Virus record (IMG/VR): IMGVR_UViG_3300044857_000313 | Location: 1 to 64,000 of that record | From: a virus | DNA length: 64,000 bases | Reading direction: 5' to 3' (one strand) | Shown: one piece after another, positions 1-64,000 of the stretch | How positions within the stretch are numbered: the first letter of the stretch is position 1 | How the letters are laid out: every line of letters begins with the position of its first letter | The notes under the pieces: generated by a model | Databases searched by the model: none | The model's input: the letters and a program-made list of their open reading frames with translations, nothing else | Told to the model about the DNA's origin: nothing | Program-made: the position numbers and the translations under genes

Positions 1-111
1 TGCATTATCAACATCAATAGATTCACTCTCTGTTAAGCTATTGACAGGAGCTTCCCCAATGCCTGAAAGAATCAGATTGATTGCGTCTAACTCTGTGGAT
101 ACAAATAGCAT
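1..111 (-). CDS. tail tubular protein A (T7 gp11-like), 5' fragment cut by window edge
   Basis: nt 1-157 identical to 43556-43712, the 5' end of ORF 43100..43666; start codon at 109-111. Confidence 0.7.
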   Translation of the reverse strand, partial: MLFVSTELDAINLILSGIGEAPVNSLTESESIDVDNA

Positions 112-126
112 CTTTTCACTCCCTTT

Positions 127-160
127 AAAAGAATAAAAAGGGGAGCATTACACTCCCCTA
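127..160 (-). terminator. hairpin plus U-tract immediately downstream of major capsid gene (position of T7 T-phi)
   Basis: minus-strand RNA GGGGAG-UGUAAUG-CUCCCC followed by UUUUUAUUCUUUU; identical copy at 43682-43714. Confidence 0.6.
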
Positions 161-177
161 TAACTCTCAACAATCTA

Positions 178-1191
178 CTAAGCAGGATTGTTAATAACAC
201 CCATAAAGGTAGATTCAGGACGAAGACCACCAATACCAATAGCATACTTAGCAATAAGCTGGTCTGCCTGATATTCAGCACGACGTGCCGTTTCAAAGCT
301 AATGTCTTTCAGGGACAAGACACCAACAGAAGATTTGTGACAAATCAAAAGCGGAGACTTGCTTGCATAGGTCGACGGGAACGCATGCCCATCACCCTGG
401 ATGGTATTCGTCGGGTCATCACCACCCTGTGCCAGATGAGGGCATTCAATAATCTGGAAGCCATCCATGCTGATAATATTGGAATTAGTCAGCGTAGCGG
501 CGGCACCATAATTGCTGTTCAAGAAATCAAGGTTCGTTGCCAGTGCGGCGTGAATTTCAGGAGTTACGAAGCAATAACGGTCCCCCTGCGGAACATAGTT
601 AGCGGCCATTTTAGCTTTAACTTCCAACAGAATATCCCGGACTGCGATACCTGTTTCTTTGTTAATGCCAAGAGTGGTACCTGTTGCGAGAATCTTTTCA
701 ACGACGCCACCTTTACCAAGGCCCGCAACGTTTTCAGAAGTGTTCAGCGCTTCCTTAGCAACCTCTGCGAGAATAGACGCATCCATGGAAATTGCCAGTG
801 CTTCGCCAAGCTGGGTAGCATACGGAGAACGGAAATCATAATGTGCGATAAATTCATCAAGGTCAAATACCAAGCAGTCCGTCGTCAACAGACCATCAAT
901 AACGATGGTACGTTCACCCTGCTGAATGTTTTCCCGAAGGTCATCAAGGCTCGTACCACTTTTCAGGTAATGGGCTTTAGTACGACCGAATACAGGAAAC
1001 TGAGCAGATTTACCACTCTGAATTGTACGTTTGATAAATTTACCCTTCGTTACGGAAGCACGTGCAAATGCCGTGAGAGTTTCACCACTAAATACTTTAA
1101 GGGCAAGGGCAAGTTTGTCGGCAGCTGTGGTTACCTGAGTACCAATCGCCATAGGAGTTGCAATTTTAATATCTGCCATAATTAATATCAT
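178..1191 (-). CDS. major capsid protein (T7 gp10-like), copy A
   Basis: 337-aa ORF with gp10 motifs DKLALxLKVFxGExLTAFAR, SGKSAQFPVxGRT, QADQxIAKYAxGxGGLRPE; SD spacing favours Met at 1179 (MADIKI). Confidence 0.9.
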   Translation of the reverse strand: MILIMADIKIATPMAIGTQVTTAADKLALALKVFSGETLTAFARASVTKGKFIKRTIQSGKSAQFPVFGRTKAHYLKSGTSLDDLRENIQQGERTIVIDGLLTTDCLVFDLDEFIAHYDFRSPYATQLGEALAISMDASILAEVAKEALNTSENVAGLGKGGVVEKILATGTTLGINKETGIAVRDILLEVKAKMAANYVPQGDRYCFVTPEIHAALATNLDFLNSNYGAAATLTNSNIISMDGFQIIECPHLAQGGDDPTNTIQGDGHAFPSTYASKSPLLICHKSSVGVLSLKDISFETARRAEYQADQLIAKYAIGIGGLRPESTFMGVINNPA

Positions 1192-1280
1192 CCACCTTTC
1201 AAAATAGAAAATTATATAGAGAAAGACACCAAAGAATTAGTGTGTCTTAATCACCAAATTGTATTGGCTATTACAATTTA

Positions 1281-2078
1281 TTAGAACAATTTAGAATATT
1301 TTACTTTTCGATACACTTCACGCGTAAACTTTGCGTCTTTCTGATACCGAGGGTCGGACATGTCCTTAATCATTTCATCCGTCGATTCATAGCCACTGCG
1401 GTCTACAGACGGAGCGGCATTGCCAACGATAGAAGGACGCTGAGTACCATACTGTTTCACCATCTGACCTTTAATACCTTCAAGGGTCATGCGAATCTGC
1501 ATCAGATTTTCACTGTCTAAGGTAGCATTAAATGCATTAATGACATCCTGATTCTGGGAAGACACGAATTGCTGAATACGTGTAAATTCTTCCTGACCCC
1601 CTGCCAATGAATATACATCACTGACAAAGCGAGTGGAAGCGGCTTCCCAACCAGCCAACATACCATCAACAACGGCTTTCGGATACCCTGCTTTCTCAAG
1701 TGTTTCATAAGACTGCTGACTGAGCCCACCATTGTTCATGTATTCATTTTCAAGACCTGTAAAGTCTACACCCTTGCTTACTAAATCCTTTTCAGCACTA
1801 TCAAGGGCAGTATGTGCTGTAGACAACTGCTGTTCTGTAGTCTGTTCACCTTTCGGAGCTTCTTCCTGTGTGTCTGTCTGTGTTTCAGCGCTCTGTGTGC
1901 CCATAGCCTGATTATCTTCATTGGCTACATCATCCAACACATTGTCCACACTTTCTGCGGTGTCTTTCATAGAAATCTGGGTATTAGAAGATGTTGTTAC
2001 AGTTACATTATCAACCGTCTGTTCAGGCTGTGTGTCTGTCTGCTGAGTATCAACTACTTTGTTTTCGTTTTCATCCAT
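1281..2078 (-). CDS. scaffolding protein (gp9 position), copy A
   Basis: 265-aa acidic Q/T/E-rich ORF between portal and capsid genes. Confidence 0.65.
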   Translation of the reverse strand: MDENENKVVDTQQTDTQPEQTVDNVTVTTSSNTQISMKDTAESVDNVLDDVANEDNQAMGTQSAETQTDTQEEAPKGEQTTEQQLSTAHTALDSAEKDLVSKGVDFTGLENEYMNNGGLSQQSYETLEKAGYPKAVVDGMLAGWEAASTRFVSDVYSLAGGQEEFTRIQQFVSSQNQDVINAFNATLDSENLMQIRMTLEGIKGQMVKQYGTQRPSIVGNAAPSVDRSGYESTDEMIKDMSDPRYQKDAKFTREVYRKVKYSKLF

Positions 2079-2093
2079 TATTTATCAATCTCC

Positions 2094-3647
2094 TTATTGT
2101 TGATTATTGTCCATCATTCCTTGCGCAATAGGTGACGCCATCTGCTGTGCCATCTGTGCTTGCATCATTTGAGCCTGCATGGCCTGATATTCCTCATCAC
2201 TCATGACGAGGGAATCCGCATCAAGACCAAGTGCTGTACCAATCTGCGAAAGAACATTGCCTGTCTTCAAACGCTGTTGGAAGTCAGGAAGTACCGAACA
2301 TGTCTGTAAGAACTGTTCAATCTTTGTCAGATCATGTCCACGACCTAACGCTTCCATACCTGTTACAATGTGTGTCTGGACACCATCACTGCCCTGTGGA
2401 ATATCAGGGAGTGCGCCTTGTGCCATAAGCTGTGCCATAAGACACTGGACAAGGGGTAACTGCAATTCCAAAGACAACAAAGAATAAATATTGCCTACGC
2501 TGTCCTCAAGCTCATTTGCCACATAACGAATTTCTTCGGCTGTGACACGTTCAGCATTACGCTGTACGGAGCTATTCAGCAGGAAAGCGAACGACAAATT
2601 GCTTTGTAATTCCTGCTTGTGCTGATAGGCCACCTGCAAGTCACTCACCTTATTCAGCTGGAAAGCAGTAATGTCCCCTTCCTTCCCTTTGAAGAAATCC
2701 CCACTCTGTGCGTCTTTCAGCTTATCGACACGGAGCTGAGAAGAAGGATTCACAAGGAACAATGCGAAAGCAGACAACGTCGCCATTTCGGCAATAGATT
2801 TACTGATAGAGTTCAGGGACTTCAAATCACCATAGTATTCATCCACATAGGAACGACCATAGGCTTCTCCATCCATCTTACGGAGTCGCAAGGGAATCCA
2901 AGGAACCTTATCCCTAGGAAATTCCTGTTCGCTACCTTTGATAATCTGCCCTTCAATCTCTTGATACATTTCAAAGGTTTCACCATCAGCAAGATATACA
3001 TGAGTGTAAAGCTCTACATTCTTGTCTGGTGAAACGTCTGTACCTTCTACACACGCCTGTGCTTCGGGGGGCAAGGCGGCATAACTAATGCTATCTTTCG
3101 CAATCAGTTCAATCCAATTACCCGTACCATCTCGAACAACCACATAGTTATTCAGACGATATAATTTAATACCGCCTGTCTGAGGGGGCAGATACAGTAA
3201 ACAGTTACCTGCCACGATGAGCTGTAAGACACCCTCGCTGATAGTGATACGACAACGATTAGTTTCCATGTAGTCCATGAGCTGTCTTTCAATAGCCCCC
3301 ATGAGCTTGTCAATCTTTGTCATCGCTGAGGTGTCACCCTGCTGTGCTACTTGCTGTTTAGCCATGTCCCCAAGCTCCAATTTGAAGAAAGGCTCATTTG
3401 GTGGGAACAAAGCAAGCATAATTTTAGCCGCAAGGTTATTGACACCTCTAGCCCCAATGCTCTGATAGGGTGTCTCATACTCTGTGGTAGAGGTAGCATT
3501 TTCATCAGGGAACAGCATAGGAATCGTAATCTTTGCGTTCTTTACCGCTCTGTCTACATACACCTTTCTATCGGACACCAATTTATCATAACGAGATTTT
3601 GCGGTATCTGTCCGATAAAATGTATTGGTGTCTACGCTACTACTCAT
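2094..3647 (-). CDS. portal / head-tail connector (T7 gp8-like), copy A
   Basis: 517-aa ORF; gp8 motifs GARGVNNLAAKIMLALFP, VVAGNxLLYLP, YGRSYVDEYYGDLKSL, RVTAEEIRYVANELED, LSLELQLPLV. Confidence 0.9.
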   Translation of the reverse strand: MSSSVDTNTFYRTDTAKSRYDKLVSDRKVYVDRAVKNAKITIPMLFPDENATSTTEYETPYQSIGARGVNNLAAKIMLALFPPNEPFFKLELGDMAKQQVAQQGDTSAMTKIDKLMGAIERQLMDYMETNRCRITISEGVLQLIVAGNCLLYLPPQTGGIKLYRLNNYVVVRDGTGNWIELIAKDSISYAALPPEAQACVEGTDVSPDKNVELYTHVYLADGETFEMYQEIEGQIIKGSEQEFPRDKVPWIPLRLRKMDGEAYGRSYVDEYYGDLKSLNSISKSIAEMATLSAFALFLVNPSSQLRVDKLKDAQSGDFFKGKEGDITAFQLNKVSDLQVAYQHKQELQSNLSFAFLLNSSVQRNAERVTAEEIRYVANELEDSVGNIYSLLSLELQLPLVQCLMAQLMAQGALPDIPQGSDGVQTHIVTGMEALGRGHDLTKIEQFLQTCSVLPDFQQRLKTGNVLSQIGTALGLDADSLVMSDEEYQAMQAQMMQAQMAQQMASPIAQGMMDNNQQ

Positions 3648-3943
3648 AAGTTAATACCTGAACCGCTACCACTGGAACCCGCAGACGAGGAAACATAGAG
3701 CGAGTTTTTACCACGCTTCTTTTTCTGGTTCTGCACTGCGGCATCATATTCAGCCTGTTCCGTTGCTGTGGGAGCAGGGGCGGCACTAGGAGTAACTACA
3801 ACCTGCTGGTCACTCCCTGCTACACTATTTTGATAACCACCTAAAATACCCCCTGTAACAGCGCCTACGGTGTTCTTTACGACCCCTGTAATACCATGCC
3901 ATGCGTTAGACACCGTGTGTCCTAACCAACCGCCACTCGACAT
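3644..3943 (-). CDS. small Gly/Ser-rich protein, paralog 2 (MSSGGWLG...)
   Basis: 99-aa ORF, shares N-terminal MSSGGWLG and C-terminal KKKRxK..SLYV..GS-rich tail with adjacent ORF; conserved in copy B. Confidence 0.55.
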   Translation of the reverse strand: MSSGGWLGHTVSNAWHGITGVVKNTVGAVTGGILGGYQNSVAGSDQQVVVTPSAAPAPTATEQAEYDAAVQNQKKKRGKNSLYVSSSAGSSGSGSGINL

Positions 3944-4239
3944 TAAAGACCACTCCTTCCTGTATAATCCCCTGTGGAACCTGTACCACTCGTACCATTA
4001 TTTACATACAAGCTAGACAGTCCACGTTTATTTCTTTTCTTCTGAGAGTATGTTGTATCATCACCCATTACAGGTGCATCAGGTGTCTGCGCTGTTGTAC
4101 TAGACACCAAGTCAGATGCCTTTACTGTCGGACTATAGTTATCTGATGCACTATAGGTCTGACTTCCTGCTCCTGTGATACTGGAGATAATCTTCATGGG
4201 AAGACTCAGTAAACTTCCCAACCAACCACCACTAGACAT
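3943..4239 (-). CDS. small Gly/Ser-rich protein, paralog 1 (MSSGGWLG...)
   Basis: 98-aa ORF, tandem paralog of 3644..3943; conserved in copy B. Confidence 0.55.
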   Translation of the reverse strand: MSSGGWLGSLLSLPMKIISSITGAGSQTYSASDNYSPTVKASDLVSSTTAQTPDAPVMGDDTTYSQKKRNKRGLSSLYVNNGTSGTGSTGDYTGRSGL

Positions 4240-4241
4240 AA

Positions 4242-4424
4242 TCAGTCCTTCCTTTCTGCGAGATTATGAAGAACGGAAATAATTTCAGTACACCCCTGCA
4301 TGTACCCCATACGAATATCATTGTTGTCTACATCTGCATTGATGAAGAAATCAGGAGTGTAGATAGCCTTTAGATAATCCACGACATCACGAGGGACAAA
4401 AGGTAATTCATCATGCATAATCAT
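4242..4424 (-). CDS. hypothetical protein (60 aa)
   Basis: ORF identical at protein level to copy B 47787..47969, tightly packed between neighbours. Confidence 0.5.
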   Translation of the reverse strand: MIMHDELPFVPRDVVDYLKAIYTPDFFINADVDNNDIRMGYMQGCTEIISVLHNLAERKD

Positions 4425-4895
4425 CTAATCCATCTCCTTCAAATAGGATTCGCCATAGACAACAAAGCCGTGTTTCTTATACATGTTACGAACAATCGGC
4501 GTGTCTTGAACCATGCTACTACCTGAGCAGATCATGACACATTCATTATCACGTGCAATGTCCTCCAATAGCTGGACTGCAAATCGTCCAAAGCCATTAG
4601 GTTTTGTGTCTATGGAAGCCACCAAATCTTCCACCAATACAGGGCCATCAATCCACCAAAGCCTGACCACATTGCAAGCTAAAATACCTGCATATTTCCC
4701 CTGTTCATCTGCAAAGACAGCTAATGTGCCAAGCTTCTGCATTTTCCACATCTGCTGTGCTAAATCCTGAACGGACTTTCTGTGTCTAAACAAAGGCGTC
4801 GGATTTTTATCTGCTTTATGTGTAATGGCTGTTACAATAATTTCCATATCGTCAAGTGTTACATCCTTCACGAGTGTAAACTTTGAGGTGTCCAT
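4425..4895 (-). CDS. putative GNAT-family acetyltransferase
   Basis: 156-aa ORF; motif-A-like KPNGFGRFAVQLLEDIA and C-terminal YKKHGF, weak by-eye call. Confidence 0.4.
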   Translation of the reverse strand: MDTSKFTLVKDVTLDDMEIIVTAITHKADKNPTPLFRHRKSVQDLAQQMWKMQKLGTLAVFADEQGKYAGILACNVVRLWWIDGPVLVEDLVASIDTKPNGFGRFAVQLLEDIARDNECVMICSGSSMVQDTPIVRNMYKKHGFVVYGESYLKEMD

Positions 4896-5647
4896 AATTT
4901 TACCTTTCCTTTCTCATAATCTCCATTCTGTAAGATATGTGCCACATGAGCCTGTAAGAGTGCATCATCTTCTGTAAGGTTTGCTTTTTTAAAACACTCA
5001 ACAACAGCTTCCCATGTGGGATTATCATCTAAAATACGTTCTGCTCTCACCTTGCCAATTTTCGGACAACCTGTGTAGTTATCCGCTGTGTCCCCTACAA
5101 GAGTCTGATAGAGCAGATTATAGTTTGCTTCTTCCTGTGTCACCTCTACCAAGGTGTCTGTCAGGAAGTTATAAATCTTTGTTGGTATCGTCTGCATATC
5201 TTTATCAGCAGAGATAATGATGTTGTTTCCTTTGTACTTTCCTGTAGCCAATAGGCCGATAACATCATCTGCTTCTAGGGTGTCTAATTGTTCAGACACC
5301 CAATTATCACGCACCCATTGTTTAAGTGCATGATAGGCAACAGGCTTTCTTTTACCAACACGATTCAGCTTGTATGTAGGCAACAGCTTCTTTCTAAAGT
5401 TGTTGTCATCATCCGAAAAAGCATAGACAACATTTACATTCCCTGAATACTGGTCAAGCTCCAAGGCCCTCTGAATCCAAGCATCCATATGGTCTTGTAA
5501 GTATGCAAGGGCTTCGTTGAAATCTACATGAAGCGTCCAAATATCGTCACCCCAGTTAATCTCACATTCACAAGAGGAACAGGCACGATACACAGCCATG
5601 TCAGCATCCACAAGGATTGTGATAGGTTTCTTCATCGGCTTATACAT
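4868..5647 (-). CDS. 5'-3' exonuclease (T7 gp6-like / FEN family), copy A
   Basis: motifs ILVDADM, FRKKLLPTYKLNR, EADDVIG, IISADKDMQTIP, GDTADNYTG; start set at Met with GAGGAAG SD (ORF track extends to 5776). Confidence 0.75.
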   Translation of the reverse strand: MYKPMKKPITILVDADMAVYRACSSCECEINWGDDIWTLHVDFNEALAYLQDHMDAWIQRALELDQYSGNVNVVYAFSDDDNNFRKKLLPTYKLNRVGKRKPVAYHALKQWVRDNWVSEQLDTLEADDVIGLLATGKYKGNNIIISADKDMQTIPTKIYNFLTDTLVEVTQEEANYNLLYQTLVGDTADNYTGCPKIGKVRAERILDDNPTWEAVVECFKKANLTEDDALLQAHVAHILQNGDYEKGKVKLWTPQSLHS

Positions 5648-5891
5648 TTGCGTCTTCCTCTTCATCCGTAGCAGGGACATAAAGACCACAACGACATGTA
5701 CTGTAGTTACGCATGTACTTACAAGGGCAAATGGTGTCTTTCGTCTTGCTAGGCTGGCAAGGACAATAACCATCATTCAGAGCCAAGCGACCACGAATAG
5801 TATCATAGACAGTCTGGTTTCTTGTCACCTGCATATGGCGTTCCTTGAGGAATTTACTGTTGTCTCCATAAATGGTATGCATCGCTGTCAT
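5640..5891 (-). CDS. Cys-rich protein resembling ferredoxin-thioredoxin reductase catalytic subunit
   Basis: 83-aa ORF with CPC-x9-CPC-x8-CRC (FTR catalytic chain has CPC..CPC-x8-CHC). Confidence 0.4.
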   Translation of the reverse strand: MTAMHTIYGDNSKFLKERHMQVTRNQTVYDTIRGRLALNDGYCPCQPSKTKDTICPCKYMRNYSTCRCGLYVPATDEEEDANV

Positions 5892-6502
5892 TAGACCACC
5901 CCCAAATCTTTCGCTTTCGGAAGCGCTTCAATCCAATCACAAACAACTTTCCATTCAGGGAGTCTATGATTCTTTCGCTGTGCATAGATGTTTTTGAGCT
6001 GTAAGTAGTTCGTTGTCATCCGAGCTGTCAGCAACAGGCCGCTAGGATAGCTGTAGATCATACGTCGCCAGTTTTCTTCACTAGGATTCTGATTGTAGTC
6101 CCTCACGATATCAAGGAACAAATCAATGATTTTACGGTCTGTATAAGAGATGAAGCGAACGTCCATCTTTGCCAGCATGTGCATAGCGGACATGGAAGAC
6201 ACAAAATCAAGAAAATGATAACGCTGTGCTTCGGGCCACGCCTGTTTTGTAAGCGTCAAATCAAACTGGACAATGATACCTTTAAGGTAACAATCATGAC
6301 CACTGCCAGCAGGTGCTTTACCAAGACGTACAGCACGTTTCATATCACCATTGGTAGCCCCACGTGTTTCTAAATTACACGGATTGATTTTATCCGCCAT
6401 AGGGTAGCCAGACGCTACAATAGATTCATCAAGTCCATAGACGTATGTGTTATCAATGATGTTATAATCATGCTTTTTCATATTTATTGTGTCTCCTTTC
6501 AT
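5891..6502 (-). CDS. divergent ThyX-like (Thy1-fold) protein, function uncertain
   Basis: 203-aa ORF; GHDCYLKGIIVQFDL...QRYHFLDFVSSMS parallels ThyX GHxSvlEh..F.i..SR...RHR...S but RHR is not conserved. Confidence 0.3.
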   Translation of the reverse strand: MKGDTINMKKHDYNIIDNTYVYGLDESIVASGYPMADKINPCNLETRGATNGDMKRAVRLGKAPAGSGHDCYLKGIIVQFDLTLTKQAWPEAQRYHFLDFVSSMSAMHMLAKMDVRFISYTDRKIIDLFLDIVRDYNQNPSEENWRRMIYSYPSGLLLTARMTTNYLQLKNIYAQRKNHRLPEWKVVCDWIEALPKAKDLGVV

Positions 6503-6644
6503 TCTTAGACAATTCCTTTTTCATCTCTGCGGACTGCGGATATGTGACATGTCCACACGAACATGTAATCTCTTCTACATTCTTTGCACAGCCTGTAACC
6601 AAGGTACGGCCACATTTTTTACAACGGATACGTTTTGCGTACAT
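6468..6644 (-). CDS. small zinc-ribbon protein
   Basis: CKKCG-x17-CSCG; start set at MYAKR with GGGGG SD just after DNAP stop. Confidence 0.45.
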   Translation of the reverse strand: MYAKRIRCKKCGRTLVTGCAKNVEEITCSCGHVTYPQSAEMKKELSKNERRHNKYEKA

Positions 6645-6654
6645 AAAATACCCC

Positions 6655-7206
6655 CTAATGACAATCAAACCAATTATGACCAATGATACCCTCTGTATCC
6701 AACTGGACATGAAAGTTGAAATATTCCTGTGTGTCTCTCATCGCCTGTTGCGCTTCTTCACACACAATCTTTGCTATCTCTTCGGTACGACATGCAATCT
6801 GTTGCTCATCATGAATCCAAGCCATCAATGCAAAATCGCCCTCCCATCCATGTCTCAATCCTCTCGCCAATAATCGCTCCTCTGTCGTGACAATCCACTT
6901 CTTGCATATCAAAGCGCCAGCTGATTGCAAGAGCAGATTTAAGGCACTGTGAGGACTTCTTACATGTAGTTTGCGTCTGTCAAGACCATAGAGGAAATGA
7001 CGTTTCCATGTGACTTTAGGTTTCCCATGTGTGCTTTTAAAATCAATAGGATAGACAAGCGCATTTTCTACGGCCTGTCTGAGCTTCGCAATGGCAGGGA
7101 TAGCCTTATTGAATTTCTTCTTAATCTGCTTCCCCTGTCCTGCTGTACCCCCTATGATTTTTCCAATCTTTGCATCCCCTGCACCATATAAATAGGCGTA
7201 AATGTT
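6655..7206 (-). CDS. DNA polymerase (T7 gp5-like) copy A, 3' segment (from motif B IYAYLYGAG to C-terminus)
   Basis: stop-to-stop frame encodes (N)IYAYLYGAGDAKIG...HNWFDCH, collinear with residues 459-639 of intact copy B; no in-frame start, TAA at 7207-7209. Confidence 0.85.
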   Translation of the reverse strand, partial: NIYAYLYGAGDAKIGKIIGGTAGQGKQIKKKFNKAIPAIAKLRQAVENALVYPIDFKSTHGKPKVTWKRHFLYGLDRRKLHVRSPHSALNLLLQSAGALICKKWIVTTEERLLARGLRHGWEGDFALMAWIHDEQQIACRTEEIAKIVCEEAQQAMRDTQEYFNFHVQLDTEGIIGHNWFDCH

Positions 7207-7891
7207 TTAATGTTCCCATGAGTTCGCTACTCTCATAGCGTTCAAAACGAACTGCTATATGTCACCATATAGAACAGACTATCTCTTTACAGAAGCCTCT
7301 GTATCCACCGCTTCCCTCTGCTTAGAGGTACTCCCTTTCGGGATAGTCGTTACACTTTGCAAGTAGTGATAAGCATTTTGTAGCAAGGACGAATCTTCTT
7401 GAAACAGTCCTAATGCTCTATTACAATTATGACAAAGAAGGCCTCTCACATTTCCTGTTTCATGATCATGGTCAACCACAAGACACCCTGAATGATTAGT
7501 ACCCATCGGAAAATTCTCTTTACCACAAATTTTGCATACAAAGTTCTGTGACTCTGCAATTTCCAAATATCCATCTAAAGATATCCCGTAGACACGTTTG
7601 TAATAAGCATCTGCTACCCCATAGTTTTTACACTCATCTGAACAATAAAGTTCTGAGGGTGCTTTAGGGATAAATTCCTTATGGCATTTCTTACATCTCT
7701 TAGGTTTGAAATAGCCTTGTGGATACTTAGAAGGAGTTGCTGTCTGTTCTTTCTTAGGTTTATTCCAATCACGTAACAGTTTATGTAAGTATTCTTCTTT
7801 TGTCATATAATCACCTCTTGCCTTAGCACGGTATTGTCTTATTCCTAAGATGTTCACCGTTTTCAATGGATTTATAGACGCCCATTTAGTT
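7204..7891 (-). mobile_element. 688-nt intervening sequence splitting DNA polymerase A (intron-like, carries HNH gene)
   Basis: absent from copy B, where AAGACGTTT|ATCTACGC is continuous; P1-like AGACGUUU/GGGCGUCU and P10-like UAAAU/AUUUA pairings at its 5' end. Confidence 0.7.
7279..7806 (-). CDS. HNH / endonuclease VII-type homing endonuclease
   Basis: LVVDHDHETGNVRGLLCHNCNRALG plus N-terminal CxxC..CxxxC; start set at MTKEEY with GAGGTG SD (ORF open to 7866). Confidence 0.8.
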   Translation of the reverse strand: MTKEEYLHKLLRDWNKPKKEQTATPSKYPQGYFKPKRCKKCHKEFIPKAPSELYCSDECKNYGVADAYYKRVYGISLDGYLEIAESQNFVCKICGKENFPMGTNHSGCLVVDHDHETGNVRGLLCHNCNRALGLFQEDSSLLQNAYHYLQSVTTIPKGSTSKQREAVDTEASVKR

Positions 7892-9262
7892 AAACGTCTT
7901 CGCCTGATTGCGTGTTGGCAATCCTGCGGCTTTCTGATTCATCGTGTGAATATCACCATTCAAAATTGTATGGGCATATTGGCCCCCATCATACTTGTAC
8001 ATGAAGTGGGCAAGACAACGGAGTTCAAGACCACAAGCATCTATCCCTGCTTGCCACCATCCGTCAGGTACTCTAAAGAGTTCCCGACATTCCTTGCCAT
8101 ACGGACTGCCGACATGTGGTACTTGTGCGACGTTCGGTCTGGAATGAGTAGCACGACCACTAACAGCCCCATTAGGGATAACAGAACCATGGATATTCCC
8201 ATCCTTTCCAATCATAGACAACCAAGCATTATTGCCATCTGCAAGTTGCCCCAAACGCTTTTTGAGCATTAAGGACTCCTCAAGGACAGACACCATAGCT
8301 TTCACTTCATCGGGAGCTTGAGGGTCTTCCTTCATGAATTTCATGCTTTCATCATCAATCTTCAATCGACATTGTGACAAGTCAACATCATCTGCATCCG
8401 TGTCTTCCACATCATAACAATCAATGTTCGATGGAGAATAACCGTAATGCGTCCGCAACAGCCATTCAATCTGTTGTCTACTATTCGGATTAAAGTCTTT
8501 ATACTTCTGAACGGGAACCCCTGCTTTATAGCCAAGGCGTTTGTTGTCTCTTTTCGGTACGAAAATCTTATCAGGTACACGAGGTACGATCTGAATTAGT
8601 TTCGCTGTCAATACACCTGCTCTGGAACGCAAGGTAGCTTCCAATTCCTTTGCCTTTTCAAGGTCAAAAGGAAAGCCATTCTTTTCCTGTTTAGACATCA
8701 ACCATGCTACCTCATGTTCAAGCTTTATGGCCTTTGGTGCATAATCGTATGAAGCCAGCTTTTCATAGAGCTTTACCGTTACAACTACGTCCTGCTTATT
8801 GTAAGCAAGCATTTCAGGATTGTAACAAGCCCATGCATCTTCTTCCTCTCCATATGTACCCTTTAGTTCCCCTAAACGATACCCCCAAGCCTTTAGGCTA
8901 TGGGATTTATACAGCTTCGAGGGTAGCTGTTTCTTTCGGATAAGTCCTGCATCCATGTCTTCGATATGAGAATAGATGAGTCGTGACAAAACAAGGGTGT
9001 CTACTACATCCTTATGCATGTCGTGTGTAATCTCAAACCACGGAAAAAGTTTTGCCAAGGTGGGAAGGTCATAGTTAATAACATTGTGTCCACAAAGACA
9101 CGCCCCTCTTTTCCATGCATCATACAAATCATGGACACCTTGCTCTGCGTGTACATCATCATACTGCTTCATTTCCTGTGTGTCTGTATCATAGACACTC
9201 AGGCAGAACAGCTTCGTAACGTCGGCATATAAGCCGTTCGTTTCAATATCAAAGACTAACAT
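7886..9262 (-). CDS. DNA polymerase copy A, 5' segment (3'-5' exo domain to motif B ...NQAKTF)
   Basis: 458-aa ORF, MLVFDIETNGL exo motif; ends KTFN-stop exactly where copy B continues KTFIYAYLYG. Confidence 0.9.
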   Translation of the reverse strand: MLVFDIETNGLYADVTKLFCLSVYDTDTQEMKQYDDVHAEQGVHDLYDAWKRGACLCGHNVINYDLPTLAKLFPWFEITHDMHKDVVDTLVLSRLIYSHIEDMDAGLIRKKQLPSKLYKSHSLKAWGYRLGELKGTYGEEEDAWACYNPEMLAYNKQDVVVTVKLYEKLASYDYAPKAIKLEHEVAWLMSKQEKNGFPFDLEKAKELEATLRSRAGVLTAKLIQIVPRVPDKIFVPKRDNKRLGYKAGVPVQKYKDFNPNSRQQIEWLLRTHYGYSPSNIDCYDVEDTDADDVDLSQCRLKIDDESMKFMKEDPQAPDEVKAMVSVLEESLMLKKRLGQLADGNNAWLSMIGKDGNIHGSVIPNGAVSGRATHSRPNVAQVPHVGSPYGKECRELFRVPDGWWQAGIDACGLELRCLAHFMYKYDGGQYAHTILNGDIHTMNQKAAGLPTRNQAKTFN

Positions 9263-9275
9263 AGAACCATCCTTT

Positions 9276-9464
9276 CTATCGTAACTTTTCTAAATCTTCT
9301 GCCTCTGTATCAAGATTAAAAGCCTCATTACGGAGCTTACTCGCAAGCTCTCTCTTTTTATCAGCAAGCAAACTAATTTTCTTCTGTCGCTGTGCCTGTA
9401 CCTTAATGCTCCACTGATACAGCTTTCGCCACAAGGCATCATAGAATTTAATAAACCACATCAA
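9276..9464 (-). CDS. hypothetical protein (62 aa)
   Basis: ORF conserved in copy B (53423..53608). Confidence 0.5.
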   Translation of the reverse strand: MMWFIKFYDALWRKLYQWSIKVQAQRQKKISLLADKKRELASKLRNEAFNLDTEAEDLEKLR

Positions 9465-9473
9465 GACACCCCC

Positions 9474-11258
9474 TTACTTTTTTAAATGGTGGTAGAATCG
9501 TTTTCCTGCTTCCTTCTGTCTTGCTTCGGAGAAGTTGCTAATGCGTTTCAGATACCCAATAACACGAGTACCATAATCAACATCCGTGCTCCCACATTTC
9601 ACACAATGGGTTTCTGTGTCTGTATTGATGTAGCCACATTCATTGCAAATCGTACACAAGACATTGGTTGTCCAATACTGTACACCATACTTAGAGCAAA
9701 GCTTATACAAATGGACAAACTGTTCTGCACTCAACATCTGTTCAAGATTCAGATGGAGCGCCGAACCCCCATCAAGGTACTGAACAATGTCCTTTGAATA
9801 CAATTTGAGCTTATCAAGTACATTCACCTTCGTGTCTTCTACAGGGTAGAAATAACTGTTGTAACAATCACGAGGTACATAAAGACCTGCTTCCTTATCC
9901 CATTTAGCATTTTTAACACCGAGATTTTCGGCAGGAACAAACTCAGTATTGAAGCGGACTCCATACTCAGACAGAGCGGCCTTATTAGACATCGTAAGGA
10001 AAGACAACAAGGACTGTAAATAATTAAGATATTCCTTGTCTGTCACAGTACCTTTCTTATCTCTCAGGTACTCAAAGTATTCCAAGACACCATTCACACC
10101 AAGGGTCAAGAACTGCTTATCAATGTCCATGAAGCCCTGTGTGTACGCAGGGAGCAAACCTGCATCAATATAGCCTTTCAACACTTCACGATGGGCCAAC
10201 AGGTACTTATGTACTCTGTCCACTACTTCGTCAAGCTTAATACCACATTGACCGATACGGTTGATGTTCAAACTAATGACACGAGCAGAACCCGTAACAA
10301 CACCACCTGCACCCAACGTATAACTGAATGTGTTGTCGGCCAATTTATTGCGCAAACGACAGCAAGACGCAAGACTATCCACCTTGTCAGACATATAGAC
10401 AAAGAAGGAAAGACCTTGTTCCTGTTCCTTTGCTAGTGTCTGCATAAAATCATTATCCTTGAAACCACCTCTGCCATCGGTCAAGAGTGCGGCGGTGACA
10501 ACAGGGAACGTCAACAACTCTTTTTCTCGTTCCTGTCTGAACCATCGCAAGAAATGCAACTGCAACCGATAGGTGCTTTCAATGTCTACCTGTGTACCGT
10601 CTGGATAGTAGAAACCACCAAACATTTCTTTCAGGTAATCATGATCAAACACACTCACATTCCAAAAGACAGACTGGTCCCCTCGTGCGCTGGCGGGCTG
10701 ATTCAGTGCGTAGACAACGCCCTGAAATTCCTGATTGACTTCTTCAAAGTGTTTACCAAGGTAATTTTTGCCCCACTGTTTCCGTGCAAAGTAGTCAAAC
10801 ATGTGAAGGAACTCAACAGTAGCAATAGCTCCACTGAAATTACTTGCAATCTGATAAACAAGATTGACAAAGGAACCGCAAAAGCTCTGCAAGTTCTTCG
10901 GTGCTTTAGACACACCGCCTAAGCACTTCGTACCCTCCAACAAGAAGGGATACAAAGTGATACTGGCACAATAAGGTTTCAAAGATGTTTCATCATGTGT
11001 ATAGATATAATGATTTGCAAGGTCCTCTTCATAAGCCGTTGCCATGTCTTCGCCAAACATCTGAGTCAGTTTGTCTTTAACCAATTTACGGTTAATCTGA
11101 ATAGTATCTGGCTTAAATAATTCCGCTTCCAAGCCTGCAATCGTCTTCTGAGTAACATTACTGTTCGCATCTACCTTAGAGGCCGTAGCGGCATTGGAAG
11201 ACACCATATAATCATGGATGTATTTAATCTTTTCTTTTAAATCAACATTAGGTAACAT
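9474..11258 (-). CDS. nrdD: anaerobic (class III) ribonucleoside-triphosphate reductase, copy A
   Basis: C-terminal CxxC..CxxCG zinc site then glycyl-radical motif TRVIGYL; start set at MLPNVDL just after nrdG stop (ORF track extends to 11315). Confidence 0.85.
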   Translation of the reverse strand: MLPNVDLKEKIKYIHDYMVSSNAATASKVDANSNVTQKTIAGLEAELFKPDTIQINRKLVKDKLTQMFGEDMATAYEEDLANHYIYTHDETSLKPYCASITLYPFLLEGTKCLGGVSKAPKNLQSFCGSFVNLVYQIASNFSGAIATVEFLHMFDYFARKQWGKNYLGKHFEEVNQEFQGVVYALNQPASARGDQSVFWNVSVFDHDYLKEMFGGFYYPDGTQVDIESTYRLQLHFLRWFRQEREKELLTFPVVTAALLTDGRGGFKDNDFMQTLAKEQEQGLSFFVYMSDKVDSLASCCRLRNKLADNTFSYTLGAGGVVTGSARVISLNINRIGQCGIKLDEVVDRVHKYLLAHREVLKGYIDAGLLPAYTQGFMDIDKQFLTLGVNGVLEYFEYLRDKKGTVTDKEYLNYLQSLLSFLTMSNKAALSEYGVRFNTEFVPAENLGVKNAKWDKEAGLYVPRDCYNSYFYPVEDTKVNVLDKLKLYSKDIVQYLDGGSALHLNLEQMLSAEQFVHLYKLCSKYGVQYWTTNVLCTICNECGYINTDTETHCVKCGSTDVDYGTRVIGYLKRISNFSEARQKEAGKRFYHHLKK

Positions 11259-11259
11259 T

Positions 11260-11799
11260 CTACACCCTCTTCCAAAATTTGTGTGTCTCATCCAGGAAGT
11301 ATGGACGACCATCAACTAAATTATCTTGTGCGTCAAGACGATAGGTTGCCGTGATTCGATAGAACCTCTGGTTTGTCCGTGTGCTTTCAAGACCACCCAA
11401 TGTAGCAACATAAGGGCCTGTCTTCAACCAAGTACAATGCCCTTCAACTGCAATCATCTTGTCATGGTCTTCATCATCACTCCCACTGTACAAACCTGTA
11501 GGAGCAATGAAAGCCAAATCACGTAGGAGAGCGATTAAAGATTCATCTGTGATATGCTTATTATTTGTACCGCCCATTACAACAATAGCGTTTGCCCCTG
11601 CATCAACGGCGTCCTGTGCTTCTTCTAAAATATCAAGAAGGGACGTTAAGTCCACATCTTCGTTCTGTAATTCTGGACTATGACAACCAACACAATGTTG
11701 TTTGCAAGCCCCTAATTCAAGCGCATAGGCCATTTTATCAGGCAATTCGTTGAATGTAATATCTGTATTAACAACAGGGTACTTTAAAACTCTTGACAT
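11260..11799 (-). CDS. nrdG: class III RNR activating enzyme (radical SAM), copy A
   Basis: CKQHCVGC = CxxxCxxC cluster motif, directly upstream of nrdD. Confidence 0.7.
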   Translation of the reverse strand: MSRVLKYPVVNTDITFNELPDKMAYALELGACKQHCVGCHSPELQNEDVDLTSLLDILEEAQDAVDAGANAIVVMGGTNNKHITDESLIALLRDLAFIAPTGLYSGSDDEDHDKMIAVEGHCTWLKTGPYVATLGGLESTRTNQRFYRITATYRLDAQDNLVDGRPYFLDETHKFWKRV

Positions 11800-13376
11800 G
11801 ATTCATCTTCCTCTCCTAGTAATCTGTGTCTGTCCTTATCCCAATGGAGATACCCTGCAAGCCCTGTTGAACCTGCAAAGCGATTCTTTAAGACACGAAT
11901 TTTAATCAAGTTTCTTTCGGACTCATCCTCTGCCTGTTGGTTGCGTTCTAGGGCTAATACTTCATCGGGTATTTGCTTCAATGTACCACTACCACGCAAG
12001 TCATCAAGCGAGATGATTCCACCTTCTTCAAAGGATTTTTCACCACTTGTCTTTTTTAAGTGGGATATAACAATCATCCCGACACCCGTTTCTTCAACAA
12101 GTGACCTTAACTGTGTCATCAATTTATCAATGGTCTTCCGTTCATCTCCACCTTCATCCATACCAGATACAGCAATAGAGATATGGTCGAAGATGATAAA
12201 ATCACATTGTTCCGCTACGGCTAAATAGCGGATACGAGACAACAAGTTCCCACTCTCAATCGAACCAAAGTGATCATAGAGGACAAACCGTTTATCACTG
12301 AACAGCTCTTCATAGGCTGTCTTTAACTTATCCTTGTCTACACTACCCCACATAATAGACAGAGGTTTTTCAACACGGATAGACAACAACTCACGGAGTG
12401 TCTTTTTCGGATTTTCTTCAAGAAAGACAAGCCCAATTTTCAGTCCATCCTTCACCTTGAGTTTGTAGGCAATCTCACGAGCCGCTGTAGACTTCCCAAT
12501 GCCTGTGCCTGCTGTCAGCATCACAAGCTCCCCTTTACGGAGGCCCTTCGTGATACTTTTCAGCCCCTTACACCATGGATAGTCGTAACACTGAGCTTCT
12601 GTGTCATCACTGAAAAATTCATCTTCAATATCAGCGGCATTGATAATCCCATCGGGCCTATATTCCTTTGCGGTAAAGATGGCCTGTATGATTGCGTCTC
12701 CCTTACCCACTACAAGACACGCATTGGCATCCTTTTCGGGTAGGTCTGCAATCTTTAGTTTGTGTGGAGACAACATCCCCTGCACATCCTCAACAGCCTT
12801 TCGTCCCTGAGCGTCCATGTCAAACATGACAATGACTTCATCAAAGGACTCTAACCATTCGAGGTTTTCTTTAAAGGTACGTTTAGCCGATGTACAGCCG
12901 TGAGGTAAGGACACAACAGGCCATTTGTTACCACCCATCTGTGACACGGTCAGACAATCAATCTCACCTTCTGTAATGACAAGTTTCTTGCCACTATGGA
13001 AAAGATTCTGTCCAAAAAATCTATAAGCAGAAGTACCGTTCAAATAGAACTTCTTGTCCTTTGTCCGTAACTTCTGGAAAAGAACAGAACCGTCCTCATC
13101 ACAATACTCTGCGACTTGAACGGTTCCCAATTGTGTCTTTGTAACATAATAGCCATAACGCTCACATGTTTCAGCAGACAGACCCCTAGCACGTAGTGTC
13201 TTAAACTCCATGTCCTCATGGAGAATAATGGAATGTTTAGCCACCTCTATACCTTCTTTCGGGAATTCTGTATGATGACAACTAAAACAATATGTGTGCC
13301 CGTCATCATACAGCGTAGCGGCATCATGACTACCGCAATATGGACACGGAATATGCGCCTGTACAATTTCCGACAT
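11784..13376 (-). CDS. primase-helicase (T7 gp4-like), copy A
   Basis: N-terminal CPYCGSHDA..CFSCHH zinc finger, TOPRIM region, Walker A GTGIGKST, DnaB-like C-terminal half. Confidence 0.9.
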   Translation of the reverse strand: MSEIVQAHIPCPYCGSHDAATLYDDGHTYCFSCHHTEFPKEGIEVAKHSIILHEDMEFKTLRARGLSAETCERYGYYVTKTQLGTVQVAEYCDEDGSVLFQKLRTKDKKFYLNGTSAYRFFGQNLFHSGKKLVITEGEIDCLTVSQMGGNKWPVVSLPHGCTSAKRTFKENLEWLESFDEVIVMFDMDAQGRKAVEDVQGMLSPHKLKIADLPEKDANACLVVGKGDAIIQAIFTAKEYRPDGIINAADIEDEFFSDDTEAQCYDYPWCKGLKSITKGLRKGELVMLTAGTGIGKSTAAREIAYKLKVKDGLKIGLVFLEENPKKTLRELLSIRVEKPLSIMWGSVDKDKLKTAYEELFSDKRFVLYDHFGSIESGNLLSRIRYLAVAEQCDFIIFDHISIAVSGMDEGGDERKTIDKLMTQLRSLVEETGVGMIVISHLKKTSGEKSFEEGGIISLDDLRGSGTLKQIPDEVLALERNQQAEDESERNLIKIRVLKNRFAGSTGLAGYLHWDKDRHRLLGEEDESCQEF

Positions 13377-13378
13377 AA

Positions 13379-13711
13379 CTAGTCGTCCCCATAGTGTACA
13401 TCAAGGACATATTTGTTCTTAATGTCCCTCATGGTTTTGCGCTGTGCATCGGACATGTCCTTTTCGCAGGCACAACCAACCAACAGCACATAGACGGAAT
13501 CTTTCGCATGAGCGAGTCTATAGTCACCGTAAGCGAGGAAGGGAATCCCTTCTTTCACTTCACCATTCGGCATCACGATCAGGTGATACCCGATATTGAA
13601 CAGACCTTCTCGTCGCTGTTCTACATAAATTTCCCGAATGGTCTTCACCTTCGGTTCAAACAAGACACGCACCATGTTAGTTTCCTCTCTTTCTTTGTAC
13701 TTCAAATTCAT
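13379..13711 (-). CDS. T7 gp3.5 (lysozyme/amidase)-like protein lacking zinc-ligand regions
   Basis: IREIY..GYHLIV..NGEV.EG..VLLVG..DAQRKTM aligns with T7 lysozyme core; segments holding His17 and His122/Cys130 absent. Confidence 0.55.
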   Translation of the reverse strand: MNLKYKEREETNMVRVLFEPKVKTIREIYVEQRREGLFNIGYHLIVMPNGEVKEGIPFLAYGDYRLAHAKDSVYVLLVGCACEKDMSDAQRKTMRDIKNKYVLDVHYGDD

Positions 13712-13723
13712 GTTCTCACCCCC

Positions 13724-14053
13724 TTACTTTTTCTTTTTAGGGATAAGACCTTTCATAGGCTTCTTCTTTTCTCTAAACCATGCGTCGGGAATCTGTCTAG
13801 TGGAGTATTTAAATCCATTTTTCTCCGCCCAATCTGCATAGGTTGTCTTACTGCCTTTATACAACTTCAACTTCGGATTTTGGAAGACAAACCGAATATC
13901 CAAATCAGGATATTGCAACTTGATAAGCAAGTGTTTCTGTCTGTCTTCCCTCTCAAAAATCCCTTTTGCTTCTATAATGATTCCATTCGGCAACACAAAA
14001 TCTGGAGTATACTTATGCTGTGTGGCAGGTTTTTCATAGTTGATGTAGTACAT
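13724..14053 (-). CDS. endonuclease I / Holliday junction resolvase (T7 gp3-like), copy A
   Basis: HKYTPDFVLPNGIIIEAKG..EDRQKHLLIK.QYPDLDIRFVF..KLYKGS matches T7 endo I; the homologous frame continues upstream to about 14155 without a start codon. Confidence 0.8.
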   Translation of the reverse strand: MYYINYEKPATQHKYTPDFVLPNGIIIEAKGIFEREDRQKHLLIKLQYPDLDIRFVFQNPKLKLYKGSKTTYADWAEKNGFKYSTRQIPDAWFREKKKPMKGLIPKKKK

Positions 14054-14361
14054 CTCATATTTTTCCTGCTTCTTTAGCTCCTGAATTTGTGCGCTAATGG
14101 TGTCTTCAAAATGACTTCTCTTTTTAGGTGGTCTGTATGTATACGCACCCCCATTACAAAAACTCCGTCTCAGGTCTTACCACCACCCCAATTACAAAAA
14201 CTTCGTTTCAGGTCTTATCACCACACTGTGAACGTACTCCCACCTCTATAGGCGGGAGCTTCCTGCTTCAACGAGAACAGCGCCACTGACTCCAAAGAGT
14301 TGTGGCATCTTACACTCTCTCCACAGGCGTAGATTCCCGTGCGACCCACGGTATGTTATGA

Positions 14362-14994
14362 TTAAAAATCTTCACCGTCATCCGAACCGTCCGTGAATGG
14401 TACATCTACATCCGAACGTGTGTCTTCTTCATCGTCATCAATGACAGACGTAGAATCAAAGGCATCCTCATGCTTCTTAAAGCCGAAAGAGCTTGCATCC
14501 TGCCCATTACCATACGGAACGTACTTCAACAGCTGTACCGCCTGTAAGCGGAAAGACACACCAAAGTTTTTAGATGTATTGTAATACGGAAAGAGCTGGT
14601 AGGCGACAGCAACGACGCTTCCATTACCAATAGAACGCTTGATTTTGCTAGTAACAGGCCGCTCAGCACCATCAAATACAGGAACAACCTTGTCAATTTC
14701 TTTACCTGCCTTCGTGACAATATGAGCATTAGTAACAAATTTAACACTTACGTCGCCCTTGTCATCTTCACGGAACGACCCCATATTAGGCTCTGCGGCG
14801 AACTTCTTGTTCTTGAGTGTTTCTTTAAATTCTTCCCACACCGTCTGGGCTTCCTGCATCAGATTATTCATGTCTTCAACAGACGGAACAAGAGTAATGC
14901 TATATTTGTTTGTGTCTGTACCATTAAAAGTTTCTGTGTCTGCTAAATGACACCACATAGCTTTCCCTGTAATTACACCATCATTCATATTCAT
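14362..14994 (-). CDS. ssDNA-binding protein (T7 gp2.5-like), copy A
   Basis: 210-aa ORF in gp2.5 position with acidic C-terminal tail ending DGSDDGEDF (terminal Phe as in gp2.5). Confidence 0.7.
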   Translation of the reverse strand: MNMNDGVITGKAMWCHLADTETFNGTDTNKYSITLVPSVEDMNNLMQEAQTVWEEFKETLKNKKFAAEPNMGSFREDDKGDVSVKFVTNAHIVTKAGKEIDKVVPVFDGAERPVTSKIKRSIGNGSVVAVAYQLFPYYNTSKNFGVSFRLQAVQLLKYVPYGNGQDASSFGFKKHEDAFDSTSVIDDDEEDTRSDVDVPFTDGSDDGEDF

Positions 14995-15011
14995 GTTTCA
15001 TTTCTCCTCTT

Positions 15012-15239
15012 TTATAATAAACTTGCACGAGTAACTAAAATCATGCCGTCGGAATTTTCGAGTAGTAAATCCGCTATGGCTGTCTTAATGCCGTCTTCAA
15101 GCTTTACATGCTTCCTGCGGGACTTAGCGGCGATGACGCCTAAAAGACACAAGGTATCATTATCATAAGTCCCGCCATATAAAAAGCGGATGAGCTTGTT
15201 TGCATAGGCAACATAAGGTTTGTTCATGGTTTCCATCAT
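15012..15239 (-). CDS. hypothetical protein (75 aa)
   Basis: ORF conserved in copy B (58989..59222). Confidence 0.5.
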   Translation of the reverse strand: MMETMNKPYVAYANKLIRFLYGGTYDNDTLCLLGVIAAKSRRKHVKLEDGIKTAIADLLLENSDGMILVTRASLL

Positions 15240-15267
15240 GGTTATTTCTCCTTTTTTGTAGTGGTCA

Positions 15268-15936
15268 TTACAATACGATACGGTCCCCGTTCTTGATTGT
15301 ATCTAACCACATTTCATAGACACAAAGTTTATCATAATCAGCTTTCATATCTTCCTCAGTGCCTTTATGACCCATACGGAGCCGATATTTAAGGATATTG
15401 CCCTTGAGGAAGCCGATAAACTCATCGTGACTAAATAAAGCCTGCATGACAAGAATAGGATTTACAACAGTCTCACGATAATGTTTATCATGCATAGTGT
15501 CTTCCTGCGTGTCTTCATCCTCATGGATACGGGAGACACGCTGTGCCTTAACTACGAATACGTCATCACTGCCACGGAACCGTACACCATATATTACTTT
15601 GGAGCTTTCTGCATCGGTGTTAGGAGTCTCCCACGCGTCAACAACTACTGCATAACCACTTTCGTGCGGTGGCGGCGTAGCCCCCCAATTAGACATATCC
15701 ACCCACACGGTATCATAGATATTAATGTTATTTTCAAACATCTTTAACACATGAAGTTCACCATCCAACCAGTCATAGCCAACCTTTTTGTCAGTATCCT
15801 TACCACTATCACCGTGTATAATAGATACAACTTTAGCCATGTATTCCTCTACAGAATCACTTGTCTTGTCATTATTACCTAAGACATTACGAACATCAGT
15901 AATGATAACGTCGTCGCCTACTTTAATTTCTCTCAT
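15268..15936 (-). CDS. modular protein with DUF3310/SaV-like C-terminal domain, copy A
   Basis: C-terminal HYRxxVVNPILVMQALF..FLKGNILKYRLRMGHKG; start set at MREIKV after dut stop. Confidence 0.45.
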   Translation of the reverse strand: MREIKVGDDVIITDVRNVLGNNDKTSDSVEEYMAKVVSIIHGDSGKDTDKKVGYDWLDGELHVLKMFENNINIYDTVWVDMSNWGATPPPHESGYAVVVDAWETPNTDAESSKVIYGVRFRGSDDVFVVKAQRVSRIHEDEDTQEDTMHDKHYRETVVNPILVMQALFSHDEFIGFLKGNILKYRLRMGHKGTEEDMKADYDKLCVYEMWLDTIKNGDRIVL

Positions 15937-15943
15937 GGTTCCT

Positions 15944-16441
15944 CTAGTCCTTTCCTGTGCTTCCAAATCCTTCGTGTGTCCCTTCTTTTGTAAGGGAATC
16001 CACTTCTACTAATTCAGTCTGAACGTTCTCTACAAGCATAACCTGTGCGATACGTTCCCCTTTATTGATTCTTGTAACACTACTTCCGATATTTTCAACA
16101 AGCAAAAACAATTCATCGACATAGTCACTATCAACAATCCCTGTGCCATTTGCTAGTCTCAGTTTTGTTTTAAGACCTGTAGAAGACCGTACATAGACCT
16201 CTAAATGATATCCTTCGGGAATCTCAAACGCTACGCCTGCGGGGACTTTATAAGCTTTGTCCTGACCCCGTTGCGGATATAATGTCACTGTGTCATTTGC
16301 AAAGACATCATAGCAAGCAGATGACGCCGTAGCCCTATAAGGTGCTTTTGCGTCAGGTGTAATACGTGCGAATTTTAAAGACACTAAAGATTTATTGTTT
16401 GTGGTTGTCTTCCTTCGCTTGCGTGTTGTTTGTTCTGTCAT
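15944..16441 (-). CDS. dut: dUTPase, copy A
   Basis: RSSTG..LANGTGIVDSDYVDELFLLVEN..GERIAQ trimeric dUTPase motifs. Confidence 0.8.
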   Translation of the reverse strand: MTEQTTRKRRKTTTNNKSLVSLKFARITPDAKAPYRATASSACYDVFANDTVTLYPQRGQDKAYKVPAGVAFEIPEGYHLEVYVRSSTGLKTKLRLANGTGIVDSDYVDELFLLVENIGSSVTRINKGERIAQVMLVENVQTELVEVDSLTKEGTHEGFGSTGKD

Positions 16442-16486
16442 TGTTTATGCTCCTTTCAAAAGCAAAATAGAAAATGAAGACTTTCT

Positions 16487-16509
16487 TTCTTCGTTAGGTG
16501 CCACAATTA
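16487..16509 (-). promoter_or_regulatory. phage RNAP promoter, type A (TAATTGTGGCACCTAAC|GAAGAA)
   Basis: 23-nt T7-architecture motif (-17 TAAT, +1 G) repeated in arm A; tandem with next. Confidence 0.65.
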
Positions 16510-16535
16510 AAAAGACACACCTTGAAAGACTTTCT

Positions 16536-16558
16536 TTCTTCGTTAGATGCCACAATTA
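16536..16558 (-). promoter_or_regulatory. phage RNAP promoter, type A variant (TAATTGTGGCATCTAAC|GAAGAA)
   Basis: 49-bp tandem repeat of the previous unit, one change at -5. Confidence 0.5.
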
Positions 16559-16728
16559 AATGTGTGTCTTGCTACAAAGAGAAAAAGACATACAAAAAGA
16601 GAAATACTTAAATTATTTATATTAATTATTAATTATCATCAATAATTAATAATAAAAGAACTATAAGTATCTTAAAGTATCTTTAAGTATATATAGTTAC
16701 TTTAAGTATCTTATAGTTCTTTTCTCTT
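16559..16728. other. AT-rich repeat region between phage promoters, candidate replication origin (arm A)
   Basis: very AT-rich; 12-bp inverted repeat AAGAACTATAAG/CTTATAGTTCTT, three AAGTATCTT repeats; flanked by phage promoters downstream of the RNAP gene, as at the T7 primary origin. Confidence 0.4.
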
Positions 16729-16751
16729 CTCTTCGTTAGGTGCCACAATTA
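16729..16751 (-). promoter_or_regulatory. phage RNAP promoter, type A
   Basis: TAATTGTGGCACCTAAC|GAAGAG immediately after RNAP stop. Confidence 0.65.
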
Positions 16752-16766
16752 CAAACTATATAATAT

Positions 16767-19400
16767 TTATGCAAAGCAGTATTTGCTGTTTATCACCTCA
16801 TCAAGATTTAAATTTCCTTTTGTTGGAAGTTCAGGTACTTCTTTATTCGAGGGTAAAAGATATTCTACATCATCCAGCCATTCTTCTAAATAATTATGTC
16901 CTTTGTACATGTTGACTAATTCGGTGCGGATCGCCTTAAATATGCTCCCTGCGTGTTCCATATCTGTACCAAAGCTGTCATGAATCATAAAGAAATTATT
17001 GTTCCCCTTTTCTGCCTGATTCATGATAACTCGTTGCATGTGACAAGCATCCATAGAGTGGATAAAGTTCGGTGCGATTGCTTGTGCTTGTCCTCGTGTG
17101 TCTATATCTGTACCCTCTTTAGGGACGTATAAGCGAATGAAACCCCCATTAAAGCGCATCTTACATGTTTCAATATTAGGTACAAACTTGTTCTGTTGAA
17201 TCGGTAAGCCATTTGGGCTTGTCCATGCTACAGCCTCTCCGTTCTTACCAACCATGCCTGCAATCTTTTTCAGCCACTCCATCCCTTCAACAGCCTTTAC
17301 AACCGTTGTGGTTACAGCATCCCAAATAAGACCTGCCATGTAGTTTGCGGCCTGTGAGCGACTCAAGAAAATCGTGTTGTCTTTATGTTCGTCAATCCAT
17401 GGCTTGATAATGTCGCTCTTGAGATTTTCGGAGAATCCATATTTACGGCTTCCATAGGCAAGAGTCATGACGGAGCGTTTGCACACTTTACGCTTGATAC
17501 CATCTGTACCAAACTTTTGTTGTGCATAAGACAACCATTCTGTAGCCAACTCTTTTGTACCGTACACAATGCACTTTTTACCGTTGCTGTCAAGTACATA
17601 TTCGCCATTTTTTTTGTCTTTTTTGTAGTCGTCTGCCGTCCCTGTAATGACATCTTGATGTAAGACAACATTCACCTTATCCGCTACAACTTGATAAATG
17701 TCATGGACGGTTTCGTCGGGAATTAGATTAACGTTCTTGCCCCCTATTTCATCGGCGAGGAGCATGGAGAAATGTTGTAAGCCTGAGCAGGTTCCGTCAA
17801 AGCTGATAGGAAGACCCGACTTGAATCCCACAGCAGACCCGTCATGATCAGATTGATAGACACGGAGTCTTTCAAATTCAAAACAGAAGGCCAGAAATTC
17901 CATGGGACTCTCATCGCCTGCCACTTCGTCCCACCATGTATACGTTAAAGGGGAAGCGGCGCTCTGTAAAATGTTGTCTTCATTATCAAGTACCCATTGG
18001 ATACGGTCATCAAAGGGAATCTTGTCAAGACCTGCAAAGCCTGCGCCTGCAATGTAAAACCACTTGAGGGCTTCGTTACTTGACAAGGGTGTTGGCTCCG
18101 CAAAGAGGAGTAAGGCTTTCTGTGTGTCGTCCCCCTGCGGATTCAAGGCAGGACACATAGGGTATATACGTCCTCTATAGTCTAAGTTCCATGGGAAGTA
18201 GATTTTTTCATACTTGCTGTACTTCTTTGCACAGCCTAAAGAGGTATTTGTTCTAAGCACCTTGGATGCTCTAGCTCTTTCATGCTTGTAATAAGCAACA
18301 AGACGTTTTTTATGAGCTTCAAGTTCTTCGGGTGTCGGGTCAATCAAATGTGGAATTTTGGGCGTTTCGTCCGTTCTGGGAAGGCCCCCTAAGCCCCCAT
18401 GGTTCTCCATAATAGACGCCATGGTATTAAGGATTCTTTCGTTGATTATAAAAGGTGTTGACTGTAAAGCATTAACGCACTTGAAAAGCCATGTTAAGTC
18501 AAGCTGTTCACACTTTTCTAAATACTGTGTCATATAAACATTATGTTGGTTAAAGTTGGCACGGATAAAATGAGCAAAAAGAGCATTTGCACCATAATAA
18601 GCGCCTTCCCATACACTGCTCCACGGTTTAGGGGGTACGACACAGGGATTGAATTTATATGTATTTAAAGCAAGCATATCAATACTTTTTTCCCATGTTT
18701 CTACAAGCCAGTCGACGGCCTTTAAGACTTTACGCTGTCCTAGTTTACCGTTTTTGTTTTCTGCTTCTGTTTTGTACTCAAAGTAGTCACTACCTTTTAA
18801 AACCGCATCCACTAAGACAAGGAGCAATTTATATAAATTGGTAGTGTCTAATTCTTGCGGTGAAAATCCCATAGCTTTATAAGCTTTATGGGCATATTGT
18901 ACTTTGTATTCTTTTTGACCTCGATGTTTCAAACCATCTTCAAAAAAGGCTCCGTCCTGCCGTGTGGCATTTTTTAAGTATTCGTAACTTGTTACTTCTT
19001 CCCTAAAATCGTCCGCAAGCCCATCCATAAAGCAATCAAGGTATGTATAAGTATCGCCTGCGCTATGTAAGACAGCACCAATAAGCGTATTTAAAATTGT
19101 GGTGACACTCATTTTAATTAGTGTGTCTTCATCCCCTTCATAAAGGGCCTTGAGTTGGTTTACAACCCCTTGATATTTTGGCACTACTCCCCTTTTTTTC
19201 TGAGGAAATAAAACGTTTTTCACGTTGTCATAGCAATCAGAAAATACATGTTCCATTAATTTGCTTCCTACTTTTGTTTCTCCTGCTTTACCATCTAAGG
19301 CCGCTTGAGCATAAGTAGCTTTTAATACCTGTTCCGCTAACTGTTTCGATTCTTTTTCAAGTGCTAATTGTTCTTGTAAAGTACCCTTGATTTTTTTCAT
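16767..19400 (-). CDS. single-subunit DNA-directed RNA polymerase (T7 gp1-like), copy A
   Basis: T7 RNAP C-terminal motifs AIAPNFIHSMDA, FFMIHDSFGT, LPTKGNLNLDEV..KYCFA; start aligned with copy B MEKIKGTLQEQ (ORF open to 19406). Confidence 0.95.
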   Translation of the reverse strand: MKKIKGTLQEQLALEKESKQLAEQVLKATYAQAALDGKAGETKVGSKLMEHVFSDCYDNVKNVLFPQKKRGVVPKYQGVVNQLKALYEGDEDTLIKMSVTTILNTLIGAVLHSAGDTYTYLDCFMDGLADDFREEVTSYEYLKNATRQDGAFFEDGLKHRGQKEYKVQYAHKAYKAMGFSPQELDTTNLYKLLLVLVDAVLKGSDYFEYKTEAENKNGKLGQRKVLKAVDWLVETWEKSIDMLALNTYKFNPCVVPPKPWSSVWEGAYYGANALFAHFIRANFNQHNVYMTQYLEKCEQLDLTWLFKCVNALQSTPFIINERILNTMASIMENHGGLGGLPRTDETPKIPHLIDPTPEELEAHKKRLVAYYKHERARASKVLRTNTSLGCAKKYSKYEKIYFPWNLDYRGRIYPMCPALNPQGDDTQKALLLFAEPTPLSSNEALKWFYIAGAGFAGLDKIPFDDRIQWVLDNEDNILQSAASPLTYTWWDEVAGDESPMEFLAFCFEFERLRVYQSDHDGSAVGFKSGLPISFDGTCSGLQHFSMLLADEIGGKNVNLIPDETVHDIYQVVADKVNVVLHQDVITGTADDYKKDKKNGEYVLDSNGKKCIVYGTKELATEWLSYAQQKFGTDGIKRKVCKRSVMTLAYGSRKYGFSENLKSDIIKPWIDEHKDNTIFLSRSQAANYMAGLIWDAVTTTVVKAVEGMEWLKKIAGMVGKNGEAVAWTSPNGLPIQQNKFVPNIETCKMRFNGGFIRLYVPKEGTDIDTRGQAQAIAPNFIHSMDACHMQRVIMNQAEKGNNNFFMIHDSFGTDMEHAGSIFKAIRTELVNMYKGHNYLEEWLDDVEYLLPSNKEVPELPTKGNLNLDEVINSKYCFA

Positions 19401-19440
19401 ATGCATTTACTTCCTTTCTTTAAGTGACACATTTTTTATT

Positions 19441-19463
19441 TATTTCGATAGGTGCCACAATTA
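19441..19463 (-). promoter_or_regulatory. phage RNAP promoter, type A, directly upstream of the RNAP gene
   Basis: TAATTGTGGCACCTATC|GAAATA, about 40 nt upstream of RNAP start. Confidence 0.6.
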
Positions 19464-19582
19464 AACTTTTAGGTTGACAAAATATTTGTTAGTATTTTAA
19501 ACATACGTTTGGTGCTTGATTAAAAAATAATAAAGATAGACAGCAATCATCTATCTACGAACACTTGTTCGATACCTAGGGT

Positions 19583-19622
19583 ATAAAAATGGCGTGTCCC
19601 TGCCGTGTTGGTAAAGACACGC
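19583..19622 (-). terminator. GC-rich hairpin plus U-tract between early genes and RNAP gene
   Basis: GGCGUGUC-16 nt-GACACGCC then AUUUUUAUACC; conserved (one mismatch) in arm B at 63584-63624. Confidence 0.45.
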
Positions 19623-19684
19623 CTTGAGTTAGAACAGTTGTTCGATATTCTATTATTGTATCAAACGTTCGTTTGCCTTGCTAG

Positions 19685-19900
19685 TCACAAGAGGTAGAAT
19701 CTAACTCTTTCCCCATCCATGCAAACGAAAAACTGATAATTAGAAACTTCACTCTGAAAGTCGTCGTCTTTCGTGACAAGCTGGCCCCCAATAGCACATG
19801 AGGCTTCATCACTATCATTCCATTCAGTACCCAATAAGAGAACGCTTTTTCCTTGAAGATGTGCTTGCAAGGCTTCTTGTGCTGTGATTTGTTTCATCAT
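19685..19900 (-). CDS. hypothetical early protein (71 aa)
   Basis: ORF with GGGGG SD; no counterpart in the arm B early region within this window. Confidence 0.5.
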   Translation of the reverse strand: MMKQITAQEALQAHLQGKSVLLLGTEWNDSDEASCAIGGQLVTKDDDFQSEVSNYQFFVCMDGERVRFYLL

Positions 19901-19911
19901 GATTATTCCCC

Positions 19912-20007
19912 CTATAAATGCTCAATGTAATTGGCTAGACAACACAGGCCAATAAGGCAGGCGATGTAGACAAGGCCGTCTATTTTGTGCCAGTAGTGTT
20001 TTATCAT
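19912..20007 (-). CDS. possible 31-aa membrane peptide
   Basis: MIKHYWHKIDGLVYIACLIGLCCLANYIEHL, GGAGAAAG SD 5 nt upstream; below ORF-track size cutoff. Confidence 0.3.
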   Translation of the reverse strand: MIKHYWHKIDGLVYIACLIGLCCLANYIEHL

Positions 20008-20084
20008 GGTTCTTTCTCCGTTTCTGCCAGTGTCGCAAGGGACTTTTTACAGCCCCTTGCTTTTTGTACTGGCTAATACAATTT

Positions 20085-20756
20085 CTATCTGTCTCGTCCT
20101 GTCTTGACTAGCATTTTTTCCATGCAGTCACCACAGAGAACATTAGTGTTTTCCTTACCCTTTACGGTTGCACCGCATTTAGGGCAGAAGTATGTAACCG
20201 TTTTAGGGCGTGTTTTCTTGATTTTCTTCTTTGCTTCTCCCTTGAGGGCGAAAAGCGTATGACAAGGAATAAGCAATTCTTTCGGCATGGCCTGAAAAGC
20301 CAGATCAAACGGCCCACCTTCCTTGATATAATGTGTCACATGCTGTCCAGTCCGCTTCCCGTTGGGTGTACCATCGGAAGATGTGATAAGGCCCACGGTT
20401 TCCATTTTTTCCGCAAAGTCCTTATTGTGGTAACAACGCCGTGGCGCGGAGCCGTCATATTCCTGCCACAAGTGACACATTTCGTGAACAAGGGTGCTAT
20501 AAACTTCTTTGTCCGTCCGCTTGCCATCCTTGAGGATGTAATCGGGATTTAGGGCAATTTCGCCCCAATTTTCAATCCCCTTGTCATCCGTCCAAATCGA
20601 CGGGACGTAATAGCCGAACGTGTTACGTTCACGATTGAGGGTAAGCATAACTTGTGGCAGGCTGTCTTTAAACAGCGCTTCATTGAAATAATCAAATGCG
20701 TCTTGCAAAACTTGATACTGTTTTTCGGTTGGTTTAAAAATCATTTTAGGTTCCAT
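20085..20756 (-). CDS. SprT-like zinc metalloprotease-domain protein
   Basis: HEMCHLWQ zinc motif plus C-terminal CPKCG..CGDC ribbon; start set at MEPKMIF with AAGGGAG SD. Confidence 0.6.
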   Translation of the reverse strand: MEPKMIFKPTEKQYQVLQDAFDYFNEALFKDSLPQVMLTLNRERNTFGYYVPSIWTDDKGIENWGEIALNPDYILKDGKRTDKEVYSTLVHEMCHLWQEYDGSAPRRCYHNKDFAEKMETVGLITSSDGTPNGKRTGQHVTHYIKEGGPFDLAFQAMPKELLIPCHTLFALKGEAKKKIKKTRPKTVTYFCPKCGATVKGKENTNVLCGDCMEKMLVKTGRDR

Positions 20757-20775
20757 AATTTTCTCCCTTCTAAAT

Positions 20776-20845
20776 ATGGCTTGTCTCATCGGTAGGCAGG
20801 TTGCCAGCCTTACCTAGACAAGGGATTTTAGTCCCTTGTTTCGAC
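20776..20845 (-). repeat. 70-nt structured leader element, copy 1
   Basis: near-identical 70-nt copy at 21375-21444; each ends 20-27 nt upstream of a start codon. Confidence 0.5.
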
Positions 20846-20847
20846 TC

Positions 20848-21054
20848 TTATTTTTTAATAAAATGCTGTAAAGCGTCTAAAATGTAATACATTTCTCTTG
20901 TTGTTACTCTGTAACTTTCTTCTGTATAACCATTATTTTCGTATTCATGTACAAGCTTTACACCACCATAACCATAATCAAGATAGTATTGTCTTCCTGT
21001 CTGGTGATTGATATTTTTAACCATGTTATCTAAAAATTTATGTGTGATTCTCAT
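20848..21054 (-). CDS. hypothetical early protein (68 aa)
   Basis: ORF in early-gene array. Confidence 0.45.
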   Translation of the reverse strand: MRITHKFLDNMVKNINHQTGRQYYLDYGYGGVKLVHEYENNGYTEESYRVTTREMYYILDALQHFIKK

Positions 21055-21066
21055 GTTAAAGCCCCC

Positions 21067-21348
21067 TTATTTTCTGTAAGCTGAAATCATACCTTCCGTG
21101 AAAAATTTTGCGTATGTCCCTACCTGTCCATAACAGCAGTAATATTCAAAAGCAGAAACATTATCATCAAAACTTTCATATTTCATTGTCTTTTTGTTCA
21201 ATTCATACGATTCTGCCCACATAGAATCAGGATTAAAATTGACAGGGTATAAATAAAGCGTCGCCCCTAATTTAAAATATTGTCTTGCTTGTGCTTTTGA
21301 TACCCTATAAACTGTTTTCCCATTGATTGTTATGGTTTCACTTCTCAT
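21067..21348 (-). CDS. hypothetical early protein (93 aa)
   Basis: ORF in early-gene array. Confidence 0.45.
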   Translation of the reverse strand: MRSETITINGKTVYRVSKAQARQYFKLGATLYLYPVNFNPDSMWAESYELNKKTMKYESFDDNVSAFEYYCCYGQVGTYAKFFTEGMISAYRK

Positions 21349-21374
21349 AATGTGTACCCCTTTCGTTATGTGAA

Positions 21375-21444
21375 ATGGCTTGTCTCATCGGTAGGACGGT
21401 AGCCAGCCGTTCCTAGACAAGGGATTTTAGTCCCTTGTTTCGAC
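21375..21444 (-). repeat. 70-nt structured leader element, copy 2
   Basis: see 20776-20845; a compensatory change in the inner stem distinguishes the copies. Confidence 0.5.
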
Positions 21445-21693
21445 AGCGTTTACAAATTCTTGCCATGCTCTTCTTTCTATCCCGTCACAGATATAGTCAA
21501 GGACGGTATTTCTTTCTACCCTGTCGGGAATTTGAATTGAGAGTAAAAGGCGTAAAATGTTTCGCTTATCAAACCAACCGTCGTTTATACTTTCTAACCT
21601 GTCTAAATTGTTTTCTTTGTAAATGTAGGTTTGAATGTAGGACATTTCATCAATCGTGTTTAAAATCTTTTCTTGTAATCTTTCTTCTAACAT
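21427..21693 (-). CDS. hypothetical early protein (88 aa), first gene after host-type promoters
   Basis: ORF with AGAGAGG SD. Confidence 0.5.
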   Translation of the reverse strand: MLEERLQEKILNTIDEMSYIQTYIYKENNLDRLESINDGWFDKRNILRLLLSIQIPDRVERNTVLDYICDGIERRAWQEFVNAVETRD

Positions 21694-21708
21694 ATGGGCC
21701 TCTCTTTC

Positions 21709-21738
21709 TGTATATCAGTGGATATACACACTAGTTAA
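21709..21738 (-). promoter_or_regulatory. host-type promoter (TTAACT-N18-TATACA) overlapped by palindromic operator O1 (21710-21727)
   Basis: operator GTATATC-AGTG-GATATAC covers spacer and -10. Confidence 0.45.
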
Positions 21739-21785
21739 AAATTTTTAGGGGAGTGTGTTTCTTGTGTTCCCCTTTCGTTGTATAC

Positions 21786-21814
21786 AGTATATCAGTGGAT
21801 ATACATTTTGTCAA
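21786..21814 (-). promoter_or_regulatory. host-type early promoter (TTGACA-N17-TATACT) overlapped by operator O2 (21787-21804)
   Basis: consensus -35, 17-nt spacer; the same 18-bp palindrome as O1 lies over spacer and -10. Confidence 0.6.
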
Positions 21815-21874
21815 GCATTTTTCAAAAGAAATTTTAGAAAGACACACAAAACCGCATTACTAAGCCATTTATTA

Positions 21875-21903
21875 TAGACAACTTTCTCATTTCATGGTAT
21901 GAT
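21875..21903 (+). promoter_or_regulatory. host-type promoter for RHH gene (TAGACA-N17-TATGAT with TG extension)
   Basis: divergent from the early promoters; about 50 nt upstream of the RHH start. Confidence 0.55.
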
Positions 21904-21953
21904 ATGTATATCAAAAGACACACATATATAGAAATAAGAAGGGAGTGAAAAGA

Positions 21954-22112
21954 ATGACAGGCAAAGAAGACAAGCACAAAGATGTAATGATACAAGTACG
22001 TGTACCCAAAGAAGTACGAGACGAGTTTAGACAGTTAGTGGATAAAAAAGCACAGACACAAGCTAAAGTGATCAGACAGTTAATAGAAAGATACATACAA
22101 GATAATAAATAA
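21954..22112 (+). CDS. ribbon-helix-helix (CopG/Arc-like) DNA-binding protein, candidate repressor
   Basis: 52-aa ORF below track cutoff: MTGKEDKHKDVMIQVRVPKEVRDEFRQLVDKKAQTQAKVIRQLIERYIQDNK; GGGAG SD; beta-strand then two helices pattern. Confidence 0.6.
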   Translation: MTGKEDKHKDVMIQVRVPKEVRDEFRQLVDKKAQTQAKVIRQLIERYIQDNK

Positions 22113-22120
22113 AGACACAA

Positions 22121-22166
22121 AAAGGCCCCACACAAGCGTAAATGCTCATGTAGGGCCTTTTATTTA
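22121..22166. terminator. bidirectional hairpin terminator between convergent genes
   Basis: AAAGGCCC..24 nt..GGGCCTTT then TTATTT on plus; A-run on the other side. Confidence 0.55.
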
Positions 22167-22167
22167 T

Positions 22168-22491
22168 CTATCTATCATGTTTTTGATTAAAGACAACATT
22201 ATTCATATTTTCTATTGTTCTTAATTGTGATGTATCTTTATCAAGCATATCTAAATATATACATATCTCTTCTAAATAATGATTTTCTAATGATATTTTA
22301 AATAAATTAAGTATTGTCATTATTAAAGCTACATCAAGTTTGTTGTCTTTATTATTGATTGTGTATAAAGCATAAACACAAGCAACCTCTAATAAATAAA
22401 AATGTTGTTTCATCTTTACATATTTAAAGTAAGTCACAAAAAGAAGGAATAAAGTTAATAGAAGACACGCAATAATTATTTTGTTCACCAT
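22168..22491 (-). CDS. AT-rich membrane protein (moron-like)
   Basis: N-terminal TM IIIACLLLTLFLLFVTYF; visibly lower GC than the rest; start set at MVNKII with AAGGGAG SD. Confidence 0.5.
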   Translation of the reverse strand: MVNKIIIACLLLTLFLLFVTYFKYVKMKQHFYLLEVACVYALYTINNKDNKLDVALIMTILNLFKISLENHYLEEICIYLDMLDKDTSQLRTIENMNNVVFNQKHDR

Positions 22492-22615
22492 TTCCAACAC
22501 TCCCTTTATGATATTTTATATCCCTATCATATCATAAATATCTATGTGTGTCTTTGTGTCTTCTCATCGTACTTATTATGTACTATACAGTGTGATTGTA
22601 GCGACGACTACAAGG

Positions 22616-22655
22616 ATACTAAGAGGTACTAAGAGAGTCTAAGAGGTACTAAGTG
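22616..22655. repeat. four tandem 10-bp repeats (ATACTAAGAG GTACTAAGAG AGTCTAAGAG GTACTAAGTG)
   Basis: read directly; related TCTAAGCG x2 at about 23154-23171. Confidence 0.6.
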
Positions 22656-22888
22656 ATACCGTAAAGATACCAACAGATGACAGAACACATGTAAAACCAC
22701 GATTGAACAAAATTTCAAAACACAACGGATAACCATGCACACCCATGCACACCCCTTCACAAACATATGAACAATCATTCATATATAAAATAAAACAGAT
22801 ACAGTTGATTCAGTTAACTATCTAAAAAACACCCTACATACTTACACGGTTCCGTGTGTATCATATAAAAATCATATGTAAACACGTA

Positions 22889-22917
22889 TTTACAAGCACT
22901 TTATAAGCACGTATAAT
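22889..22917 (+). promoter_or_regulatory. strong host-type promoter (TTTACA-N17-TATAAT) facing the integrase gene
   Basis: perfect -10; spacer contains AGCAC-N6-AGCAC, a motif recurring at 24299 and 24451. Confidence 0.55.
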
Positions 22918-23194
22918 GTTGGTAGAGCTTGATAGTAAGTGATGTAGGGTATTATAAATTGTAATGGCCGATACAATAAGGGCTGGCTAGGTTGCCATGG
23001 TGTGCAATAAGAGCGGAAAAGACTGAAAATGTACTAGAGGTACTGTGAAGATGTGAAGCGGCCGAAACGAAGGCCATACGGGGGAAAGCGGAACTCGAAG
23101 CCCGACACGTAAGGCCTCACAGATTTTTTAGAATTTTTAAAGTCCGAAGCGTATCTAAGCGATTCTAAGCGTACCCGAAAGGAGAAGACACACA

Positions 23195-24298
23195 ATGCCA
23201 AGAACACGACAAAGACGAAATAAGGGTGAAGGTTCGATAACCAAGACACCCAATGGGAAGTACAAAGCCACCATCACGATTGGAGTGGGTATTGATGGCA
23301 AGCAAAAGAGGAAGTCGGTAACAAGAGACACCAAGCGAGAAGTCATCGACGCCATCACGGAAATAAGACACAAATATAATATAGGTGATGTATCAAAGGG
23401 TGTGTCTAAGAGCGTCAAGGACGTTTGTGATGAGTTTTTAGACACCAAGGAACAGAAACTCACTGTGTCCTCTTTCGTGTCTTACAAAATGCACATCAAG
23501 GCATTTAAAGAGGTGTTTGGAAATATGATGATGGAAAATATAACAAAGACCATGATTGAGGATTACTTTAAGTCCCTGTCCCCTCATCATTATAAACCAA
23601 CTACCTTAAAGACCAAGAAGGCTATATTGTCTATCTTCTTTAGAGAAGCAAAGAAGGCAGGGTATATCAAAGAGAATATAATGGAGACAGCCAGTATCCC
23701 TATCAAGCGTGTCTTACCCAAGGCATCTACTATGATACTCCCCACTCCTGAACAGTTCCATAGGATACTAGAGGAAGCGGAAAAGTATGCCCATTGGTAT
23801 TATGTGCTCCTCTATTTTGCCTCTGTTACAGGAATGAGACGAGGAGAACTTTTAGGATTGAAATGGGACTGTGTGGATAAAGACACCAAGACGATCAGAA
23901 TTAATAATCAAATAAACATCAAGGGTGTAGACAGTCCATTAAAGACCCCTGCGGCCTATCGGACAATTCATGTCACCCCAAAGGCTTTTGAGGAGCTAGA
24001 CACACTGCCACATGAAGGAGCTTATGTTTTTTCGCGTCCCAAAGCCCCTACAAGGCCTGTTACAAGAGCTATGGTGTCTTTGGCTACCAACAGGGTATTT
24101 AAGGCCGCTGAGGCCCCAAAGGGATTTACTTTTCATGATGTAAGACATTATCACGCAACACAGCTTTTAAAGCATGGTATTAACCCAAAGGTTGTCAGTA
24201 GGAGATTAGGACACACATCGGTAGTTACTACCCTCAACATCTACTTTAATTATCTCCCCAGTATGGACGAAGAGGCCAGTGTTGTCTTAGACACGTAA
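23195..24298 (+). CDS. int: tyrosine integrase
   Basis: 367-aa ORF; N-terminal SAM-like arm domain, catalytic region TGMRRGE..HDVRHYHAT..LGHTSVVTTLNIY (R..HxxR..Y). Confidence 0.9.
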   Translation: MPRTRQRRNKGEGSITKTPNGKYKATITIGVGIDGKQKRKSVTRDTKREVIDAITEIRHKYNIGDVSKGVSKSVKDVCDEFLDTKEQKLTVSSFVSYKMHIKAFKEVFGNMMMENITKTMIEDYFKSLSPHHYKPTTLKTKKAILSIFFREAKKAGYIKENIMETASIPIKRVLPKASTMILPTPEQFHRILEEAEKYAHWYYVLLYFASVTGMRRGELLGLKWDCVDKDTKTIRINNQINIKGVDSPLKTPAAYRTIHVTPKAFEELDTLPHEGAYVFSRPKAPTRPVTRAMVSLATNRVFKAAEAPKGFTFHDVRHYHATQLLKHGINPKVVSRRLGHTSVVTTLNIYFNYLPSMDEEASVVLDT

Positions 24299-24463
24299 GT
24301 GCTTATAAGGTGCTTATATGAGAAATAGACACGAGTACATGAAATTATAAATGGCTAAAAATAGCGGTTTTCCTCTGTTCTTAGCTATTTATAATTTTAT
24401 TCCATATTCTATCAAGAATAAGACAACCATGCTGTTTATAAGATATGTGAGTGCTTATAGGTG

Positions 24464-24706
24464 CTAAAGGGTAATACTTGTGTCTATCGAGTGGCGCAAG
24501 AACTCGTATAGACCTTTGCGGTGTATTCTCCAATGAGTACCTATCTTAAATGCTTTCAAGGATTCATTATAGCACAAGGCGTAAACAGTAGACAAGGGAA
24601 CTCCTAGCATCTCTGAAACTTCTTTAGGAGAGAAGGTAAGGCGAGTGTCCCATTTATGAGAAGGAGTTGAGGTGAAACCATCAACATCAATACTTAAATA
24701 GGCCAT
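24464..24706 (-). CDS. xis: excisionase-like helix-turn-helix protein
   Basis: FSPKEVSEMLGVPLSTVYALCYNESLKAFKIGTHWRI typical of the Xis/HTH_17 family; convergent with int. Confidence 0.55.
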   Translation of the reverse strand: MAYLSIDVDGFTSTPSHKWDTRLTFSPKEVSEMLGVPLSTVYALCYNESLKAFKIGTHWRIHRKGLYEFLRHSIDTSITL

Positions 24707-24846
24707 AAGGCTCCTTTCGTAGACTAAAGGAAATCTTAGTAGACTTGAGATATGAAAAAATAGTAAGAAGCTTTAAGAATCTCTTTCTTTGATTTATCAT
24801 CATCATCAACAATCATCATTAAAGAATCTCTAGTCCCATATCTGTC

Positions 24847-24893
24847 ATAATAATAAAATATGAGGTTCTAGTCAGAACCGACTAGAACCTCAT
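24847..24893 (-). terminator. strong hairpin terminator downstream of terL-distal phage promoters
   Basis: perfect 14-bp stem AUGAGGUUCUAGUC-GGUUCU-GACUAGAACCUCAU then AUUUUAUUAUUAU. Confidence 0.65.
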
Positions 24894-24930
24894 AGATTCT
24901 ATTAGATACTATATATACTTTTCGTCTCTT

Positions 24931-24953
24931 TTCTTCGGTTGGTGCCACAATTA
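24931..24953 (-). promoter_or_regulatory. phage RNAP promoter-like site, type A core (TAATTGTGGCACCAACC|GAAGAA)
   Basis: shares -17..-5 with arm A promoters; just after terL stop. Confidence 0.5.
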
Positions 24954-24957
24954 ATTT

Positions 24958-24980
24958 TTTGTTTAATGGTGCCACAATTA
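24958..24980 (-). promoter_or_regulatory. phage RNAP promoter-like site, type A core, divergent -4..+1
   Basis: TAATTGTGGCACCATTA|AAC. Confidence 0.35.
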
Positions 24981-24988
24981 ATTTCTGT

Positions 24989-25603
24989 CTAATTATCATG
25001 TAGCTCTCTAATAGCTTTTATACATCTATTATTATGCGAACTATTTGTATAATTAGGCAATACGGATTCATTCAGCCAATCCTCAAGCTGTTCAGCTGTC
25101 AGCTCTGTAAGTTGACTATCTTCATCCACATCCATGCGCTCCATAAAATAAGACACCCCAATAGTCAGGGCATCCAATCTATCATCATGACTTAGGGCGT
25201 TCTTATCACGACATAAGCGTGTCATTTGATAAATCAGGGAATAATGATAGTCCTGTTGGAAGACCTTAAAATCCTGTTCTACTACTGGACGATTCACAAT
25301 TAGCTTATGCCGCATCATAACCGGCTCTAGGGTGTCTATCATACGCAATTCCTTTTGCCCTCTATTGGTAACAGGTTCAATGCCGCAAGGGTGGATTTTA
25401 TTGAAGATAGGTGTCATCAACTTAGTGAACATGCCATCCCCAAAGTTATCTTCGGGAACTACAACATCCACATCCCAGAACTTAGCACGATTTGCCATCT
25501 GAGTCAGCGTCAAGTCCGAATATCCCTCTTTAAAGCCCCCTACATCCATAAGGAACAAATAGCCATTCAGGTACTTTAAGATTGCATAGACTGTTTCGTC
25601 CTT
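24989..25603 (-). CDS. terL: terminase large subunit, exon 2 (nuclease domain)
   Basis: begins KDETVYAILKYLNGYLFLMDVGG, continuing the ..AIDPSGRG of exon 1; no ATG (track start is TTG). Confidence 0.85.
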   Translation of the reverse strand, partial: KDETVYAILKYLNGYLFLMDVGGFKEGYSDLTLTQMANRAKFWDVDVVVPEDNFGDGMFTKLMTPIFNKIHPCGIEPVTNRGQKELRMIDTLEPVMMRHKLIVNRPVVEQDFKVFQQDYHYSLIYQMTRLCRDKNALSHDDRLDALTIGVSYFMERMDVDEDSQLTELTAEQLEDWLNESVLPNYTNSSHNNRCIKAIRELHDN

Positions 25604-26414
25604 CAATCAGCCTATGCGTTCTGCTTTCCAACCCTTTGAGTGATGTCGGTTTCCTTTAGCCACTTGACGTAGATTTTGGGGTGAAAGATTATGCTCTCTG
25701 CAAAAAGCAGTAAAAGAAAAAGGCTCATACATCGTACCATCAGGTGCAATAAGCCTGAATCTTTCACCCTGTCCATAATTATGAGGAACATGCCCTTTTT
25801 GAAGAGTAGTAGGGAGACAGTCAGCACATACTGTCCCTGACTTGCGTTTTTGTAAATATTTACCACAAATAGGACAACGAACTGTTTTTCTGTCTCCCCC
25901 TGCTCTTACATTCCACCCCATATGCATTTTAGGACGTAGATTATATTCTATTGTTAATGCTTCTTCTTTTGGTAACATAGCAATTAAATCAATTTGAATA
26001 TTATCCTTACCCAGTTGTCTTAGAATTGTGCCAACAGGTCTCTTGCTACACATATGCTGACTAAGACGATAGGAAAGACTACGGCGAGTAACACCCACAT
26101 AACCTTCCTGTATATTTCTGTTTCCTACTTCATGGATATGGTACACTTTATATAATCTTGTTTTTTCTCTAAACAATAACATCACTCTCTTTTCTTTTTA
26201 GTGTTACGGTACATCGTTAGGGTACCTCACTATATTGCTATAGTGTTCAGACTATATCTTCTATCAAAAGATAGTGCGCTGTTTCCACCGAACCATTGCG
26301 GTGTACTAATAGTCGTTGAACGTTTCCTTATAAAAGGACTTCGCTGCTGATTGTCTTAGAAAGAGTTTCCAGCAATTAAGCGCATTTTTTAACGTAGGAG
26401 CAAGGACGTATTTT
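25604..26414 (-). mobile_element. group I intron-like element in terL carrying a GIY-YIG gene
   Basis: guide sequence GUCCUU-GCUCCUA (26395-26407) pairs with 3' exon AAGGAC and 5' exon UAGGGGU (U.G at splice site); intron ends in G; 229-nt ORF-free 5' part with several hairpins incl. GCAA tetraloop. Confidence 0.7.
25607..26185 (-). CDS. GIY-YIG homing endonuclease
   Basis: YKVYHI..GYVGVT..R..QH..E..GWNVRAGG plus C-terminal NUMOD-like HHSKGW. Confidence 0.8.
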   Translation of the reverse strand: MMLLFREKTRLYKVYHIHEVGNRNIQEGYVGVTRRSLSYRLSQHMCSKRPVGTILRQLGKDNIQIDLIAMLPKEEALTIEYNLRPKMHMGWNVRAGGDRKTVRCPICGKYLQKRKSGTVCADCLPTTLQKGHVPHNYGQGERFRLIAPDGTMYEPFSFTAFCREHNLSPQNLRQVAKGNRHHSKGWKAERIG

Positions 26415-27497
26415 ACCCCTACCCGATGGGTCTATAGCCATCACTGTTGTCTGATAGGGCATCGTTTCGGGACTACGGGACAGCTCACTGTAGTAATAGT
26501 CCCCTGCCATGGCTGTACAGGGAATATCAGACAAGAGCTGTTCCCTGCCTTTTGCCCATGCCCATTTGAGGCTACTTTCCTTCATATCAAGGTTAGTGAT
26601 AATCAAATCAGACACCTTCAACGGATACTTTTCAGCATCCGACAACCGAGTATTGAGCATATACTGGAGAGCAAACCCTGCTTTCCCATAAGACAAGGAA
26701 CGCTTCGCAATTTCTTCCTCATTGAATCGCAAGGGGTCTGTAGGCTTCCCTTCAAGACTAGGGTCAGCTTTCAGTTTGTTCCAAATAGAGGGAGCAAGGG
26801 AATCACCATAATTATCTTCTACCCTTGATAATTGAGGATACAAGACAGGCCAGATACGCGCAATATATCCACGGTCTTGTAAGGTGTTGTACAGACTTGA
26901 TTCAGTCTGTGGTGTACCGAGATATATGATCTGGCCGTTCGGTTTCAAGATAGCATCAAATTCCTTTACGGCCTCTGAGAGCTTATCACGCTGTTGCTGT
27001 GTTGCTGAGTTTTTCGGGACTTCTACGTCATCGGCAATTAGAATGTCTGCACGTGTCCCTGTAATCTGCCCAGTGATACCAATGGACTTTACAGAGGGGG
27101 AAATATCAGGAACGACACCCCCAACATCAAAGATATTCTGTGTGTCTAACTGCCCCTTGTCTGCAATCATGTCAGACAAGAAAGGGAGTGTCTGTATGAT
27201 ACGCTTGATAAAGCGAGCGTTCGCATCCGCTCTGTCCCCAGAGGCAGACACAATCAAAATCTTTAGCTGTCTTTCCTTCCACAATCTCCACACTACATAA
27301 GCACATGTCAAGAAGGACTTAGCGACACCACGGAACCCCTCAAGAATGATACGGTCTTTAGGGGGGTTCTGGAGATAGTTTGCAATGTCAATTTGAATGG
27401 GTGTCGGCTGTGGAAGGTCAATAGACCGCCATACAATATAGACAAAGGCCCAGAAGTGTTCACGTGCCTTCTGGACATCCGCTTCACTCCATTTCAA
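26415..27497 (-). CDS. terL: terminase large subunit, exon 1 (ATPase domain)
   Basis: Walker A-like GFRGVAKS, ILIADDVE; ORF runs 12 codons into the intron before its stop (26376). Confidence 0.85.
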
Positions 27498-27501
27498 TCT
27501 A

Positions 27502-27741
27502 TCAACCTTCTTTCACAAGTTCCATGAAGTCAGGAATCTTAGAGGCTTCCTGTTTTACTTCTTTGACACCTTCAATCTCAACAGTGGTGTTGAAATCGTT
27601 GTCTTTCAAGAACTGCCGTACCTTTGCGAGGAAGGCAGGATTTTTACGTTGTTCTTCATCCTCAAGCCCTTCTAAGAGAGCCTGCACTTCTTCGGTTGCC
27701 AAGCGGTCAATCAATTCCTGTGGAATATTAAAATTAGCCAT
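27502..27741 (-). CDS. terS: putative terminase small subunit (gp18 position)
   Basis: 79-aa acidic ORF immediately upstream of terL; positional call only. Confidence 0.4.
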   Translation of the reverse strand: MANFNIPQELIDRLATEEVQALLEGLEDEEQRKNPAFLAKVRQFLKDNDFNTTVEIEGVKEVKQEASKIPDFMELVKEG

Positions 27742-27747
27742 TTATCA

Positions 27748-28202
27748 TCATCCTCTCTCCATACTACATACTTTTAAATCTTTGTGTGTCTTCCCAAATA
27801 TAATGATTGCACTAGGGAAAGGCGCACTATTCTTACTGTTTCCAAATTTCAAACATCCTTTGATGAAACGAATCTCTGAGGCTTGCATGGCGTACTCATG
27901 CCACCACTTTGTGTCTGTTCGTGAAGGTACGAGGCAGACAACGATTGTCTCTGCTTCCATTGCTTTCTTCATCCAAGCTCCTATTTTTTTTTTCCATAGG
28001 GTGGATTCATCCAACAGACACCCTGCCAGTCTTGAGCTAGACCGTCATCAAGGGGTGAAAAGAACTTAGAGCATTTTGCATTTTCAGAGGTAGCACATAC
28101 ATCTATATCAAAATGAAATTCATCATTCAATCTATTAAATAACTCTTGTGGTGTCTCCCACACTTCATTTTCACTACTATATAAAACCTTATTTATCGCC
28201 AC
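27748..28202 (-). CDS. dam: DNA N6-adenine methyltransferase (phage Dam family) interrupted by frameshift at A10 tract
   Basis: ORF 27981..28202 ends NPPYGKKK-stop; ORF 27748..28014 continues KKKIGAWMKKA..LVPSRTDTKWWH in the frame reached by one extra A; T10 on plus at 27984-27993; GTG start with AGGAGG SD. Confidence 0.7.
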
Positions 28203-28218
28203 TATAAGCCTCCTACGT

Positions 28219-28256
28219 AAAAATAAAATTCCCCATAGGTAAATACACCTACAGGG
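28219..28256 (-). terminator. hairpin plus U-tract upstream of dam
   Basis: CCCUGUAGG-UGUAUUUA-CCUAUGGGG (two G.U pairs) then AAUUUUAUUUUU. Confidence 0.5.
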
Positions 28257-28283
28257 AGTTACATAACTTCTATTCTCAAGATA

Positions 28284-28496
28284 TTAAGGGATAGACACAA
28301 TTTTAACCTTATCTCCATATCTCCTGATAGCAGAATCAGGGCTACAACCAAATCTGTATGGAAATAAAGGACATTTCAATAATTCACATTTACGTACTTC
28401 TGCATCGTTTCCTGCACAACAGTCCATGCATTTTTCGCGGATTGCACGTTTAAAGGAAGTCTTAGTGACCTTCATCATTAAAACCTTATTACTCAT
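28284..28496 (-). CDS. small Cys-rich protein
   Basis: CMDCCAG..CELLKCPLFPYRFG; start set at MSNKVL whose ATG overlaps the upstream stop (ATGA). Confidence 0.5.
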   Translation of the reverse strand: MSNKVLMMKVTKTSFKRAIREKCMDCCAGNDAEVRKCELLKCPLFPYRFGCSPDSAIRRYGDKVKIVSIP

Positions 28497-28900
28497 CGTG
28501 TACACCCCCAAATCAACAAGCCACCTGCAACGACCCAAGCCAAATCACGCTGTCGCTCCATCCGCTTTACCGACTTATTCAGAGAGTCCGTTTGCTTTTG
28601 CAATGTCGTCAAATTCTGCTTGTAATCGGTCAAGTACACTTGCGCTTTCGTCAGCTCTTTCTGAGATTCTGTTAGCTGTGTCTTGAGCTTCTGTGAGTCC
28701 TGTTTCTGCGCTGTTGACTGCTTCTGTAGCTCTGTCACCATCTGTCGTAAGCTGTTGAATTGTTCGATTGACATTTCGACTTTCTGCGGACTCTGTGCGT
28801 GAACTGTAGAAGTAGACACAGAGGGAAAGACACAAAAGCATACCAACAGTGAAAGACACAAGCACCATCTTTGCAGAATATTTTTTGTTGTTGTCTTCAT
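28493..28900 (-). CDS. signal-peptide / coiled-coil / C-terminal TM protein, candidate unimolecular spanin
   Basis: MKTTTKNILQRWCLCLSLLVCFCVF.. then Q/K-rich coiled coil then LAWVVAGGLLIWGC; ATGA coupling to the next gene; follows the endolysin. Confidence 0.45.
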   Translation of the reverse strand: MKTTTKNILQRWCLCLSLLVCFCVFPSVSTSTVHAQSPQKVEMSIEQFNSLRQMVTELQKQSTAQKQDSQKLKTQLTESQKELTKAQVYLTDYKQNLTTLQKQTDSLNKSVKRMERQRDLAWVVAGGLLIWGCTR

Positions 28901-28904
28901 CCAT
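28575..28904 (-). CDS. alternative-frame ORF (N-terminal TM plus helical domain) fully overlapping 28493..28900
   Basis: ATG 1 nt after endolysin stop, 4 nt upstream of the other ATG; MVLVSFTVGMLLCLSLCVYFY TM segment. Confidence 0.3.
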   Translation of the reverse strand: MDEDNNKKYSAKMVLVSFTVGMLLCLSLCVYFYSSRTESAESRNVNRTIQQLTTDGDRATEAVNSAETGLTEAQDTANRISERADESASVLDRLQAEFDDIAKANGLSE

Positions 28905-29498
28905 TTACAACTCCTCATACCATTCATTCATATCTACCTCTGTGTCTCCAATATATTCATGTGCGCTCCACTGCCAACCTGCTACATGCTTATCAGGGTA
29001 GTCCTGCAAAAACCCATTGTATCCACGGTAATCTGCAATCCAATACGGTACATAGTCAGCAAGTAAGTTAGGCCGAATGGAGTTTGTCATGTAATCTGTA
29101 CATTTCAGCGTTGACGTATAAATCCCTGCTCTGTGTCCTGCTTCATTGCAAGCGACAATAAAAGCAGAGCAAAGGGCTGTGGTGTCTACACCTTCTGCAA
29201 AACATACATCAGCTTCACAATCGTACCAAATGCCCATAGGCGGCACATCATCACCAAGGAGTTCCAAGATTGTCTGAGCTTCTTCCCTTGCTCTTTCTGG
29301 TGTCTGAGCATGAGAGAAACAGTAGACACCCCAAGGGATACCCCTAGATTTACATTCTTCTGCGTGTCTTACCCATGTGTCTTCTTCGGAACACCCTTCG
29401 GAAATTTTGATAATGACACCTTGAACCCCTGCGGCCTCTACAGCATCATAATCAATATTGCGCTGATAATAGGAAACGTCAATTACTTTATTTGTCAT
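28905..29498 (-). CDS. endolysin, GH25 muramidase
   Basis: VIDVSYYQRNIDYDAV..GVQGVIIKISEG.. typical GH25 N-terminus. Confidence 0.8.
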   Translation of the reverse strand: MTNKVIDVSYYQRNIDYDAVEAAGVQGVIIKISEGCSEEDTWVRHAEECKSRGIPWGVYCFSHAQTPERAREEAQTILELLGDDVPPMGIWYDCEADVCFAEGVDTTALCSAFIVACNEAGHRAGIYTSTLKCTDYMTNSIRPNLLADYVPYWIADYRGYNGFLQDYPDKHVAGWQWSAHEYIGDTEVDMNEWYEEL

Positions 29499-29958
29499 CT
29501 AATCTGTCCACCTTCTTCTCTTTTGCAATCTGAGCAAGCGCACCCCTGATAAAGCTAGGGATGTACTGCCCATAACCAACACGATCAATATTTTCAACAA
29601 TACTAAGGGCCTCTACCACTGCAAAGGCTCCAATGAATAACGTCCGTACCATGTGAGTGTGCATTGCTGAATCCAATAGAACACCTAGACCAATGATAAG
29701 GAACATAGCGGCCTTCTTATATAAGCCATGTGTCGCAATCGAACTTGCAAAGGCATGGAGTTTGAAGGAAGCCCAAAGGCCTGTGAGAATGTCACAAGCC
29801 ACAAGGACAACCAAAGCATTAATCTGCTCATCCACCCCGCCCACAAGCTGATTGAAACACAACCAAGCAATAGAAAAAAGACAGCCAATCTTTACCTCGG
29901 TGGCTGTCCATAAGTTCCATAATGTGTTAATCATCTTATGTAGTGTACCTCGTTTCAT
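29488..29958 (-). CDS. holin (multi-TM, TcdE/LL-H holin-like)
   Basis: 156-aa ORF with 3-4 TM segments directly upstream of the endolysin. Confidence 0.6.
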   Translation of the reverse strand: MKRGTLHKMINTLWNLWTATEVKIGCLFSIAWLCFNQLVGGVDEQINALVVLVACDILTGLWASFKLHAFASSIATHGLYKKAAMFLIIGLGVLLDSAMHTHMVRTLFIGAFAVVEALSIVENIDRVGYGQYIPSFIRGALAQIAKEKKVDRLDDK

Positions 29959-30173
29959 TTTTCATCTTCCTTTTGTTCCTTTAAGATGGCATGGGAAATG
30001 CGAGCGTCAAGAATTTCAATATAAGCATCCATCACATCTGACTGCCGTCGCAATAAATAGCGTTCTGTATCGTCTATAATCTTAGAGTTATCACTTCTAA
30101 ACCCCATCAACTTACACATTTTCTCTGCTAAAGCACGACGTTCATCCATCATGCGATAAATATAATCTTTCAC
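29955..30173 (-). CDS. hypothetical protein (72 aa)
   Basis: ORF, tight packing. Confidence 0.45.
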   Translation of the reverse strand: MKDYIYRMMDERRALAEKMCKLMGFRSDNSKIIDDTERYLLRRQSDVMDAYIEILDARISHAILKEQKEDEK

Positions 30174-30176
30174 CTT

Positions 30177-30410
30177 CTATGCCCCCTTTCGCCTTAAAAT
30201 ATCTGATAGTAACTTAGCTACTTTATGTTTATTTACATACCCGTGCAATAGCTTATACAGCACACCCTTTCTCTTTTGCTTCTTTAGCTCCTTTTCCCTT
30301 AACACAAATGGACATTCATTATATGCTATATATACTGAGCATTGAAAACAATGCTTTTGCATACTACAATATTCTTCTATTTCTTTCTTAGATATGATAT
30401 TTCGTTTCAT
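30177..30410 (-). CDS. hypothetical Cys-containing protein (77 aa)
   Basis: ORF, tight packing. Confidence 0.45.
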   Translation of the reverse strand: MKRNIISKKEIEEYCSMQKHCFQCSVYIAYNECPFVLREKELKKQKRKGVLYKLLHGYVNKHKVAKLLSDILRRKGA

Positions 30411-30455
30411 TATTCAGACACCTTCTTCCCTACACAGTCCTATTCATTGTTATAC

Positions 30456-32417
30456 TTAATATTTGATACCATAGATAGCTACAATACCAGAGTTCTCCTT
30501 GTTGCAACACCAAACAGTATCCGTTGATAAAGTATAATCTGTAGCTGTACCTTGATAAGTATCCCCATAAATAAACCAATATAAACTCGACCAACCTAAA
30601 ATACAAAATCTGTAACTATTAGCAAATGCAAAAGCAAGTTCCCAAACGTCCCACATTTTATATACTAATACATCACCATAGTCATTACATGCTTTGATAA
30701 GTATTTTGTCAAAGTCTTTGTAGCTCTGAGTTAACTTAATGGTACCGGCAGGGTAACTGTTCTGCATACCAAGACCACCATTATACGCATAGATACCGAA
30801 TGAGTCATTCCAAATATTTTGTATGGAATTTCTAGCTTTGTTAATATTTGCTTTTTCTGATGCTTTATCTGAATCACTCATAGCTGACAGGTCAATAGTA
30901 CCTGCTCTGTCAAATATATCTGTAATGACTGGCGTATGGTTTCCCCTTAAACGCTCTAATACACTGCTAACTTCATCTGTAGTAGCAACAGCTTTAAATT
31001 TTGTATCATTTACAGGATGGTCGGCATTACCCCCTCTATAGTAAAGACGCCCTATATTTTGTTCTATCCACAACTGTGTACTTTCGTCGTTTTTATCAGC
31101 TGAAATATTAATAAGCTGTCCATATTGTGTTGGTTGGTTATCTATGGTGCTTTGCGTATAATATATGCTACAAAATCCTAACTTATTCCACCCTTTATTA
31201 GATGTATCAGAAGGAGCATAGTTATTCCCATAAGAATGAATGGTGTCCCATAGCGTATTAGGTGTTACTTTAGGGATGTCGCTCCATGTACCGTCCGCCT
31301 TTAGATACCTCCCCTGCTGTCCTGCTAAAGGTTTTGGAACTTTACCACCCATACCATCTGCGGACGCTGTGGCCCCCTGAAAGTCCTGAAAGACACCTGC
31401 GGATTCTGCGGCCTGTTTAGCACTGTTAGCGGCGGCCAGCTCTGAATTATGCGCATTAGCGGCACTCGTAGCAGACGCACTAGCACTAGACGCACTGGCA
31501 GAGGCACTTGCACTCGCATTAGTTTCCGATGTTTTTGCATTGGTTTCTGAGGTCTTTGCCCTCGTTTCGGATGACTTCGCATTGGTTTCCGAGGTTTTCG
31601 CATTGGTTTCAGAGGTCTTTGCGTTTGTCTCAGAATGCTTAGCGTTCGTTGCGGACGTTGCCGCTTCCTGTGCCTTCGTTTTGCTATACAAAGCCCACTC
31701 TTTAGAACTCTGTGTCTTCCCTGTGGTACTATCCGTATCCACTTCACCATCTGGAGAATCCGTAGCTTCTGCCCACTTCTTCGCCTTTTGATGAGAGATT
31801 TCTGAATTGGTTTCCGAAGTTTTTGCATTTGTCTCCGAGGTCTTAGCGGCTTCCTGCGAAGACTTTGCGGCGGACGCTTGCTTCGTTGCTTCCTGTACCA
31901 AAATTGTATTGGCCGCTACAAAACCACCCTGAACAGTTTCCATGTAATTTTTCGTTACTGCGTCTTGAGGGTCTTTGGGGTCACTTACGTTAATGACACG
32001 ATGATTCAATGCATCCCAAAGGACTTCTTTATCACTCGTTACTTTCGTAGAAATAGCATGAGCCATAATATAGTCCTGCTGTTCTTCCTGCAAGTGGAGC
32101 ATCTGAGCATCTTCTGTGTTCATGTCCCGTGCCAACAAGATAGAGCCATCATTCCACGTAACAATCTTATCTGTACTTGTCTGTCGATAAATAATGATAT
32201 GTTCTCCAACCTGTGCAGGGGTGGTCAAAGACACAGATAAATCATTTACTGTGTAGTCTACCCCATACTCCAATGCTGTTTCCGAAGCATCGGAGTGAAG
32301 GATAGACACCATGACAAACTCCTTGCGGAGATATGAAAAGGGGAACGTATACGTCTTTTGTGTCCCATCGGTAACTTCATATTCCACACGAGCTTTAAAG
32401 CCTGTTGTGTTTGCCAC
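30456..32417 (-). CDS. tail fibre (T7 gp17-like N-terminal adaptor domain)
   Basis: N-terminus YTFPFSYLRKEFVMVSIL, DGSILLARDMN, INVSDPKDPQDAVTKNYM as in gp17; divergent C-terminal receptor domain. Confidence 0.8.
   Translation of the reverse strand: MANTTGFKARVEYEVTDGTQKTYTFPFSYLRKEFVMVSILHSDASETALEYGVDYTVNDLSVSLTTPAQVGEHIIIYRQTSTDKIVTWNDGSILLARDMNTEDAQMLHLQEEQQDYIMAHAISTKVTSDKEVLWDALNHRVINVSDPKDPQDAVTKNYMETVQGGFVAANTILVQEATKQASAAKSSQEAAKTSETNAKTSETNSEISHQKAKKWAEATDSPDGEVDTDSTTGKTQSSKEWALYSKTKAQEAATSATNAKHSETNAKTSETNAKTSETNAKSSETRAKTSETNAKTSETNASASASASASSASASATSAANAHNSELAAANSAKQAAESAGVFQDFQGATASADGMGGKVPKPLAGQQGRYLKADGTWSDIPKVTPNTLWDTIHSYGNNYAPSDTSNKGWNKLGFCSIYYTQSTIDNQPTQYGQLINISADKNDESTQLWIEQNIGRLYYRGGNADHPVNDTKFKAVATTDEVSSVLERLRGNHTPVITDIFDRAGTIDLSAMSDSDKASEKANINKARNSIQNIWNDSFGIYAYNGGLGMQNSYPAGTIKLTQSYKDFDKILIKACNDYGDVLVYKMWDVWELAFAFANSYRFCILGWSSLYWFIYGDTYQGTATDYTLSTDTVWCCNKENSGIVAIYGIKY
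31516..31662 (-). repeat. seven tandem 21-bp repeats inside the fibre gene (heptad ETNAKTS)
   Basis: units GCATTGGTTTCNGAGGTYTTY read directly; encode KTSETNA repeats. Confidence 0.65.
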
Positions 32418-32435
32418 TATCTATCACTCTCCTTT

Positions 32436-35400
32436 TTATTTAGCTTTCAAACTATTTAATTTTGCCAGTGTGTCTATAGCCTGTGTATAGGGGATAAAAT
32501 CAGGAATAGGCGCCAAGTTTAATAACGTCCTCAAATCCTTTTGTGTCCCCTTGCTGGTAGCTAGTCGATAGGCACTGCGAATTGGTTTCCATGTCATATC
32601 CGACAAGGTATCCACAGCAGGTAACTGTTGGACACTATTGCCCACAAAGTCCCCAAAGTCTTTAGGGGGATTATTCCGATACTGTGATACTGTTGTTCTG
32701 ATTGTAGGAGAACCGTACATAGCTTCCCATCCATCATTTACAACACCCATAGGCGACAAGAAACCTGTTCGGAAAAATGCGGCCTTTGCTAGGGCCTTGT
32801 CATTCAGATAGTTTTCCTTGAGGTAGTTAGCGGCGTCTGTCTGTCCCAGCGCATACAGAGTGGCCATCTTAGCGCCATTACGAGCGGCAAAAGCGGCTGT
32901 GTTGGTCATAAGAGAAAGAGCAAATGCCATGGCATCCTGAGCTTCATGCTGTTGAATCATTCGCATAAACTGAGCATTGTTTGAGCGCATATTGAAGTCT
33001 TTAAACATCATGACAAGACGCATTAAAGAGTTTGTGTCTTTCAGCATATTTCTGTTGCCTTCGGACGAACTCAATAAGACACTCTTTTCCACCTGATTCT
33101 GCATCAGATCATACCAAGCCCAGAAGGTATCAGGACTTTCTTTTCTCCATGCATCTACATCAAAACCATCTGCAACAGTTCCTTTCTTGCCCTCCCACTT
33201 CACATAGGTACGCAAGTCTTTTTTCATCTGTGCAAGGTCTACGTGTCTGCCAAGAGCCTTGATATTTGCCTTGCTGAATGGATTACGTAACGCATTGAAG
33301 GTTTCTCCATGCGCCCAACGAATCGAATCTGTAATGGCCGCACTACGAGCAGAGCGCACCATTGTGTCTGTCATATGCCCAAGCATGTTAATCTGTGAAG
33401 TGAACTTGCCCAGATTGTGTGTCATATCAGCCGCACTAATCAATAGGTTGTCCACCCCAAAACCACGTTTAGACAAGGCATTACGGGTCTGTTTGTCTCC
33501 CCAATTCCCACGGAAAATGTAGCGTTCTACAGGTTCCCCAAAGACATGCCACGAGAGGTCTTCAACCATCTTAGAATTAGCTTTCCCAAGACGAACATCC
33601 TGTACGAATTTACGCAAGGGATTGAAGACACCAAATACCTGTTTTAGACCACCATAGGCAATAGCACCCCCTAAGTCGCCTAACTGGTTCCATCCCATCG
33701 AGCCACCACGCTTGAAGTATGCAAAGTTGTTGAGAATCTTTGTGACTGCTGAACCCTCATCATAGATGTTTCGTTCGTAGTGGTCACGCATCCCACGGAG
33801 CCGTGCAATGTTGTCTAAGAACCACCGCTTATTTTTTTCGGCTGTGGAACTGTTGATACGCCCATCATTCCCCATGGAAGCAAGTCGCAATTCATGGAGT
33901 ACCTTCTTCACGAAAGCACCATATTCATTAGCAGAACCAAGGACGTTACGGACTGCCACCTCTCCTGCAAAACGTCTATTCGTTCTGTTCAGGGTGTGTT
34001 CGAGGTCATAGTATCTAAGGTCATTATCAAATGAGAAGGCTTTAACAACATTACCTTCTGCATCTTTAATATCCATGACAACACCTGTGTCCATCGGAAG
34101 ACGCCCACGGAAGAAGTTCAAGTCCCCAAGTTTAGAGGAAGCACCATCGGTGTCTAAGCCATCCAATTTATCCTCAAGAGGTTGCATGATGTTGTCTGCC
34201 CATTCCTTACACTTTTCATCCCTGAAATCATCAATTTCTTTATCTGTGGTGTCTTTGATAGTGATAGCACGTTTTTGTTCAAGTTCTTCTTTGACACGTT
34301 TAACTTTGGCATGGTTAATCTTTTCTGGATCTTTAAGTGCTTCTTTTTTTAAAAAGGTCTCTGCATCCTTAATTTCACGCTGTAGTCTCAGTTCTTTTTC
34401 ACGTTTAATCATCTCCCCAATCAACTTACGAGACGTAGGCATATTGGAAGCGACTTGTGCATACTTCTCCATAAAAGCTCTCGCTCCCTTATCACCTGTG
34501 GTGGTGAAGTTAGACACAAACTCCCTATAAGCATCAGGGTCAACTAAGCGATGAAATTCATCGTCGACTGAATACCATCCATCCTCAATCAAGTTTCGTT
34601 CCATAGAACCTCCAAAAATAGAGGATGAATTTTTGCCAAGGTCAATACGGGTATCATAAAGACCCTGCAAAGACTTGACGGCCTTCATGACATTCTGGTC
34701 TACCATCGCATCATCAATGTTAATGTGTGTCTGCTGTTTAGACAAACTGTTGAACTTATCAATGACAAGCTTATCAAATTCTTGTCTATGGGCATCCCCC
34801 TTGCGGAAAGGATTAATGACACCCATTGTCCCATAGTGGTCACGTATCCACTCTTTACGAGCATCAAGAATATCGCCTTTGTACTTATCAAGCTGTCCCA
34901 TGAGATAGCCCTTCATTCGTTCAGCAGATGGCATATTGGAACCATTACGAGATGTACCACGACGCTGTGCATCTTCCCATAATTCAGAGGCTTTCTTCGC
35001 AAGCGTCATAGACGGAGAATGATAAGCGGCCCCATATGGAGTACGAGTCAGCAATGTATTGTCCATCCACCCCGATAAGGTATTGACGGTCTTTTCAAAG
35101 GCTGTCTTTCCTTTTCGTTCCTGCGCCAATTCATCTGCACTCTTTTCATAGTCGAGAAGACTTTCAGGAGCAAGCATGTTGTCTTTCGAGAAATGGACAC
35201 CATTCTGAATAATGCTCCCATCGGGATTAACAATGATACCCTGCTTTTTCAAGCTCTGATAGCGAACCGCTGTATTGACCATGTCGAGAATCTCGTTGTT
35301 GGTGAATTTTGATTTATCACCAAACCCCATTTCCTTTAGGCCTTCTCTAAAGCTAGACACCAAGGAATGACTCGATTTACGACTCAACATATCATGCTGA

Positions 35401-37550
35401 ATGGCGTAACCAAGAATCTCTTCGGGGTCTGTGCTGTTGGCAAGTCTTGCGGCCTGAGCAAATTTAGATGTTGTGTCTTTTGATTGAGTAGACACAAAAT
35501 CCATCAAGGACTGATAGCGGTCAGTACCTATGGTGTCTTTCAGAGATTGATGGACACCAATTTCATGAGCTAAGACACCATCTAATTCTTTCGCTCCCTT
35601 GATGTTGTCTTTGACTACTACGGTATAATCACCATGAGGAACAAAGAAACCTTTCGTGTTATCCGACACTTTGATACCCATGGAAGCTCCAAGTTTCTTT
35701 GCGTCTTTCAGCGACAATGCAAATACATCATCACGATCCGCTACGGAACTTGCAATCTTACCTTCCTGCTTCGTGAAGTATTCTACATCATGAAGTTTGG
35801 AAGCGGCTTCCTTTGTATCCATAATGGTGTAGGGTGTCTTGAGTCCTACGGCATCACGAGCGGCACTCGTTTCAATCCTATCTGCTGTACGAGCCAGATT
35901 AGCTATAGCAGGGTCTTTATGGAACAAGTTCTTTCCTGCCATGCCGAGAGTGCGTAAGACACCCCCTGAAATCCCTGCAATCATAGCGGCCCCTGCGATA
36001 CTGTCATCTGTACCATTACCAAGGTTAGCGGCATGTTGCTGTAAAGCCCCCAGAGCGGCCATGTTTAATGTTGTGTCCCCAATTCTTTTAGCGCCCCCTG
36101 CACTGAGAATCTTTTCAGCAGAGGCCTTAGCGGCACTATCAATAATACGTGTGTCTTTCACCACACCCCCGAGTGTCTTCATAATCTTCCCTGCCTGTAA
36201 GACCTTCAATTCAGGAAGTGCGTTCAAGGGGTCTAAGACAGCCCCTAAGACAGTACCAAGGGTATGTGCGCCTACCGAATTATAGTAAGCGGCATACTTT
36301 GTGTCCTCTGCCATCTCATCGGACTTCTTTTGTAATAGGTAATACAACTGTGTGGGGTCTTTTGCATTATCAATAATCCATTGTGCCTCTGCTTCATTAC
36401 CACTCCCCATAGCGGCCTTAATGTAGTTACGGTCTGCATCGGTAATCTTATCACGACCAAATGCATCAAGGTCACTGTGGAATAGGTCAGTGTACAGTGC
36501 ATCAACAAACTCATACGCAAAGTTCCCACTGCGCTTGAAGTCATGCCAAATGCCCTCAAGGATAGAAGGCTTTTCTTTCAGGGAGTCTTCATAGGCTTTC
36601 TGCATCTGTAGTTTTGCATCTGCAAGTGCCTGTATTTCAGGACTCACCATGTTCTGCATCTTAGGAGTAAAGACACCCTCACCAAAAGTGGTTGTGTCCT
36701 GTTTAGGCCCTAATATAGCATTGACTTCCTTTGATAAATCAGGATTAGCTACATGAAGGTGGGGGCCTGTACCATGAGGGTCACTAATAACTTCCTGAAA
36801 GCCTAATGAACGTGCATAGTCCGCAAGAGTAGATAAGGTGTCATCTCCCCACTGCAAACCATCCCATGCAATATCAGCTCCAAGACCTTTATAATGCCAG
36901 CTTGTTTCTGTGTGTGAATCATCATTAGCCCCTGCTGTCAGAATAGGAGAGACACCCAATTCCTGTGCCTTTTTGAACAGCATCCCTAAACGCTGATACA
37001 TGCTACCGTCAATACCCTTCATGTCATCAGGAAGATAGGAAGTGTAGTCTTCCGTGTCTGAACCACCACTGCTGGAATCACTAGAACCTGTAGCAGACGC
37101 ATCATAGCTTTCACCGCCATAAAGGTTTGAATAGACCTCACCTGCTACCTGTTGTCTTTGGTCAAGTGCCTGTCCTTGACAACGTTCATAGTAATCCGCA
37201 ATAGCGGCGGCGGCACTTTCAGCGCTCGACAAGTCCGAGTTGGAAATATCTTTCAAGGCTTGCGCTTCTGTATTATGAAGCTCCCAATCAACGAACTCTA
37301 ACTGTGCATAAATATCATTGGAATCATATCCATGCTCATCCATGAAGTTTTTGAAACTCGTCTGTCTGCTTTCATCAAGCCATTGTGCAATCCCGTACGC
37401 ACCATTAGGGGACGTACTGTCAGGATTAATGTCCTCACCGCCCCCTGTTTCAACTGCAAAGTTAGCGGCGAATCCTGCGGCCAGTGTTGGTGAATATCCA
37501 TGCTGGACAAACCAATTATAGACAAGGGCCATGTTATTTGAAACTGCCAT
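32436..37550 (-). CDS. internal virion protein (gp16-like) with two N-terminal peptidoglycan hydrolase domains
   Basis: 1704 aa; N-terminal tail-lysozyme motif AANFAVETGG..YGIAQW, then LAS/M15 peptidase motifs SWHYKGLGAD and GPHLHV. Confidence 0.75.
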   Translation of the reverse strand: MAVSNNMALVYNWFVQHGYSPTLAAGFAANFAVETGGGEDINPDSTSPNGAYGIAQWLDESRQTSFKNFMDEHGYDSNDIYAQLEFVDWELHNTEAQALKDISNSDLSSAESAAAAIADYYERCQGQALDQRQQVAGEVYSNLYGGESYDASATGSSDSSSGGSDTEDYTSYLPDDMKGIDGSMYQRLGMLFKKAQELGVSPILTAGANDDSHTETSWHYKGLGADIAWDGLQWGDDTLSTLADYARSLGFQEVISDPHGTGPHLHVANPDLSKEVNAILGPKQDTTTFGEGVFTPKMQNMVSPEIQALADAKLQMQKAYEDSLKEKPSILEGIWHDFKRSGNFAYEFVDALYTDLFHSDLDAFGRDKITDADRNYIKAAMGSGNEAEAQWIIDNAKDPTQLYYLLQKKSDEMAEDTKYAAYYNSVGAHTLGTVLGAVLDPLNALPELKVLQAGKIMKTLGGVVKDTRIIDSAAKASAEKILSAGGAKRIGDTTLNMAALGALQQHAANLGNGTDDSIAGAAMIAGISGGVLRTLGMAGKNLFHKDPAIANLARTADRIETSAARDAVGLKTPYTIMDTKEAASKLHDVEYFTKQEGKIASSVADRDDVFALSLKDAKKLGASMGIKVSDNTKGFFVPHGDYTVVVKDNIKGAKELDGVLAHEIGVHQSLKDTIGTDRYQSLMDFVSTQSKDTTSKFAQAARLANSTDPEEILGYAIQHDMLSRKSSHSLVSSFREGLKEMGFGDKSKFTNNEILDMVNTAVRYQSLKKQGIIVNPDGSIIQNGVHFSKDNMLAPESLLDYEKSADELAQERKGKTAFEKTVNTLSGWMDNTLLTRTPYGAAYHSPSMTLAKKASELWEDAQRRGTSRNGSNMPSAERMKGYLMGQLDKYKGDILDARKEWIRDHYGTMGVINPFRKGDAHRQEFDKLVIDKFNSLSKQQTHINIDDAMVDQNVMKAVKSLQGLYDTRIDLGKNSSSIFGGSMERNLIEDGWYSVDDEFHRLVDPDAYREFVSNFTTTGDKGARAFMEKYAQVASNMPTSRKLIGEMIKREKELRLQREIKDAETFLKKEALKDPEKINHAKVKRVKEELEQKRAITIKDTTDKEIDDFRDEKCKEWADNIMQPLEDKLDGLDTDGASSKLGDLNFFRGRLPMDTGVVMDIKDAEGNVVKAFSFDNDLRYYDLEHTLNRTNRRFAGEVAVRNVLGSANEYGAFVKKVLHELRLASMGNDGRINSSTAEKNKRWFLDNIARLRGMRDHYERNIYDEGSAVTKILNNFAYFKRGGSMGWNQLGDLGGAIAYGGLKQVFGVFNPLRKFVQDVRLGKANSKMVEDLSWHVFGEPVERYIFRGNWGDKQTRNALSKRGFGVDNLLISAADMTHNLGKFTSQINMLGHMTDTMVRSARSAAITDSIRWAHGETFNALRNPFSKANIKALGRHVDLAQMKKDLRTYVKWEGKKGTVADGFDVDAWRKESPDTFWAWYDLMQNQVEKSVLLSSSEGNRNMLKDTNSLMRLVMMFKDFNMRSNNAQFMRMIQQHEAQDAMAFALSLMTNTAAFAARNGAKMATLYALGQTDAANYLKENYLNDKALAKAAFFRTGFLSPMGVVNDGWEAMYGSPTIRTTVSQYRNNPPKDFGDFVGNSVQQLPAVDTLSDMTWKPIRSAYRLATSKGTQKDLRTLLNLAPIPDFIPYTQAIDTLAKLNSLKAK

Positions 37551-37571
37551 TGTGTCTTATCTCCTTTCTAT

Positions 37572-39932
37572 TTAATCCCCATACACCCATTTCTTTACAC
37601 GAGCTACTGCACTGCTTGCCTGTTCAGCGATAACATCTGCTACAGAGCCAGAGTGTTCAGCAACACCCCTAGCTTGTTCTTCTGTTACACCGCTATCCCC
37701 TACATAGGTAGCTTTGTAATCTGTTGTATCAGAAGAAGAGGCACTGCTACTAGAAGGCGGAACAGAGGTGGCTACATACTGAATTTCATTAGCCATATCA
37801 GAGCCGGAAAGCTGTGTATAGTTTCCATTTGAACTCTCTGAGAAAGACCACGTATTAGATGCTTCATCGTATGATACGTTAATATCTTCTGGGGACACTC
37901 CCCAATTACTTGCATATTGATAGCAAAGAGCATCAAGAGATTGTTTTGCGAAGGCATTTTCTGTAGAGGGAGACAAACCACTATTGAAGCAGTTTTTAGG
38001 AAAGACTGCCCCATGATAGTAAGCATAAGCATCCCTGATGTCGTTGCAAGCGGAATCTAAAGCGGCTTGGGGGTCATGATACGCTAAGTTATACATCAAA
38101 GCTCTATCCTTCACGGTTTCTGCAATCTGTGGATTGTCCCAAGAAATATCAGGAGCCGTACTACCTTCACTATTCCAGCTTTCCATACCACCAATAGACC
38201 AACCACCTGCGGCAATGCTTCTAATCTGTGCCATGTAATTCTGTTTATCCTGTTCGCTAGTGTCTTTAATACGACAATAGTTGGCGTATCCTCGAACAAG
38301 TGCATTGTCTGCGTCTTCTTCACCCGACGCATGGGAGAAGTTTACAACCGCTCCGATAGCGGCGTCTACCTTACTGCCGAAAGCACCTGCAAACTGTCCA
38401 TGATTAATGTTACGAGCCTTTACAAGATAAATGATGGAGTTAGGTACACCATTCGCTTCTACACTGTCTGCTGTGGCGCTGTTAATGGTCTGTAAGACAC
38501 TATTTACTAACTGTTCTTTTACGTTACTCACACCAGAATAGGTGTAGAGCTTCATAAGCTTCTGTGCCTTTGTGTCTTCATCAGCATCGCTATTAATAAT
38601 CTGATTTTCGTAATCCTGAAAAGAACTAAGTATCGTACCTGAATCAACTGCCTTACCACCTACTAAAGGTTTCCCAATGGAACTGCCATAACCATCTTTT
38701 ACAGGATTATCATCTTCCATGAACGCCCTAATGTTTTCCATAGCTGAAGCAGAACTGGCCTGTGATTTCGCGGCTGTCTTAACACCTTTAGCCGCCACCT
38801 TAGCCATACGAGCCTGCGTGGCCTTATTCTGGTTTTGAAGACTCTCAATTTCAGGCAACATCCCTGTAAGAATTTCAGCATTATCACGATCTGAACGATT
38901 GCCAGACTGACCCATTTTAATGACATCGGTATAGACACGATTCATATCTTTGTCTTTACCATACTTCTTAATTAAATCCATCTTTGATTTTTCCATATGG
39001 GCTTTACGATAGGCAAGATTTAGGGTGTCTAATTCCATGGTGTCTACCAAGTCCCCCATCGTCTGTGTCGTACCATCTAAGCGTGTCTGTACAGGAATAC
39101 GGTCAAGGATAGTAGCTTTAAAGTTCTTAAAGTCCTTGATTGTCCCTGTGGTAATAATTTCTTTGGTAAAATTATCAACAAGTGTCTGTCGCTGTGAAGG
39201 ATTCAGCCCCATCAAGCGACTCTGATTGAAAATCTCCGTTAGCTTCTGTACTTGTTCATCACGAGTCATAGTAGGAGCATCATAAATAAGATTCCCCAAT
39301 TCAGACTTAATGTTATTGAAGGTTTCAGAGATTCTGTCTTCAATATCACGCTGAACATGATTACTCATCAACGTTTGCTGATTTTCAATATTCTTGTCAC
39401 TGAAGCCCTGCTCAAAAGACACATTATTATCAATGAGTCCTTTATCAGTGAAACGCTGTCGATACTTCTGTACAAAGTCGTCATACCGCTTCACTTCCTC
39501 ATCGGGAGTACGCGCAGGACTATCACCAAATTCTTCTGTGTATGCAAGTTTTGCGGAGTCGCCTAAAGCCTGTCCACGCAATTTGTCACTATATGCGATA
39601 AAATAAGGATTATCTAAATTATTCCCATAGCCATATGTCAAGGCCATGTCAAGTGTATTAAGTTTCTGTCTGTCTTCCTCTGTGGTCGACGAAATGAGTC
39701 TGTTGGCTTCTGTAAGGCCCTCTTCATTCATGCGTTTCTCACGGTCTGTAATGAAAGACAACCAACTACTATTAAGATTATTAGCCGCGCTTGCAAACAT
39801 GGAAGCGGACGAGGACGAGGGATTAGTACCTCTAACACCCTGTACCTCTGTCAAACGCTCTTGATATGTTGCATCTGGTTGCGGCATAAATTGCATTTCT
39901 GTGCCTACAGCACTAGCAATCCGTTTCGCCAT
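37572..39932 (-). CDS. internal virion protein (gp15 position)
   Basis: 786-aa ORF between gp14-like and gp16-like genes; positional. Confidence 0.55.
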   Translation of the reverse strand: MAKRIASAVGTEMQFMPQPDATYQERLTEVQGVRGTNPSSSSASMFASAANNLNSSWLSFITDREKRMNEEGLTEANRLISSTTEEDRQKLNTLDMALTYGYGNNLDNPYFIAYSDKLRGQALGDSAKLAYTEEFGDSPARTPDEEVKRYDDFVQKYRQRFTDKGLIDNNVSFEQGFSDKNIENQQTLMSNHVQRDIEDRISETFNNIKSELGNLIYDAPTMTRDEQVQKLTEIFNQSRLMGLNPSQRQTLVDNFTKEIITTGTIKDFKNFKATILDRIPVQTRLDGTTQTMGDLVDTMELDTLNLAYRKAHMEKSKMDLIKKYGKDKDMNRVYTDVIKMGQSGNRSDRDNAEILTGMLPEIESLQNQNKATQARMAKVAAKGVKTAAKSQASSASAMENIRAFMEDDNPVKDGYGSSIGKPLVGGKAVDSGTILSSFQDYENQIINSDADEDTKAQKLMKLYTYSGVSNVKEQLVNSVLQTINSATADSVEANGVPNSIIYLVKARNINHGQFAGAFGSKVDAAIGAVVNFSHASGEEDADNALVRGYANYCRIKDTSEQDKQNYMAQIRSIAAGGWSIGGMESWNSEGSTAPDISWDNPQIAETVKDRALMYNLAYHDPQAALDSACNDIRDAYAYYHGAVFPKNCFNSGLSPSTENAFAKQSLDALCYQYASNWGVSPEDINVSYDEASNTWSFSESSNGNYTQLSGSDMANEIQYVATSVPPSSSSASSSDTTDYKATYVGDSGVTEEQARGVAEHSGSVADVIAEQASSAVARVKKWVYGD

Positions 39933-40747
39933 GTAGCACCTCTCCTTGAAATACCCCCATTAGACCAATCATAAGACAAGCCACTACTCATGTCACCACT
40001 AAAGTAACCATTGATAGCATTACTTGCAAAAAGGCCGTGAGGATTGAATAAATTCATACTGTCATATTTTGCAGACGCTTCATCGAGGTCTACAATTCGT
40101 GTCCCAATCTCTGTATTGTGAATGTCTTCACTGTGGATATAGGGGTCAAGATTTACAGGTTTAACGTCCCCTGTATGTCTATCAAGTGTCTTTCCCTGTC
40201 CGCCTTCAACACCTGCTTTCTTTCTCATGCTCTTAATACCCTGTAAGGTATTATAGGTCTGCATGAAATCAGAAAACATTTCCATACCCTGTGTAAGATA
40301 AGATGGTGTCTCAACGGACGAAATACTATTGATAGCATTACGTGTAGAGATAAGCGCCGCTTCCTTATTGAGGTCAATTTCATTCATTTTATTTTGATAA
40401 TTAGCCTGCGCCTGCGAAGCAACACGGGATTCATCTGCACGAACACTACGATTAATCAAGTTAGCTGTTCTGCCACCTCCTGCCAACTCTTCGTTGACAG
40501 CGGCCTTAACAGACGCTTCCTGTCTATGAGCGTTCATCCTGTCTTTCGTCATTGCATCAATCTGAGCGGCGAAAGCGGCCCTACGCTGTGTCTCATAGTT
40601 TTGAAAGGTATAGTTCATAGACTGGAGCAATCCCCTTGCGGTCTGATTGTTGGCATCAATCTGATTCTGAATTTCAGCCCTACTTGCTTTCTGCTTAGAC
40701 AAAGAGCTGAGAGCTGAAATACCATAACTAAGTGCTACGGTACACAT
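39905..40747 (-). CDS. internal virion protein (gp13/14 position)
   Basis: 280-aa ORF after the tail tube genes; positional. Confidence 0.45.
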   Translation of the reverse strand: MCTVALSYGISALSSLSKQKASRAEIQNQIDANNQTARGLLQSMNYTFQNYETQRRAAFAAQIDAMTKDRMNAHRQEASVKAAVNEELAGGGRTANLINRSVRADESRVASQAQANYQNKMNEIDLNKEAALISTRNAINSISSVETPSYLTQGMEMFSDFMQTYNTLQGIKSMRKKAGVEGGQGKTLDRHTGDVKPVNLDPYIHSEDIHNTEIGTRIVDLDEASAKYDSMNLFNPHGLFASNAINGYFSGDMSSGLSYDWSNGGISRRGATWRNGLLVL

Positions 40748-40750
40748 TCG

Positions 40751-43093
40751 CTATACCCCCTTTGTTCGTGTCGTATATAGACAATCCCAATTCAGCCCTA
40801 CAATAGAGAGGGGAACTGGCATGTCTGATTCAACTGCAATCGTAACTGATTCATTCTTTGCATGAATAGGAACATCAAACTTTCCTGTTTCATTTTGCTT
40901 CTTCCCCAAGCGAGCTGAAGAAGTACCAAGAATCTTACCGGTCATCCGATATATATACTCTTTGCTCCCAAGGTAAGACACCCTGCAAGCCAAGAAACCT
41001 GTATGATCATAATTGATATGGATGTTCTTGATTTGTGTCCTGCCTTCTGCATAGGAGCTAATGTTTCCATTGTCGTTCTTCTTAAGATAGAATGTGGTGA
41101 AGACAGCCTTAAACAAATAAGGTTCCCCCACTACTAATTTCTTTCCTGCAAAATTTCCATCAAGATAAATACAGCCTGCATCATCTGCTTTTAGATTTTC
41201 GTGCAAGACACCATCATGAGTGACTACACAAAGACTCTGCAAAGGTGTGGTGTCTGTGTAGGCATAAAGTGCCTTGAGGTCAAACTTTGTCTGTTCGGAT
41301 ACCTCATCATAAACACCATTATCCATCACTTTCTTCTGGTCGAGATAGACACGATATACTTCGGTATCATCGAACTCTTTGATGTTTACAGAGAAGTCCA
41401 ATTGCTCCATGGTAATCTGTGTCCCTCTACGCATGAGAAGATACAAATAACTGCCAATGAAACCTGCACCATAAATCTCACCATCAAAGACCCATTTAGA
41501 CCACGAGGACTGAATACGTTCTTCATTGGCAAATAGATACTTGTAAAGGTAAATGGTGTCTGTTGCCTTATTTGTCAGACAGAACAGCACATTTTCAGCC
41601 GTCGATGCAATAATGTCATAGACACCTGATTCAATATAGTTCGGGATGTGAGATGTAATGTCCTGTGCATTTTTCATCTGTGAAATATCCTGAACCGTAT
41701 AGTATTCCCGTATCGTAGAGAAATCTCCATGTTCAGAAGGGAAATATAAGTTCTTACCTGCTACCTTTGGTTGACAGTCAGGAGAACTATTGAACTGCGT
41801 AATTTCTGTAGGTGACGCTGTTTTCGGTGTCAAGGTGGAATCAGCACGAATAATAAACTGTGTATCATTCGAGAAAGCGTAAAGGTCTTCTGAAAAGACA
41901 ACACAATAATTAATCAGGTTTGCTTTTGTGGATGTAATAGGGACATCAATCCCATCTGTGTCTAACAGGTCATTGGCTGTTGTCATCCACCAATTAAAGT
42001 ATTCTCCTGATTCAGACATGATTATATTTTCACGGGAAGCAACACCTAAACGATTGCGATAAAAGAAGATACTGGACAGGGTATATCCTACAAAAGACGG
42101 AGACGGATTACTATCATCATCCCCCACCTTTCGTTCATCCCAATCAAGAGCCTTAAATGTGAAAGTGTCATCTGCATTATGGATGATGGCATGGGGCATG
42201 GTTGTCTTATCAAACTCAATGTTGATATTTGGACAAGCACATTCTTCCCACACATTACTGTCTTTGGAATACTTTACGTAATAACTACCTTCACTTGCTC
42301 CATTCGGGTCGCCCTTGACTTTGACACAATAGTTATCAGGCGCCGTAGCAGGAAGCAAGCTGAAACGCTGAATTGACTTTTTGAAGTTAATAAGAGCCTG
42401 ATGGTTGAATCCATCTGCTGTCTGTACAAGACCATCACCCTGAATACGAATCCAATTATCTTGATGTTCCGTAGACACACCATTATTGTTGAGCTGTTCA
42501 TTAATACGGTCTGCGATATAGTTGGTGTCTATCTGCTTCGTCTGGTTAGCGGCATCCCCATTTGGGCTTGTCCATGCGCATTTAGACACACCATCAATCC
42601 AAACCTGATAGGTACGACCATACTGCCCTTGACGCACATAAAGCATACTGCCCTGATTACTAAAGTAGTCTGGTGACTTCTTGCTGGACAACTGCACTGT
42701 TTTTGTATTATTCAGTACAAAAGTGTAGTCAGCTACCGTCATAACTCGTAAGTTATCCCTAGGAGTATTTGTAGCTAAATAAGCATCGTCTTCAATGTTG
42801 ACAGTCTTTTCGTTGCCTTTCATGTCGTAAATCTTGATAGTGTTATTTGCAAAGACAACCATGTATTTCTGTTGTTTATCCCTGTCAATGAAATGAACAA
42901 GAGGTTTACTGCCTGTGGTAAGGTTCAAGTCTGTGAGTGTCTTTAGATGGACTGTAGGGACACGATTCTGGAGCCCTGAAACCTCTGTCGAGAAACCATT
43001 AATCTGCTCCTCAAGCTGTTCAGGGAACCGTAAGAGTGGTGGCTGTTGAGACACACCCTGTACAAAGTTCTTAATGCTCTGTGAGTATAACAT
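40751..43093 (-). CDS. tail tubular protein B (T7 gp12-like)
   Basis: 780-aa ORF; N-terminal SIKNFVQGVSQQPP..R...Q.EEQ.N typical of gp12. Confidence 0.8.
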   Translation of the reverse strand: MLYSQSIKNFVQGVSQQPPLLRFPEQLEEQINGFSTEVSGLQNRVPTVHLKTLTDLNLTTGSKPLVHFIDRDKQQKYMVVFANNTIKIYDMKGNEKTVNIEDDAYLATNTPRDNLRVMTVADYTFVLNNTKTVQLSSKKSPDYFSNQGSMLYVRQGQYGRTYQVWIDGVSKCAWTSPNGDAANQTKQIDTNYIADRINEQLNNNGVSTEHQDNWIRIQGDGLVQTADGFNHQALINFKKSIQRFSLLPATAPDNYCVKVKGDPNGASEGSYYVKYSKDSNVWEECACPNINIEFDKTTMPHAIIHNADDTFTFKALDWDERKVGDDDSNPSPSFVGYTLSSIFFYRNRLGVASRENIIMSESGEYFNWWMTTANDLLDTDGIDVPITSTKANLINYCVVFSEDLYAFSNDTQFIIRADSTLTPKTASPTEITQFNSSPDCQPKVAGKNLYFPSEHGDFSTIREYYTVQDISQMKNAQDITSHIPNYIESGVYDIIASTAENVLFCLTNKATDTIYLYKYLFANEERIQSSWSKWVFDGEIYGAGFIGSYLYLLMRRGTQITMEQLDFSVNIKEFDDTEVYRVYLDQKKVMDNGVYDEVSEQTKFDLKALYAYTDTTPLQSLCVVTHDGVLHENLKADDAGCIYLDGNFAGKKLVVGEPYLFKAVFTTFYLKKNDNGNISSYAEGRTQIKNIHINYDHTGFLACRVSYLGSKEYIYRMTGKILGTSSARLGKKQNETGKFDVPIHAKNESVTIAVESDMPVPLSIVGLNWDCLYTTRTKGV

Positions 43094-43099
43094 GGTGTC

Positions 43100-43666
43100 T
43101 TATCTCCTTTCCAATGCACTCTGCATCCCTGTGGTCTGAAACATGTTGGAACCTGTGTCTATACAATACTGGACAATATCGGCATAAGCTCTTGATTCTT
43201 CAATCCGTAACTCCTGAGATACATTTTCGTCACCAAGGTAACGTTCCTGAAAGAAAATAGCCGCTTCTGCTGTAATGAATGTTTTGAACTCATCAGGCAA
43301 GTCCTCAAAGTCAACGGCTTCAATGATGGTAAGTTGCACCTCTTCATTGAAGGTATCTGTCTTCTCTGTAAGATTGTATAGAAAATCCCCACGTTTTACA
43401 TAGACCTCACCATTCGTCGCTGTAATCTTTATCCATGATGGATTGTATCGAATCTTTTTGCTGTTGGTGTCTGGCATAATAGTTACATTGGTCATGGTGT
43501 TGAACTGCCAGCCTTGACGCTGGATATTTCGAGACACCGTAGCTAGTAGGCTTCGTGCATTATCAACATCAATAGATTCACTCTCTGTTAAGCTATTGAC
43601 AGGAGCTTCCCCAATGCCTGAAAGAATCAGATTGATTGCGTCTAACTCTGTGGATACAAATAGCAT
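43100..43666 (-). CDS. tail tubular protein A (T7 gp11-like)
   Basis: 188-aa ORF; AINLILSGIGEAPVNSL and QRQGWQFN as in gp11. Confidence 0.8.
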   Translation of the reverse strand: MLFVSTELDAINLILSGIGEAPVNSLTESESIDVDNARSLLATVSRNIQRQGWQFNTMTNVTIMPDTNSKKIRYNPSWIKITATNGEVYVKRGDFLYNLTEKTDTFNEEVQLTIIEAVDFEDLPDEFKTFITAEAAIFFQERYLGDENVSQELRIEESRAYADIVQYCIDTGSNMFQTTGMQSALERR

Positions 43667-43681
43667 CTTTTCACTCCCTTT

Positions 43682-43714
43682 AAAAGAATAAAAAGGGGAG
43701 CATTACACTCCCCT
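43682..43714 (-). terminator. hairpin plus U-tract downstream of capsid gene B
   Basis: identical to 127-160. Confidence 0.6.
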
Positions 43715-43732
43715 ACACCTATCAACAATCTA

Positions 43733-44746
43733 TTAAGCAGGATTGCTAATAACACCCATAAAGGTAGATTCAGGACGAAGACCACCAATACCAATAGCAT
43801 ACTTAGCAATAAGCTGGTCTGCCTGATATTCAGCGCGACGTGCTGTTTCGAAGCTAATGTCTTTCAAGGACAAGACACCAACAGAAGATTTGTGACAAAT
43901 CAGAAGAGGAGACTTGCTTGCATAAGCCGTCGGGAAGGCATGACCATCACCCTGAATGGTATTCGTCGGGTCATCGCCACCCTGTGTCAGATGAGGACAT
44001 TCGATAATCTGGAAACCATCCATGCTGATAATATTGGAGTTAGTCAGCGTAGCGGCGGCACCATAATTACTGTTCAAGAAATCAAGGTTCGTTGCCAGTG
44101 CGGCGTGAATTTCAGGAGTAACAAAGCAATAACGGTCACCCTGCGGAACGTAGTTAGCGGCCATTTTAGCTTTGACCTCTAACAGAATGTCACGGACTGC
44201 GATACCTGTTTCTTTGTTAATGCCAAGTGTGGAACCCGTTGCGAGTGTCTTTGCAACGACGCCACCTTTACCAAGGCCAGCGACATTTTCAGTGTTGTTC
44301 AACGCTTCCTTAGCGACCTCTGCGAGAATAGAAGCATCCATGGAGATTGCCAGTGCTTCGCCAAGCTGGGTAGCATACGGAGAACGGAAATCATAATGTG
44401 CGATAAATTCGTCAAGGTCAAATACCAAGCAGTCCGTCGTCAACAGACCATCAATAACAATGGTACGTTCACCCTGCTGAATGTTTTCCCGAAGGTCGTC
44501 AAGGCTCTTACCACTTTTCAGATAATGCGCTTTAGTACGACCAAATACAGGGAACTGAGCGGATTTACCACTCTGAATAGTACGTTTGATAAATTTACCA
44601 TTCGTTACAGAGGCACGTGCAAATGCCGTGAGAGTTTCGCCACTAAATACTTTAAGGGCGAGGGCGAGTTTGTCGGCATCTGTGGTTGCCTGCGTACCAA
44701 TCGCCATAGGAGTTGCAATTTTAATATCTGCCATAATTAATATCAT
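43733..44746 (-). CDS. major capsid protein, copy B
   Basis: 13 of 337 residues differ from copy A. Confidence 0.9.
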   Translation of the reverse strand: MILIMADIKIATPMAIGTQATTDADKLALALKVFSGETLTAFARASVTNGKFIKRTIQSGKSAQFPVFGRTKAHYLKSGKSLDDLRENIQQGERTIVIDGLLTTDCLVFDLDEFIAHYDFRSPYATQLGEALAISMDASILAEVAKEALNNTENVAGLGKGGVVAKTLATGSTLGINKETGIAVRDILLEVKAKMAANYVPQGDRYCFVTPEIHAALATNLDFLNSNYGAAATLTNSNIISMDGFQIIECPHLTQGGDDPTNTIQGDGHAFPTAYASKSPLLICHKSSVGVLSLKDISFETARRAEYQADQLIAKYAIGIGGLRPESTFMGVISNPA

Positions 44747-44822
44747 CCACCTTTCAAAATAGAAAATTATATAGAGAAAGACACCAAATAATTAGTGTGT
44801 CTTAATCACCGAATTGTACTGG

Positions 44823-45623
44823 CTAGAACAATTTAGAATATTTAACTTTTCGATATACTTCTCGTGTAAACTTAGTGTCTTTCTGATACCGAGGGTCAGA
44901 CATGTCCTTAATCATCTCATCCGTAGATTCATAACCACTACGGTCTACAGACGGAGCGGCATTACCGACGATAGAAGGACGCTGAGTACCATACTGTTTC
45001 ACCATCTGACCTTTAATACCTTCAAGGGTCATGCGAATCTGCATGAGGTTTTCGCTGTCCAGAGTAGCATTAAAGGCATTAATGACATCCTGATTCTGGG
45101 AAGACACAAACTGCTGAATACGTGCAAATTCTTCCTGACCGCCTGCCAATGAATATACATCATTGACAAAGCGAGTGGAAGCGGCTTCCCAACCAGCCAA
45201 CATACCATCAACAACGGCTTTCGGGTAACCTGCTTTCTCAAGAGTTTCATAAGACTGTTGACTGAGTCCACCATTGTTCATGTATTCATTTTCAAGACCT
45301 GCAAAGTCAACACCCTTACTTACTAAATCTTTTTCAGCACTATCAAGGGCCTTGTGGGCTGTAGTCAACTGCTGTTCGGAAGGCTGTTCACTTTTTGGGG
45401 CTTCTTCCTTTGTGTCTGTCTGCCCCTCTGTAGGCTGTGTTTCTGTTGCCTGCTGATTATCCTCATTAACAACATCGTCTAACACATTATCCACATTCTC
45501 TGCTGTGTCTTTCACCGAAAGCTGTGTATTAGAAGATGTCGTTACAGTTACATTATCAACCGTCTGTTCAGGCTGTGTGTCTGTCTGCTGAGCATCAACT
45601 ACTTTGTTTTCGTTTTCATCCAT
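44823..45623 (-). CDS. scaffolding protein, copy B
   Basis: collinear with 1281..2078. Confidence 0.65.
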   Translation of the reverse strand: MDENENKVVDAQQTDTQPEQTVDNVTVTTSSNTQLSVKDTAENVDNVLDDVVNEDNQQATETQPTEGQTDTKEEAPKSEQPSEQQLTTAHKALDSAEKDLVSKGVDFAGLENEYMNNGGLSQQSYETLEKAGYPKAVVDGMLAGWEAASTRFVNDVYSLAGGQEEFARIQQFVSSQNQDVINAFNATLDSENLMQIRMTLEGIKGQMVKQYGTQRPSIVGNAAPSVDRSGYESTDEMIKDMSDPRYQKDTKFTREVYRKVKYSKLF

Positions 45624-45638
45624 TATTTATCAATCTCC

Positions 45639-47192
45639 TTATTGTTGATTATTGTTCACCATTCCTTGCGCAATAGGTGACGCCATCTGCTGTGCCATCT
45701 GTGCTTGCATCATTTGAGCCTGCATGGCCTGATATTCCTCATCACTCATGACGAGGGAATCTGTATCAAGACCAAGTGATGTACCAATCTGAGAAATAAC
45801 ATTGCCTGTCTTTAAACGCTGTTGGAAGTCAGGAAGTATCGAACATGTCTGTAAGAACTGTTCAATCTTTGTCAGATCATGCCCACGTCCTAATGCTTCC
45901 ATACCTGTGACAATGTGTGTCTGGACACCATCACTGCCCTGTGGAATATCAGGGAGCGCACCCTGCGCCATGAGCTGAGCCATAAGACACTGAACAAGTG
46001 GTAACTGCAATTCCAAAGACAGCAAAGAATAAATGTTACCTACGCTATCCTCAAGCTCATTAGCCACATAACGAATCTCTTCCGCTGTGACACGTTCAGC
46101 ATCACGCTGTACGGAGCTGTTCAGCAGGAAAGCGAACGACAGGTTGCTCTGTAATTCCTGCTTGTGCTGATAGGCTACCTGTAAATCACTTACCTTGTTC
46201 AGCTGGAAAGCTGTAATGTCACCTTCTTTTCCTTTGAAGAAATCACCACTCTGTGCGTCTTTCAATTTATCAACACGGAGCTGTGAAGAAGGATTCACAA
46301 GGAATAAAGCAAAGGCAGACAACGTAGCCATTTCTGCGATAGATTTACTGATAGAGTTCAGGGACTTCAAATCACCATAGTATTCATCTACATAGGAACG
46401 GCCATAGGCTTCTCCATCCATCTTACGGAGCCGCAAGGGAATCCAAGGAACCTTATCCCTAGGAAATTCCTGTTCACTACCTTTGATAATCTGTCCTTCA
46501 ATCTCTTGATACATTTCAAAGGTTTCACCGTCTGCAAGATATACATGAGTGTAAAGCTCTACATTCTTGTCAGGTGAAACGTCTGTACCCTCTACGCAAG
46601 CCTGTGCTTCTGGGGGTAAGGCGGCATAACTAATGCTGTCTTTCGCAATCAGTTCAATCCAATTACCTGTACCATCACGCACCACAACATAGTTATTCAG
46701 CCGATATAATTTGATACCACCTGTCTGAGGGGGCAAATACAATAAACAGTTACCTGCTACGATTAGCTGTAAGACACCCTCGCTGATAGTGATACGACAC
46801 CGATTAGTTTCCATGTAGTCCATGAGCTGGCGTTCAATGGCCCCCATGAGCTTGTCAATCTTTGTCATTGCTGAGGTGTCCCCCTGCTGTGCTACCTTCT
46901 GTTTAGCCGTATCACCAAGCTCCAATTTAAAAAATGGTTCATTAGGGGGGAAGAGAGCCAGCATAATTTTAGCCGCTAAGTTATTAACGCCCCTAGCCCC
47001 AATGCTCTGATATGGTGTCTCATACTCTGTGGTAGAAGTAGCATTTTCATCAGGGAATAGCATAGGAATCGTAATCTTTGCGTTCTTTACCGCTCTGTCT
47101 ACGTACACCTTTCTATCGGACACCAATTTATCATAACGAGATTTTGCGGTATCTGTCCGATAAAATGTATTGGTGTCTACGCCGCTACTCAT
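45639..47192 (-). CDS. portal protein, copy B
   Basis: collinear with 2094..3647. Confidence 0.9.
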   Translation of the reverse strand: MSSGVDTNTFYRTDTAKSRYDKLVSDRKVYVDRAVKNAKITIPMLFPDENATSTTEYETPYQSIGARGVNNLAAKIMLALFPPNEPFFKLELGDTAKQKVAQQGDTSAMTKIDKLMGAIERQLMDYMETNRCRITISEGVLQLIVAGNCLLYLPPQTGGIKLYRLNNYVVVRDGTGNWIELIAKDSISYAALPPEAQACVEGTDVSPDKNVELYTHVYLADGETFEMYQEIEGQIIKGSEQEFPRDKVPWIPLRLRKMDGEAYGRSYVDEYYGDLKSLNSISKSIAEMATLSAFALFLVNPSSQLRVDKLKDAQSGDFFKGKEGDITAFQLNKVSDLQVAYQHKQELQSNLSFAFLLNSSVQRDAERVTAEEIRYVANELEDSVGNIYSLLSLELQLPLVQCLMAQLMAQGALPDIPQGSDGVQTHIVTGMEALGRGHDLTKIEQFLQTCSILPDFQQRLKTGNVISQIGTSLGLDTDSLVMSDEEYQAMQAQMMQAQMAQQMASPIAQGMVNNNQQ

Positions 47193-47488
47193 AAGTTAAT
47201 ACCTGAACCACCGCCACTGGAACCTGCGGACGAGGAAACATAGAGCGAGTTTTTACCACGCTTCTTTTTCTGGTTCTGCACTGCGGCATCATATTCAGCC
47301 TGTTCCGTTTCTGTGGGAGCAGGTGCGGCACTAGGAGTAACTACAATCGGCTGTTCACTCCCTGCTACACTATTCTGATAACCACCTAAAATACCACCTG
47401 TTACAGCATTTACGGTGTTCTTTACGGCCCCTGTAATACCATGCCATGCGTTAGACACCGTGTGTCCTAACCAACCGCCACTAGACAT
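47189..47488 (-). CDS. small Gly/Ser-rich protein, paralog 2, copy B
   Basis: homolog of 3644..3943. Confidence 0.55.
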   Translation of the reverse strand: MSSGGWLGHTVSNAWHGITGAVKNTVNAVTGGILGGYQNSVAGSEQPIVVTPSAAPAPTETEQAEYDAAVQNQKKKRGKNSLYVSSSAGSSGGGSGINL

Positions 47489-47784
47489 TAAAGACCACTC
47501 CTTCCTGTGTAATCACCTGTGGAACCTGTACCACTCGTATCGCTATTTACATACAAGCTAGACAGTCCACGTTTATTTCTTTTCTTCTGAGAGTATGTTG
47601 TATCATCACCCATTATAGGCGCATCTGGTGTCTGCGCTGTTGTACTAGACACCAAGTCAGATGCCTTTACTGTCGGACTATAATTATCCGATGCACTATA
47701 GGTATTACTTCCTGCTCCTGTGATACTGGAGATAATCTTCATGGGAAGACTCAGCAAACTTCCCAACCAACCACCACTAGACAT
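47488..47784 (-). CDS. small Gly/Ser-rich protein, paralog 1, copy B
   Basis: homolog of 3943..4239. Confidence 0.55.
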   Translation of the reverse strand: MSSGGWLGSLLSLPMKIISSITGAGSNTYSASDNYSPTVKASDLVSSTTAQTPDAPIMGDDTTYSQKKRNKRGLSSLYVNSDTSGTGSTGDYTGRSGL

Positions 47785-47786
47785 AA

Positions 47787-47969
47787 TCAGTCCTTCCTTT
47801 CTGCGAGATTATGAAGAACGGAAATAATTTCTGTACATCCCTGCATGTAACCCATACGAATATCATTGTTGTCTACATCTGCATTAATGAAAAAATCAGG
47901 CGTATAAATGGCCTTTAGATAATCAACAACATCACGAGGAACAAAAGGTAATTCATCATGCATAATCAT
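47787..47969 (-). CDS. hypothetical protein (60 aa), copy B
   Basis: identical protein to 4242..4424. Confidence 0.5.
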   Translation of the reverse strand: MIMHDELPFVPRDVVDYLKAIYTPDFFINADVDNNDIRMGYMQGCTEIISVLHNLAERKD

Positions 47970-48440
47970 CTAAGCCATCTCCTTCAAATATGATTCACCA
48001 AAGACAACAAACCCATGTTTCTTGTACATATTCCGTACAATCGGTGTGTCTTTAACCATGCTACTACCTGAGCAAATCATTACACATTCATTATCACGCG
48101 CAATGTCTTCCAAGAGCTGAACTGCAAATCTCCCAAAGCCATTCGGTTTTGTGTCAATGGAAGCCACTAAATCTTCCACCAATACAGGGCCGTCAATCCA
48201 CCAAAGCTCAACCACATTACAAGCTAAGACACCTGCATATTTCCCCTGTTCATCTGCAAAGACAGCCAGTGTACCAAGCTTCTGCATTTTCCACATCTGC
48301 TGTGCTAAATCCTGAATGGACTTTCTGTGCCTGAACAAAGGTGTTGGATTCTTGTCGGCTTTATGTGTAATGGCCGTTACAATAATTTCCATATCATCAA
48401 GTGTTACATCATTTACGAGTGTAAATTTTGGGGTGTCCAT
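47970..48440 (-). CDS. putative GNAT-family acetyltransferase, copy B
   Basis: homolog of 4425..4895. Confidence 0.4.
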   Translation of the reverse strand: MDTPKFTLVNDVTLDDMEIIVTAITHKADKNPTPLFRHRKSIQDLAQQMWKMQKLGTLAVFADEQGKYAGVLACNVVELWWIDGPVLVEDLVASIDTKPNGFGRFAVQLLEDIARDNECVMICSGSSMVKDTPIVRNMYKKHGFVVFGESYLKEMA

Positions 48441-49192
48441 AATTTTACCTTTCCTTTCTCATAATCTCCATCCTGTAATATGTGTGCCACACGGGCCTGT
48501 AAGAGTGCATCATCTTCTGTAAGATTAGCTTTCTTGAAACAATCAACTACAGCTTCCCATGTGGGACTATCATCTAAAATACGTTCTGCTCTCACCTTGC
48601 CAATTTTTGGACAACCTGTGTAGTTATCCGCTGTGTCCCCTACAAGAGTCTGATAGAGCAGTTTATAATCCGCTTCTTCCTGTGTCACCTCTACCAAGGT
48701 GTCTGTCAGGAAGTTATAAATCTTTGTTGGTATCGTCTGCATGTCTTTATCAGCAGAGATAATGATGTTGTTTCCTTTGTACTTCCCTGTAGCCAACAGG
48801 CCAATAACATCGTCCGCTTCTAGTGTGTCTAATTGTTCAGACACCCAATTATCACGCACCCATTGTTTGAGTGCATGATAGGCAACAGGCTTTCTTTTCC
48901 CCACACGATTCAGCTTATAGGTAGGCAAGAGTTTCTTTCTAAAGTTATTGGCATCATCCGAAAAAGCATAGACAACATTTACATTTCCTGAATACTGGTC
49001 AAGTTCCAAGGCCCTCTGAATCCAATCATCCATATGGTCTTGTAAGTATGCAAGTGCTTCATTGAAATCTACATGAAGTGTCCATATATCATTACCCCAA
49101 TCAATCTCACATTCACATGAAGAACACGCACGGTATACAGCCATATCGGCATCCACAAGGATTGTGATAGGTTTCTTCATCGGCTTATACAT
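48413..49192 (-). CDS. 5'-3' exonuclease, copy B
   Basis: homolog of 4868..5647. Confidence 0.75.
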   Translation of the reverse strand: MYKPMKKPITILVDADMAVYRACSSCECEIDWGNDIWTLHVDFNEALAYLQDHMDDWIQRALELDQYSGNVNVVYAFSDDANNFRKKLLPTYKLNRVGKRKPVAYHALKQWVRDNWVSEQLDTLEADDVIGLLATGKYKGNNIIISADKDMQTIPTKIYNFLTDTLVEVTQEEADYKLLYQTLVGDTADNYTGCPKIGKVRAERILDDSPTWEAVVDCFKKANLTEDDALLQARVAHILQDGDYEKGKVKLWTPQNLHS

Positions 49193-49436
49193 CTTCGTCT
49201 TCCTCTTCATCCGTAGCAGGGACATAAAGACCACAACGGCAGGTACTGTATTTACGCATGTACTTACAAGGGCAAATGGTGTCTTTCGTCTTGCTAGGCT
49301 GGCAGGGACAATAACCTTCATTCAAGGCTAAACGGCCACGAATGGTGTCATAGACAGTATGGTTACGTGTCACCTGCATGTGACGTTCCTTGAGGAATTT
49401 ACTGTTGTCTCCATAAATGGTATACATCGCTGTCAT
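49185..49436 (-). CDS. FTR-catalytic-subunit-like Cys-rich protein, copy B
   Basis: homolog of 5640..5891; start aligned at MTAMYTIYGDN. Confidence 0.4.
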   Translation of the reverse strand: MTAMYTIYGDNSKFLKERHMQVTRNHTVYDTIRGRLALNEGYCPCQPSKTKDTICPCKYMRKYSTCRCGLYVPATDEEEDEDV

Positions 49437-50047
49437 TAGACCACCCCCAACTCTTTTGCTTTCGGCAATGAAGCAATCCAATCACAGACAACTTTCCATT
49501 CAGGTAATCTGTGTGTCTTTCGCTGTGCATAGATGTTTTTGAGCTGTAAGTAGTTCGTTGTCATTCGAGCTGTCAGCAACAGGCCGCTAGGATAGCTGTA
49601 TATCATACGCCGCCAATTTTCTTCACTAGGATTCTGATTGTAGTCCCGAACAATATCAAGGAACAAATCAATGATTTTACGGTCTGTATAAGAGATGAAG
49701 CGGACATCCATCTTTGCCAACATATGCATAGCGGACATGGAAGACACAAAGTCTAAGAAATGATAACGCTGTGCTTCTGGCCATGCCTGTTTAGTAAGGG
49801 TCAAATCAAACTGGACAATGATACCTTTAAGGTAACAATCATGACCACTGCCAGCAGGTGCTTTACCAAGACGTACAGCACGTTTCATATCACCATTGGT
49901 AGCACCCCGTGTTTCTAAATTACACGGATTGATTTTATCCGCCATAGGGTAGCCAGACGCTACGATAGATTCATCAAGACCATAGACGTATGTGTTATCA
50001 ATGATGTTATAATCATGCTTTTTCATATTTATTGTGTCTCCTTTCAT
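49436..50047 (-). CDS. divergent ThyX-like protein, copy B
   Basis: homolog of 5891..6502. Confidence 0.3.
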   Translation of the reverse strand: MKGDTINMKKHDYNIIDNTYVYGLDESIVASGYPMADKINPCNLETRGATNGDMKRAVRLGKAPAGSGHDCYLKGIIVQFDLTLTKQAWPEAQRYHFLDFVSSMSAMHMLAKMDVRFISYTDRKIIDLFLDIVRDYNQNPSEENWRRMIYSYPSGLLLTARMTTNYLQLKNIYAQRKTHRLPEWKVVCDWIASLPKAKELGVV

Positions 50048-50189
50048 TCTTAGACAATTCTTTTTTCATCTCTGCGGACTGCGGATAGGTAACATAACCA
50101 CACGAACATGTAATTTCTTCTACATTCTTTGCACAACCTGTGACCAAGGTACGACCACATTTTTTACAACGGATACGTTTTGCGTACAT
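50013..50189 (-). CDS. small zinc-ribbon protein, copy B
   Basis: homolog of 6468..6644. Confidence 0.45.
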   Translation of the reverse strand: MYAKRIRCKKCGRTLVTGCAKNVEEITCSCGYVTYPQSAEMKKELSKNERRHNKYEKA

Positions 50190-50199
50190 AAAATACCCC

Positions 50200-52119
50200 C
50201 TAATGACAATCAAACCAATTATGTCCAATGATACCTTCTGTATCTAATTGAATATGAAAATGAAAATATTCTTGTGTGTCTCTCATCGCCTGCTGGGCTT
50301 CTTCACACACAATCTTTGCAATTTCTTCTGTTCTACACGCAATCTGTTGCTCATCGTGTATCCACGCCATGAGTGCAAAATCGCCATCCCATCCATGTCT
50401 TAATCCTCTCGCCAATAATCGCTCCTCTGTCGTGACAATCCACTTCTTGCATATCAAAGCACCTGCTGATTGCAAGAGCAGATTTAAGGCACTGTGAGGA
50501 CTTCTTACATGTAGTTTGCGTCTGTCAAGACCATAGAGGAAATGGCGTTTCCATGTAACCTTAGGTTTCCCATGGCACTGTTTATAATCAATAGGGTAGA
50601 CAAGTGCATTTTCTACAGCCTGTCTGAGCTTCGCAATAGCAGGAATGGCCTTATTGAATTTCTTCTTAATCTGCTTTCCCTGTCCTGCTGAACCCCCTAT
50701 GATTTTACCAATCTTTGCGTCTCCTGCTCCATACAAATAAGCGTAGATAAACGTCTTCGCCTGATTGCGTGTTGGCAATCCTGCGGCTTTCTGATTCATA
50801 GTATGAATATCACCATTCAGAATCGTATGGGCATATTGGCCCCCATCATACTTATACATGAAGTGGGCAAGACAACGGAGTTCAAGACCACAAGCGTCTA
50901 TCCCTGCTTGCCACCATCCGTCAGGTACTCTAAAGAGTTCTCGACATTCCTTGCCGTACGGACTACCTACATGGGGTACTTGTGCGACGTTCGGTCTGGA
51001 ATGAGTAGCACGACCACTAACAGCCCCATTAGGGATAACAGAACCATGGATATTACCATCCTTTCCAATCATAGACAACCAAGCATTTTTACCGTCTGCG
51101 AGTTGTCCTAGACGCTTTTTGAGCATCAAGGACTCCTCAAGTACAGACACAACAGACTTCACTTCATCAGGAGCTTGAGGGTCTTCCTTCATAAATCCCA
51201 TGCTTTCATCATCAATCTTCAATCGACACTGTGACAAGTCAACATCATCCGCATCCGTGTCTTCCACATCATAGCAATCAATGTTTGAGGGTGAATAACC
51301 GTAATGTGTTCGTAATAGCCATTCAATCTGTTGTCTGCTATTTGGATTAAAGTCTTTATACTTCTGAATGGGAACCCCCGCTTTATAGCCAAGGCGTTTG
51401 TTGTCTCTTTTCGGTACGAAAATCTTATCAGGTACACGAGGTACAAGCTGAATTAATTTTGCTGTCAAGACACCTGCTCTGGCACGTAAGGTAGCTTCTA
51501 GTTCTTTTGCTTTTTCAAGGTCAAAGGGAAATCCATTCTTTTCCTGTTTAGACATCAACCATGCTACTTCATGCTCAAGCTTTATGGCTTTTGGTGCATA
51601 ATCGTATGAAGCCAGCTTTTCATAGAGCTTCACCGTTACAACTACGTCCTGCTTATTGTAAGCAAGCATTTCAGGATTGTAACAAGCCCACGCATCTTCT
51701 TCCTCTCCATATGTACCCTTTAGTTCACCTAAACGATACCCCCAAGCCTTTAGGCTATGGGATTTATACAGCTTAGAGGGGAGCTGTTTCTTTCGGATAA
51801 GTCCTGCGTCCATGTCTTCGACATGAGAATAGATGAGCCGCGACAAAACAAGGGTGTCTACTACATCCTTATGCATATCATGCGTAATCTCAAACCACGG
51901 AAAAAGTTTTGCCAAGGTGGGAAGGTCATAATTAATAACATTGTGTCCACAAAGACACACCCCTCTTTTCCATGCGTCATATAACTCATGAACACCTTGC
52001 TCTGCGTGTACATCATCGTATTGCTTCATCTGCTGTGTGTCTGTATCATAGACACTCAAGCAAAAAAGCTTCGTAACGTCGGCATATAAGCCGTTCGTTT
52101 CAATATCAAAGACTAACAT
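50200..52119 (-). CDS. DNA polymerase (T7 gp5-like), copy B, uninterrupted
   Basis: 639-aa ORF; exo motif DIETNGL, motif B NQAKTFIYAYLYGAG intact. Confidence 0.95.
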   Translation of the reverse strand: MLVFDIETNGLYADVTKLFCLSVYDTDTQQMKQYDDVHAEQGVHELYDAWKRGVCLCGHNVINYDLPTLAKLFPWFEITHDMHKDVVDTLVLSRLIYSHVEDMDAGLIRKKQLPSKLYKSHSLKAWGYRLGELKGTYGEEEDAWACYNPEMLAYNKQDVVVTVKLYEKLASYDYAPKAIKLEHEVAWLMSKQEKNGFPFDLEKAKELEATLRARAGVLTAKLIQLVPRVPDKIFVPKRDNKRLGYKAGVPIQKYKDFNPNSRQQIEWLLRTHYGYSPSNIDCYDVEDTDADDVDLSQCRLKIDDESMGFMKEDPQAPDEVKSVVSVLEESLMLKKRLGQLADGKNAWLSMIGKDGNIHGSVIPNGAVSGRATHSRPNVAQVPHVGSPYGKECRELFRVPDGWWQAGIDACGLELRCLAHFMYKYDGGQYAHTILNGDIHTMNQKAAGLPTRNQAKTFIYAYLYGAGDAKIGKIIGGSAGQGKQIKKKFNKAIPAIAKLRQAVENALVYPIDYKQCHGKPKVTWKRHFLYGLDRRKLHVRSPHSALNLLLQSAGALICKKWIVTTEERLLARGLRHGWDGDFALMAWIHDEQQIACRTEEIAKIVCEEAQQAMRDTQEYFHFHIQLDTEGIIGHNWFDCH

Positions 52120-52132
52120 AGAACCATCCTTT

Positions 52133-53377
52133 CTATCGTAACTTTTCTAAATCTTCTGCTTCCGTATCATCACGTTCAATCATGGGAATAATACCGTGCT
52201 TCTTAAGTAGCTGATATAAGAACAAGCGTCCTTTTTGTGTCCATTCAGTCTGCATTTTACAAGCAGTGCGTCCACTGGATAAAGTTAAATGGAAGGTCTT
52301 ACTATGAGTATAACCTTTATTCTGGTACTTAGCATACAGTAACCACTGTTCTCTGAGCTTATAAATAACATGTAGTGCATGAAGCATTTCATTGAATACC
52401 TTAGCACTCATCCCATAGTCTTTTGCAATTACTGTTATTGGGACAGTATTATTGCTAGACAAGATAAGGTCGGTGTAAGCGGCTTTTGGTTTTAATTCGC
52501 CGATTACCTGTTTTGCACTGGCCGCTTCCAGTTCGGCACACTTTCTTGCTTCTCGTTCAGCTTTCAGTTCCGTAGCCAATTTAATGAGGGTATCTGGATT
52601 TAGCAGAACTTCTTCAATTTTCTCGGGTGTTAAGTACGCCCCATGTTTACGGATTGCTGGGAGAACTTCATCAGCCAGAACAGCCTGGAACTTCTGTGCC
52701 GCTTCATTGCTGGCCTTGAATCCCAGCCGGTACACCATGTTTTCCGGAAGAAAATCATCTTTCCCCACAAGTGGGGAAAATCCAAATTCATGAAGATACT
52801 GGTTGACTCTGTCCCATCGGATGTATTCAACACCGTTCTTTTCTTGCGTAAATCCAAATCCTCGCGCCACGTCTTCGGCATTCAGATAGGCCGTACCATT
52901 TTCCTTATCCAAGTATCCGCGGACGTTATTGATATTTATAATTTCATGCGTGCTTCTGCTCCTTTCAAACGAGTCTGTATCCTCGCATTGGAGTGCGTCT
53001 TCATTCGTCATTGTTTCGGCGTTAGCGGTGTCCCCGCCGGTCTTTCTGATTGCCGGAAGAACCTCGCTTGTTACCCAGCGTTTAAACTTTTTGGCTGTCG
53101 GAAGCTTTGACCACATTACTAAGCTGTATAAGCCCGATTCGTTGATGAAACTTGGATACTGGTTACGACCAAGAGAGTCTTTGATGGATAGGGTAGCATT
53201 TCGTGCCCCCATCTTTTTGTCTTCATCATCCACACGGTTACGAAGTGCTTGGTTGTGATTTGTATAACCAAGAGCTGTAGCCACATCTTTACCAACAAAC
53301 CAAGGTTCGCCATTAATTAATATTGTACGTACCTTACCAAATGCCTTATTTTCAAAGATTATTAATTCGTTACTCAT
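52133..53377 (-). CDS. Bro-N / KilA-C (ANT) antirepressor-like protein, arm B only
   Basis: N-terminal IIFENKAFGKVRTILINGEPWFVGKDVATALGY (Bro-N), C-terminal ITVIAKDYGMSAKVFNEMLH..WLLYAKYQNKGY (KilA-C); start at MSNELI with AAGGAG SD. Confidence 0.75.
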   Translation of the reverse strand: MSNELIIFENKAFGKVRTILINGEPWFVGKDVATALGYTNHNQALRNRVDDEDKKMGARNATLSIKDSLGRNQYPSFINESGLYSLVMWSKLPTAKKFKRWVTSEVLPAIRKTGGDTANAETMTNEDALQCEDTDSFERSRSTHEIININNVRGYLDKENGTAYLNAEDVARGFGFTQEKNGVEYIRWDRVNQYLHEFGFSPLVGKDDFLPENMVYRLGFKASNEAAQKFQAVLADEVLPAIRKHGAYLTPEKIEEVLLNPDTLIKLATELKAEREARKCAELEAASAKQVIGELKPKAAYTDLILSSNNTVPITVIAKDYGMSAKVFNEMLHALHVIYKLREQWLLYAKYQNKGYTHSKTFHLTLSSGRTACKMQTEWTQKGRLFLYQLLKKHGIIPMIERDDTEAEDLEKLR

Positions 53378-53422
53378 ATTAAGTTCTCCTTCCAACTATA
53401 AATATTTAGACGCACTAATTGC

Positions 53423-53608
53423 CTATCGTAACTTTTCTAAATCTTCTGCTTCCGTATCAAGATTGAAAGCTTCATTACGTAGTTTACTCGCAAGCTCTCT
53501 CTCTTTATCAGCAAGCAAACTAATTTTCTTCTGTCGCTGTGCCTGTACCTTAAGGCTCCACTGATACAGTTTTCGCCACAAGGCATCATAGAATTTAATG
53601 AGCCACAT
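53423..53608 (-). CDS. hypothetical protein (61 aa), copy B
   Basis: homolog of 9276..9464. Confidence 0.5.
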   Translation of the reverse strand: MWLIKFYDALWRKLYQWSLKVQAQRQKKISLLADKERELASKLRNEAFNLDTEAEDLEKLR

Positions 53609-53621
53609 TAAGACACCCCCC

Positions 53622-55406
53622 TTACTTCTTCAAATGATGATAAAAGCGTTTCCCTGCTTCCTTCTGTCTTGCTTCGGAGAAGTTGCTAATGCGTTTCAGA
53701 TATCCGATAACACGAGTACCATAATCTACATCATTACTCCCACATTTCACACAATGATTTTCTGTGTCTGTGTTGATATAGCCACAATCATTGCAAATCG
53801 TACATAAGACATTGGTTGTCCAATACTGTACGCCATAGTCGGCACACAGCCTATACAAAAGGACAAACTGTTCTGCACTCAACATCTGTTCAAGATTCAG
53901 ATGTAGAGCCGAGCCACCATCAAGGTACTGCACAATATCCTTTGAATACAGTTTGATTTTATCGAGTACGTTCACCTTCGTGTCTTCTACAGGGTAGAAA
54001 TAACTATTGTAGCAACCACGAGGTACATAAAGACCTGCTTCCTTGTCCCATTTAGCATTTTTAACGCCGAGATTTTCGGCAGGGACAAACTCAGTATTAA
54101 AGCGGACGCCGTACTCAGACAGAGCGGCCTTATTGGACATCGTAAGGAAAGACAACAAGGACTGTAAGTAATTCGGATATTCCTTATCTGTCACTGCACC
54201 TTTCTTGTCTCTCAGGTACTCAAAGTATTCCAAGACACCATTGACACCAAGGGTCAAGAACTGTTTATCAATGTCCATAAATCCCTGTGTGTAAGCAGGG
54301 AGCAAACCTGCATCAATGTAACCTTTCAGCACTTCACGATGAGCCAACAGGTACTTATGTACTCTGTCCACTACTTCGTCAAGCTTAATCCCACACTGAC
54401 CGATGCGGTTGATGTTCAAGCTAATGACACGAGCAGAACCCGTAACAACACCACCTGCGCCCAAAGTGTAGCTGAACGTGTTATCAGCTAATTCATTGCG
54501 CAAGCGGCAACAAGACGCAAGACTATCTACCTTATCAGACATATAGACAAAGAAGGAAAGACCCCGTGCCTGTTCATCTGCCAGTGTATACATAAAAGTA
54601 TTATCTTTGAAATCACCTTTGCCATCGGTCAAGAGTGCGGCGGTGACAACAGGGAACGTCAACAATTCTTTTTTTCGTTCTTGTCTGAACCATTGCAAGA
54701 AATATCTCTGCAAACTATAGGTGCTTTCAATGTCTACCTGTGTACCGTCTGGATAGTAGAAACCCCCAAACATTTCTTTCAGGTAATCATGGTCAAACAC
54801 ACTAATGTTCCAAAATACCGACTGGTCACCTCTTGCGCTAGCTGGCTGATTCAGTGCGTAGACAACACCCTGAAATTCCTGAGCGACTTCTTCAAAATGC
54901 TTCTTGAGGTAATCTTTGCCCCACTGTTTGCGTGCAAAGTAATCAAACATATGGAGAAACTCAACGGTAGCAATAGCACCACTAAAATTACTTGCAATCT
55001 GATAAACAAGATTGACAAATGAGCCGCAAAAACTCTGCAAGTTCTTGGGTGCTTTAGACACACCACCTAAACACTTCGTACCTTCCAACAAGAAGGGATA
55101 CAAAGTGATACTGGCACAATAAGGCTTCAAAGATGTTTCATCATGTGTATAGATATAATGATTTGCAAGGTCATCTTCATACGCCTTTGCCATATCTTCA
55201 CCAAACATCTGAGTCAGTTTGTCTTTAACCAACTTACGATTAATCTGGATAGTGTCTGGTTTAAATAATTCAGCTTCCAAGCCTGCAATCGTCTTCTGAG
55301 TAACATTACTGTTCGCATCTACCTTAGATGCCGTAGCGGCATTGGGAGACACCATATAATCATGGATGTACTTAATCTTTTCTTTTAAATCAACCTTTGG
55401 TAACAT
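53622..55406 (-). CDS. nrdD: anaerobic ribonucleotide reductase, copy B
   Basis: homolog of 9474..11258; start aligned at MLPKVDL. Confidence 0.85.
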   Translation of the reverse strand: MLPKVDLKEKIKYIHDYMVSPNAATASKVDANSNVTQKTIAGLEAELFKPDTIQINRKLVKDKLTQMFGEDMAKAYEDDLANHYIYTHDETSLKPYCASITLYPFLLEGTKCLGGVSKAPKNLQSFCGSFVNLVYQIASNFSGAIATVEFLHMFDYFARKQWGKDYLKKHFEEVAQEFQGVVYALNQPASARGDQSVFWNISVFDHDYLKEMFGGFYYPDGTQVDIESTYSLQRYFLQWFRQERKKELLTFPVVTAALLTDGKGDFKDNTFMYTLADEQARGLSFFVYMSDKVDSLASCCRLRNELADNTFSYTLGAGGVVTGSARVISLNINRIGQCGIKLDEVVDRVHKYLLAHREVLKGYIDAGLLPAYTQGFMDIDKQFLTLGVNGVLEYFEYLRDKKGAVTDKEYPNYLQSLLSFLTMSNKAALSEYGVRFNTEFVPAENLGVKNAKWDKEAGLYVPRGCYNSYFYPVEDTKVNVLDKIKLYSKDIVQYLDGGSALHLNLEQMLSAEQFVLLYRLCADYGVQYWTTNVLCTICNDCGYINTDTENHCVKCGSNDVDYGTRVIGYLKRISNFSEARQKEAGKRFYHHLKK

Positions 55407-55947
55407 TCTCCACCTTCTTCCAAAATTTGTGTGTCTCATCCAAAAAGCAAGGCTGAACAAACACCACATTGTCATTTTTATCTAAACGGTAAGACTGCGA
55501 GATGTAGTAAAAGCGTTGATTTGTCCGAGGACTTTCAAGGCCACCTAAAGTCTCAACATAGGGGCCTGTCTTCAGCCAAGTACAATGCCCTTCAACTGCA
55601 ATCATCTTGTCATGTTCTTCATCATCACTCCCACTATACAGCCCTGTAGGAGCAATAAAGGACAAATCACTGAGGAGAGCGATTAAAGATTCATCTGTGA
55701 TATGCTTATTATTTGTACCACCCATTACAACAATAGCGTTTGCCCCTGCATCAATGGCGTCCTGTGCTTCTTCTAAAACATCAATAAGGGGCGTTAAGGG
55801 TACATCTTCTTTCTGTAATTCTGGACTGTGACAGCCAACACAATGCTGTTTGCAAGCCCCTAATTCAATCGCATAGGCCAGTTTATCAGGCAATTCGTTG
55901 AATGTAATATCTGTATTAACAACAGGGTACTTTAAAACTCTTGACAT
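55390..55947 (-). CDS. nrdG: class III RNR activase, copy B
   Basis: homolog of 11260..11799 with a different C-terminal tail. Confidence 0.7.
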   Translation of the reverse strand: MSRVLKYPVVNTDITFNELPDKLAYAIELGACKQHCVGCHSPELQKEDVPLTPLIDVLEEAQDAIDAGANAIVVMGGTNNKHITDESLIALLSDLSFIAPTGLYSGSDDEEHDKMIAVEGHCTWLKTGPYVETLGGLESPRTNQRFYYISQSYRLDKNDNVVFVQPCFLDETHKFWKKVENVTKG

Positions 55948-57524
55948 GATTCATCTTCCTCTCCAAGTAATCTGTGTCTGTCCTTATCCCAATGGAGATA
56001 GCCTGCAAGCCCTGTTGAACCTGCAAAGCGATTCTTTAAGACACGAATTTTAATCAAGTTTCTTTCAGATTCATCCTCTGCCTGTTGATTGCGTTCAAGG
56101 GCCAATACTTCATCAGGTAACTGCTTCAATGTACCACTACCCCGCAAGTCATCCAGAGAGATGATTCCACCTTCTTCAAAGGATTTTTCACCACTTGTCT
56201 TTTTCAAATGGGATATAACAATCATTCCGACACCCGTTTCTTCAACGAGTGACCTTAATTGCGTCATCAACTTATCAATGGTCTTTCGCTCATCTCCACC
56301 CTCATCCATGCCAGACACGGCAATAGATATATGGTCAAAGATAATAAAATCACACTGTTCCGCCACGGCTAAATAGCGGATACGCGACAACAGGTTCCCG
56401 CTCTCAACAGAACCAAAATGGTCATAGAGGACAAATCGTTTATCGCTGAACAGCTCTTCATAGGCTGTCTTTAACTTATCCTTGTCTACACTACCCCACA
56501 TAATAGATAGAGGTTTTTCAACATGGATAGACAACAACTCGCGGAGTGTCTTCTTCGGATTTTCTTCAAGAAAGACAAGCCCAATTTTCAGTCCATCCTT
56601 CACCTTGAGTTTGTAGGCAATCTCACGAGCCGCTGTAGACTTCCCAATGCCTGTGCCTGCTGTCAGCATCACCAATTCCCCTTTACGGAGTCCCTTCGTG
56701 ATACTTTTCAGCCCCTTGCACCAAGGGTAGTCATAACACTGAGCTTCTGTGTCATCACTAAAAAATTCATCTTCAATGTCAGCGGCGTTGATAATCCCAT
56801 CTGGCCTATATTCCTTCGCGGTGAATATAGCCTGTATGATTGCATCTCCCTTACCTGCTACAAGACATGCATTAGCATCTTTTTCTGGTAAGTCTGCAAT
56901 CTTTAGTTTGTGTGGGGACAACATCCCCTGCACATCCTCAACAGCCTTTCGTCCCTGAGCGTCCATGTCAAACATGACAATGACTTCATCAAAAGACTCT
57001 AGCCATTCGAGGTTTTCTTTAAAGGTACGTTTAGCCGACGTACACCCATGAGGTAAAGACACAACAGGCCACTTGTTACCACCCATCTGTGACACAGTCA
57101 GACAATCAATCTCTCCCTCTGTAATGACAAGCTTCTTGCCACTATGGAAAAGATTCTGTCCAAAAAATCTGTAAGCAGAAGTACCGTTCAGATAGAACTT
57201 CTTGTCCTTTGTTCGTAACTTCTGAAAAAGAACAGAACCGTCCTCATCACAATACTCTGCGACTTGAACGGTTCCTAGCTGTGTCTTTGTAACATAATAG
57301 CCATAACGCTCACATGTTTCAGCAGACAAACCTCTCGCGCGGAGTGTCTTAAACTCCATGTCCTCATGGGGAATAATGGCATGTTTAGTCACCTCTATAC
57401 CTTCTTTCGGAAACTCTGTATGATGACAACTGAAACAGTATGTGTGTCCATCGTCATACAACGTAGCGGCATCATGACTTCCGCAATAAGGACACGGAAT
57501 ATGTGCCTGTACAATTTCCGACAT
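55932..57524 (-). CDS. primase-helicase, copy B
   Basis: homolog of 11784..13376. Confidence 0.9.
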   Translation of the reverse strand: MSEIVQAHIPCPYCGSHDAATLYDDGHTYCFSCHHTEFPKEGIEVTKHAIIPHEDMEFKTLRARGLSAETCERYGYYVTKTQLGTVQVAEYCDEDGSVLFQKLRTKDKKFYLNGTSAYRFFGQNLFHSGKKLVITEGEIDCLTVSQMGGNKWPVVSLPHGCTSAKRTFKENLEWLESFDEVIVMFDMDAQGRKAVEDVQGMLSPHKLKIADLPEKDANACLVAGKGDAIIQAIFTAKEYRPDGIINAADIEDEFFSDDTEAQCYDYPWCKGLKSITKGLRKGELVMLTAGTGIGKSTAAREIAYKLKVKDGLKIGLVFLEENPKKTLRELLSIHVEKPLSIMWGSVDKDKLKTAYEELFSDKRFVLYDHFGSVESGNLLSRIRYLAVAEQCDFIIFDHISIAVSGMDEGGDERKTIDKLMTQLRSLVEETGVGMIVISHLKKTSGEKSFEEGGIISLDDLRGSGTLKQLPDEVLALERNQQAEDESERNLIKIRVLKNRFAGSTGLAGYLHWDKDRHRLLGEEDESCQEF

Positions 57525-57526
57525 GG

Positions 57527-57859
57527 TTAGTCGTCCCCATAGTGTACAGCAAGTGTGTATTTGTTCTTAATGTCCCTCATGGTTTTGCGCTGTGCATCGG
57601 ACATGTCCTTTTCATTAGCACAACCAACCAACAGCACATAGACGGAATCTTCCGCATGAGCGAGTCTATAGTCACCATAAGCAAGGAAGGGAATCCCTTC
57701 TTTTACTTCACCGTTCGGCATCACAATCAAATGATACCCGATATTGAACAGCCCTTCTCGTCGCTGTTCTACATAAATTTCCCGAACGGTCTTCACCTTC
57801 GGTTCAAATAAGACACGCACCATGTTAGTTTCCTCTCTTTCTTTGTACTTTAAATTCAT
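57527..57859 (-). CDS. gp3.5-like protein lacking zinc ligands, copy B
   Basis: homolog of 13379..13711. Confidence 0.55.
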   Translation of the reverse strand: MNLKYKEREETNMVRVLFEPKVKTVREIYVEQRREGLFNIGYHLIVMPNGEVKEGIPFLAYGDYRLAHAEDSVYVLLVGCANEKDMSDAQRKTMRDIKNKYTLAVHYGDD

Positions 57860-57874
57860 TTTCTCACCCCAATA

Positions 57875-58228
57875 TTATTTTTTATTTTTGGGGATAAGAC
57901 CTTTTGTAGACTTCTTCTTTTCTCTAAACCATGCGTCGGGAATCTGTCTAGTGGAGTATTTAAATCCATTTTTCTCCGCCCAATCCGCATAGGTTGTCTT
58001 ACTGCCTTTATACAACTTCAACTTAGGATTCTGGAAGACAAACCGAATATCCAAATCAGGATACTGCATCTTGATAAGCAAGTGCTTCTGTCTGTCTTCC
58101 CTCTCAAAAATCCCTTTTGCTTCTATAATGATTCCATTTGGCAACACAAAGTCTGGAGTATACTTATGCTGTGTAGCAGGTTTTTCATAATTGATGTAGT
58201 ACATCTCATACTTTTCCTGCTTCTTCAA
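57875..58228 (-). CDS. endonuclease I (gp3-like), copy B
   Basis: homolog of 13724..14053; track start is a TTG inside the conserved frame, which extends to about 58304. Confidence 0.8.
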   Translation of the reverse strand: MKKQEKYEMYYINYEKPATQHKYTPDFVLPNGIIIEAKGIFEREDRQKHLLIKMQYPDLDIRFVFQNPKLKLYKGSKTTYADWAEKNGFKYSTRQIPDAWFREKKKSTKGLIPKNKK

Positions 58229-58340
58229 CTCTTGAATCTGTGCGCTAATTGTGTCTTCAAAATGGCTTCTCTTTTTAGGTGGTCTGTATGTATACGCACC
58301 CCCATTACAAAAACTTCTTCTCAGGTCTTATCACCACACT

Positions 58341-58973
58341 TTAGAAATCTTCACCGTCATCCGAACCATCCGTGAACGGTACGTCTACATCCGAACGTGT
58401 GTCTTCTTCATCGTCCTCAATGACAGACGTAGAATCAAAGGCGTCTTCATGCTTCTTAAAGCCAAAAGAGCTTGCATCCTGCCCATTACCATACGGAACG
58501 TACTTCAACAACTGAACCGCCTGCAAGCGGAAAGACACACCAAAGTTTTTCGATGTATTGTAATACGGAAAGAGCTGATAGGCTACAGCAACAACACTAC
58601 CATTCCCAATAGAACTCTTGATTTTTCGAGTGACAGGGCGTTCAGCACCATCAAAGACAGGAACAACCTTGTCAATTTCTTTGCCAGCTTTCGTTACAAT
58701 GTGAGCATTGGTAACAAATTTGACGCTTGCGTCACCATTATCATCTTCACGGTACGAACCCATGTTAGGCTCAGCGGCAAACTTTTTGTTCTTGAGTGTT
58801 TCTTTAAATTCTTCCCAAATCGTCTGGGCTTCCTGCATCAAGTTATTCATGTCTTCAACAGACGGAACAAGTGTAATGCTATATTTATTTGTGTCTGTGC
58901 CATTAAAGGTTTCTGTGTCTGCTAAATGACACCACATAGCCTTCCCTGTAATTACACCATCATTCATGTTCAT
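58341..58973 (-). CDS. ssDNA-binding protein (gp2.5-like), copy B
   Basis: homolog of 14362..14994. Confidence 0.7.
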   Translation of the reverse strand: MNMNDGVITGKAMWCHLADTETFNGTDTNKYSITLVPSVEDMNNLMQEAQTIWEEFKETLKNKKFAAEPNMGSYREDDNGDASVKFVTNAHIVTKAGKEIDKVVPVFDGAERPVTRKIKSSIGNGSVVAVAYQLFPYYNTSKNFGVSFRLQAVQLLKYVPYGNGQDASSFGFKKHEDAFDSTSVIEDDEEDTRSDVDVPFTDGSDDGEDF

Positions 58974-58988
58974 GTTTCATTCTCCTTT

Positions 58989-59222
58989 TTATAATAAGCT
59001 TGCACGAGTAACTAAAATCATGCCGTCGGCATTTTCGAGTAGTAAATCTGCTATGGCTGTCTTAATGCCATCATCAAGCTTTACATGCTTCCTGCGGGAC
59101 TTAGCGGCAATTACGCCTAAAAGACACAAGGTATCATTGTCATAAGTTCCCCCATATAAAAATCGCAGGAGCTTGTTTGCATAGACAGTATAAGGTTTGT
59201 TCATTGTTTCCTTCATGTTCAT
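58989..59222 (-). CDS. hypothetical protein (77 aa), copy B
   Basis: homolog of 15012..15239. Confidence 0.5.
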   Translation of the reverse strand: MNMKETMNKPYTVYANKLLRFLYGGTYDNDTLCLLGVIAAKSRRKHVKLDDGIKTAIADLLLENADGMILVTRASLL

Positions 59223-59243
59223 TTCTCCTTTTTGTAATGGTTA

Positions 59244-59936
59244 TTACAATACGATACGTTCCCCGTTCTTGATTGTATCTAACCACATTTCATAGACACA
59301 AAGTTTATCATAATCAGCTTTCATATCTTCCTCAGTACCTTTATGCCCCATACGGAGCCGATATTTAAGGATGTTACCTTTCAGGAATCCAATAAGTTCT
59401 TCATGACTAAAGAAAGCTTGCATCACAAGAATAGGCTCTACAACTGCATTACGGTAATGTTTATCATGCAGGATGTCTTCCTGTGTGTCTTCTTCTTCAC
59501 AGATAGGAAAAACACGCTCTTCATTAACCATGATTACTTCATCACTGCCACGGAACCGTACATCGTATATTACTGGGCAAGTTTCAGGAAATACCGATAT
59601 GTGTAGACCAACAACTACTGCATAACCACTTTCGTGTGGTGGCATAGCCGCCCAATCCGACATGTCTACCCATACAATATCAAAGATATTAATTTTTCTC
59701 ATGGTTAATCTAGTCCTTTCCTGTGTGTCTTCTTCTTCACAGATAGGAGTAATACACCGTTCATCAACGGTGATTACCTTATGACTTCCACGAAACTGTA
59801 CACAATACATTACTGCGTCGCTTCCAGAGATAACACGTATGTCAATAACTACTGCATAACCACTATCATGTGGTGGTGTGAACGAACAGTTAGACATATC
59901 AACCCACACGGTATCGTCAATATTAATTTCTCTCAT
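59244..59936 (-). CDS. modular protein with DUF3310/SaV-like C-terminal domain, copy B (tandem N-terminal modules)
   Basis: two ~77-aa repeats (..VWVDMS..PPH.SGYAVV..FRGS..ICEEEDTQE) then the shared C-terminal domain. Confidence 0.45.
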   Translation of the reverse strand: MREINIDDTVWVDMSNCSFTPPHDSGYAVVIDIRVISGSDAVMYCVQFRGSHKVITVDERCITPICEEEDTQERTRLTMRKINIFDIVWVDMSDWAAMPPHESGYAVVVGLHISVFPETCPVIYDVRFRGSDEVIMVNEERVFPICEEEDTQEDILHDKHYRNAVVEPILVMQAFFSHEELIGFLKGNILKYRLRMGHKGTEEDMKADYDKLCVYEMWLDTIKNGERIVL

Positions 59937-59943
59937 GGTTCAT

Positions 59944-60435
59944 CTAGTCCTTTCCTGTGCTTCCAAATCCTTTGTGTGTCCCTTCTTTTGCAAGGGAATC
60001 CACTTCTACTAATTCATTCGGAACGTTCTCTACAAGCATAATCTGTGCAATACGTTCCCCTTTATTGATTCTTGTAACACTACTACCGATATTTTCAACA
60101 AGCAAAAACAATTCATCAACATAGTCACTATCAACAATCCCTGTGCCATTGGCTAGTCTCAGTTTTGTTTTGAAACCTGTAGAAGAACGGACATAAACTT
60201 CTAAATGGTATCCTTCGGGAATCTCAAAAGCTACACCCGTCGGAATCTTATATGCTTTATCTTGCCCCCTTTGAGGGTATAAAGTCACTGTGTCATTTGC
60301 GAATACATCATAGCAAGCGGCAGACGCTGTAGCCTTGTAAGGTGCTTTCGCATCTGGCGTTACACGCTTGAATTTTAAAGACACACTAGATTTAGATGTT
60401 GCCTTTCGTCGCTTACGTACTGTTGCTTCTGTCAT
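59944..60435 (-). CDS. dut: dUTPase, copy B
   Basis: homolog of 15944..16441. Confidence 0.8.
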   Translation of the reverse strand: MTEATVRKRRKATSKSSVSLKFKRVTPDAKAPYKATASAACYDVFANDTVTLYPQRGQDKAYKIPTGVAFEIPEGYHLEVYVRSSTGFKTKLRLANGTGIVDSDYVDELFLLVENIGSSVTRINKGERIAQIMLVENVPNELVEVDSLAKEGTHKGFGSTGKD

Positions 60436-60477
60436 GTTTTATGCTCCTTTCAAAAACTGAATACTTGAATACTTTCT

Positions 60478-60500
60478 TTCTTCACTACGTGGCACAATTA
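60478..60500 (-). promoter_or_regulatory. phage RNAP promoter, type B (TAATTGTGCCACGTAGT|GAAGAA)
   Basis: first of three tandem units (49-52 bp period). Confidence 0.65.
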
Positions 60501-60526
60501 AAAAAGACACCACTTGAAGACTTTCT

Positions 60527-60549
60527 TTCTTCACTACGTGGCACAATTA
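60527..60549 (-). promoter_or_regulatory. phage RNAP promoter, type B
   Basis: identical 23-mer. Confidence 0.65.
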
Positions 60550-60578
60550 AAAAAGACACCATGGAAGATTGTTTTTCT

Positions 60579-60601
60579 TTCTTCACTACGTGGCACAATT
60601 A
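60579..60601 (-). promoter_or_regulatory. phage RNAP promoter, type B
   Basis: identical 23-mer. Confidence 0.65.
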
Positions 60602-60837
60602 AATGTTTGTGTCTTATCCTTCGATAAAGAGAAAAAGACACACAAAAAGAGAAATATTTAAATTATTTATATTAATTATTAATTATCATCAATAATAAAT
60701 AATAAAAGAGAAATATTTAAATTATTTATATTAATTATTAATTATCATCAATAATAAATAATAAAAGAACTATAAGTATCTTAAAGTATTTTTAAGTATA
60801 TATAGTTACTTTAAGTATCTTATAGTTCTTTTCTCTT
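60602..60837. other. AT-rich repeat region, candidate replication origin (arm B), with 59-bp tandem duplication
   Basis: unit AGAGAAATATTTAAATTATTTATATTAATTATTAATTATCATCAATAATAAATAATAAA at 60648-60706 and 60707-60765; single copy in arm A. Confidence 0.4.
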
Positions 60838-60860
60838 CTCTTCACTACGTGGCACAATTA
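60838..60860 (-). promoter_or_regulatory. phage RNAP promoter, type B, just after RNAP stop
   Basis: TAATTGTGCCACGTAGT|GAAGAG. Confidence 0.65.
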
Positions 60861-60875
60861 CAAATCATGTTATAT

Positions 60876-63485
60876 TTATGCAAAACAATACTTACTATTG
60901 ACTACATCATCAAGATTTAGGTTCCCCTTCGAGGGAATTTTAGGTATTTCTTTTCCTTCGGGTAACATATATTCAACATCCTTTAACCACTCCTCTAAGT
61001 AATTGTGGTCTTTGTACATCTTGACTAATTCAGTACGAATAGCCCTGAATAAGTCCCCTGCATGTTCAATATCTGTGCCAAAGCTATCATGAATCATGAA
61101 AAAGTTGATATTTCCTTTTTCAGATTGATTCATGATTACCCTTTGCATGTGACACGCATCCATTGAATGAATAAAGTTAGGGGCGATTGCTTGTGCTTGA
61201 CCCCTTGTGTCTATATCGGTGCTGTCTTGGGGTACATAGATGCGAATGAAACCGCCATTAAAGCGCATACGGCACGTTTCCATGTTAGGTACAAATTTAT
61301 TCTGTTGGATAGGTAAGCCATTAGGGCTTGTCCATGCTACAGCTTCCCCATTCTTGCCAATCATCCCTGCAATCTTTTTCAGCCATTCCATGCCCTCTAC
61401 GGCCTTTACAACCGTGGTGGTTACAGCGTCCCAAATGAGACCTGCCATGTAGTTTGCGGCCTGTGAGCGACTCAAGAAGATAGGATTGTCTTTATGTTCA
61501 TCCAACCATGGTTTGATAATGTCTGATTTGAGATTTTCGGAGAAGCCATAAGTTCTCGACCCATACGCAAGGGTCATGACAGAACGCTTGCACACTTTGC
61601 GCTTGATACCGTCCGAACCGAATTTTTCGCGGCCATACATCAGCCATTCAGACGCAAGCTCTTTTGTGCCATATGCAATGCACTTTTTGCCCTTGTTGTC
61701 AAGTACAAAATCGCCTGTTTTCTTATCTTTTTTGAAGTCATCTGCTGTCCCTTCTAATGCGTCTTTATGTAAGACAACATTTACTTTATCGGCCACAACT
61801 TGATAAATGTCATGTACGGTTTCGTCGGGAATTAGATTGACGTTCTTACCCCCTATTTCATCCGCAAGAAGCATAGAGAAGTGCTGTAGACCTGAGCATG
61901 TACCATCAAAGCTAATAGGAAGACCTGATTTGAATCCAACAGCAGACCCGTCATGCTCAGCTTGATAGACACGGAGTCTTTCAAACTCAAAGCAGAAGGC
62001 CAGAAATTCCATGGGACTTTCATCACCTGCCACTTCGTCCCACCATGTGTACGTTAAAGGGGAAGCGGCACTCTGTAAAATGTTGTCTTCATTGTCAAGT
62101 ACCCATTTGATACGGTCATCAAAGGGAATCTTGTCAAGACCTGCGAATCCTGCGCCTGCGATGTAGAACCATTTTAATGATTCTTCATTTGTCAAGGGTG
62201 TTGGCTCTGCAAATAGCAAAAGAGCTTTTTGTGTGTCGTCGCCTTGCGGATTCAAGGCAGGACACATTGGGTAGATACGGCCACGATAGTCTAAGTTCCA
62301 TGGGAAGTAGATTTTTTCATACTTGCTATACTTTTTAGCACAACCTAACGTGGTATTTGTTCTAAGAACCTTGGATACTCTGGCCCGTTCGTGCTTGTAA
62401 TACACAACAAGCCGTTTCTTGTGCGCTTCTAACTCCTCGGGTGTCGGGTCAATCAAATGTGGAATTTTGGGCGTTTCGTCCGTTCTGGGAAGGCCCCCTA
62501 AGCCCCCATGGTTCTCCATGATAGACACCATGGTATCAAGTACACGCTGATTGATTATGAATGGAGTGGCTTGCAGGGCATTTACACATTTAAAAAGCCA
62601 TGCCAAGTCAAGCTGTTCGCATTTTCGGAGATATTGAGTCATAAATACATTTTTTTGGTTAAAATTAGCACGGATGAAATGTGCAAAGGGGGCATTAGCT
62701 CCGTAATAAGCACCTTCCCATACTGTTGTCCATGGTTTGGGTGGGATGACACAAGGACTAAATTTATAGCTATTCAACGCCATAATATCAATACTTTTCG
62801 CCCATGTCTGTACAAGCCAATCATTCGCTTTAAGTAGCTTTTGATTCCCTTCTGCTTTATAGTCAAAGTAGCCACTCCCTTTTATGACTGCTTCTAGGAT
62901 AACAGTCATTAGCTTATAAAGACCTTCTTTATCCATAGTTTGGGGCGCAAAGTTCATAATTTTATATGCTTTTTGTGCATATCGCACTTTAAATGTCATT
63001 TGCATACGATGTTTCAGGCCATCTTCAAAAAAAGCTCCATCTTGTCGTGTTGCCTGCTTTAAGTAGTCGTAGCTAATGACTTCTTCAGTGAAAGAAGACA
63101 CCAGTTCATGTAAGTTATTGTTAAAGTCTACATATGTATCCTCAGAGGTATGCATGACAAAACCAATCAAAGTATTTAGAGTAGAGGTTATGCATGTCTT
63201 AATAAGTGTGTCTTCATCCCCTTCATATAAGCTTTTAAGTTGGTTCACAACACCTTGATATTTAGGCACTACGCCACGCTTTTTCTGGGGAAATAAAACG
63301 TTTTTAACGTTCGTATAGCAGTCTGAAAAGACATGCTCCATCAGCTTACTGCCCACTTTTGTTTCCCCTGCTGTGCCTTTTAAAGCCGCTTGTTCATAGG
63401 TAGCACGTAGCACCTTTTCTGCAAAGTCTTTTGATTCTTGTTCAAGTGCTAATTGTTCCTGTAAAGTACCTTTGATTTTTTCCAT
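60876..63485 (-). CDS. single-subunit RNA polymerase, copy B
   Basis: 869 aa from MEKIKGTLQEQ with AGGAAGG SD; the 23-codon upstream extension in the ORF track contains a phage promoter and has no counterpart in copy A. Confidence 0.95.
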   Translation of the reverse strand: MEKIKGTLQEQLALEQESKDFAEKVLRATYEQAALKGTAGETKVGSKLMEHVFSDCYTNVKNVLFPQKKRGVVPKYQGVVNQLKSLYEGDEDTLIKTCITSTLNTLIGFVMHTSEDTYVDFNNNLHELVSSFTEEVISYDYLKQATRQDGAFFEDGLKHRMQMTFKVRYAQKAYKIMNFAPQTMDKEGLYKLMTVILEAVIKGSGYFDYKAEGNQKLLKANDWLVQTWAKSIDIMALNSYKFSPCVIPPKPWTTVWEGAYYGANAPFAHFIRANFNQKNVFMTQYLRKCEQLDLAWLFKCVNALQATPFIINQRVLDTMVSIMENHGGLGGLPRTDETPKIPHLIDPTPEELEAHKKRLVVYYKHERARVSKVLRTNTTLGCAKKYSKYEKIYFPWNLDYRGRIYPMCPALNPQGDDTQKALLLFAEPTPLTNEESLKWFYIAGAGFAGLDKIPFDDRIKWVLDNEDNILQSAASPLTYTWWDEVAGDESPMEFLAFCFEFERLRVYQAEHDGSAVGFKSGLPISFDGTCSGLQHFSMLLADEIGGKNVNLIPDETVHDIYQVVADKVNVVLHKDALEGTADDFKKDKKTGDFVLDNKGKKCIAYGTKELASEWLMYGREKFGSDGIKRKVCKRSVMTLAYGSRTYGFSENLKSDIIKPWLDEHKDNPIFLSRSQAANYMAGLIWDAVTTTVVKAVEGMEWLKKIAGMIGKNGEAVAWTSPNGLPIQQNKFVPNMETCRMRFNGGFIRIYVPQDSTDIDTRGQAQAIAPNFIHSMDACHMQRVIMNQSEKGNINFFMIHDSFGTDIEHAGDLFRAIRTELVKMYKDHNYLEEWLKDVEYMLPEGKEIPKIPSKGNLNLDDVVNSKYCFA

Positions 63486-63524
63486 GGTATTACCTTCCTT
63501 TCTAGTAGGCGGAACTATTAATAT

Positions 63525-63547
63525 TTCTTCAATACGTGGCACAATTA
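63525..63547 (-). promoter_or_regulatory. phage RNAP promoter, type B, directly upstream of RNAP gene
   Basis: TAATTGTGCCACGTATT|GAAGAA. Confidence 0.6.
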
Positions 63548-63583
63548 ATTTCATAAAAGCAAACTAATGTTTGGTACTTAGGT

Positions 63584-63624
63584 ATAAAATTGGCTTGTCC
63601 CTGCCGTGTTGGTAAAGACACGCC
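63584..63624 (-). terminator. hairpin plus U-tract between early genes and RNAP, copy B
   Basis: GGCGUGUC..GACAAGCC (one mismatch) then AAUUUUAUACC. Confidence 0.4.
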
Positions 63625-63649
63625 TAGATTAGAACAGTTGTTCGTATTG

Positions 63650-63916
63650 CTAGTATGCATCCTTTCTTAAGACAACATTCAAGCCATCCAAATAATAATT
63701 ATCAACTACTTTGAAATTTTTACCCATTACCTTTTCAACAACTCGACGTGTTACGGGTGCGGCGACGTAATTCATCCCATTAAATTCATTTTCATCTACC
63801 CATTTGTCACGTTCCTTTTTTGTTGGGAAGGCATAAAAATCATAAGCGTTTCCACCCATACTTGCATAGGAAACATTAATTCCATAGCTACAATATTCAG
63901 CGTAATACATAAGCAC
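63650..63916 (-). CDS. hypothetical early protein (88 aa), arm B specific
   Basis: ORF; unrelated to the arm A protein in the equivalent position. Confidence 0.5.
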   Translation of the reverse strand: MLMYYAEYCSYGINVSYASMGGNAYDFYAFPTKKERDKWVDENEFNGMNYVAAPVTRRVVEKVMGKNFKVVDNYYLDGLNVVLRKDAY

Positions 63917-64000
63917 TCATCCTTTCCTTGCTACCTTGTAAGACTCTAATGGCCTTAATCAGACATGCAAACTAGTTAAGTGTGCTTGCGTGTCTTGTTA

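Follow-up and report, generated by a model that had tools for sequence, protein, structure and literature searches.

The 688-nt insert that interrupts a DNA polymerase gene in the window (the whole stretch of 64,000 nucleotides analysed here, positions 1 to 64,000 of the IMG/VR record IMGVR_UViG_3300044857_000313) is very probably a mobile group I intron of subgroup IA2, which lies in motif B of the polymerase, carries a homing endonuclease gene, ends in A and, as the sequence evidence suggests, is spliced. It occupies positions 7205..7892 (5'-UAACUAAAUGGG...GAACAUUAAAA-3'), in agreement with the length given in the preliminary description; this and all other features below are on the minus strand. 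Group I introns with an HNH gene are well known from phage polymerase genes, which makes most of this finding routine annotation; the novelty lies in the 3' end. A terminal G counts among the features by which group I introns are defined, and programs for gene mapping place splice sites by it; annotation that demands this nucleotide would misplace or miss introns of the kind described here.

Two genome copies with 92% identity lie in tandem in the window, an odd arrangement, and one of them has an intact polymerase. No related contig that was retrieved is identical to either copy. In copy B, an uninterrupted ORF of 639 amino acids (50200..52119) reads ..NQAKTFIYAYLYGAG.. and matches Pfam DNA_pol_A, so that the copy encodes an intact family A polymerase, as had been proposed. 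The ORF listing for copy A likewise bore out what had been described: the ORF at 7886-9262 terminates as ..NQAKTFN-stop, and the polymerase frame restarts as stop-NIYAYLYGAG.. directly after the TAA at 7209-7207 and without a start codon, the earliest in-frame start past this TAA being a TTG at 6930. Exon 1 (7893..9262) comprises codons 1-456 and the first two bases of Phe457, with the 3' end ..AAG ACG UU; its boundary was based on the ORF listing, on terminal-G relatives splicing after ACGUU, and on intron-less alleles. Exon 2 (6655..7204, stop codon included) starts with C AUU UAC GCC.., where C7204 is the third base of Phe457 and is followed by IYAYLYGAG... The two exons together have 1920 nt, i.e. 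639 codons and a stop, and the insertion point is in motif B (the O-helix), between Phe457 and Ile458 of K-T-F-I-Y. The correct annotation is join(9262..7893, 7204..6655) on the minus strand, rather than a broken polymerase. When exon 2 was compared between two intron-bearing alleles, 65.8 synonymous and 14.2 nonsynonymous differences were counted, and the very first codons of the exon already varied at third positions; among intron-bearing alleles exon 2 thus bears the sequence signature of in-frame translation and purifying selection. The host is an uncultured T7-like phage. A megablast search of the locus against deposited phages returned no close cultured relative, and the best match among deposited-phage polymerases was below 50% amino acid identity, hence the host is only distantly related to the Berlin-type phages discussed below. 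Among the nearest polymerases in the databases are some from human faeces.

A covariance-model search for a group I core, proposed in the preliminary description, matched the insert to Rfam RF00028. With the ORF in place, the intron scored 31.7 bits (E 1.4e-5), which is below the curated threshold of 50 bits because a 430-nt ORF interrupts P6b, whereas natural ORF-less variants with a nearly identical core scored 73.9 (L045), 68.5 (L040) and 69.5 bits (L017). In an alignment of nine cores, 96.8% of the cells at 68 pairs were paired and 28 pairs were changed on both sides; this level was reached by none of 500 shuffles, and slid controls gave 35-44%. Such resemblance is far outside what chance would give: the core matches RF00028, and along its full length the insert shares 65-68% identity with annotated polymerase introns (those of Yersinia phages Berlin, Yep-phi and Yepe2 and of Klebsiella phages). 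The insert is a group I intron with a predicted fold consisting of P1 and P3-P9, including the P3/P7 pseudoknot.

The helices were assigned as follows. The P1 exon strand AGACGUU (7893..7899) pairs with the internal guide sequence GGGCGUCU (7876..7883), which was read from the sequence and from the RF00028 alignment. The wobble at the 5' splice site is U7893.G7882 within AGACGUU/GGCGUCU and is kept in relatives. The P10 intron strand UAAAUG (7883..7888) forms six Watson-Crick pairs with CAUUUA of exon 2 (7204-7199), as compared with 0-3 bp in terminal-G relatives; G7883 pairs first with intron U7892 and later with exon-2 C7204. Three pairings noticed earlier thus find their place in the fold: AGACGUU(U) with the guide is P1, UAAAU/AUUUA is P10, and the UCUUA-GGAA-UAAGA hairpin is P5. 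The latter is enclosed by P4 (ACGGUG/UACCGU; 7828..7860), as supported by the RF00028 alignment and covariation. P2 is absent. The strands of P3 are AUCCAUUG (7864..7871) and CGGUGGAU (7303-7310), with four pairs changed on both sides. From the alignment of the ORF-less L045, the 5' strands of P6, P6a and P6b (GCUAAG GCAAG AGGUGAU) were placed at 7810..7827, and the 3' strands of P6b, P6a and P6 (AUCACU A CUUGC AAAGUG) are at 7353..7370. P7 is formed by GACUAU (7343..7348) and AUAGUC (7277..7282), the latter directly preceded by J8/7 AAAGAG, so that J8/7-P7' reads AAAGAGAUAGUC. The canonical guanosine-binding pair G7348-C7277 is unchanged in nine of nine aligned introns, the terminal-A lineage among them. 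Between P7 and P3' are P7.1 (CCCGAAAGGG) and P7.2 (CCUCUAAGCAGAGG), joined by the linker AGUA (7315..7342) and showing compensatory changes in both helices. Extra helices P7.1/P7.2 at this position, linked by G-U-A, are the criterion of subgroup IA2 (PMC3428280); the intron has this hallmark and belongs to IA2. Towards the 3' end there are the covarying P8 hairpin ACAGA-GGCU-UCUGU (7289..7302) and the P9 hairpin UAUAU-GGUGAC-AUAUA (7256..7271; three pairs changed on both sides). P9.0 (UGUUC 7276-7272 / GAACA 7215-7211; UAUUC/GAAUA in L015) spans 7211..7276 and encloses P9, P9.1 (7252-7240) and P9.2 (7238-7216), the last with compensatory changes in six of its seven pairs.

The open reading frame inside the intron spans 7279-7866 in a frame different from that of the polymerase, and the ATG at 7806, in the P6b loop, is its likely start. 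The resulting gene of 175 amino acids (7279..7806) ends with a UAG in J8/7-P7', and its ribosome-binding site AGAGGUGA lies within the 5' strands of P6/P6a/P6b. The earlier assignment to the HNH/Endonuclease VII type held: the product matches Pfam PF02945 (E 1.2e-19, 70.4 bits against a cutoff of 23.6), a PHROG annotated as endonuclease VII, and the solved structures of Hpy99I and T4 endonuclease VII; the motifs DHDH..GNVRGLLCHNCN are intact, and the identity to the Berlin intron ORF is 60% at the amino acid level. Within the lineage, pN/pS for codons 1-149 is 0.05-0.13, as would be expected of a gene under purifying selection. The gene shares its final 26 codons with the ribozyme core (P6b'-P8). 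The shortage of sequence outside the ORF (about 160 nt), regarded as atypical in the preliminary description, is therefore no anomaly: the P6b-loop ORF overlaps P6b'-P8 as in the intron of phage Pf-WMP3, whose ORF likewise starts in P6a and spans P7 (PMC3428280). The enzyme presumably nicks or cuts intron-less alleles, the candidate targets being copy B at 50749/50750 and alleles of the L006 type.

The same insertion point, ..AAGACGUU^U/C AUx UAC.., is used by introns of the Autographiviridae phages Berlin, Yep-phi, Yepe2, vB_YpP_T3 and Klebsiella RCIP0053. These Berlin-type introns share the IA2 core without P2 and an Endonuclease VII-type ORF in the P6 extension, and the annotation of Berlin joins the polymerase coding sequence across a split at the same codon as here. 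By site and by homology of both ribozyme and nuclease sequences, the insert is a Berlin-type motif B polymerase intron. The main difference is at the 3' end: Berlin-type introns have a terminal G, an exon 2 starting with U and a P10 of about 3 bp, whereas the intron of the window has a terminal A, an exon 2 starting with C and a P10 of 6 bp. Besides, the P9.1 loop is GUUUU in the window, AUAAGA in six of the seven relatives examined and UAUAA in RCIP0053, and the nuclease ORF continues through P7-P8 in the window but stops at a UAA in J6/7 in the Berlin-type introns.

To define the 3' end, every pair of splice sites was enumerated, from -45 to +45 nt around the 5' junction and from -150 to +60 nt around the 3' junction. 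Only three registers restored AKTFIYAYLYG: UU^..A^C, UUU^..C^A and UUUA^..A^U. Within the enumerated ranges, no pair with a terminal G restored motif B, and all such options deleted or altered residues of the invariant K-x3-Y-x3-YG spacing. The 3' end is thus not G in any of the three registers. The tails of relatives, GAACACUAAGG, GAACAAAAAG, GAACAUAAAUG and GAACAUAAGG, each followed by U, align with GAACAUUAAAA followed by C. The intron-less alleles L006, L007, L011 and L022, whose flanks closely match those of intron-bearing alleles (the 90-nt downstream flank of L006 is identical to that of L045), read ACGTTCATTTA. From this homology and from the reading of the intron-less alleles, it follows that the intron runs UAAC...UUAAAA with A7205 as its most likely last base, terminal A being preferred to terminal C on grounds of homology and parsimony; this omega nucleotide is G in all relatives examined. 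The preliminary description, which placed C before the 3' junction, was right that the nucleotide is not G, but C is disfavoured by the same comparisons. The empty site of copy B, between 50750 and 50749 (..AAGACGTT^TATCTAC..), on which it had relied, is usable but mismatched at +1 and +4 (TTT ATC against TTC ATT), and leaves the 3' junction ambiguous. Intron boundaries are better set by intron-less alleles such as L006 than by copy B. Several other splice products were considered and discarded. Those with a terminal G nearest to the polymerase sequence (AKTSYLYG, AKTFTYLYG and AKTFNSYLYG) lose the motif B spacing. Splicing after CAUGGG with a frameshift across UUAAAAC was rejected by reasoning, as it would add residues to the O-helix and require an unsupported +1 shift.

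The terminal A is not peculiar to the window. Each of the 12 further contigs found for the lineage has the identical tail, and these came from several assemblies: most from the dataset IMG 3300045988, with the intron present in at least five others. Five intron lengths were observed (237, 258, 259, 323 and 688 nt), those of 237-259 nt being ORF-less with a nearly identical core, and the introns diverged by up to 6.7%, including a compensatory change in P7.1. A scan of viral and metagenome collections with the P9.2/P9.0 pattern, the tail being left free, found no terminal-G version; all 13 hits, from 12 distinct contigs, carried UUAAAAC. Three further tail-pattern hits (L203-L205) were discarded as chance matches in an unrelated coding gene. 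The terminal A is, across these sequences, a conserved property of the whole lineage. The ORF has been lost several times with core and tail kept intact, and these repeated losses, together with a nuclease that appears active by its sequence, point to long-term persistence.

The 3'-terminal guanosine (omega G) that characterises group I introns is therefore missing here, and, given one published natural exception, we keep the element among the group I introns as a variant. This is the Coxiella burnetii 23S rRNA intron Cbu.L1917 (Raghavan et al. 2007), which according to its title, as cited in PMC11270868, self-splices and 'lacks the canonical omegaG'. It is a bacterial rRNA intron of another subgroup, free of an ORF, located in a structural RNA and found in a single species. 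Our full-text literature search for terminal-A introns yielded nothing beyond the Coxiella intron. Its terminal base is reportedly also A, and its subgroup is said to be IB2. A terminal G-to-A change in the Tetrahymena ribozyme reportedly impairs exon ligation strongly unless the P7 pair is changed too (work attributed to Price & Cech 1988 and Been & Perrotta 1991); as the P7 binding pair is unchanged here, first principles give no assurance that splicing is efficient.

That exon 2 is under purifying selection and that ORF-less cores have been retained leads us to infer that the intron does splice. It would be transcribed as part of the polymerase mRNA and would fold into P1, P3-P9, P7.1/P7.2, P9.0, P9.1 and P9.2. 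Free guanosine bound at the unchanged P7 G-C pair would attack after U7893, in the U.G wobble with G7882, and the freed exon 1 would then attack the bond between A7205 and C7204, positioned by the 5-bp P9.0 and the unusually long 6-bp P10, which may compensate for the missing G. The ligated exons would read ACG UUC AUU UAC, with the expected junction ..ACGUUCAUUUAC.., and would encode the 639-aa polymerase. On balance, we lean towards the view that the whole lineage ligates its exons in this manner, with a terminal A and a standard G-C site, the 3' splice site being fixed by P10 and P9.0 and not by docking of G. Mobility would depend on the P6b-loop nuclease, whose ribosome-binding site is buried in the P6a/P6b stems: it would nick or cut alleles that lack the intron, copy B for example, into which the intron would then be copied by repair. 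If splicing is efficient, the second step can evidently depend on P10 and P9.0 alone, and to our knowledge the Coxiella rRNA intron would be the sole natural precedent, and no protein-coding gene of a phage would have provided one before. The terminal-G sisters at the same codon and the ORF-less forms of 237-259 nt would then constitute a ready comparative system for a G-independent second step.

Other readings of the locus were weighed against this one. The register of the preliminary description, in which the same intron is cut after UUU (7892) and ends with C7204 to give ACG UUU AUU UAC, is unlikely. It likewise restores the exact protein, it offers a continuous 8-bp P1 with a 5-bp P10 (AUUUA/UAAAU), and against copy B, which reads TTT ATC, the boundaries of the two registers are indistinguishable. 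The terminal-G relatives at the same site, however, must splice after the second U, their G aligns with A and their +1 U with C of the tail, and intron-less alleles with matching flanks have TTC ATT, not TTT ATT. A ligated junction ACGUUUAUUUAC would be incompatible with the terminal-A register and compatible with the intron itself. It is considerably less probable still that the intron, having lost its terminal G, is splicing-defective or nearly so, and that the polymerase of copy A is a pseudogene in defective or helper-dependent genomes or in a mixed-strain assembly. Exon ligation normally requires the terminal G (mechanism reviewed in PMC3984707), and the oddly tandem window with one intact polymerase would suit such an origin. 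Against decay speaks purifying selection, which is strong on exon 2 in the intron-bearing alleles and acts on the nuclease gene as well; so do ribozyme stems that stay paired through compensatory changes within the lineage, and the repeated loss of the ORF with core and tail intact. Moreover, the identical tail recurs in the 12 other contigs, of which the viral ones are at most 45.5 kb, about one genome or less, and the Coxiella intron shows, to the extent that its cited title conveys it, that a natural intron can self-splice without the terminal G.

The preliminary description had also considered a polymerase expressed as two chains, of 458 N-terminal and 181 C-terminal amino acids, assembling without RNA splicing. 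Split yet functional phage genes exist, for instance gp43 of the T4-like phage Aeh1 and NrdA, and exon 1 does reach a stop codon (..TFN-stop) two codons inside the insert. Yet from the TAA at 7209-7207 to the TTG at 6930 there is no in-frame ATG, GTG or TTG and no ribosome-binding site, the O-helix itself would be broken, between the Phe and Ile of K-T-F-I-Y, covariation supports the insert as a complete ribozyme, and ORF-less versions of 237-259 nt are kept at the same spot, which is sensible only if the RNA is removed. We consider this arrangement barely credible. The alternative offered alongside it, a related but unusual group I intron, agrees with the RF00028 match, the covariation, the Berlin-type homologues and the non-G end.

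The introns of PhiI/W31 and SPO1 named earlier are polymerase introns too, but their sites, 881 (motif C) in PhiI/W31 and 674 in SPO1 as well as in Pf-WMP3 (PMC3428280), differ from the motif B site of the window, and the true same-site homologues are the Berlin-type introns, that of RCIP0053 included. The introns of PhiI/W31 (I-TslI) and Pf-WMP3 (I-PfoP3I) self-splice, belong to IA2 and interrupt polymerase genes of T7-like phages; they have an HNH nuclease in P6a, a ribosome-binding site in a stem and an ORF that contributes to core helices; that of Pf-WMP3 also lacks P2 (PMC3428280), and is described with a terminal G. The motif C site, used in PhiI/W31, is empty in both copies of the window; relatives of the window's phage have a separate motif C intron with a terminal G. 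The introns of Klebsiella phage IME184 and of site 462/463 belong to the same IA2 family, sharing the sequences of P4-P5, J6/7-P7, P7.1 and P9.1, but they are inserted 9 nt (IME184) and 15 nt (site 462/463) downstream in motif B, have another guide sequence and end in G. Site 462/463 introns occur in relatives of the window's phage.

The polymerase gene of copy A, on the minus strand, starts at 9262 and its frame terminates as ..NQAKTFN*, then picks up again as *NIYAYLYGAG.. behind a TAA at 7209-7207. No start codon is found at the point of resumption, the next one in frame being a TTG at 6930, 91 codons before the end. The two parts are separated by a 688-nt insert, in which an ORF of 175 aa follows the copy A stop in a separate frame (7806-7279, or from 7866 if an upstream TTG is used). 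Copy B, the uninterrupted allele (50200-52119, minus strand), encodes an intact polymerase of 639 aa that reads ..NQAKTFIYAYLYGAG.., matches Pfam DNA_pol_A and carries an RNase H-like exonuclease domain; in alignment, the copies are ~92-94% identical on both flanks of the insert. Every element of the preliminary description of this arrangement was found in the sequence. Near the junction, the copies differ by several synonymous changes in exon 2, as expected of a co-conversion tract.

The suspicion that the insert is a group I intron, raised from its guide-like 5' end, was borne out by a permissive Rfam covariance-model scan, in which RF00028 (group I intron) was the one meaningful match. The match (7429-7255; 31.7 bits, E 1.4e-5) falls under the 50-bit threshold, and its J8/7-P7' (AAGAGAUAGUC), P7 (GACUAU) and P9 are all textbook. 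The low score is explained by the relatives of the window copy. Viral contigs were scanned with the copy B protein, which gave 73 loci, and interruptions were placed by tblastn: the inserts between Phe457 and Ile458 (site 457/458, motif B) measure 688, 259, 258 and 237 nt, and a 323-nt form occurs in a metagenome contig. The short forms, with L040 and L045 as the 258/259-nt ones, are the window intron minus its ORF, nearly identical to it in the rest, and these ORF-less forms score above the threshold (73.9, 68.5 and 69.5 bits). In their alignment to RF00028 (minus strand), P1 is AGACGUU(U)/GGGCGUCU, P2 is absent, P3 is AUCCAUUG/CGGUGGAU, P4 is ACGGUG/UACCGU, P5 is the UCUUA/UAAGA hairpin noticed earlier, and P9.0 is UGUUC/GAACA; P6-P6a-P6b has the ribosome-binding site AGAGGUGA of the ORF in its stem and the start codon in its P6b loop, while P7, P7.1, P7.2, P8, P9, P9.1 and P9.2 complete the aligned architecture. 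By its predicted fold the intron is of subgroup IA2, defined by P7.1 and P7.2 joined by GUA. Covariation was assessed on nine cores, trimmed of the P6 extension. Four belong to the lineage that shares the terminal base of the window intron, three come from other lineages at the same site, one is a site 462/463 intron, and one is the related intron of IME184, placed 9 nt downstream of the window site. The proposed pairs were paired in 96.8% of cells, with both sides changed in 28 of 68 pairs; none of 500 shuffles reached the observed values, and slid controls were 35-44% paired. P3, P7.2, P9 and P9.2 were the best-supported helices.

The encoded nuclease matches Pfam Endonuclease_7 (E 1.2e-19) and is 60% identical to that of the Yersinia phage Berlin. 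Codons 1-149 show a pN/pS of 0.05-0.13, and the last 26 codons, which are without protein-level constraint, are ribozyme core read as protein. The ~160 nt outside the ORF, previously considered atypical, are therefore normal for this family. The missing P2 and the extension of the ORF from P6a across P7 agree with what is described for the intron of Pf-WMP3 (PMC3428280). The PhiI/W31 nucleases are also encoded at P6a, the position found in the window intron (PMC3428280). PhiI/W31 and SPO1, named earlier as relatives, do belong to the family but are not counterparts, since the polymerase insertion sites are 881 (motif C) in PhiI/W31 and 674 in SPO1 and Pf-WMP3 (PMC3428280).

In a blastn search of deposited phages, matches of 65-68% identity spanning the full element came from Klebsiella phages and from those of Yersinia (Berlin, Yep-phi, Yepe2, vB_YpP_T3 and many Y. 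pestis phages). In the Berlin annotation the polymerase is joined from two pieces that enclose an 'endonuclease VII' gene, and its intron shares the insertion point of the window intron (..AAGACGUU|UAACACAAUGGGCGUCU...ACUAAGG|UAUCUACGG). The best polymerase matches of the host phage, all below 50% aa identity, are human faecal phage sequences and Ralstonia phages; a close cultured relative was not found among deposited phages. In the polymerases of this phage group, tblastn located three interruption sites, at aa 457/458, 462/463 and ~588, with as many as three group I introns in one gene. Two of the sites are in motif B, separated by 15 nt, and the third lies in motif C (..AWVH|DEQ..), at the PhiI/W31 position. 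Among the related viral and metagenome loci compared (L-numbers), introns occupy site 462/463 in L012-L015, L024, L043, L044, L050-L052 and L074, and site ~588 in L008, L013, L014, L017, L023, L040 and L042; those at both sites end in G, and both window copies are empty there. The element is of an ordinary kind: a phage polymerase gene is interrupted by a mobile IA2 intron that encodes an HNH homing nuclease, and homologues are known at the same codon. One feature of it is unusual, conserved and testable, a terminal A replacing the terminal G.

A terminal G is the canonical requirement in group I introns (PMC3984707). When all splice-site pairs around the junctions were enumerated, exactly three registers restored AKTFIYAYLYG (UU|...A|C, UUU|...C|A and UUUA|...A|U), all of them without a terminal G. 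Of the options that do end in G, the nearest yield AKTSYLYG, AKTFTYLYG or AKTFNSYLYG, which break the O-helix K-x3-Y-x3-YG register, and 3' sites upstream of 7209-7207 are excluded by the in-frame TAA there. Among intron-bearing alleles, the codons that start exon 2 differ at third positions only (ATT TAC/TAT GCC/GCA/GCT) and hence are translated; two such alleles compared over exon 2 show 65.8 synonymous versus 14.2 nonsynonymous changes.

Two lines of comparison bear on the choice of register. In every other lineage at site 457/458 the intron ends in G and exon 2 begins with U, which requires splicing after the second U of ACGUUU in each case. When the window tail GAACAUUAAAA|C is aligned to the terminal-G tails of Berlin (GAACACUAAGG|U), L047 (GAACAAAAAG|U), L149 (GAACAUAAAUG|U) and RCIP0053 (GAACAUAAGG|U), A falls beneath G and C beneath U. 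The intron-less alleles L006, L007, L011 and L022, all closely related, read ACGTTCATTTA; their flanks closely match those of intron-bearing alleles, the 90-nt downstream flank of L006 being that of L045, and relative to them the inserted segment is unambiguously UAAC...UUAAAA. Together, the comparisons place the intron at 7892-7205 with A7205 as its probable terminal base; the ligated codons would read ACG UUC AUU UAC and the junction ..GCGAAGACGUUCAUUUACGCC.. The preliminary description was right that the last base is not G, but had taken it to be C. That register, with the junction ..ACGUUUAUUUAC.., also restores the protein; with both the tails and the intron-less alleles pointing to A7205, we regard it as improbable. 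The intron-less alleles fall into two classes, TTT ATC (including copy B, AAGACGTTTATCTACGCTTATTTG, 50744-50760) and TTC ATT (the L006-type, AAGACGTTCATTTATGCC); the latter, formed by the same four loci, looks like precise intron loss or a cleavage-resistant site.

The tail is identical in 12 of 12 other lineage contigs found (from IMG 3300045988, 3300014206/Ga0172377, three ENA assemblies and two ERZ assemblies), and a pattern leaving the tail free found no terminal-G version of the lineage. Selection acting within the lineage is indicated by several features, the exon 2 changes given above among them. The introns diverge at as many as 46 of 688 positions, with a compensatory CCC/GGG to UCC/GGA change in P7.1 and G.U/A-U and U-A/U.G switches in P9.1 and P9.2; the nuclease gene shows 25 synonymous versus 13 nonsynonymous changes, and at least four ORF deletions of differing extent are seen, all with core and tail intact. 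Such a pattern would be expected if the intron still needs accurate removal, not if it had recently been disabled by mutation. The same tail conservation and selection data make it unlikely that the interrupted polymerase is a pseudogene, as does the length of the viral contigs with this allele, about one genome or shorter. Of the two readings offered earlier, that of an unusual but related intron stands, on the RF00028 match and covariation. The other, a polymerase expressed as two chains, is very unlikely: exon 2 has neither a start codon nor a ribosome-binding site, the break lies within the O-helix, and the site retains ORF-less ribozymes.

In the guanosine-binding G-C pair of P7, in J6/7 and in J8/7, the lineage is identical to its terminal-G relatives. 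Besides the terminal A, it differs in exon 2, next to the guide, and in the P9.1 loop. Its exon-2 +1 base is C (U in relatives) and its guide-adjacent sequence is UAAAU (UACAU or CACAAU in relatives); with these two changes P10, 0-3 bp long in relatives, reaches six Watson-Crick pairs, formed by UAAAUG (7888-7883) and CAUUUA (7204-7199). P9.1 (7240-7252, minus strand) reads GUUCGUUUUGAAC in the terminal-A lineage, versus GUUC-AUAAGA-GAAC in six of seven terminal-G relatives and GUUC-UAUAA-GAAC in RCIP0053. We hypothesise that P10 and P9.0 may fix the location of the 3' splice site, with no terminal G needing to dock. The Coxiella intron Cbu.L1917, described as one that 'lacks the canonical omegaG', is a natural exception; it is reported to end in A and to self-splice.

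Elsewhere in the window, the gene for the terminase large subunit (phrog_38, E 1e-79; ORFs 26376-27497 and 25607-26185) is split by a second group I intron (26228-26465, minus strand; 78.7 bits on RF00028, above threshold), and the ORF after this intron weakly matches an HNH endonuclease (phrog_2081). The window comprises ~1.5 tandem copies of a ~43.5-kb T7-like genome (period ~43,555, copy B from near 43,555), which are 84-94% identical, i.e. two strains joined head to tail. No contig identical to either copy was found among the related contigs compared, and the tandem is better explained as an artefact of assembly or concatenation than as a single physical molecule. Only copy B has, between the polymerase and nrdD, a gene for a 420-aa antirepressor-like protein with Bro-N and ANT/KilAC domains (52133-53395, minus strand); in copy A a short ORF (9276-9464) comes after the polymerase (9262) instead. 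Next to the polymerase the phage has a gene for NrdD, an anaerobic ribonucleotide reductase (Pfam NRDD, E 1e-98; 9474-11315 and 53622-55475, both minus strand), as would suit life in the gut or another anaerobic habitat.

Follow-up and report, generated by a model that had tools for sequence, protein, structure and literature searches.

When one stretch of viral DNA carries two diverged RNA polymerase (RNAP) genes of the T7 family, each flanked by its own version of a promoter-like motif, the question arises whether polymerase and promoter have changed together. The window, that is, the whole stretch of 64,000 nucleotides that was analyzed, presents this situation, and each polymerase is indeed flanked by its own promoter version, as an earlier note on this DNA had claimed. 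It contains one 43,555-bp lap of a phage that we call A, followed by the start of a second lap that follows a variant, B (1.47 laps). The two arms are more diverged than the approximately 95% similarity given in the earlier note, with nucleotide identity ranging from 74% to 96% per 500 nt, approximately 92% in the structural genes and 75–85% around the RNAP gene.

Two intact T7-family polymerases

The gene for RNAP A is found at 16767..19406 on the minus strand and encodes 879 aa starting with MHMKKIKG, or 877 aa if translation begins with MKKIKG at 19400. The gene for RNAP B (60876..63485, minus strand) encodes 869 aa from MEKIKG, in an open frame that extends to 63554. Both matched PF00940, with E = 1e-87 and 295 bits for A and E = 7e-90 and 302 bits for B (curated cut-off 22); PF14700 alone gave 27–29 bits, under its cut-off of 30.1. 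Positions 9–876 of the RNAP profile align with residues 34–883 of T7 RNAP (E = 5e-153), including the N-terminal promoter-binding domain. The catalytic motifs FDGTCSG, KRSVMTLAYGS and IHDSFGT align with those of T7 and are identical in A and B, and the T7 catalytic residues D537, K631, Y639, H811 and D812 are conserved in both. Judged by these alignments, RNAPs A and B are intact single-subunit enzymes of the T7 family. A nucleotide search of 50,697 GenBank phage records with both RNAP regions found no match, an RNAP scan of 185,579 species genomes revealed no relative, and the closest polymerases of isolated phages in a protein search were at most ~33% identical.

The two enzymes share 83% of their residues overall, with 85% identity in residues 1–107, 56% in 108–243 and 89% in 244–877. 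The heavy N-terminal divergence described previously is real and lies in the middle segment, which also contains an 8-residue indel that the alignment places at the tip of the intercalating hairpin of T7 (residues 229–246). The hairpin-aligned segment of A, KTEAENKNGKLGQRKVLKA (18717..18773, minus strand), includes the 8 residues absent from B, whose short version, KAEGNQKLLKA, is encoded at 62826..62858 (minus strand). A and B do not differ in the segment aligned with the AT-rich recognition loop of T7 (FPQKKRGVVPKYQG).

The specificity loops, encoded at 17106..17171 in A (ETCKMRFNGGFIRLYVPKEGTD) and at 61215..61280 in B (ETCRMRFNGGFIRIYVPQDSTD), both on the minus strand, differ exactly as previously quoted. 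Of the columns for the T7 contact residues R746, N748, R756 and Q758 named earlier, only the one aligned with N748 differs between the two enzymes, with Lys in A (K749, codon AAG at 17160–17162) and Arg in B (codon CGT at 61269–61271). Two HMMER alignments place this column at N748, but they disagree on the second strand of the loop.

A promoter-like motif in two versions

The motif has 23 bases and occurs in 11 copies in the 64-kb window, all of them intergenic and reading in the same direction as the genes, from the minus (coding) strand. Six copies belong to the A type (16509, 16558, 16751, 19463, 24953 and 24980), with the consensus TAATTGTGGCACCTAAC followed by GAAG, and five to the B type (60500, 60549, 60601, 60860 and 63547), with the consensus TAATTGTGCCACGTAGT followed by GAAG. 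The layout comprises TAAT at -17, a CAC core, a G start and a purine-rich initial sequence, and the conserved span of ~23 bp, from -17 to +6, is repeated across the genome as in promoters of the T7 group. The start is GAAG or GAAA in 10 of the 11 copies, the exception being 24980, with AACA.

Matches to a loose pattern numbered 20, against 6.25 ± 2.45 in shuffled sequences, and none of 100 shuffles reached 20. Among the near-matches rejected as promoters, 1184 and 44739 only reflect the context of the capsid start codon, 3220 and 46765 fall within the portal gene, and 8120 and 50977 occur on the other strand. In a weight-matrix scan of the 64 kb, nothing apart from the 11 sites exceeded the shuffle maxima (11–14 bits), indicating that neither arm holds hidden or mixed copies. 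The motif is therefore restricted to the surroundings of the RNAP genes and the region after terL, at all 11 positions reported earlier, and A and B cores are not mixed within an arm in the window.

Sites flanking the RNAP genes scored 36–42 bits on the cognate matrix versus 13–23 bits on that of the other type. Three minus-strand sites lie downstream of the RNAP A gene, namely an A-type promoter with TAATTGTGGCACCTAAC followed by GAAGAA in a 49-nt tandem unit (16487..16509; 40.4 bits), another carrying at -5 a T that is fixed in the A' relatives (16536..16558; 38.5 bits), and a third directly 3' of the stop codon (16729..16751; 39.4 bits). A fourth lies directly upstream of the gene (19441..19463, minus strand). 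The B arm contains a B-type promoter with TAATTGTGCCACGTAGT followed by GAAGAA at 60478..60500 (42.3 bits) and further copies at 60527..60549, at 60579..60601, at 60838..60860 directly 3' of the RNAP B stop codon, and at 63525..63547 upstream of the gene, all on the minus strand. Degenerate second copies are found at the RNAP A ribosome-binding site (AAAATGTGTCACTTAAA, 19435–19413) and on that of RNAP B (TAATAGTTCCGCCTACT, 63520–63498).

Two sites lie after terL, also on the minus strand. The one at 24931..24953, which points toward a hairpin and the xis gene, scored 31.1 bits on the A matrix and can be assigned to the A type, as had been proposed for both. The other (24958..24980) has an A-type core without the initiating GAAG (TAATTGTGGCACCATTA followed by AACAAA) and reached 12.0 bits, barely above the shuffle maximum of 11.3; it represents the first, conserved site of the pair. 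In T7, a cluster of promoters occurs right after the RNAP gene and further sites near the end of terL, and the positions of the motif match that layout. No copy precedes the structural genes in the weight-matrix scan of the 64-kb window.

The differences between the two versions are those initially described. The '-9' base, G in A and C in B, separates all copies; position -5 separates all but 16558, which has T; and in most copies there are differences at -2/-1 as well. Neither type varies in the TAATTGTG half of the promoter. Both the start site and the numbering are deduced from the motif itself: anchored on CAC, it has one more base before +1 than the promoters of T7 or SP6, so that '-9' here may correspond to -8 in T7, which is not the base contacted by N748.

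Polymerase and promoter versions among the relatives

The pairing was followed in 39 RNAP-bearing loci, from the window and ~35 relatives; some are duplicated between two collections, and locus counts should thus not be read as independent events. With this reservation, the residue aligned with N748 tracks the '-9' base, 5' of CAC, in 36 of the 39 loci. Considering the clusters downstream of the RNAP gene, Lys occurs with G in 20 loci (57 sites) and Arg with C in 16 loci (40 sites), and no pairing of Arg with G was found among the 39. The exceptions are L150 and L151, which pair Lys with C in a GTTCCAC context, and L169, which pairs Gln with G. Lineages with Lys and with Arg are interleaved on the RNAP tree, and the codons vary (CGT in some Arg lineages and AGG in others, AAG or AAA for Lys), indicating that the amino acid has been maintained through synonymous change.

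Bases -5 to -1 track the N-terminal clade of the polymerase, including the hairpin-aligned segment. In L139, a B-like N-terminus and B-like bases at -5 to -1 (ATAGT) are found together with Lys and with G at -9, revealing that the change at -9 is separable from those at -5 to -1. The relatives have at least nine promoter types, each paired with its own loop. Their post-terL sites carry the type of the genome's own RNAP (D/D, B/B and A'/A'), and these cores change type together with the polymerase, the surrounding DNA being almost the same from one relative to the next. The motif co-varies with the specificity loop and the N-terminal domain of the polymerase, and with none of the other genes examined.

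Since promoter and polymerase versions change together in the relatives, their co-evolution, already suggested in the earlier note, is the best reading of the data. We consider it likely that the motif is the promoter of the phage's own RNAP, that its recognition is modular, and that the polymerase and its dispersed promoters changed together. The relatives show that, where the polymerase changed, all the dispersed promoter copies of that genome apparently changed too. In modular recognition, the invariant segment FPQKKRGVVPKYQG of the AT-rich loop would go with the equally invariant TAATTGTG half of the promoter, Lys at the N748 column with G at '-9' and Arg with C, and the N-terminal clade, with its hairpin-aligned segment, with bases -5 to -1. 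The contact between Lys or Arg and the '-9' base is putative, and K to R is a conservative change. Based on the matching of residues and bases across A and B, the two polymerases are predicted to prefer different promoter versions, and, given the non-cognate sites of some relatives, each may also use the promoters of the other.

These non-cognate sites bear on a different reading, in which the promoters are real but the differences between A and B are tolerated drift, in a linked module moved by recombination, so that both RNAPs use both versions. L014 has a D-type site after four A-type sites, D-type RNAP genes are preceded by A- or B-type sites, post-terL sites are mixed in L042, and L034 has an intermediate T at -9. 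The phages are mosaic, with early regions exchanged between RNAP types, as in L008, whose early region is 96% identical to that of A although its RNAP is of the D type. In addition, on the circular map every promoter lies no more than ~8.5 kb from the RNAP gene, so that linkage contributes to the association, and the conservative nature of K to R fits drift as well. Nevertheless, within each genome one and the same derived base is found in all the dispersed copies, at three separate loci, the post-terL cores switch type in otherwise near-identical DNA, the K/R to G/C correspondence persists in interleaved lineages and through synonymous codon changes without a single R/G case, and L139 uncouples -9 from -5 to -1. 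We therefore regard drift as unlikely. It is far less probable still that the motif is the site of another protein, such as a repressor operator, a replication iteron or a packaging signal, that resembles T7-family promoters by chance. Its few copies, clustered in tandem 49-nt units adjoining the RNAP gene, the lack of a copy ahead of the structural genes, and a site without a G start (24980) would suit such a role, and the primary origin of T7 is located next to the RNAP gene. That origin, however, is itself made of such promoters, and the two roles are not exclusive; moreover, the strict orientation with the genes, the T7/SP6-like layout with its purine-rich start, and the co-variation with the RNAP specificity loop and N-terminal domain all speak for promoters.

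If the motif acts as the promoter of the phage RNAP, the host polymerase would transcribe the early region into the RNAP gene, as consensus promoter matches suggest. The new RNAP would then fire the promoter directly upstream of its own gene, generating positive feedback; such self-activation from 19441..19463 is possible, and phage LUZ100 offers a precedent for a phage promoter ahead of the RNAP gene (PMC10134795). The three to four tandem promoters just downstream of the gene would launch the same-strand genes for replication, structure, lysis and packaging, ~35 kb in all, and the post-terL pair would read toward the hairpin and xis.

Temperate phages of Megasphaera

The hairpin (24859..24894, minus strand), with a 15–16 bp stem followed by a T-run, lies 42 nt after the 24953 start site and is terminator-like; its stem shows compensatory changes in L036 and L037. 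Domain matches revealed an excisionase-like HTH_17 gene downstream of the post-terL promoters (24464..24706, minus strand), as well as a tyrosine integrase (23195..24298, plus strand), the two being separated by an attP-like junction with a xis arm, a core and an int arm (24410..24450), at which relatives switch to Megasphaera DNA. The exact integrase protein and the same junction are found in three other assemblies. We found attL in L002, L006 and L008, attR in L034, L035 and L037, and an empty attB, with core TATGTTATAA, in the Megasphaera loci L111, L113 and L114. A scan of species genomes also matched a host flank to Megasphaera. No host site was identified for the core variant of the window, TATGGAATAA, also found in L011, and a tRNA scan of the window and ten relatives revealed no att target, the att site being intergenic. 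These phages belong to a clade of podophages that are both T7-like and temperate and that use Megasphaera as the host of integration. One small ORF, ribbon-helix-helix-like on visual inspection, is a candidate regulator.

Such integration brings up the possibility that both polymerases belong to one molecule, a tandem double lysogen made of prophage B, an attP-like hybrid junction and prophage A, in which distinct promoter specificities would keep the co-resident phages from activating each other. The 1.47 laps run through an attP-type junction between xis and int without a break, integration is real, and sequences of the A lap and the B arm come from one sequencing run (SRR16378841). We find this arrangement doubtful, however. 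The window has no host DNA, and L136, one of eight longer relative contigs (54–183 kb), leaves room, judging from its coordinates, for one prophage and its flanks. The post-terL sites beside the junction are of the A type and, by the rule seen in the relatives, belong to A and not to B. Furthermore, positions 1..160, at the lap boundary, are identical to 43556–43715, the longest exact run between the arms, and the independent JGI contig L178 ends exactly at 43715, with an overlap of 127 nt with its neighbor, which is what a path through a strain graph with a shared node would look like. The window is thus probably an assembly path through two co-occurring strains, and the two polymerases may not share one real molecule. 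We also considered two database records joined end to end, which would be indistinguishable from an assembly path, as B continues in register after the 160-nt stretch. A junction 40-mer was absent from viral contigs and a B-specific 38-mer from metagenome contigs; RNAP A, RNAP B, the two portal proteins and one B-arm ORF had no exact match, those on record being only to smaller or single-copy genes.

The system described here adds a new case to a principle that is already well known, and does not represent a different kind of system. T7 and T3 likewise have closely related single-subunit polymerases and promoters that differ at few upstream bases, with T7 N748 and T3 D749 reading -10/-11. The residue that differs here aligns with the same N748, but Asn/Asp at -10/-11 is replaced by Lys/Arg with G/C just 5' of CAC. 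The promoter of the SP6/K1E type, ATTTAGGTGACACTATAGAAGAG, shares with our motif the GTG-N-CAC core and the GAAG initial sequence, whereas the upstream part here is TAAT, as in T7, and there is one more base from CAC to +1. Positions 748, 756 and 758 dominate specificity in T7-like RNAPs, and enzymes of the SP6 and K1E types are reported to depart from the rules derived from T7 (PMC11880802). The apparent Lys/Arg-G/C rule falls in this SP6-like context and is therefore not covered by that work. By the same approach as ours, Zhu et al. (2025; PMC11880802) reached the same conclusion, that in natural phages a handful of loop residues change in concert with a small number of promoter bases, using sequenced phage genomes with no mention of prophages or metagenomes; the clade studied here is uncultivated and has no nucleotide-level match among the GenBank phage records. 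Its temperate members have few promoters, with 5–6 sites per genome compared with 18 in T7 (PMC11880802), a low number that weighs against the promoter reading.

A parallel in lifestyle is LUZ100, a temperate T7-like Pseudomonas phage in which the phage promoter before the RNAP gene was read as positive feedback, and whose distinct promoter motif was taken as evidence for orthogonality among T7-like pairs (PMC10134795). In LUZ100 as in the phages studied here, the genome is T7-like and encodes an integrase, a phage-specific promoter immediately precedes the RNAP gene, and the major capsid gene is directly followed by a terminator. The two differ in host, which here is Megasphaera (Negativicutes), and in the candidate regulator, a MarR protein in LUZ100 and a ribbon-helix-helix-like product here; moreover, integration is documented here by attL, attR and empty attB in genomes, unlike in LUZ100.

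The clade provides a tight natural series of RNAP/promoter variants, with enzymes 60–98% identical and at least nine promoter types, and if A and B discriminate, they would make compact, near-isogenic orthogonal transcription parts. As a speculative extension, to which we give a low probability, switching of promoter specificity might be a compatibility barrier among temperate T7-like phages in one host. With each RNAP gene preceded by its own promoter, an autocatalytic loop, an incoming relative of the same specificity would switch on a resident prophage; the Lys/Arg-G/C switch and the N-terminal/-5 to -1 changes would repeatedly have made mutually non-activating lineages, and A and B would be two of them that share their host cells, perhaps even as a tandem double lysogen. 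Our data document integrating T7-like prophages in a Gram-negative-type Firmicute of the human gut; these have few promoters, one of them in front of the RNAP gene itself, and add to the accumulating evidence that a T7-like phage need not be strictly lytic.

Polymerase and promoter change together

Both RNA polymerase (RNAP) ORFs of the window, RNAP A (16767..19406) and RNAP B (60876..63485), on the minus strand, match the phage-type RNA polymerase domain and have intact catalytic motifs, and a profile of the clade's RNAPs aligns end to end with T7 RNAP (E = 5e-153). The two enzymes are 83% identical overall, but just 56% across residues 108-243, where an 8-residue indel aligns to the tip of the T7 intercalating hairpin (229-246); the hairpin segment spans residues 212-230 in A and reads KAEGNQKLLKA in B. 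The segment aligned to the AT-rich recognition loop of T7 is identical in both (FPQKKRGVVPKYQG), matching the invariant half of the promoter-like motif (TAATTGTG). In the segment aligned to the T7 specificity loop, for which the earlier note had quoted the peptides exactly, the residue that varies between A and B corresponds to T7 N748 by both HMMER alignments. RNAP A has K749 there and RNAP B an Arg, a conservative substitution; for the second strand of the loop the two T7 alignments disagree.

All the copies of the 23-nt motif listed in the earlier note were found at their coordinates on the coding strand, with A-type copies (typified by TAATTGTGGCACCTAACGAAGAA) at 16509, 16558, 16751, 19463, 24953 and 24980 and B-type copies (typified by TAATTGTGCCACGTAGTGAAGAA) at 60500, 60549, 60601, 60860 and 63547, although the copy at 24980 lacks the initiating G. 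A loose motif pattern gave 20 matches in the window against 6.25 +/- 2.45 in shuffles, a strong enrichment. Scanning the whole 64 kb with one weight matrix per type revealed no additional copies above the shuffle maxima, in agreement with the claim that the motif recurs only next to the RNAP genes and after terL; the type-specific matrices set the A and B copies about 20 bits apart. When lined up by its CAC, the motif has one base more ahead of +1 than in T7 or SP6, so the structural equivalent of the position here called -9 (the base 5' of CAC, G in A and C in B) is uncertain by one position.

Comparison with about 35 related RNAP loci, recovered from human gut samples by IMG/VR and metagenome scans, showed that every RNAP lineage comes with a promoter version of its own; isolated phages gave no nucleotide matches and a best RNAP identity of about 33%. 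Type A combines the core GTGGCACCTAAC with the loop ETCK, type A' GTGGCACTTAAC with ETCK, type B GTGCCAC[G/A]TAGT with ETCR, type C GTGCCACC[T/A]TGT with EICR, type F GTGCCACTATCC with EMCR, type G GTGCCACCTAGT with ETCR, type D TAATTGGTGCACAATAA with ETYK and type E GTGGCACGGATT with EIFK. Across the site clusters that lie downstream of the RNAP genes, Lys is paired with G at 20 loci (57 sites) and Arg is paired with C at 16 loci (40 sites), counts that are not independent because the same contig is sometimes in both collections. No Arg/G pairing occurs in these clusters, and the sole other pairings, K with GTTCCAC (L150, L151) and Q with GTCGCAC (L169), belong to distant lineages.

The K and R lineages are interleaved on an RNAP tree from which the loop was left out. 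Arg is encoded by CGT in types B and F and by AGG in C, G and locus L009, and Lys by AAG or AAA, indicating that the residue is conserved across synonymous change. The N-terminal clade, in turn, goes with bases -5 to -1. The most telling case is locus L139, which has a B-like N-terminus with a short hairpin and B-like bases at -5 to -1 (ATAGT), although its loop residue is Lys and each of its three downstream sites has G at -9. The DNA flanking the pair of sites after terL is almost identical among relatives, yet their cores are of the genome's own type, the one-base-shifted D type included. On sequence evidence, such a change of several separate copies in concert within conserved flanks is not explained by linkage alone, and polymerase-promoter co-evolution is the rule; strict orthogonality, raised as a possibility in the earlier note, goes beyond the sequence data.

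Layout of the window and origin of its two laps

All long genes of the window lie on the minus strand, and their order is that of T7: early genes, RNA polymerase, DNA metabolism, portal and capsid, tail, internal proteins, fibre, lysis and terminase. Arm A (1-20,000) recurs as arm B (43,556-64,000), so that the window covers a 43.5-kb genome about 1.47 times. Identity between the arms is 74% to 96% per 500 nt, and the earlier description of two phages about 95 percent similar was an overestimate. Between the laps, in minus-strand order, come terL, which a group I intron interrupts, two copies of the motif, a hairpin followed by a T-run, an excisionase-like gene (xis), an att-like spacer, a tyrosine integrase gene on the opposite strand and then small early genes, which take up about 3.5 kb and lead to RNAP A.

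The int-att-xis-terL junction is found with 100% identity in three independent assemblies. Two contigs of JGI 3300045594 correspond to window 21,625-36,099 and 35,973-43,715, with a 127-nt overlap, and the second stops exactly at 43,715. This end coincides with that of a 160-nt repeat (1-160 identical to 43,556-43,715), which marks the lap boundary; no exact match between the arms is longer. The source samples are JGI 3300045594, SRR16378841 and SRR16378547; run SRR16378841 contains both a piece of arm B (57,558-59,507) and the integrase region of the A lap. The post-terL sites adjoining the junction are A-type; in relatives such sites follow the RNAP type of the genome, and those of phage B itself are predicted to have GCCAC. 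The simplest reading is that 1-43,555 is one full lap of phage A and that the 160-nt node common to both leads on into a co-occurring variant, phage B. The same assembly graph would be expected from a real tandem double lysogen, which we regard as an unlikely source of the two laps. Rather than a single molecule, the window may be a path that the assembly took through two strains occurring together.

The intron in terL (RF00028; 25602-26420, with the Rfam match at 26228-26465, minus strand, 78.7 bits) contains a 192-aa ORF (25607-26185) without Pfam match that probably encodes a homing endonuclease. In relatives L005/L036 and L034 terL is uninterrupted, so only some of the genomes have the intron. 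A Dam-like methyltransferase (27748-28202) consists of two adjoining ORFs of 73 aa and 88 aa, also called as two genes in an independent assembly, and may be a frameshifted or split gene. The tail-fibre gene (30456-32417), with a Phage_T7_tail N-terminus, has KTSETNA-like heptads repeated in a row and, after them, a stretch rich in Ala and Ser. Among the early genes there is a 70-nt direct repeat (20776-20845 and 21375-21444; 93% identical) with two small hairpins within, near the ends of two independent contigs (21415, 21625); it could serve in RNA processing or regulation, comparable to the RNase III sites in the early region of T7.

Integration into Megasphaera and proposed transcription

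Several relatives are proviruses, with GC-rich DNA beyond the integrase end and beyond the xis end. These flanks are Megasphaera, one flank protein being 99% identical to an M. intestinihominis protein. The empty site was seen in uninfected Megasphaera genomes, and a 10-bp core (TATGTTATAA) is common to attL and attR (window 24410-24450; attL in L002, L006 and L008; attR in L034, L035 and L037; attB in L111, L113 and L114). Proviral flanks and empty attB together identify these as integrating T7-like phages of Megasphaera. Relatives are inserted with a terminator on one side and, on the other, the promoter of a 436-aa gene, which adjoins a gene that by eye is dCTP-deaminase-like. The att core differs in the window and L011 (TATGGAATAA), and the different flank of L011 suggests a second integration specificity. 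In one A'-type provirus, in the 59-kb contig OGYE01000033.1 (whose IMG/VR entry opens with Megasphaera flank), the RNAP gene has lost one base of an A6 run at nt 716 (L006 4420-7055; L144 1501-4130); the resulting frameshift reflects either decay of the prophage or a sequencing error in the homopolymer.

The region 21700-22120 is a possible lysogeny switch. It has strong divergent sigma-70-like matches (21814-21786, minus; 21875-21903, plus) flanking two copies of a 19-nt palindromic repeat (GTATATCAGTGGATATACA; 21710-21728 and 21787-21805). Beside the repeats, a 55-aa ORF (21945-22112, plus) looks ribbon-helix-helix-like by eye, and its counterpart in the gene calls of another assembly has a weak RepB-RCR_reg match. 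The sigma-70-like matches, the palindromic repeats and the small ORF suggest that this region is read by the host polymerase, which, judging from position and analogy, would transcribe toward the RNAP gene. From the promoter at 19463 or 63547 the phage enzyme would then boost transcription of its own gene, a scheme also put forward for LUZ100 (PMC10134795), and the tandem promoters after the RNAP gene would drive the remaining genes. Just after the major capsid gene, a minus-strand hairpin, GGGGAG...CTCCCC, is followed by a T-run (TTTTTATTCTTTT; about 130-165, and 43685-43720), in a position that matches the T7 T-phi terminator. After terL, the promoter at 24953 starts 42 nt ahead of a hairpin (24859-24894) whose stem has compensatory changes in L036 and L037; by its position, transcripts from there would stop at this hairpin or read into xis.

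Non-cognate sites and significance

The pairing of genome and promoter type has exceptions. In the A-type genome L014, a D-type site (4605) follows four A-type sites at the end of the tandem cluster. D-type genomes (L007, L008, L145-L148, L166) have an A- or B-type promoter directly upstream of their own D-type site, before the RNAP gene, and in many genomes of types B, C and G a GTTCCAC variant lies on the RNAP ribosome-binding site. On the basis of these sites, such RNAP genes might be switched on by the polymerase of a relative. The post-terL sites of L042 are mixed, and L034 has T at -9.

Co-variation between specificity-loop residues and promoter bases is established in T7-like phages and has been mined genome-wide, with key positions 748, 756 and 758 (PMC11880802), and temperate T7-like phages that encode an integrase and have a promoter before the RNAP gene have already been described (PMC10134795). 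The A and B pairs are therefore another instance of a known co-variation in a known temperate T7-like layout. Their value lies in the closely spaced natural series to which they belong, with what looks like a rule linking one residue to one base where the promoter context is SP6-like; the series comes from a clade of uncultivated phages that infect a gut anaerobe.

Follow-up and report, generated by a model that had tools for sequence, protein, structure and literature searches.

The region of the window (the whole 64-kb stretch of DNA that was analysed) between the early genes and terL is most probably (roughly 0.78, judged from the sequences) a module for lysogeny and immunity, belonging to a temperate T7-like podovirus that infects Megasphaera. 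In this module a ribbon-helix-helix (RHH) protein, placed on its operators, would silence the RNA polymerase (RNAP) cascade. All ORFs of the module are intact, and the gene order early gene-RHH-int-xis-terL recurs in independent JGI, SRA and ENA contigs.

The window was originally described as a T7-like genome, and its gene content bears out the T7-like part. The profile matches of T7 type include RNA_pol (1e-87), Helic-prim_T7_N, Head-tail_con, Gp10A-like, Phage_nozzle, Phage_T7_tail and Terminase-T7_RNaseH-like, and the products found are the RNAP, a T7 primase-helicase, a portal, a Gp10A capsid, a nozzle, a T7 tail fibre and a T7 terminase nuclease domain. The single-subunit RNAP and the T7-type replication and structural genes are all co-directional, as in a T7-like (Autographiviridae-type) organisation, and the RNAP shows ~33% identity to cultured T7-like phages. 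The window does not hold a single genome, however. Positions 1-20445 and 43556-64000 are collinear but non-identical copies (75-94% identity), and thus the window consists of two genome variants joined head to tail. The junction under study was seen again on independent JGI and SRA contigs (L001, L002 and L114).

The elements from the early operators to the small membrane protein and the array beyond it are the following.

21710-21727: operator O1, the palindrome GTATATC-AGTG-GATATAC, an exact repeat of O2.
21747-21773: conserved hairpin rich in GC, separating O2 from O1 in the early-transcript leader, with a terminator-like scan match.
21786-21814, minus strand: early host-type promoter P_E, TTGACA-17-TATACT, with TG ahead of the -10.
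21787-21804: operator O2, the same palindrome, spanning the spacer and five -10 bases of P_E.
21864-21874, plus strand: GCCATTTATTA element, immediately next to the -35 of the RHH promoter.
21875-21903, plus strand: RHH promoter, TAGACA-17-TATGAT with TG extension, 10/12, conserved in relatives.
21906-21923: weak, half-degenerate operator O3, GTATATCAAAAGACACAC, directly past the -10 of the RHH promoter.
21954-22112, plus strand: 52-aa RHH protein (type A), candidate immunity repressor.
22120-22161: bidirectional terminator hairpin that separates the RHH gene from the membrane-protein gene convergent to it, conserved past the cassette boundary.
22168-22491, minus strand: small membrane protein of 107-110 aa with an N-terminal hydrophobic helix and its own promoter (22554-22526).
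22617-22656: tandem decamer array, CTAAGAGGTA-like.

The palindrome GTATATCAGTGGATATAC(A), of 18/19 bp, has exactly two exact copies in 64 kb, namely O1 and O2, in agreement with the original prediction. With <=3 mismatches allowed, 0.05 copies are expected, and two were reached in 0/100 shuffles. Each palindrome had been thought to overlap one of two tandem early promoters. This holds for the distal one, P_E, which is near-consensus (11/12 in the consensus scan) and directed on the minus strand toward the early genes and the RNAP gene. The proximal sequence overlapped by O1, TTAACT-18-TATACA, is only weakly promoter-like and did not reach the scan criteria. A second promoter at this position is therefore doubtful, and O1, located between P_E and the first early gene (start 21693), is better called a downstream operator.

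A phylogenetic footprint over seven relatives with diverged flanks, in which RHH identity falls to 77-79%, showed O1, O2, the -35/-10 hexamers and the left half of O3 to be invariant; O1 was invariant or near-invariant in the seven aligned type-A relatives and was found at every type-A locus, and both hexamers of P_E are unchanged among relatives. The left half-site of O3 is intact in the window, ATGTATATCA within it is conserved in 7/7 aligned relatives, and the site is fuller in L018 (GTATACCAATGGATAGAC) and L016. From its sequence and position, O3 is presumed to be the autoregulation site of the RHH gene. The leader hairpin keeps its stem with a different sequence in each relative (AGGGGA/TCCCCT, GGAACA/TGTTCC, AGGAACG/CGTTCCT and GGGGC/GCCCC) and is also present in type D (GGACAC/GTGTCC).

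The 11-mer class of GCCATTTATTA is found three more times, in attP. Its pattern, which was derived post hoc, has four matches in 64 kb, all at the RHH promoter or attP, versus 0.31 expected. There is also an inverted similarity of 28 nt between 21848-21875 and 24344-24371. The element is a candidate site for the excisionase or an accessory factor.

A 52-aa RHH gene with its own promoter had been predicted, and the promoter listed above agrees with this. For the protein, three ribbon-helix-helix profiles match concordantly, all under their gathering scores: RHH_5 (E 2.5e-4; 21.2 vs 26), RepB-RCR_reg (7e-4; 19.9 vs 21) and RHH_1 (1.2e-3; 19.1 vs 20.5). PF10723 is the precomputed assignment of 11/11 database homologues. 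The VMIQVRVP-KEVRDEF pattern aligns to the strand and helix A of Arc, and the motif R-x-P-x-E-V to Arc RWPREV, with marginal similarity (hhalign E 0.007, probability 5%). The top match of the PDB profile search, a weak one, is the RHH protein ORF56 (E 0.14), and the AlphaFold monomer model gives a single long helix (19-51) with no strand, which speaks neither for nor against the RHH fold. The protein has no cleavable domain. Among the module proteins, scans of Pfam, PHROG and NCBIfam gave no match to a MarR-like regulator, and scans of Pfam and PHROG no other repressor candidate.

The small membrane protein has no family match in Pfam and PHROG scans. Types A, B and C all keep it, and L007 and L110 have other small membrane proteins in its place. 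It might be a lysogen-expressed moron, conversion or superinfection-exclusion gene. The copy number of the decamer differs among relatives, L005 having far more units.

Among relatives, the slot between the early promoter and the integrase (roughly 21445-22100 of the window) is filled by one of four exchangeable cassettes. Three of them encode RHH variants (33-38% identical) and the fourth an XRE/RstR-like HTH, and each comes with a set of operators of its own in equivalent places.

Type A: RHH, with GTATATC..GATATAC operators.
Type B: XRE/RstR-like HTH, with ACAACCnnnTGGTTGT operators.
Type C: 49-aa RHH, 38% identical, with two copies of ATGTAGCTACAT and a half-site at its own promoter.
Type D: 53-aa RHH, with GTAGTG-type repeats, one of them in the spacer of TTGAAA-17-TATACT.

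Mixing of operator types between cassettes was never seen, and the excisionase and flanking genes are nearly constant across the types. The Xis-like protein of the window (type A), for instance, is 94-95% identical to that of a type C phage and of the L007/L008 prophages. At the RHH beta-strand positions that correspond in the alignment to Arc Q9/N11/R13, type A has M/Q/R, type C V/R/R and type D F/Q/R. Because repressor and operator co-vary over four cassette types at one locus while the Xis-like protein stays constant, the RHH protein is very probably the binder of the palindromic operators, as the original prediction had proposed. Two other candidates for this role were rejected: the Xis-like protein, which does not change when the operators do, and the product of the first early gene, which varies within type A. 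The statement that no CI-type HTH repressor is present is true for the window but not for the relatives, where the XRE/RstR-like HTH lies in exactly the RHH slot.

The integration functions and the candidate phage-RNAP promoters are located as follows.

22889-22917, plus strand: int promoter-like TTTACA-17-TATAAT, ~280 nt 5' of int, 11/12, conserved.
23195-24298, plus strand: tyrosine integrase, 367 aa (PF00589, phrog_1).
24299-24318, plus strand: P-arm with two tandem arm-type repeats, GTGCTTATAAG GTGCTTATA.
24339-24400: P-arm inverted repeat, 29 nt, convergent-terminator-like, with two GCYRTTTATWA elements, conserved in L004-L008.
24399-24414: attP core, ATTCCATATTCTATCA.
24451-24470, plus strand: P'-arm arm-type repeats, GTGCTTATAG GTGCTAAAG, overlapping xis at its 3' end, with equivalents in relatives.
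24464-24706, minus strand: Xis-like excisionase-family HTH, 80 aa (HTH_17, TIGR01764).
24859-24894: terminator hairpin with a 16-bp stem, between terL and xis.
24940-24983, minus strand: tandem pair of candidate phage-RNAP promoters, AATTAATTGTGGCACCA, just beyond terL and directed toward xis.
19450-19466, minus strand: candidate promoter for the phage RNAP, 44 nt ahead of the RNAP gene (16767-19406, minus strand).

The integrase matches Phage_integrase PF00589 (E 5.3e-25, 88.6 bits vs a cut-off of 27.1) and phrog_1 (5e-71). The original prediction of a plus-strand tyrosine integrase is strengthened by its alignment to the solved integrase 3nkh, where the full catalytic set (R215, K250, H314, R317, H340 and Y350) is present in conserved boxes. 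The HTH gene convergent to int, predicted as Xis-like, scores above the cut-offs of HTH_17 (PF12728; E 2.8e-12, 47.1 bits vs 27) and of the NCBIfam 'excisionase family' TIGR01764 (41.8 bits vs 28.8). A candidate excisionase role is hinted at by its location next to attP, its orientation toward int and the 11-mer that recurs in attP. Two arm-type repeats (AAGCACTTTATAAGCAC, 22893-22910) fill the spacer of the int promoter, and GTGCTTATA occurs four times in the window, always flanking int or attP, versus 0.58 expected. The candidate phage-promoter motif of ~30 nt has 5-6 copies per genome, all intergenic and on the minus strand, and differs between the two RNAP variants of the window.

Integrated relatives with int at one prophage end had been anticipated, and they exist. 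A 98%-identical integrase is placed at an attL junction in L004, and the matching empty attB, upstream of mreBCD, is found in L116. The 16-bp core is common to the attP of the window, this attL and this attB, and the flanks switch exactly there. A sister type with the core TATGTTATAA shows attL, attR and empty attB in Megasphaera; two of its prophages, 45 kb each, were recovered with both host flanks (L007+L022 and L008+L023), and in Megasphaera elsdenii the attB that they use is unoccupied. Bacterial contigs of 137-372 kb contain type-A prophages, with int at the prophage end. Public data thus contain both integrated and empty sites and, as read from these junctions, the integrase recombines the 16-bp attP core just 3' of its gene with a chromosomal attB. 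The host of the window phage is probably Megasphaera (gut and bioreactor; Negativicutes).

In the mechanism that we propose, the RHH protein would be transcribed divergently from the early operon, from its own sigma-70-type promoter, and would bind the 18-bp palindromes O1 and O2, whose two 7-bp arms with centres 11 bp apart would suit an Arc-type dimer-of-dimers geometry. O2 would block the spacer and -10 of the sole strong early promoter and O1 would act between this promoter and the first early gene, together denying host RNA polymerase access to the early genes and to the gene of the phage RNAP. The candidate phage-type promoter upstream of the RNAP gene would form a positive-feedback loop; a leak would therefore self-amplify, so that tight early repression would be needed and would silence the whole genome. 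The weak O3, past the -10 of the RHH promoter, would provide negative autoregulation. Downstream of two candidate phage-RNAP promoters, xis would be made only after derepression, and in this way excision may be coupled to the lytic cascade. Int may also regulate itself through the arm-type repeats in the int promoter.

The same operators could serve another purpose, namely the shut-off of host-promoter early transcription after the phage RNAP takes over, in a Cro- or Arc-like manner, with lysogeny kept otherwise or not at all. T7-like phages do switch early transcription off, the RHH protein is tiny and without a sensor or cleavage domain, as are Cro and Arc, an induction route is not visible, and the operator layout by itself cannot separate a CI-like from a Cro-like role. 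This is nevertheless improbable, since the divergence of the RHH gene from the early operon and its presumably autoregulated promoter form a CI-like and not a Cro-like topology, an RstR-like phage repressor takes the same slot in relatives, and the module has no other repressor candidate. Moreover, the contigs retrieved with the RHH protein P0004 carry an identical RHH (5 listed and 24 read, from 98 index blocks), including three prophages with a frameshifted RNAP gene. Repression of the lytic cascade in the lysogen remains the preferred reading, and it is unlikely that another factor (the Xis-like HTH, an early protein or a host regulator) binds the palindromes while the RHH protein regulates, for example, int/xis or the membrane gene. 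In favor of such a factor, the recombinant L012 has a 100% identical RHH gene behind an XRE cassette and no GTATATC operator, so that RHH can be retained where its presumed targets are absent; HTH dimers, too, would suit 18-bp palindromes of this kind, and the RHH family membership is sub-threshold. On the contrary, the operators switch with the RHH or XRE cassette and not with Xis, type A phages differ in their first early gene, a host factor fails to explain four operator types in phages of one host genus, and a half-site lies on the RHH gene's own promoter in both types A and C.

It is very improbable that the arrangement is an artefact of assembly or concatenation, or a non-functional remnant in decay. 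The two non-identical genome copies in the window, the truncated int of one relative (L013/L019) and the frameshifted RNAP genes would fit it, but the recurrence of the gene order on independent contigs, the intact ORFs with the integrase catalytic residues and the precise attL, attR and attB junctions oppose it.

Temperate T7-like phages and prophages are known from Agrobacterium, Pseudomonas and enterobacterial prophages (Boeckman et al. 2022), and include Pseudomonas phage LUZ100, pelagiphage HTVC019P and cyanophage P-SSP7. The window phage shares with them a T7-type genome, a single-subunit RNAP, a lysogeny module with an integrase, placed upstream of the RNAP, and the idea that a repressor is needed to silence the RNAP gene; in LUZ100, too, a phage-type promoter is directly upstream of this gene (PMC10134795). 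The regulator proposed for temperate T7-like phages is MarR-like, co-transcribed with int and suggested to act at the RNAP-adjacent promoter (PMC10134795), whereas the candidate here, an RHH protein of 52 aa whose place is taken by an XRE HTH in some relatives, comes from a separate transcription unit and would act at a host-type early promoter. The probable host is a Negativicute rather than a proteobacterium or cyanobacterium, and attB lies between genes (upstream of mreBCD, or at the dcd locus) and not in a tRNA. Literature searches found no reports of a Megasphaera T7-like phage group. Since temperate T7-like phages had been described before, with regulators of MarR type put forward for them, the novelty lies in the putative RHH repressor in a Negativicutes host.

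The proposed system resembles Arc and Mnt of the immI region of Salmonella phage P22 and the CopG-type RHH repressors in the small, putative RHH protein, its proposed autoregulation and the promoter-overlapping palindromic operators with half-site centres ~11 bp apart. Arc and Mnt control the antirepressor region of P22 and not the primary early promoters, and in P22 it is the c2 HTH repressor that maintains lysogeny; the RHH protein of the window, by contrast, is proposed to act on the primary early promoter. In accordance with lambda immunity (cI/cro, OR/OL), a candidate repressor gene diverges from an early promoter with graded multiple operators, one of them on the repressor's own promoter, int adjoins attP and xis is nearby, and, as in heteroimmune lambdoid phages, whole repressor-operator cassettes are swapped between otherwise similar phages. 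Unlike in lambda, the repressor would be of the RHH type, in place of an HTH that carries a domain cleavable through RecA, a counterpart of cro was not identified, and one repressed host promoter would gate an RNAP cascade instead of antitermination. F55 of the Sulfolobus virus SSV1 is an RHH lysogeny regulator that is expressed in the lysogenic state and binds early-gene promoters and its own. SSV1 is an archaeal fusellovirus with an unrelated genome architecture, and F55 is likened here by description.

In the broader view, which we hold at even odds, a 52-aa RHH protein would be the sole master lysogeny repressor of a T7-like lineage in diderm Firmicutes (Megasphaera), gating the self-amplifying RNAP cascade at a single host promoter covered by operators. 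Cassette exchange would have produced at least three immunity specificities of RHH type and an HTH replacement, and induction would be independent of RecA cleavage. If this is true, the RHH immunity sets and the co-varying RNAP/promoter pairs would represent natural orthogonal repressor/operator and polymerase/promoter parts.

Judged from its genes and from related loci, this is a temperate T7-like phage whose Int/attP looks functional and whose promoter-operator architecture is conserved. The T7-like set comprises RNAP, T7 primase-helicase, portal, Gp10A-type capsid, nozzle, T7 tail-fibre N-domain and T7 terminase nuclease domain. When compared by tblastn with an annotated phage collection, the RNAP is at most ~33% identical to that of any cultured phage, and blastn of the lysogeny module against the same collection gave no match. 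The phage genes of the window lie on the minus strand, with int and the ribbon-helix-helix (RHH) gene on the opposite one.

Features of the lysogeny module and early region
27497 to 24989, minus strand: terL, intron-interrupted
24894-24859: strong hairpin between terL and the 80-aa HTH gene
24706-24464, minus strand: 80-aa HTH gene (xis-like), excisionase family
Between the 80-aa HTH and integrase genes: non-coding stretch
23195-24298, plus strand: integrase gene (PF00589)
Between the integrase and membrane-protein genes: conserved non-coding region of 620 bp
22491-22168, minus strand: small membrane-protein gene
22120-22161: bidirectional terminator between the membrane-protein and RHH genes
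21954-22112, plus strand: 52-aa RHH gene
21700-21950: regulatory region
From 21693 downward, minus strand: early genes, including a SprT-like gene
19406-16767, minus strand: RNAP gene

The window exceeds one genome. Positions 1-20445 are collinear with 43556-64000 (75-94% identical), and the whole corresponds to ~1.5 genome lengths with a period of 43,555 bp, two non-identical variants being placed head to tail. Either a tandem double lysogen or, in a mixed population, an assembler lap could account for this. The module itself is not a joining artefact, since its gene order recurs on independent JGI and SRA contigs (L001, L002 and L114).

The two halves of terL (26376-27497 and 24989-25606) are separated by a group I intron (Rfam RF00028, 78.7 bits, E 7e-20; 26228-26465, minus strand) which encodes a GIY-YIG/NUMOD-like homing-endonuclease ORF (25607-26185, minus strand); the same arrangement is found in L001 and L114. 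A Dam-like methyltransferase (27748-28202, minus strand), identified as PF05869 in L001, is divided into two overlapping ORFs (27981-28202 and 27748-28014), which could represent a frameshift or programmed slippage. The phage also encodes an anaerobic ribonucleotide reductase, NrdD (9474-11315, minus strand; E 1e-98), adjoined in relatives by an activase-like gene and consistent with a strictly anaerobic host.

The original prediction described one palindrome placed over two tandem early promoters. The palindrome GTATATCAGTGGATATAC(A) is present in exactly two copies in the 64 kb, even with three mismatches allowed, against 0.05 expected by chance: the proximal O1 (21710-21727) and the distal O2 (21787-21804). 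The tandem promoters held in part. O2 lies within the spacer and -10 of the strong early host-type promoter P_E (21786-21814, minus strand; TTGACA-17-TATACT, 11/12, TG-extended), but O1 overlaps only a poor TTAACT-18-TATACA, absent from the promoter-scan list. Because of these poor hexamers, and its position 17 nt ahead of the start codon of the first early gene, O1 is read as a downstream operator and not as a second promoter. The RHH gene has its own promoter as predicted (TAGACA-17-TATGAT, 10/12). Directly after its -10 lies GTATATCAAAAGACACAC (O3, 21906-21923), with an intact left arm and a degenerate right arm, a putative third, weak operator overlooked previously. No host LexA-type box was evident on inspection of the regulatory region. 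The window has four copies of the 11-mer GCYRTTTATWA, three in attP and one abutting the -35 of the RHH promoter. The pattern was defined post hoc; as a lead only, it suggests that repressor synthesis may be connected with the excisionase or with an accessory protein.

Related loci were taken from IMG/VR, JGI, SRA and ENA assemblies. In seven relatives with the same cassette (type A, RHH 77-100% identical), no change is seen in O1, O2, the -35 and -10 of P_E, the RHH promoter or the left half of O3, and the flanks are divergent or unalignable. With the other relatives, homology is interrupted from ~21445 to 22085-22108 and picks up again at the terminator that follows the RHH gene. This slot is a swappable cassette, with the following alternatives.

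Alternative regulator cassettes (identities to the RHH protein of the window)
Type B, L010: 65-aa XRE HTH, best match an RstR-family phage repressor (66 bits); four to six ACAACCnnnTGGTTGT sites
Type C, L005: 49-aa RHH, 38% identical; ATGTAGCTACAT next to TTGACA, twice, and a half-site after the -10 of its own promoter
Type D, L007: 53-aa RHH, 33% identical; GTAGTG-type repeats including GTCACTctttgtAGTGAC, and one in the spacer of TTGAAA-17-TATACT

The type-B cassette is located at 4500-4940 in L010 and at 5520-5960 in L012. L008 fits none of types A-C, and both L007 and L008 are integrated prophages with both host flanks. Operator types were never seen to co-occur among the loci compared. 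Such co-variation of cassette and operator reads as the classic signature of heteroimmune repressor-operator modules, and this is the main reason for which the RHH protein is accepted as the candidate operator-binding repressor; we infer the role originally proposed for it from this pairing across cassettes. Two other proteins were considered as operator-specific binders. The Xis-like HTH of the window shares 94-95% identity with its counterparts in a type C phage and in the L007 and L008 prophages, and the first early gene (88 aa) differs among type-A members; being near-constant across types and variable within type A, respectively, neither can fill that role.

In the recombinant L012, a type-A RHH gene of 100% identity comes after the XRE cassette, and the GTATATC operator is missing. 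This RHH gene may be a recent remnant or may give the lysogen a second (dual) immunity. A ~70-bp repeat with the hairpin ACAAGGGAttttagTCCCTTGT lies between early genes (20777-20845 and 21373-21445). It is common to all relatives, forms the left boundary of the exchanged immunity cassette and may serve as a linker for recombination or as a site of RNase III-type processing.

Profile searches and alignment bear on the three proteins of the module. The integrase matches PF00589 at 5e-25 and, on alignment, has the full catalytic set R215, K250, H314, R317, H340 and Y350. The Xis-like HTH belongs to the excisionase family (TIGR01764, above cut-off). For the RHH protein, three RHH-clan profile matches were concordant but all just below threshold; PF10723 is carried by 11 of its 11 database homologues. 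An AlphaFold model from its alignment gave one helix and no strand (monomer), and scores against PDB and against Arc/CopG profiles were only marginal. The protein is without a cleavable domain. In Arc, the base-contacting residues are Q9/N11/R13; the residues aligned to them on the N-terminal strand are M12/Q14/R16 in type A, V/R/R in type C and F/Q/R in type D.

Many IMG/VR contigs stop just past int. L004 (int 98% identical) follows the window up to ...ATTCCATATTCTATCA and continues into unrelated DNA. A metagenome search with this flank retrieved L116, in which the same 16 bp lie between the flank and the upstream region of an mreB-mreC-mreD operon, an empty attB. The attP core is placed at 24399-24414, since these 16 bp are common to the window, the L004 junction and L116. 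In the sister type (int 79%), attL (L005, L007 and L008) and attR (L022, L023 and L024) have the common core TATGTTATAA. Its attR flank encodes a TPR-like protein and a dCTP deaminase and shows 95% nucleotide identity to Megasphaera sp. and 87% to M. elsdenii MSK.21.52; Megasphaera was identified by a genome-collection scan with the dcd gene of this host flank. Both Megasphaera sites are unoccupied, with a terminator hairpin, TTTTTTATGYTATAATAC and then a promoter. RNAP peptide patterns detected no prophage in the genome collection. Integrated relatives, the search for which had been proposed, were found: besides L007 and L008, type-A prophages (RHH 79% identical, all three operators kept, different integrase) lie inside 137-372 kb bacterial contigs, with int at the end of the prophage and adjoining RND-pump or other host genes.

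Four copies of the arm-type repeat GTGCTTATA are present in the window, where 0.58 would be expected. Two follow the int stop codon and one or two belong to the P' arm; the spacer of the int promoter-like TTTACA-17-TATAAT is taken up by an inverted pair. One type-A relative (L013 + L019, IMGVR_UViG_3300030463_000014) lacks the part of int from ~codon 62 onward, up to the att core. Its joint (...AAATATAA|CGGATAAAAC...) at core-like sequence suggests an aberrant Int-mediated deletion, and this would be an integration-defective derivative. Upstream of int, CTAAGAG-type decamer arrays (22617-22656 and 23150-23178; L005 5380-5450) differ in the number of units, which is far higher in L005. A highly conserved non-coding block of ~500 bp is enclosed by these arrays and TCTAAGCG repeats, and the arrangement resembles the short-repeat arrays flanking the T7 terminal repeat. 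The block could be a packaging end/terminal repeat, or else an extended int leader that includes a terminator-like hairpin. For the conserved 280-nt int leader, no support from covariation emerged with RNAalifold on five close sequences, and Rfam returned only chance hairpin matches on the module.

Candidate phage-RNAP promoters
Copy 1, minus strand: 16497-16565, 16739-16758, 19450-19470 and 24940-24987; motif TTTAATTGTGGCACCTAACGAAGAAAGAAAG
Copy 2, minus strand: 60488-60608, 60848-60867 and 63535-63554; motif TTTAATTGTGCCACGTAGTGAAGAAAGAAAG

One candidate lies 44 nt upstream of the RNAP gene, and two motif copies (24983-24940) stand between terL and the hairpin, ahead of xis; none was found before structural genes in the window. 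The RNAPs of the two genome copies (879 and 892 aa as listed) have ~84% nucleotide identity, and the differences in motif and polymerase suggest co-evolved specificity. The true start of the second RNAP is probably downstream, because the listed ATG (63554) falls inside a promoter copy. In the integrated type-A prophages L109-L113, an RNAP-gene homopolymer at ~7640 is either G6, with an intact 854-aa RNAP (L110 and L113), or G7, with a frameshift to 251 + 602 aa (L109, L111 and L112, from different samples), which could be prophage decay or a slipped-strand ON/OFF switch.

In the mechanism proposed, RHH tetramers on O2 and O1 would block the one strong host promoter that reads toward the RNAP gene. 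With its own phage-type promoter at that gene, the cascade would be self-amplifying and would therefore have to be blocked at its source. O3 would provide autoregulation of the RHH gene. Placed behind two candidate phage promoters, xis would be made only once RNAP is present, and excision could thus be coupled to induction.

The host of the window's own phage is probably Megasphaera, based on the Megasphaera host of the sister prophages, GC-rich flanks with shared repeat elements, and a Megasphaera MAG with a JGI contig identifier numerically next to that of a phage-bearing sample, which suggests the same project.

The hexamer AGACAC/GTGTCT is ~8-fold over-represented on both strands of the window (235 copies, 3.7 per kb, against 29 expected; for instance 21840, 21916, 22113, 22548, 22556 and 23186), and AAGACACA has 48 copies against 3.7 expected. 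Hexamer density is 0.1-0.25 per kb in Megasphaera host flanks versus 1.5-3.9 per kb in related phage loci. Copies are found at several module junctions, and the L012 recombination joint is exactly at AAGACACACATATA. The motif contains GTGTC, a T7 primase recognition pentamer. The genome-wide enrichment on both strands rules out AAGACACA as an operator or promoter.

T7-like phages were long regarded as strictly lytic. To our knowledge, silencing of the RNAP cascade in temperate ones is still hypothetical, the MarR-based proposal being a model only. The closest mechanistic analogues of the candidate repressor and of the locus are Arc/Mnt/CopG-type RHH repressors and lambda-type immunity regions, respectively. 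Temperate T7-like phages are established, among them LUZ100, the pelagiphages and the prophages of Boeckman et al. 2022 (cited through PMC10134795); a MarR-like protein co-transcribed with int is proposed as their regulator (PMC10134795). The module of this phage has no MarR-like protein. As described for LUZ100 (PMC10134795), the RNAP gene has its own phage-type promoter, here a candidate. A literature search for T7-like prophages of Megasphaera or Negativicutes found nothing relevant.

The locus would offer a compact, testable switch, made up of a 52-aa putative repressor, a single strong host promoter, a pair of identical operators and a weak operator for autoregulation. Three further natural specificity variants could act as controls. 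The repressor/operator and RNAP/promoter pairs are candidate orthogonal parts for engineering. Temperate T7-like phages are extended to Negativicutes, bacteria of the gut, the rumen and chain-elongation bioreactors, and such temperate phages bear on whether 'T7-like' can be equated with 'safe lytic' in therapy or process control.
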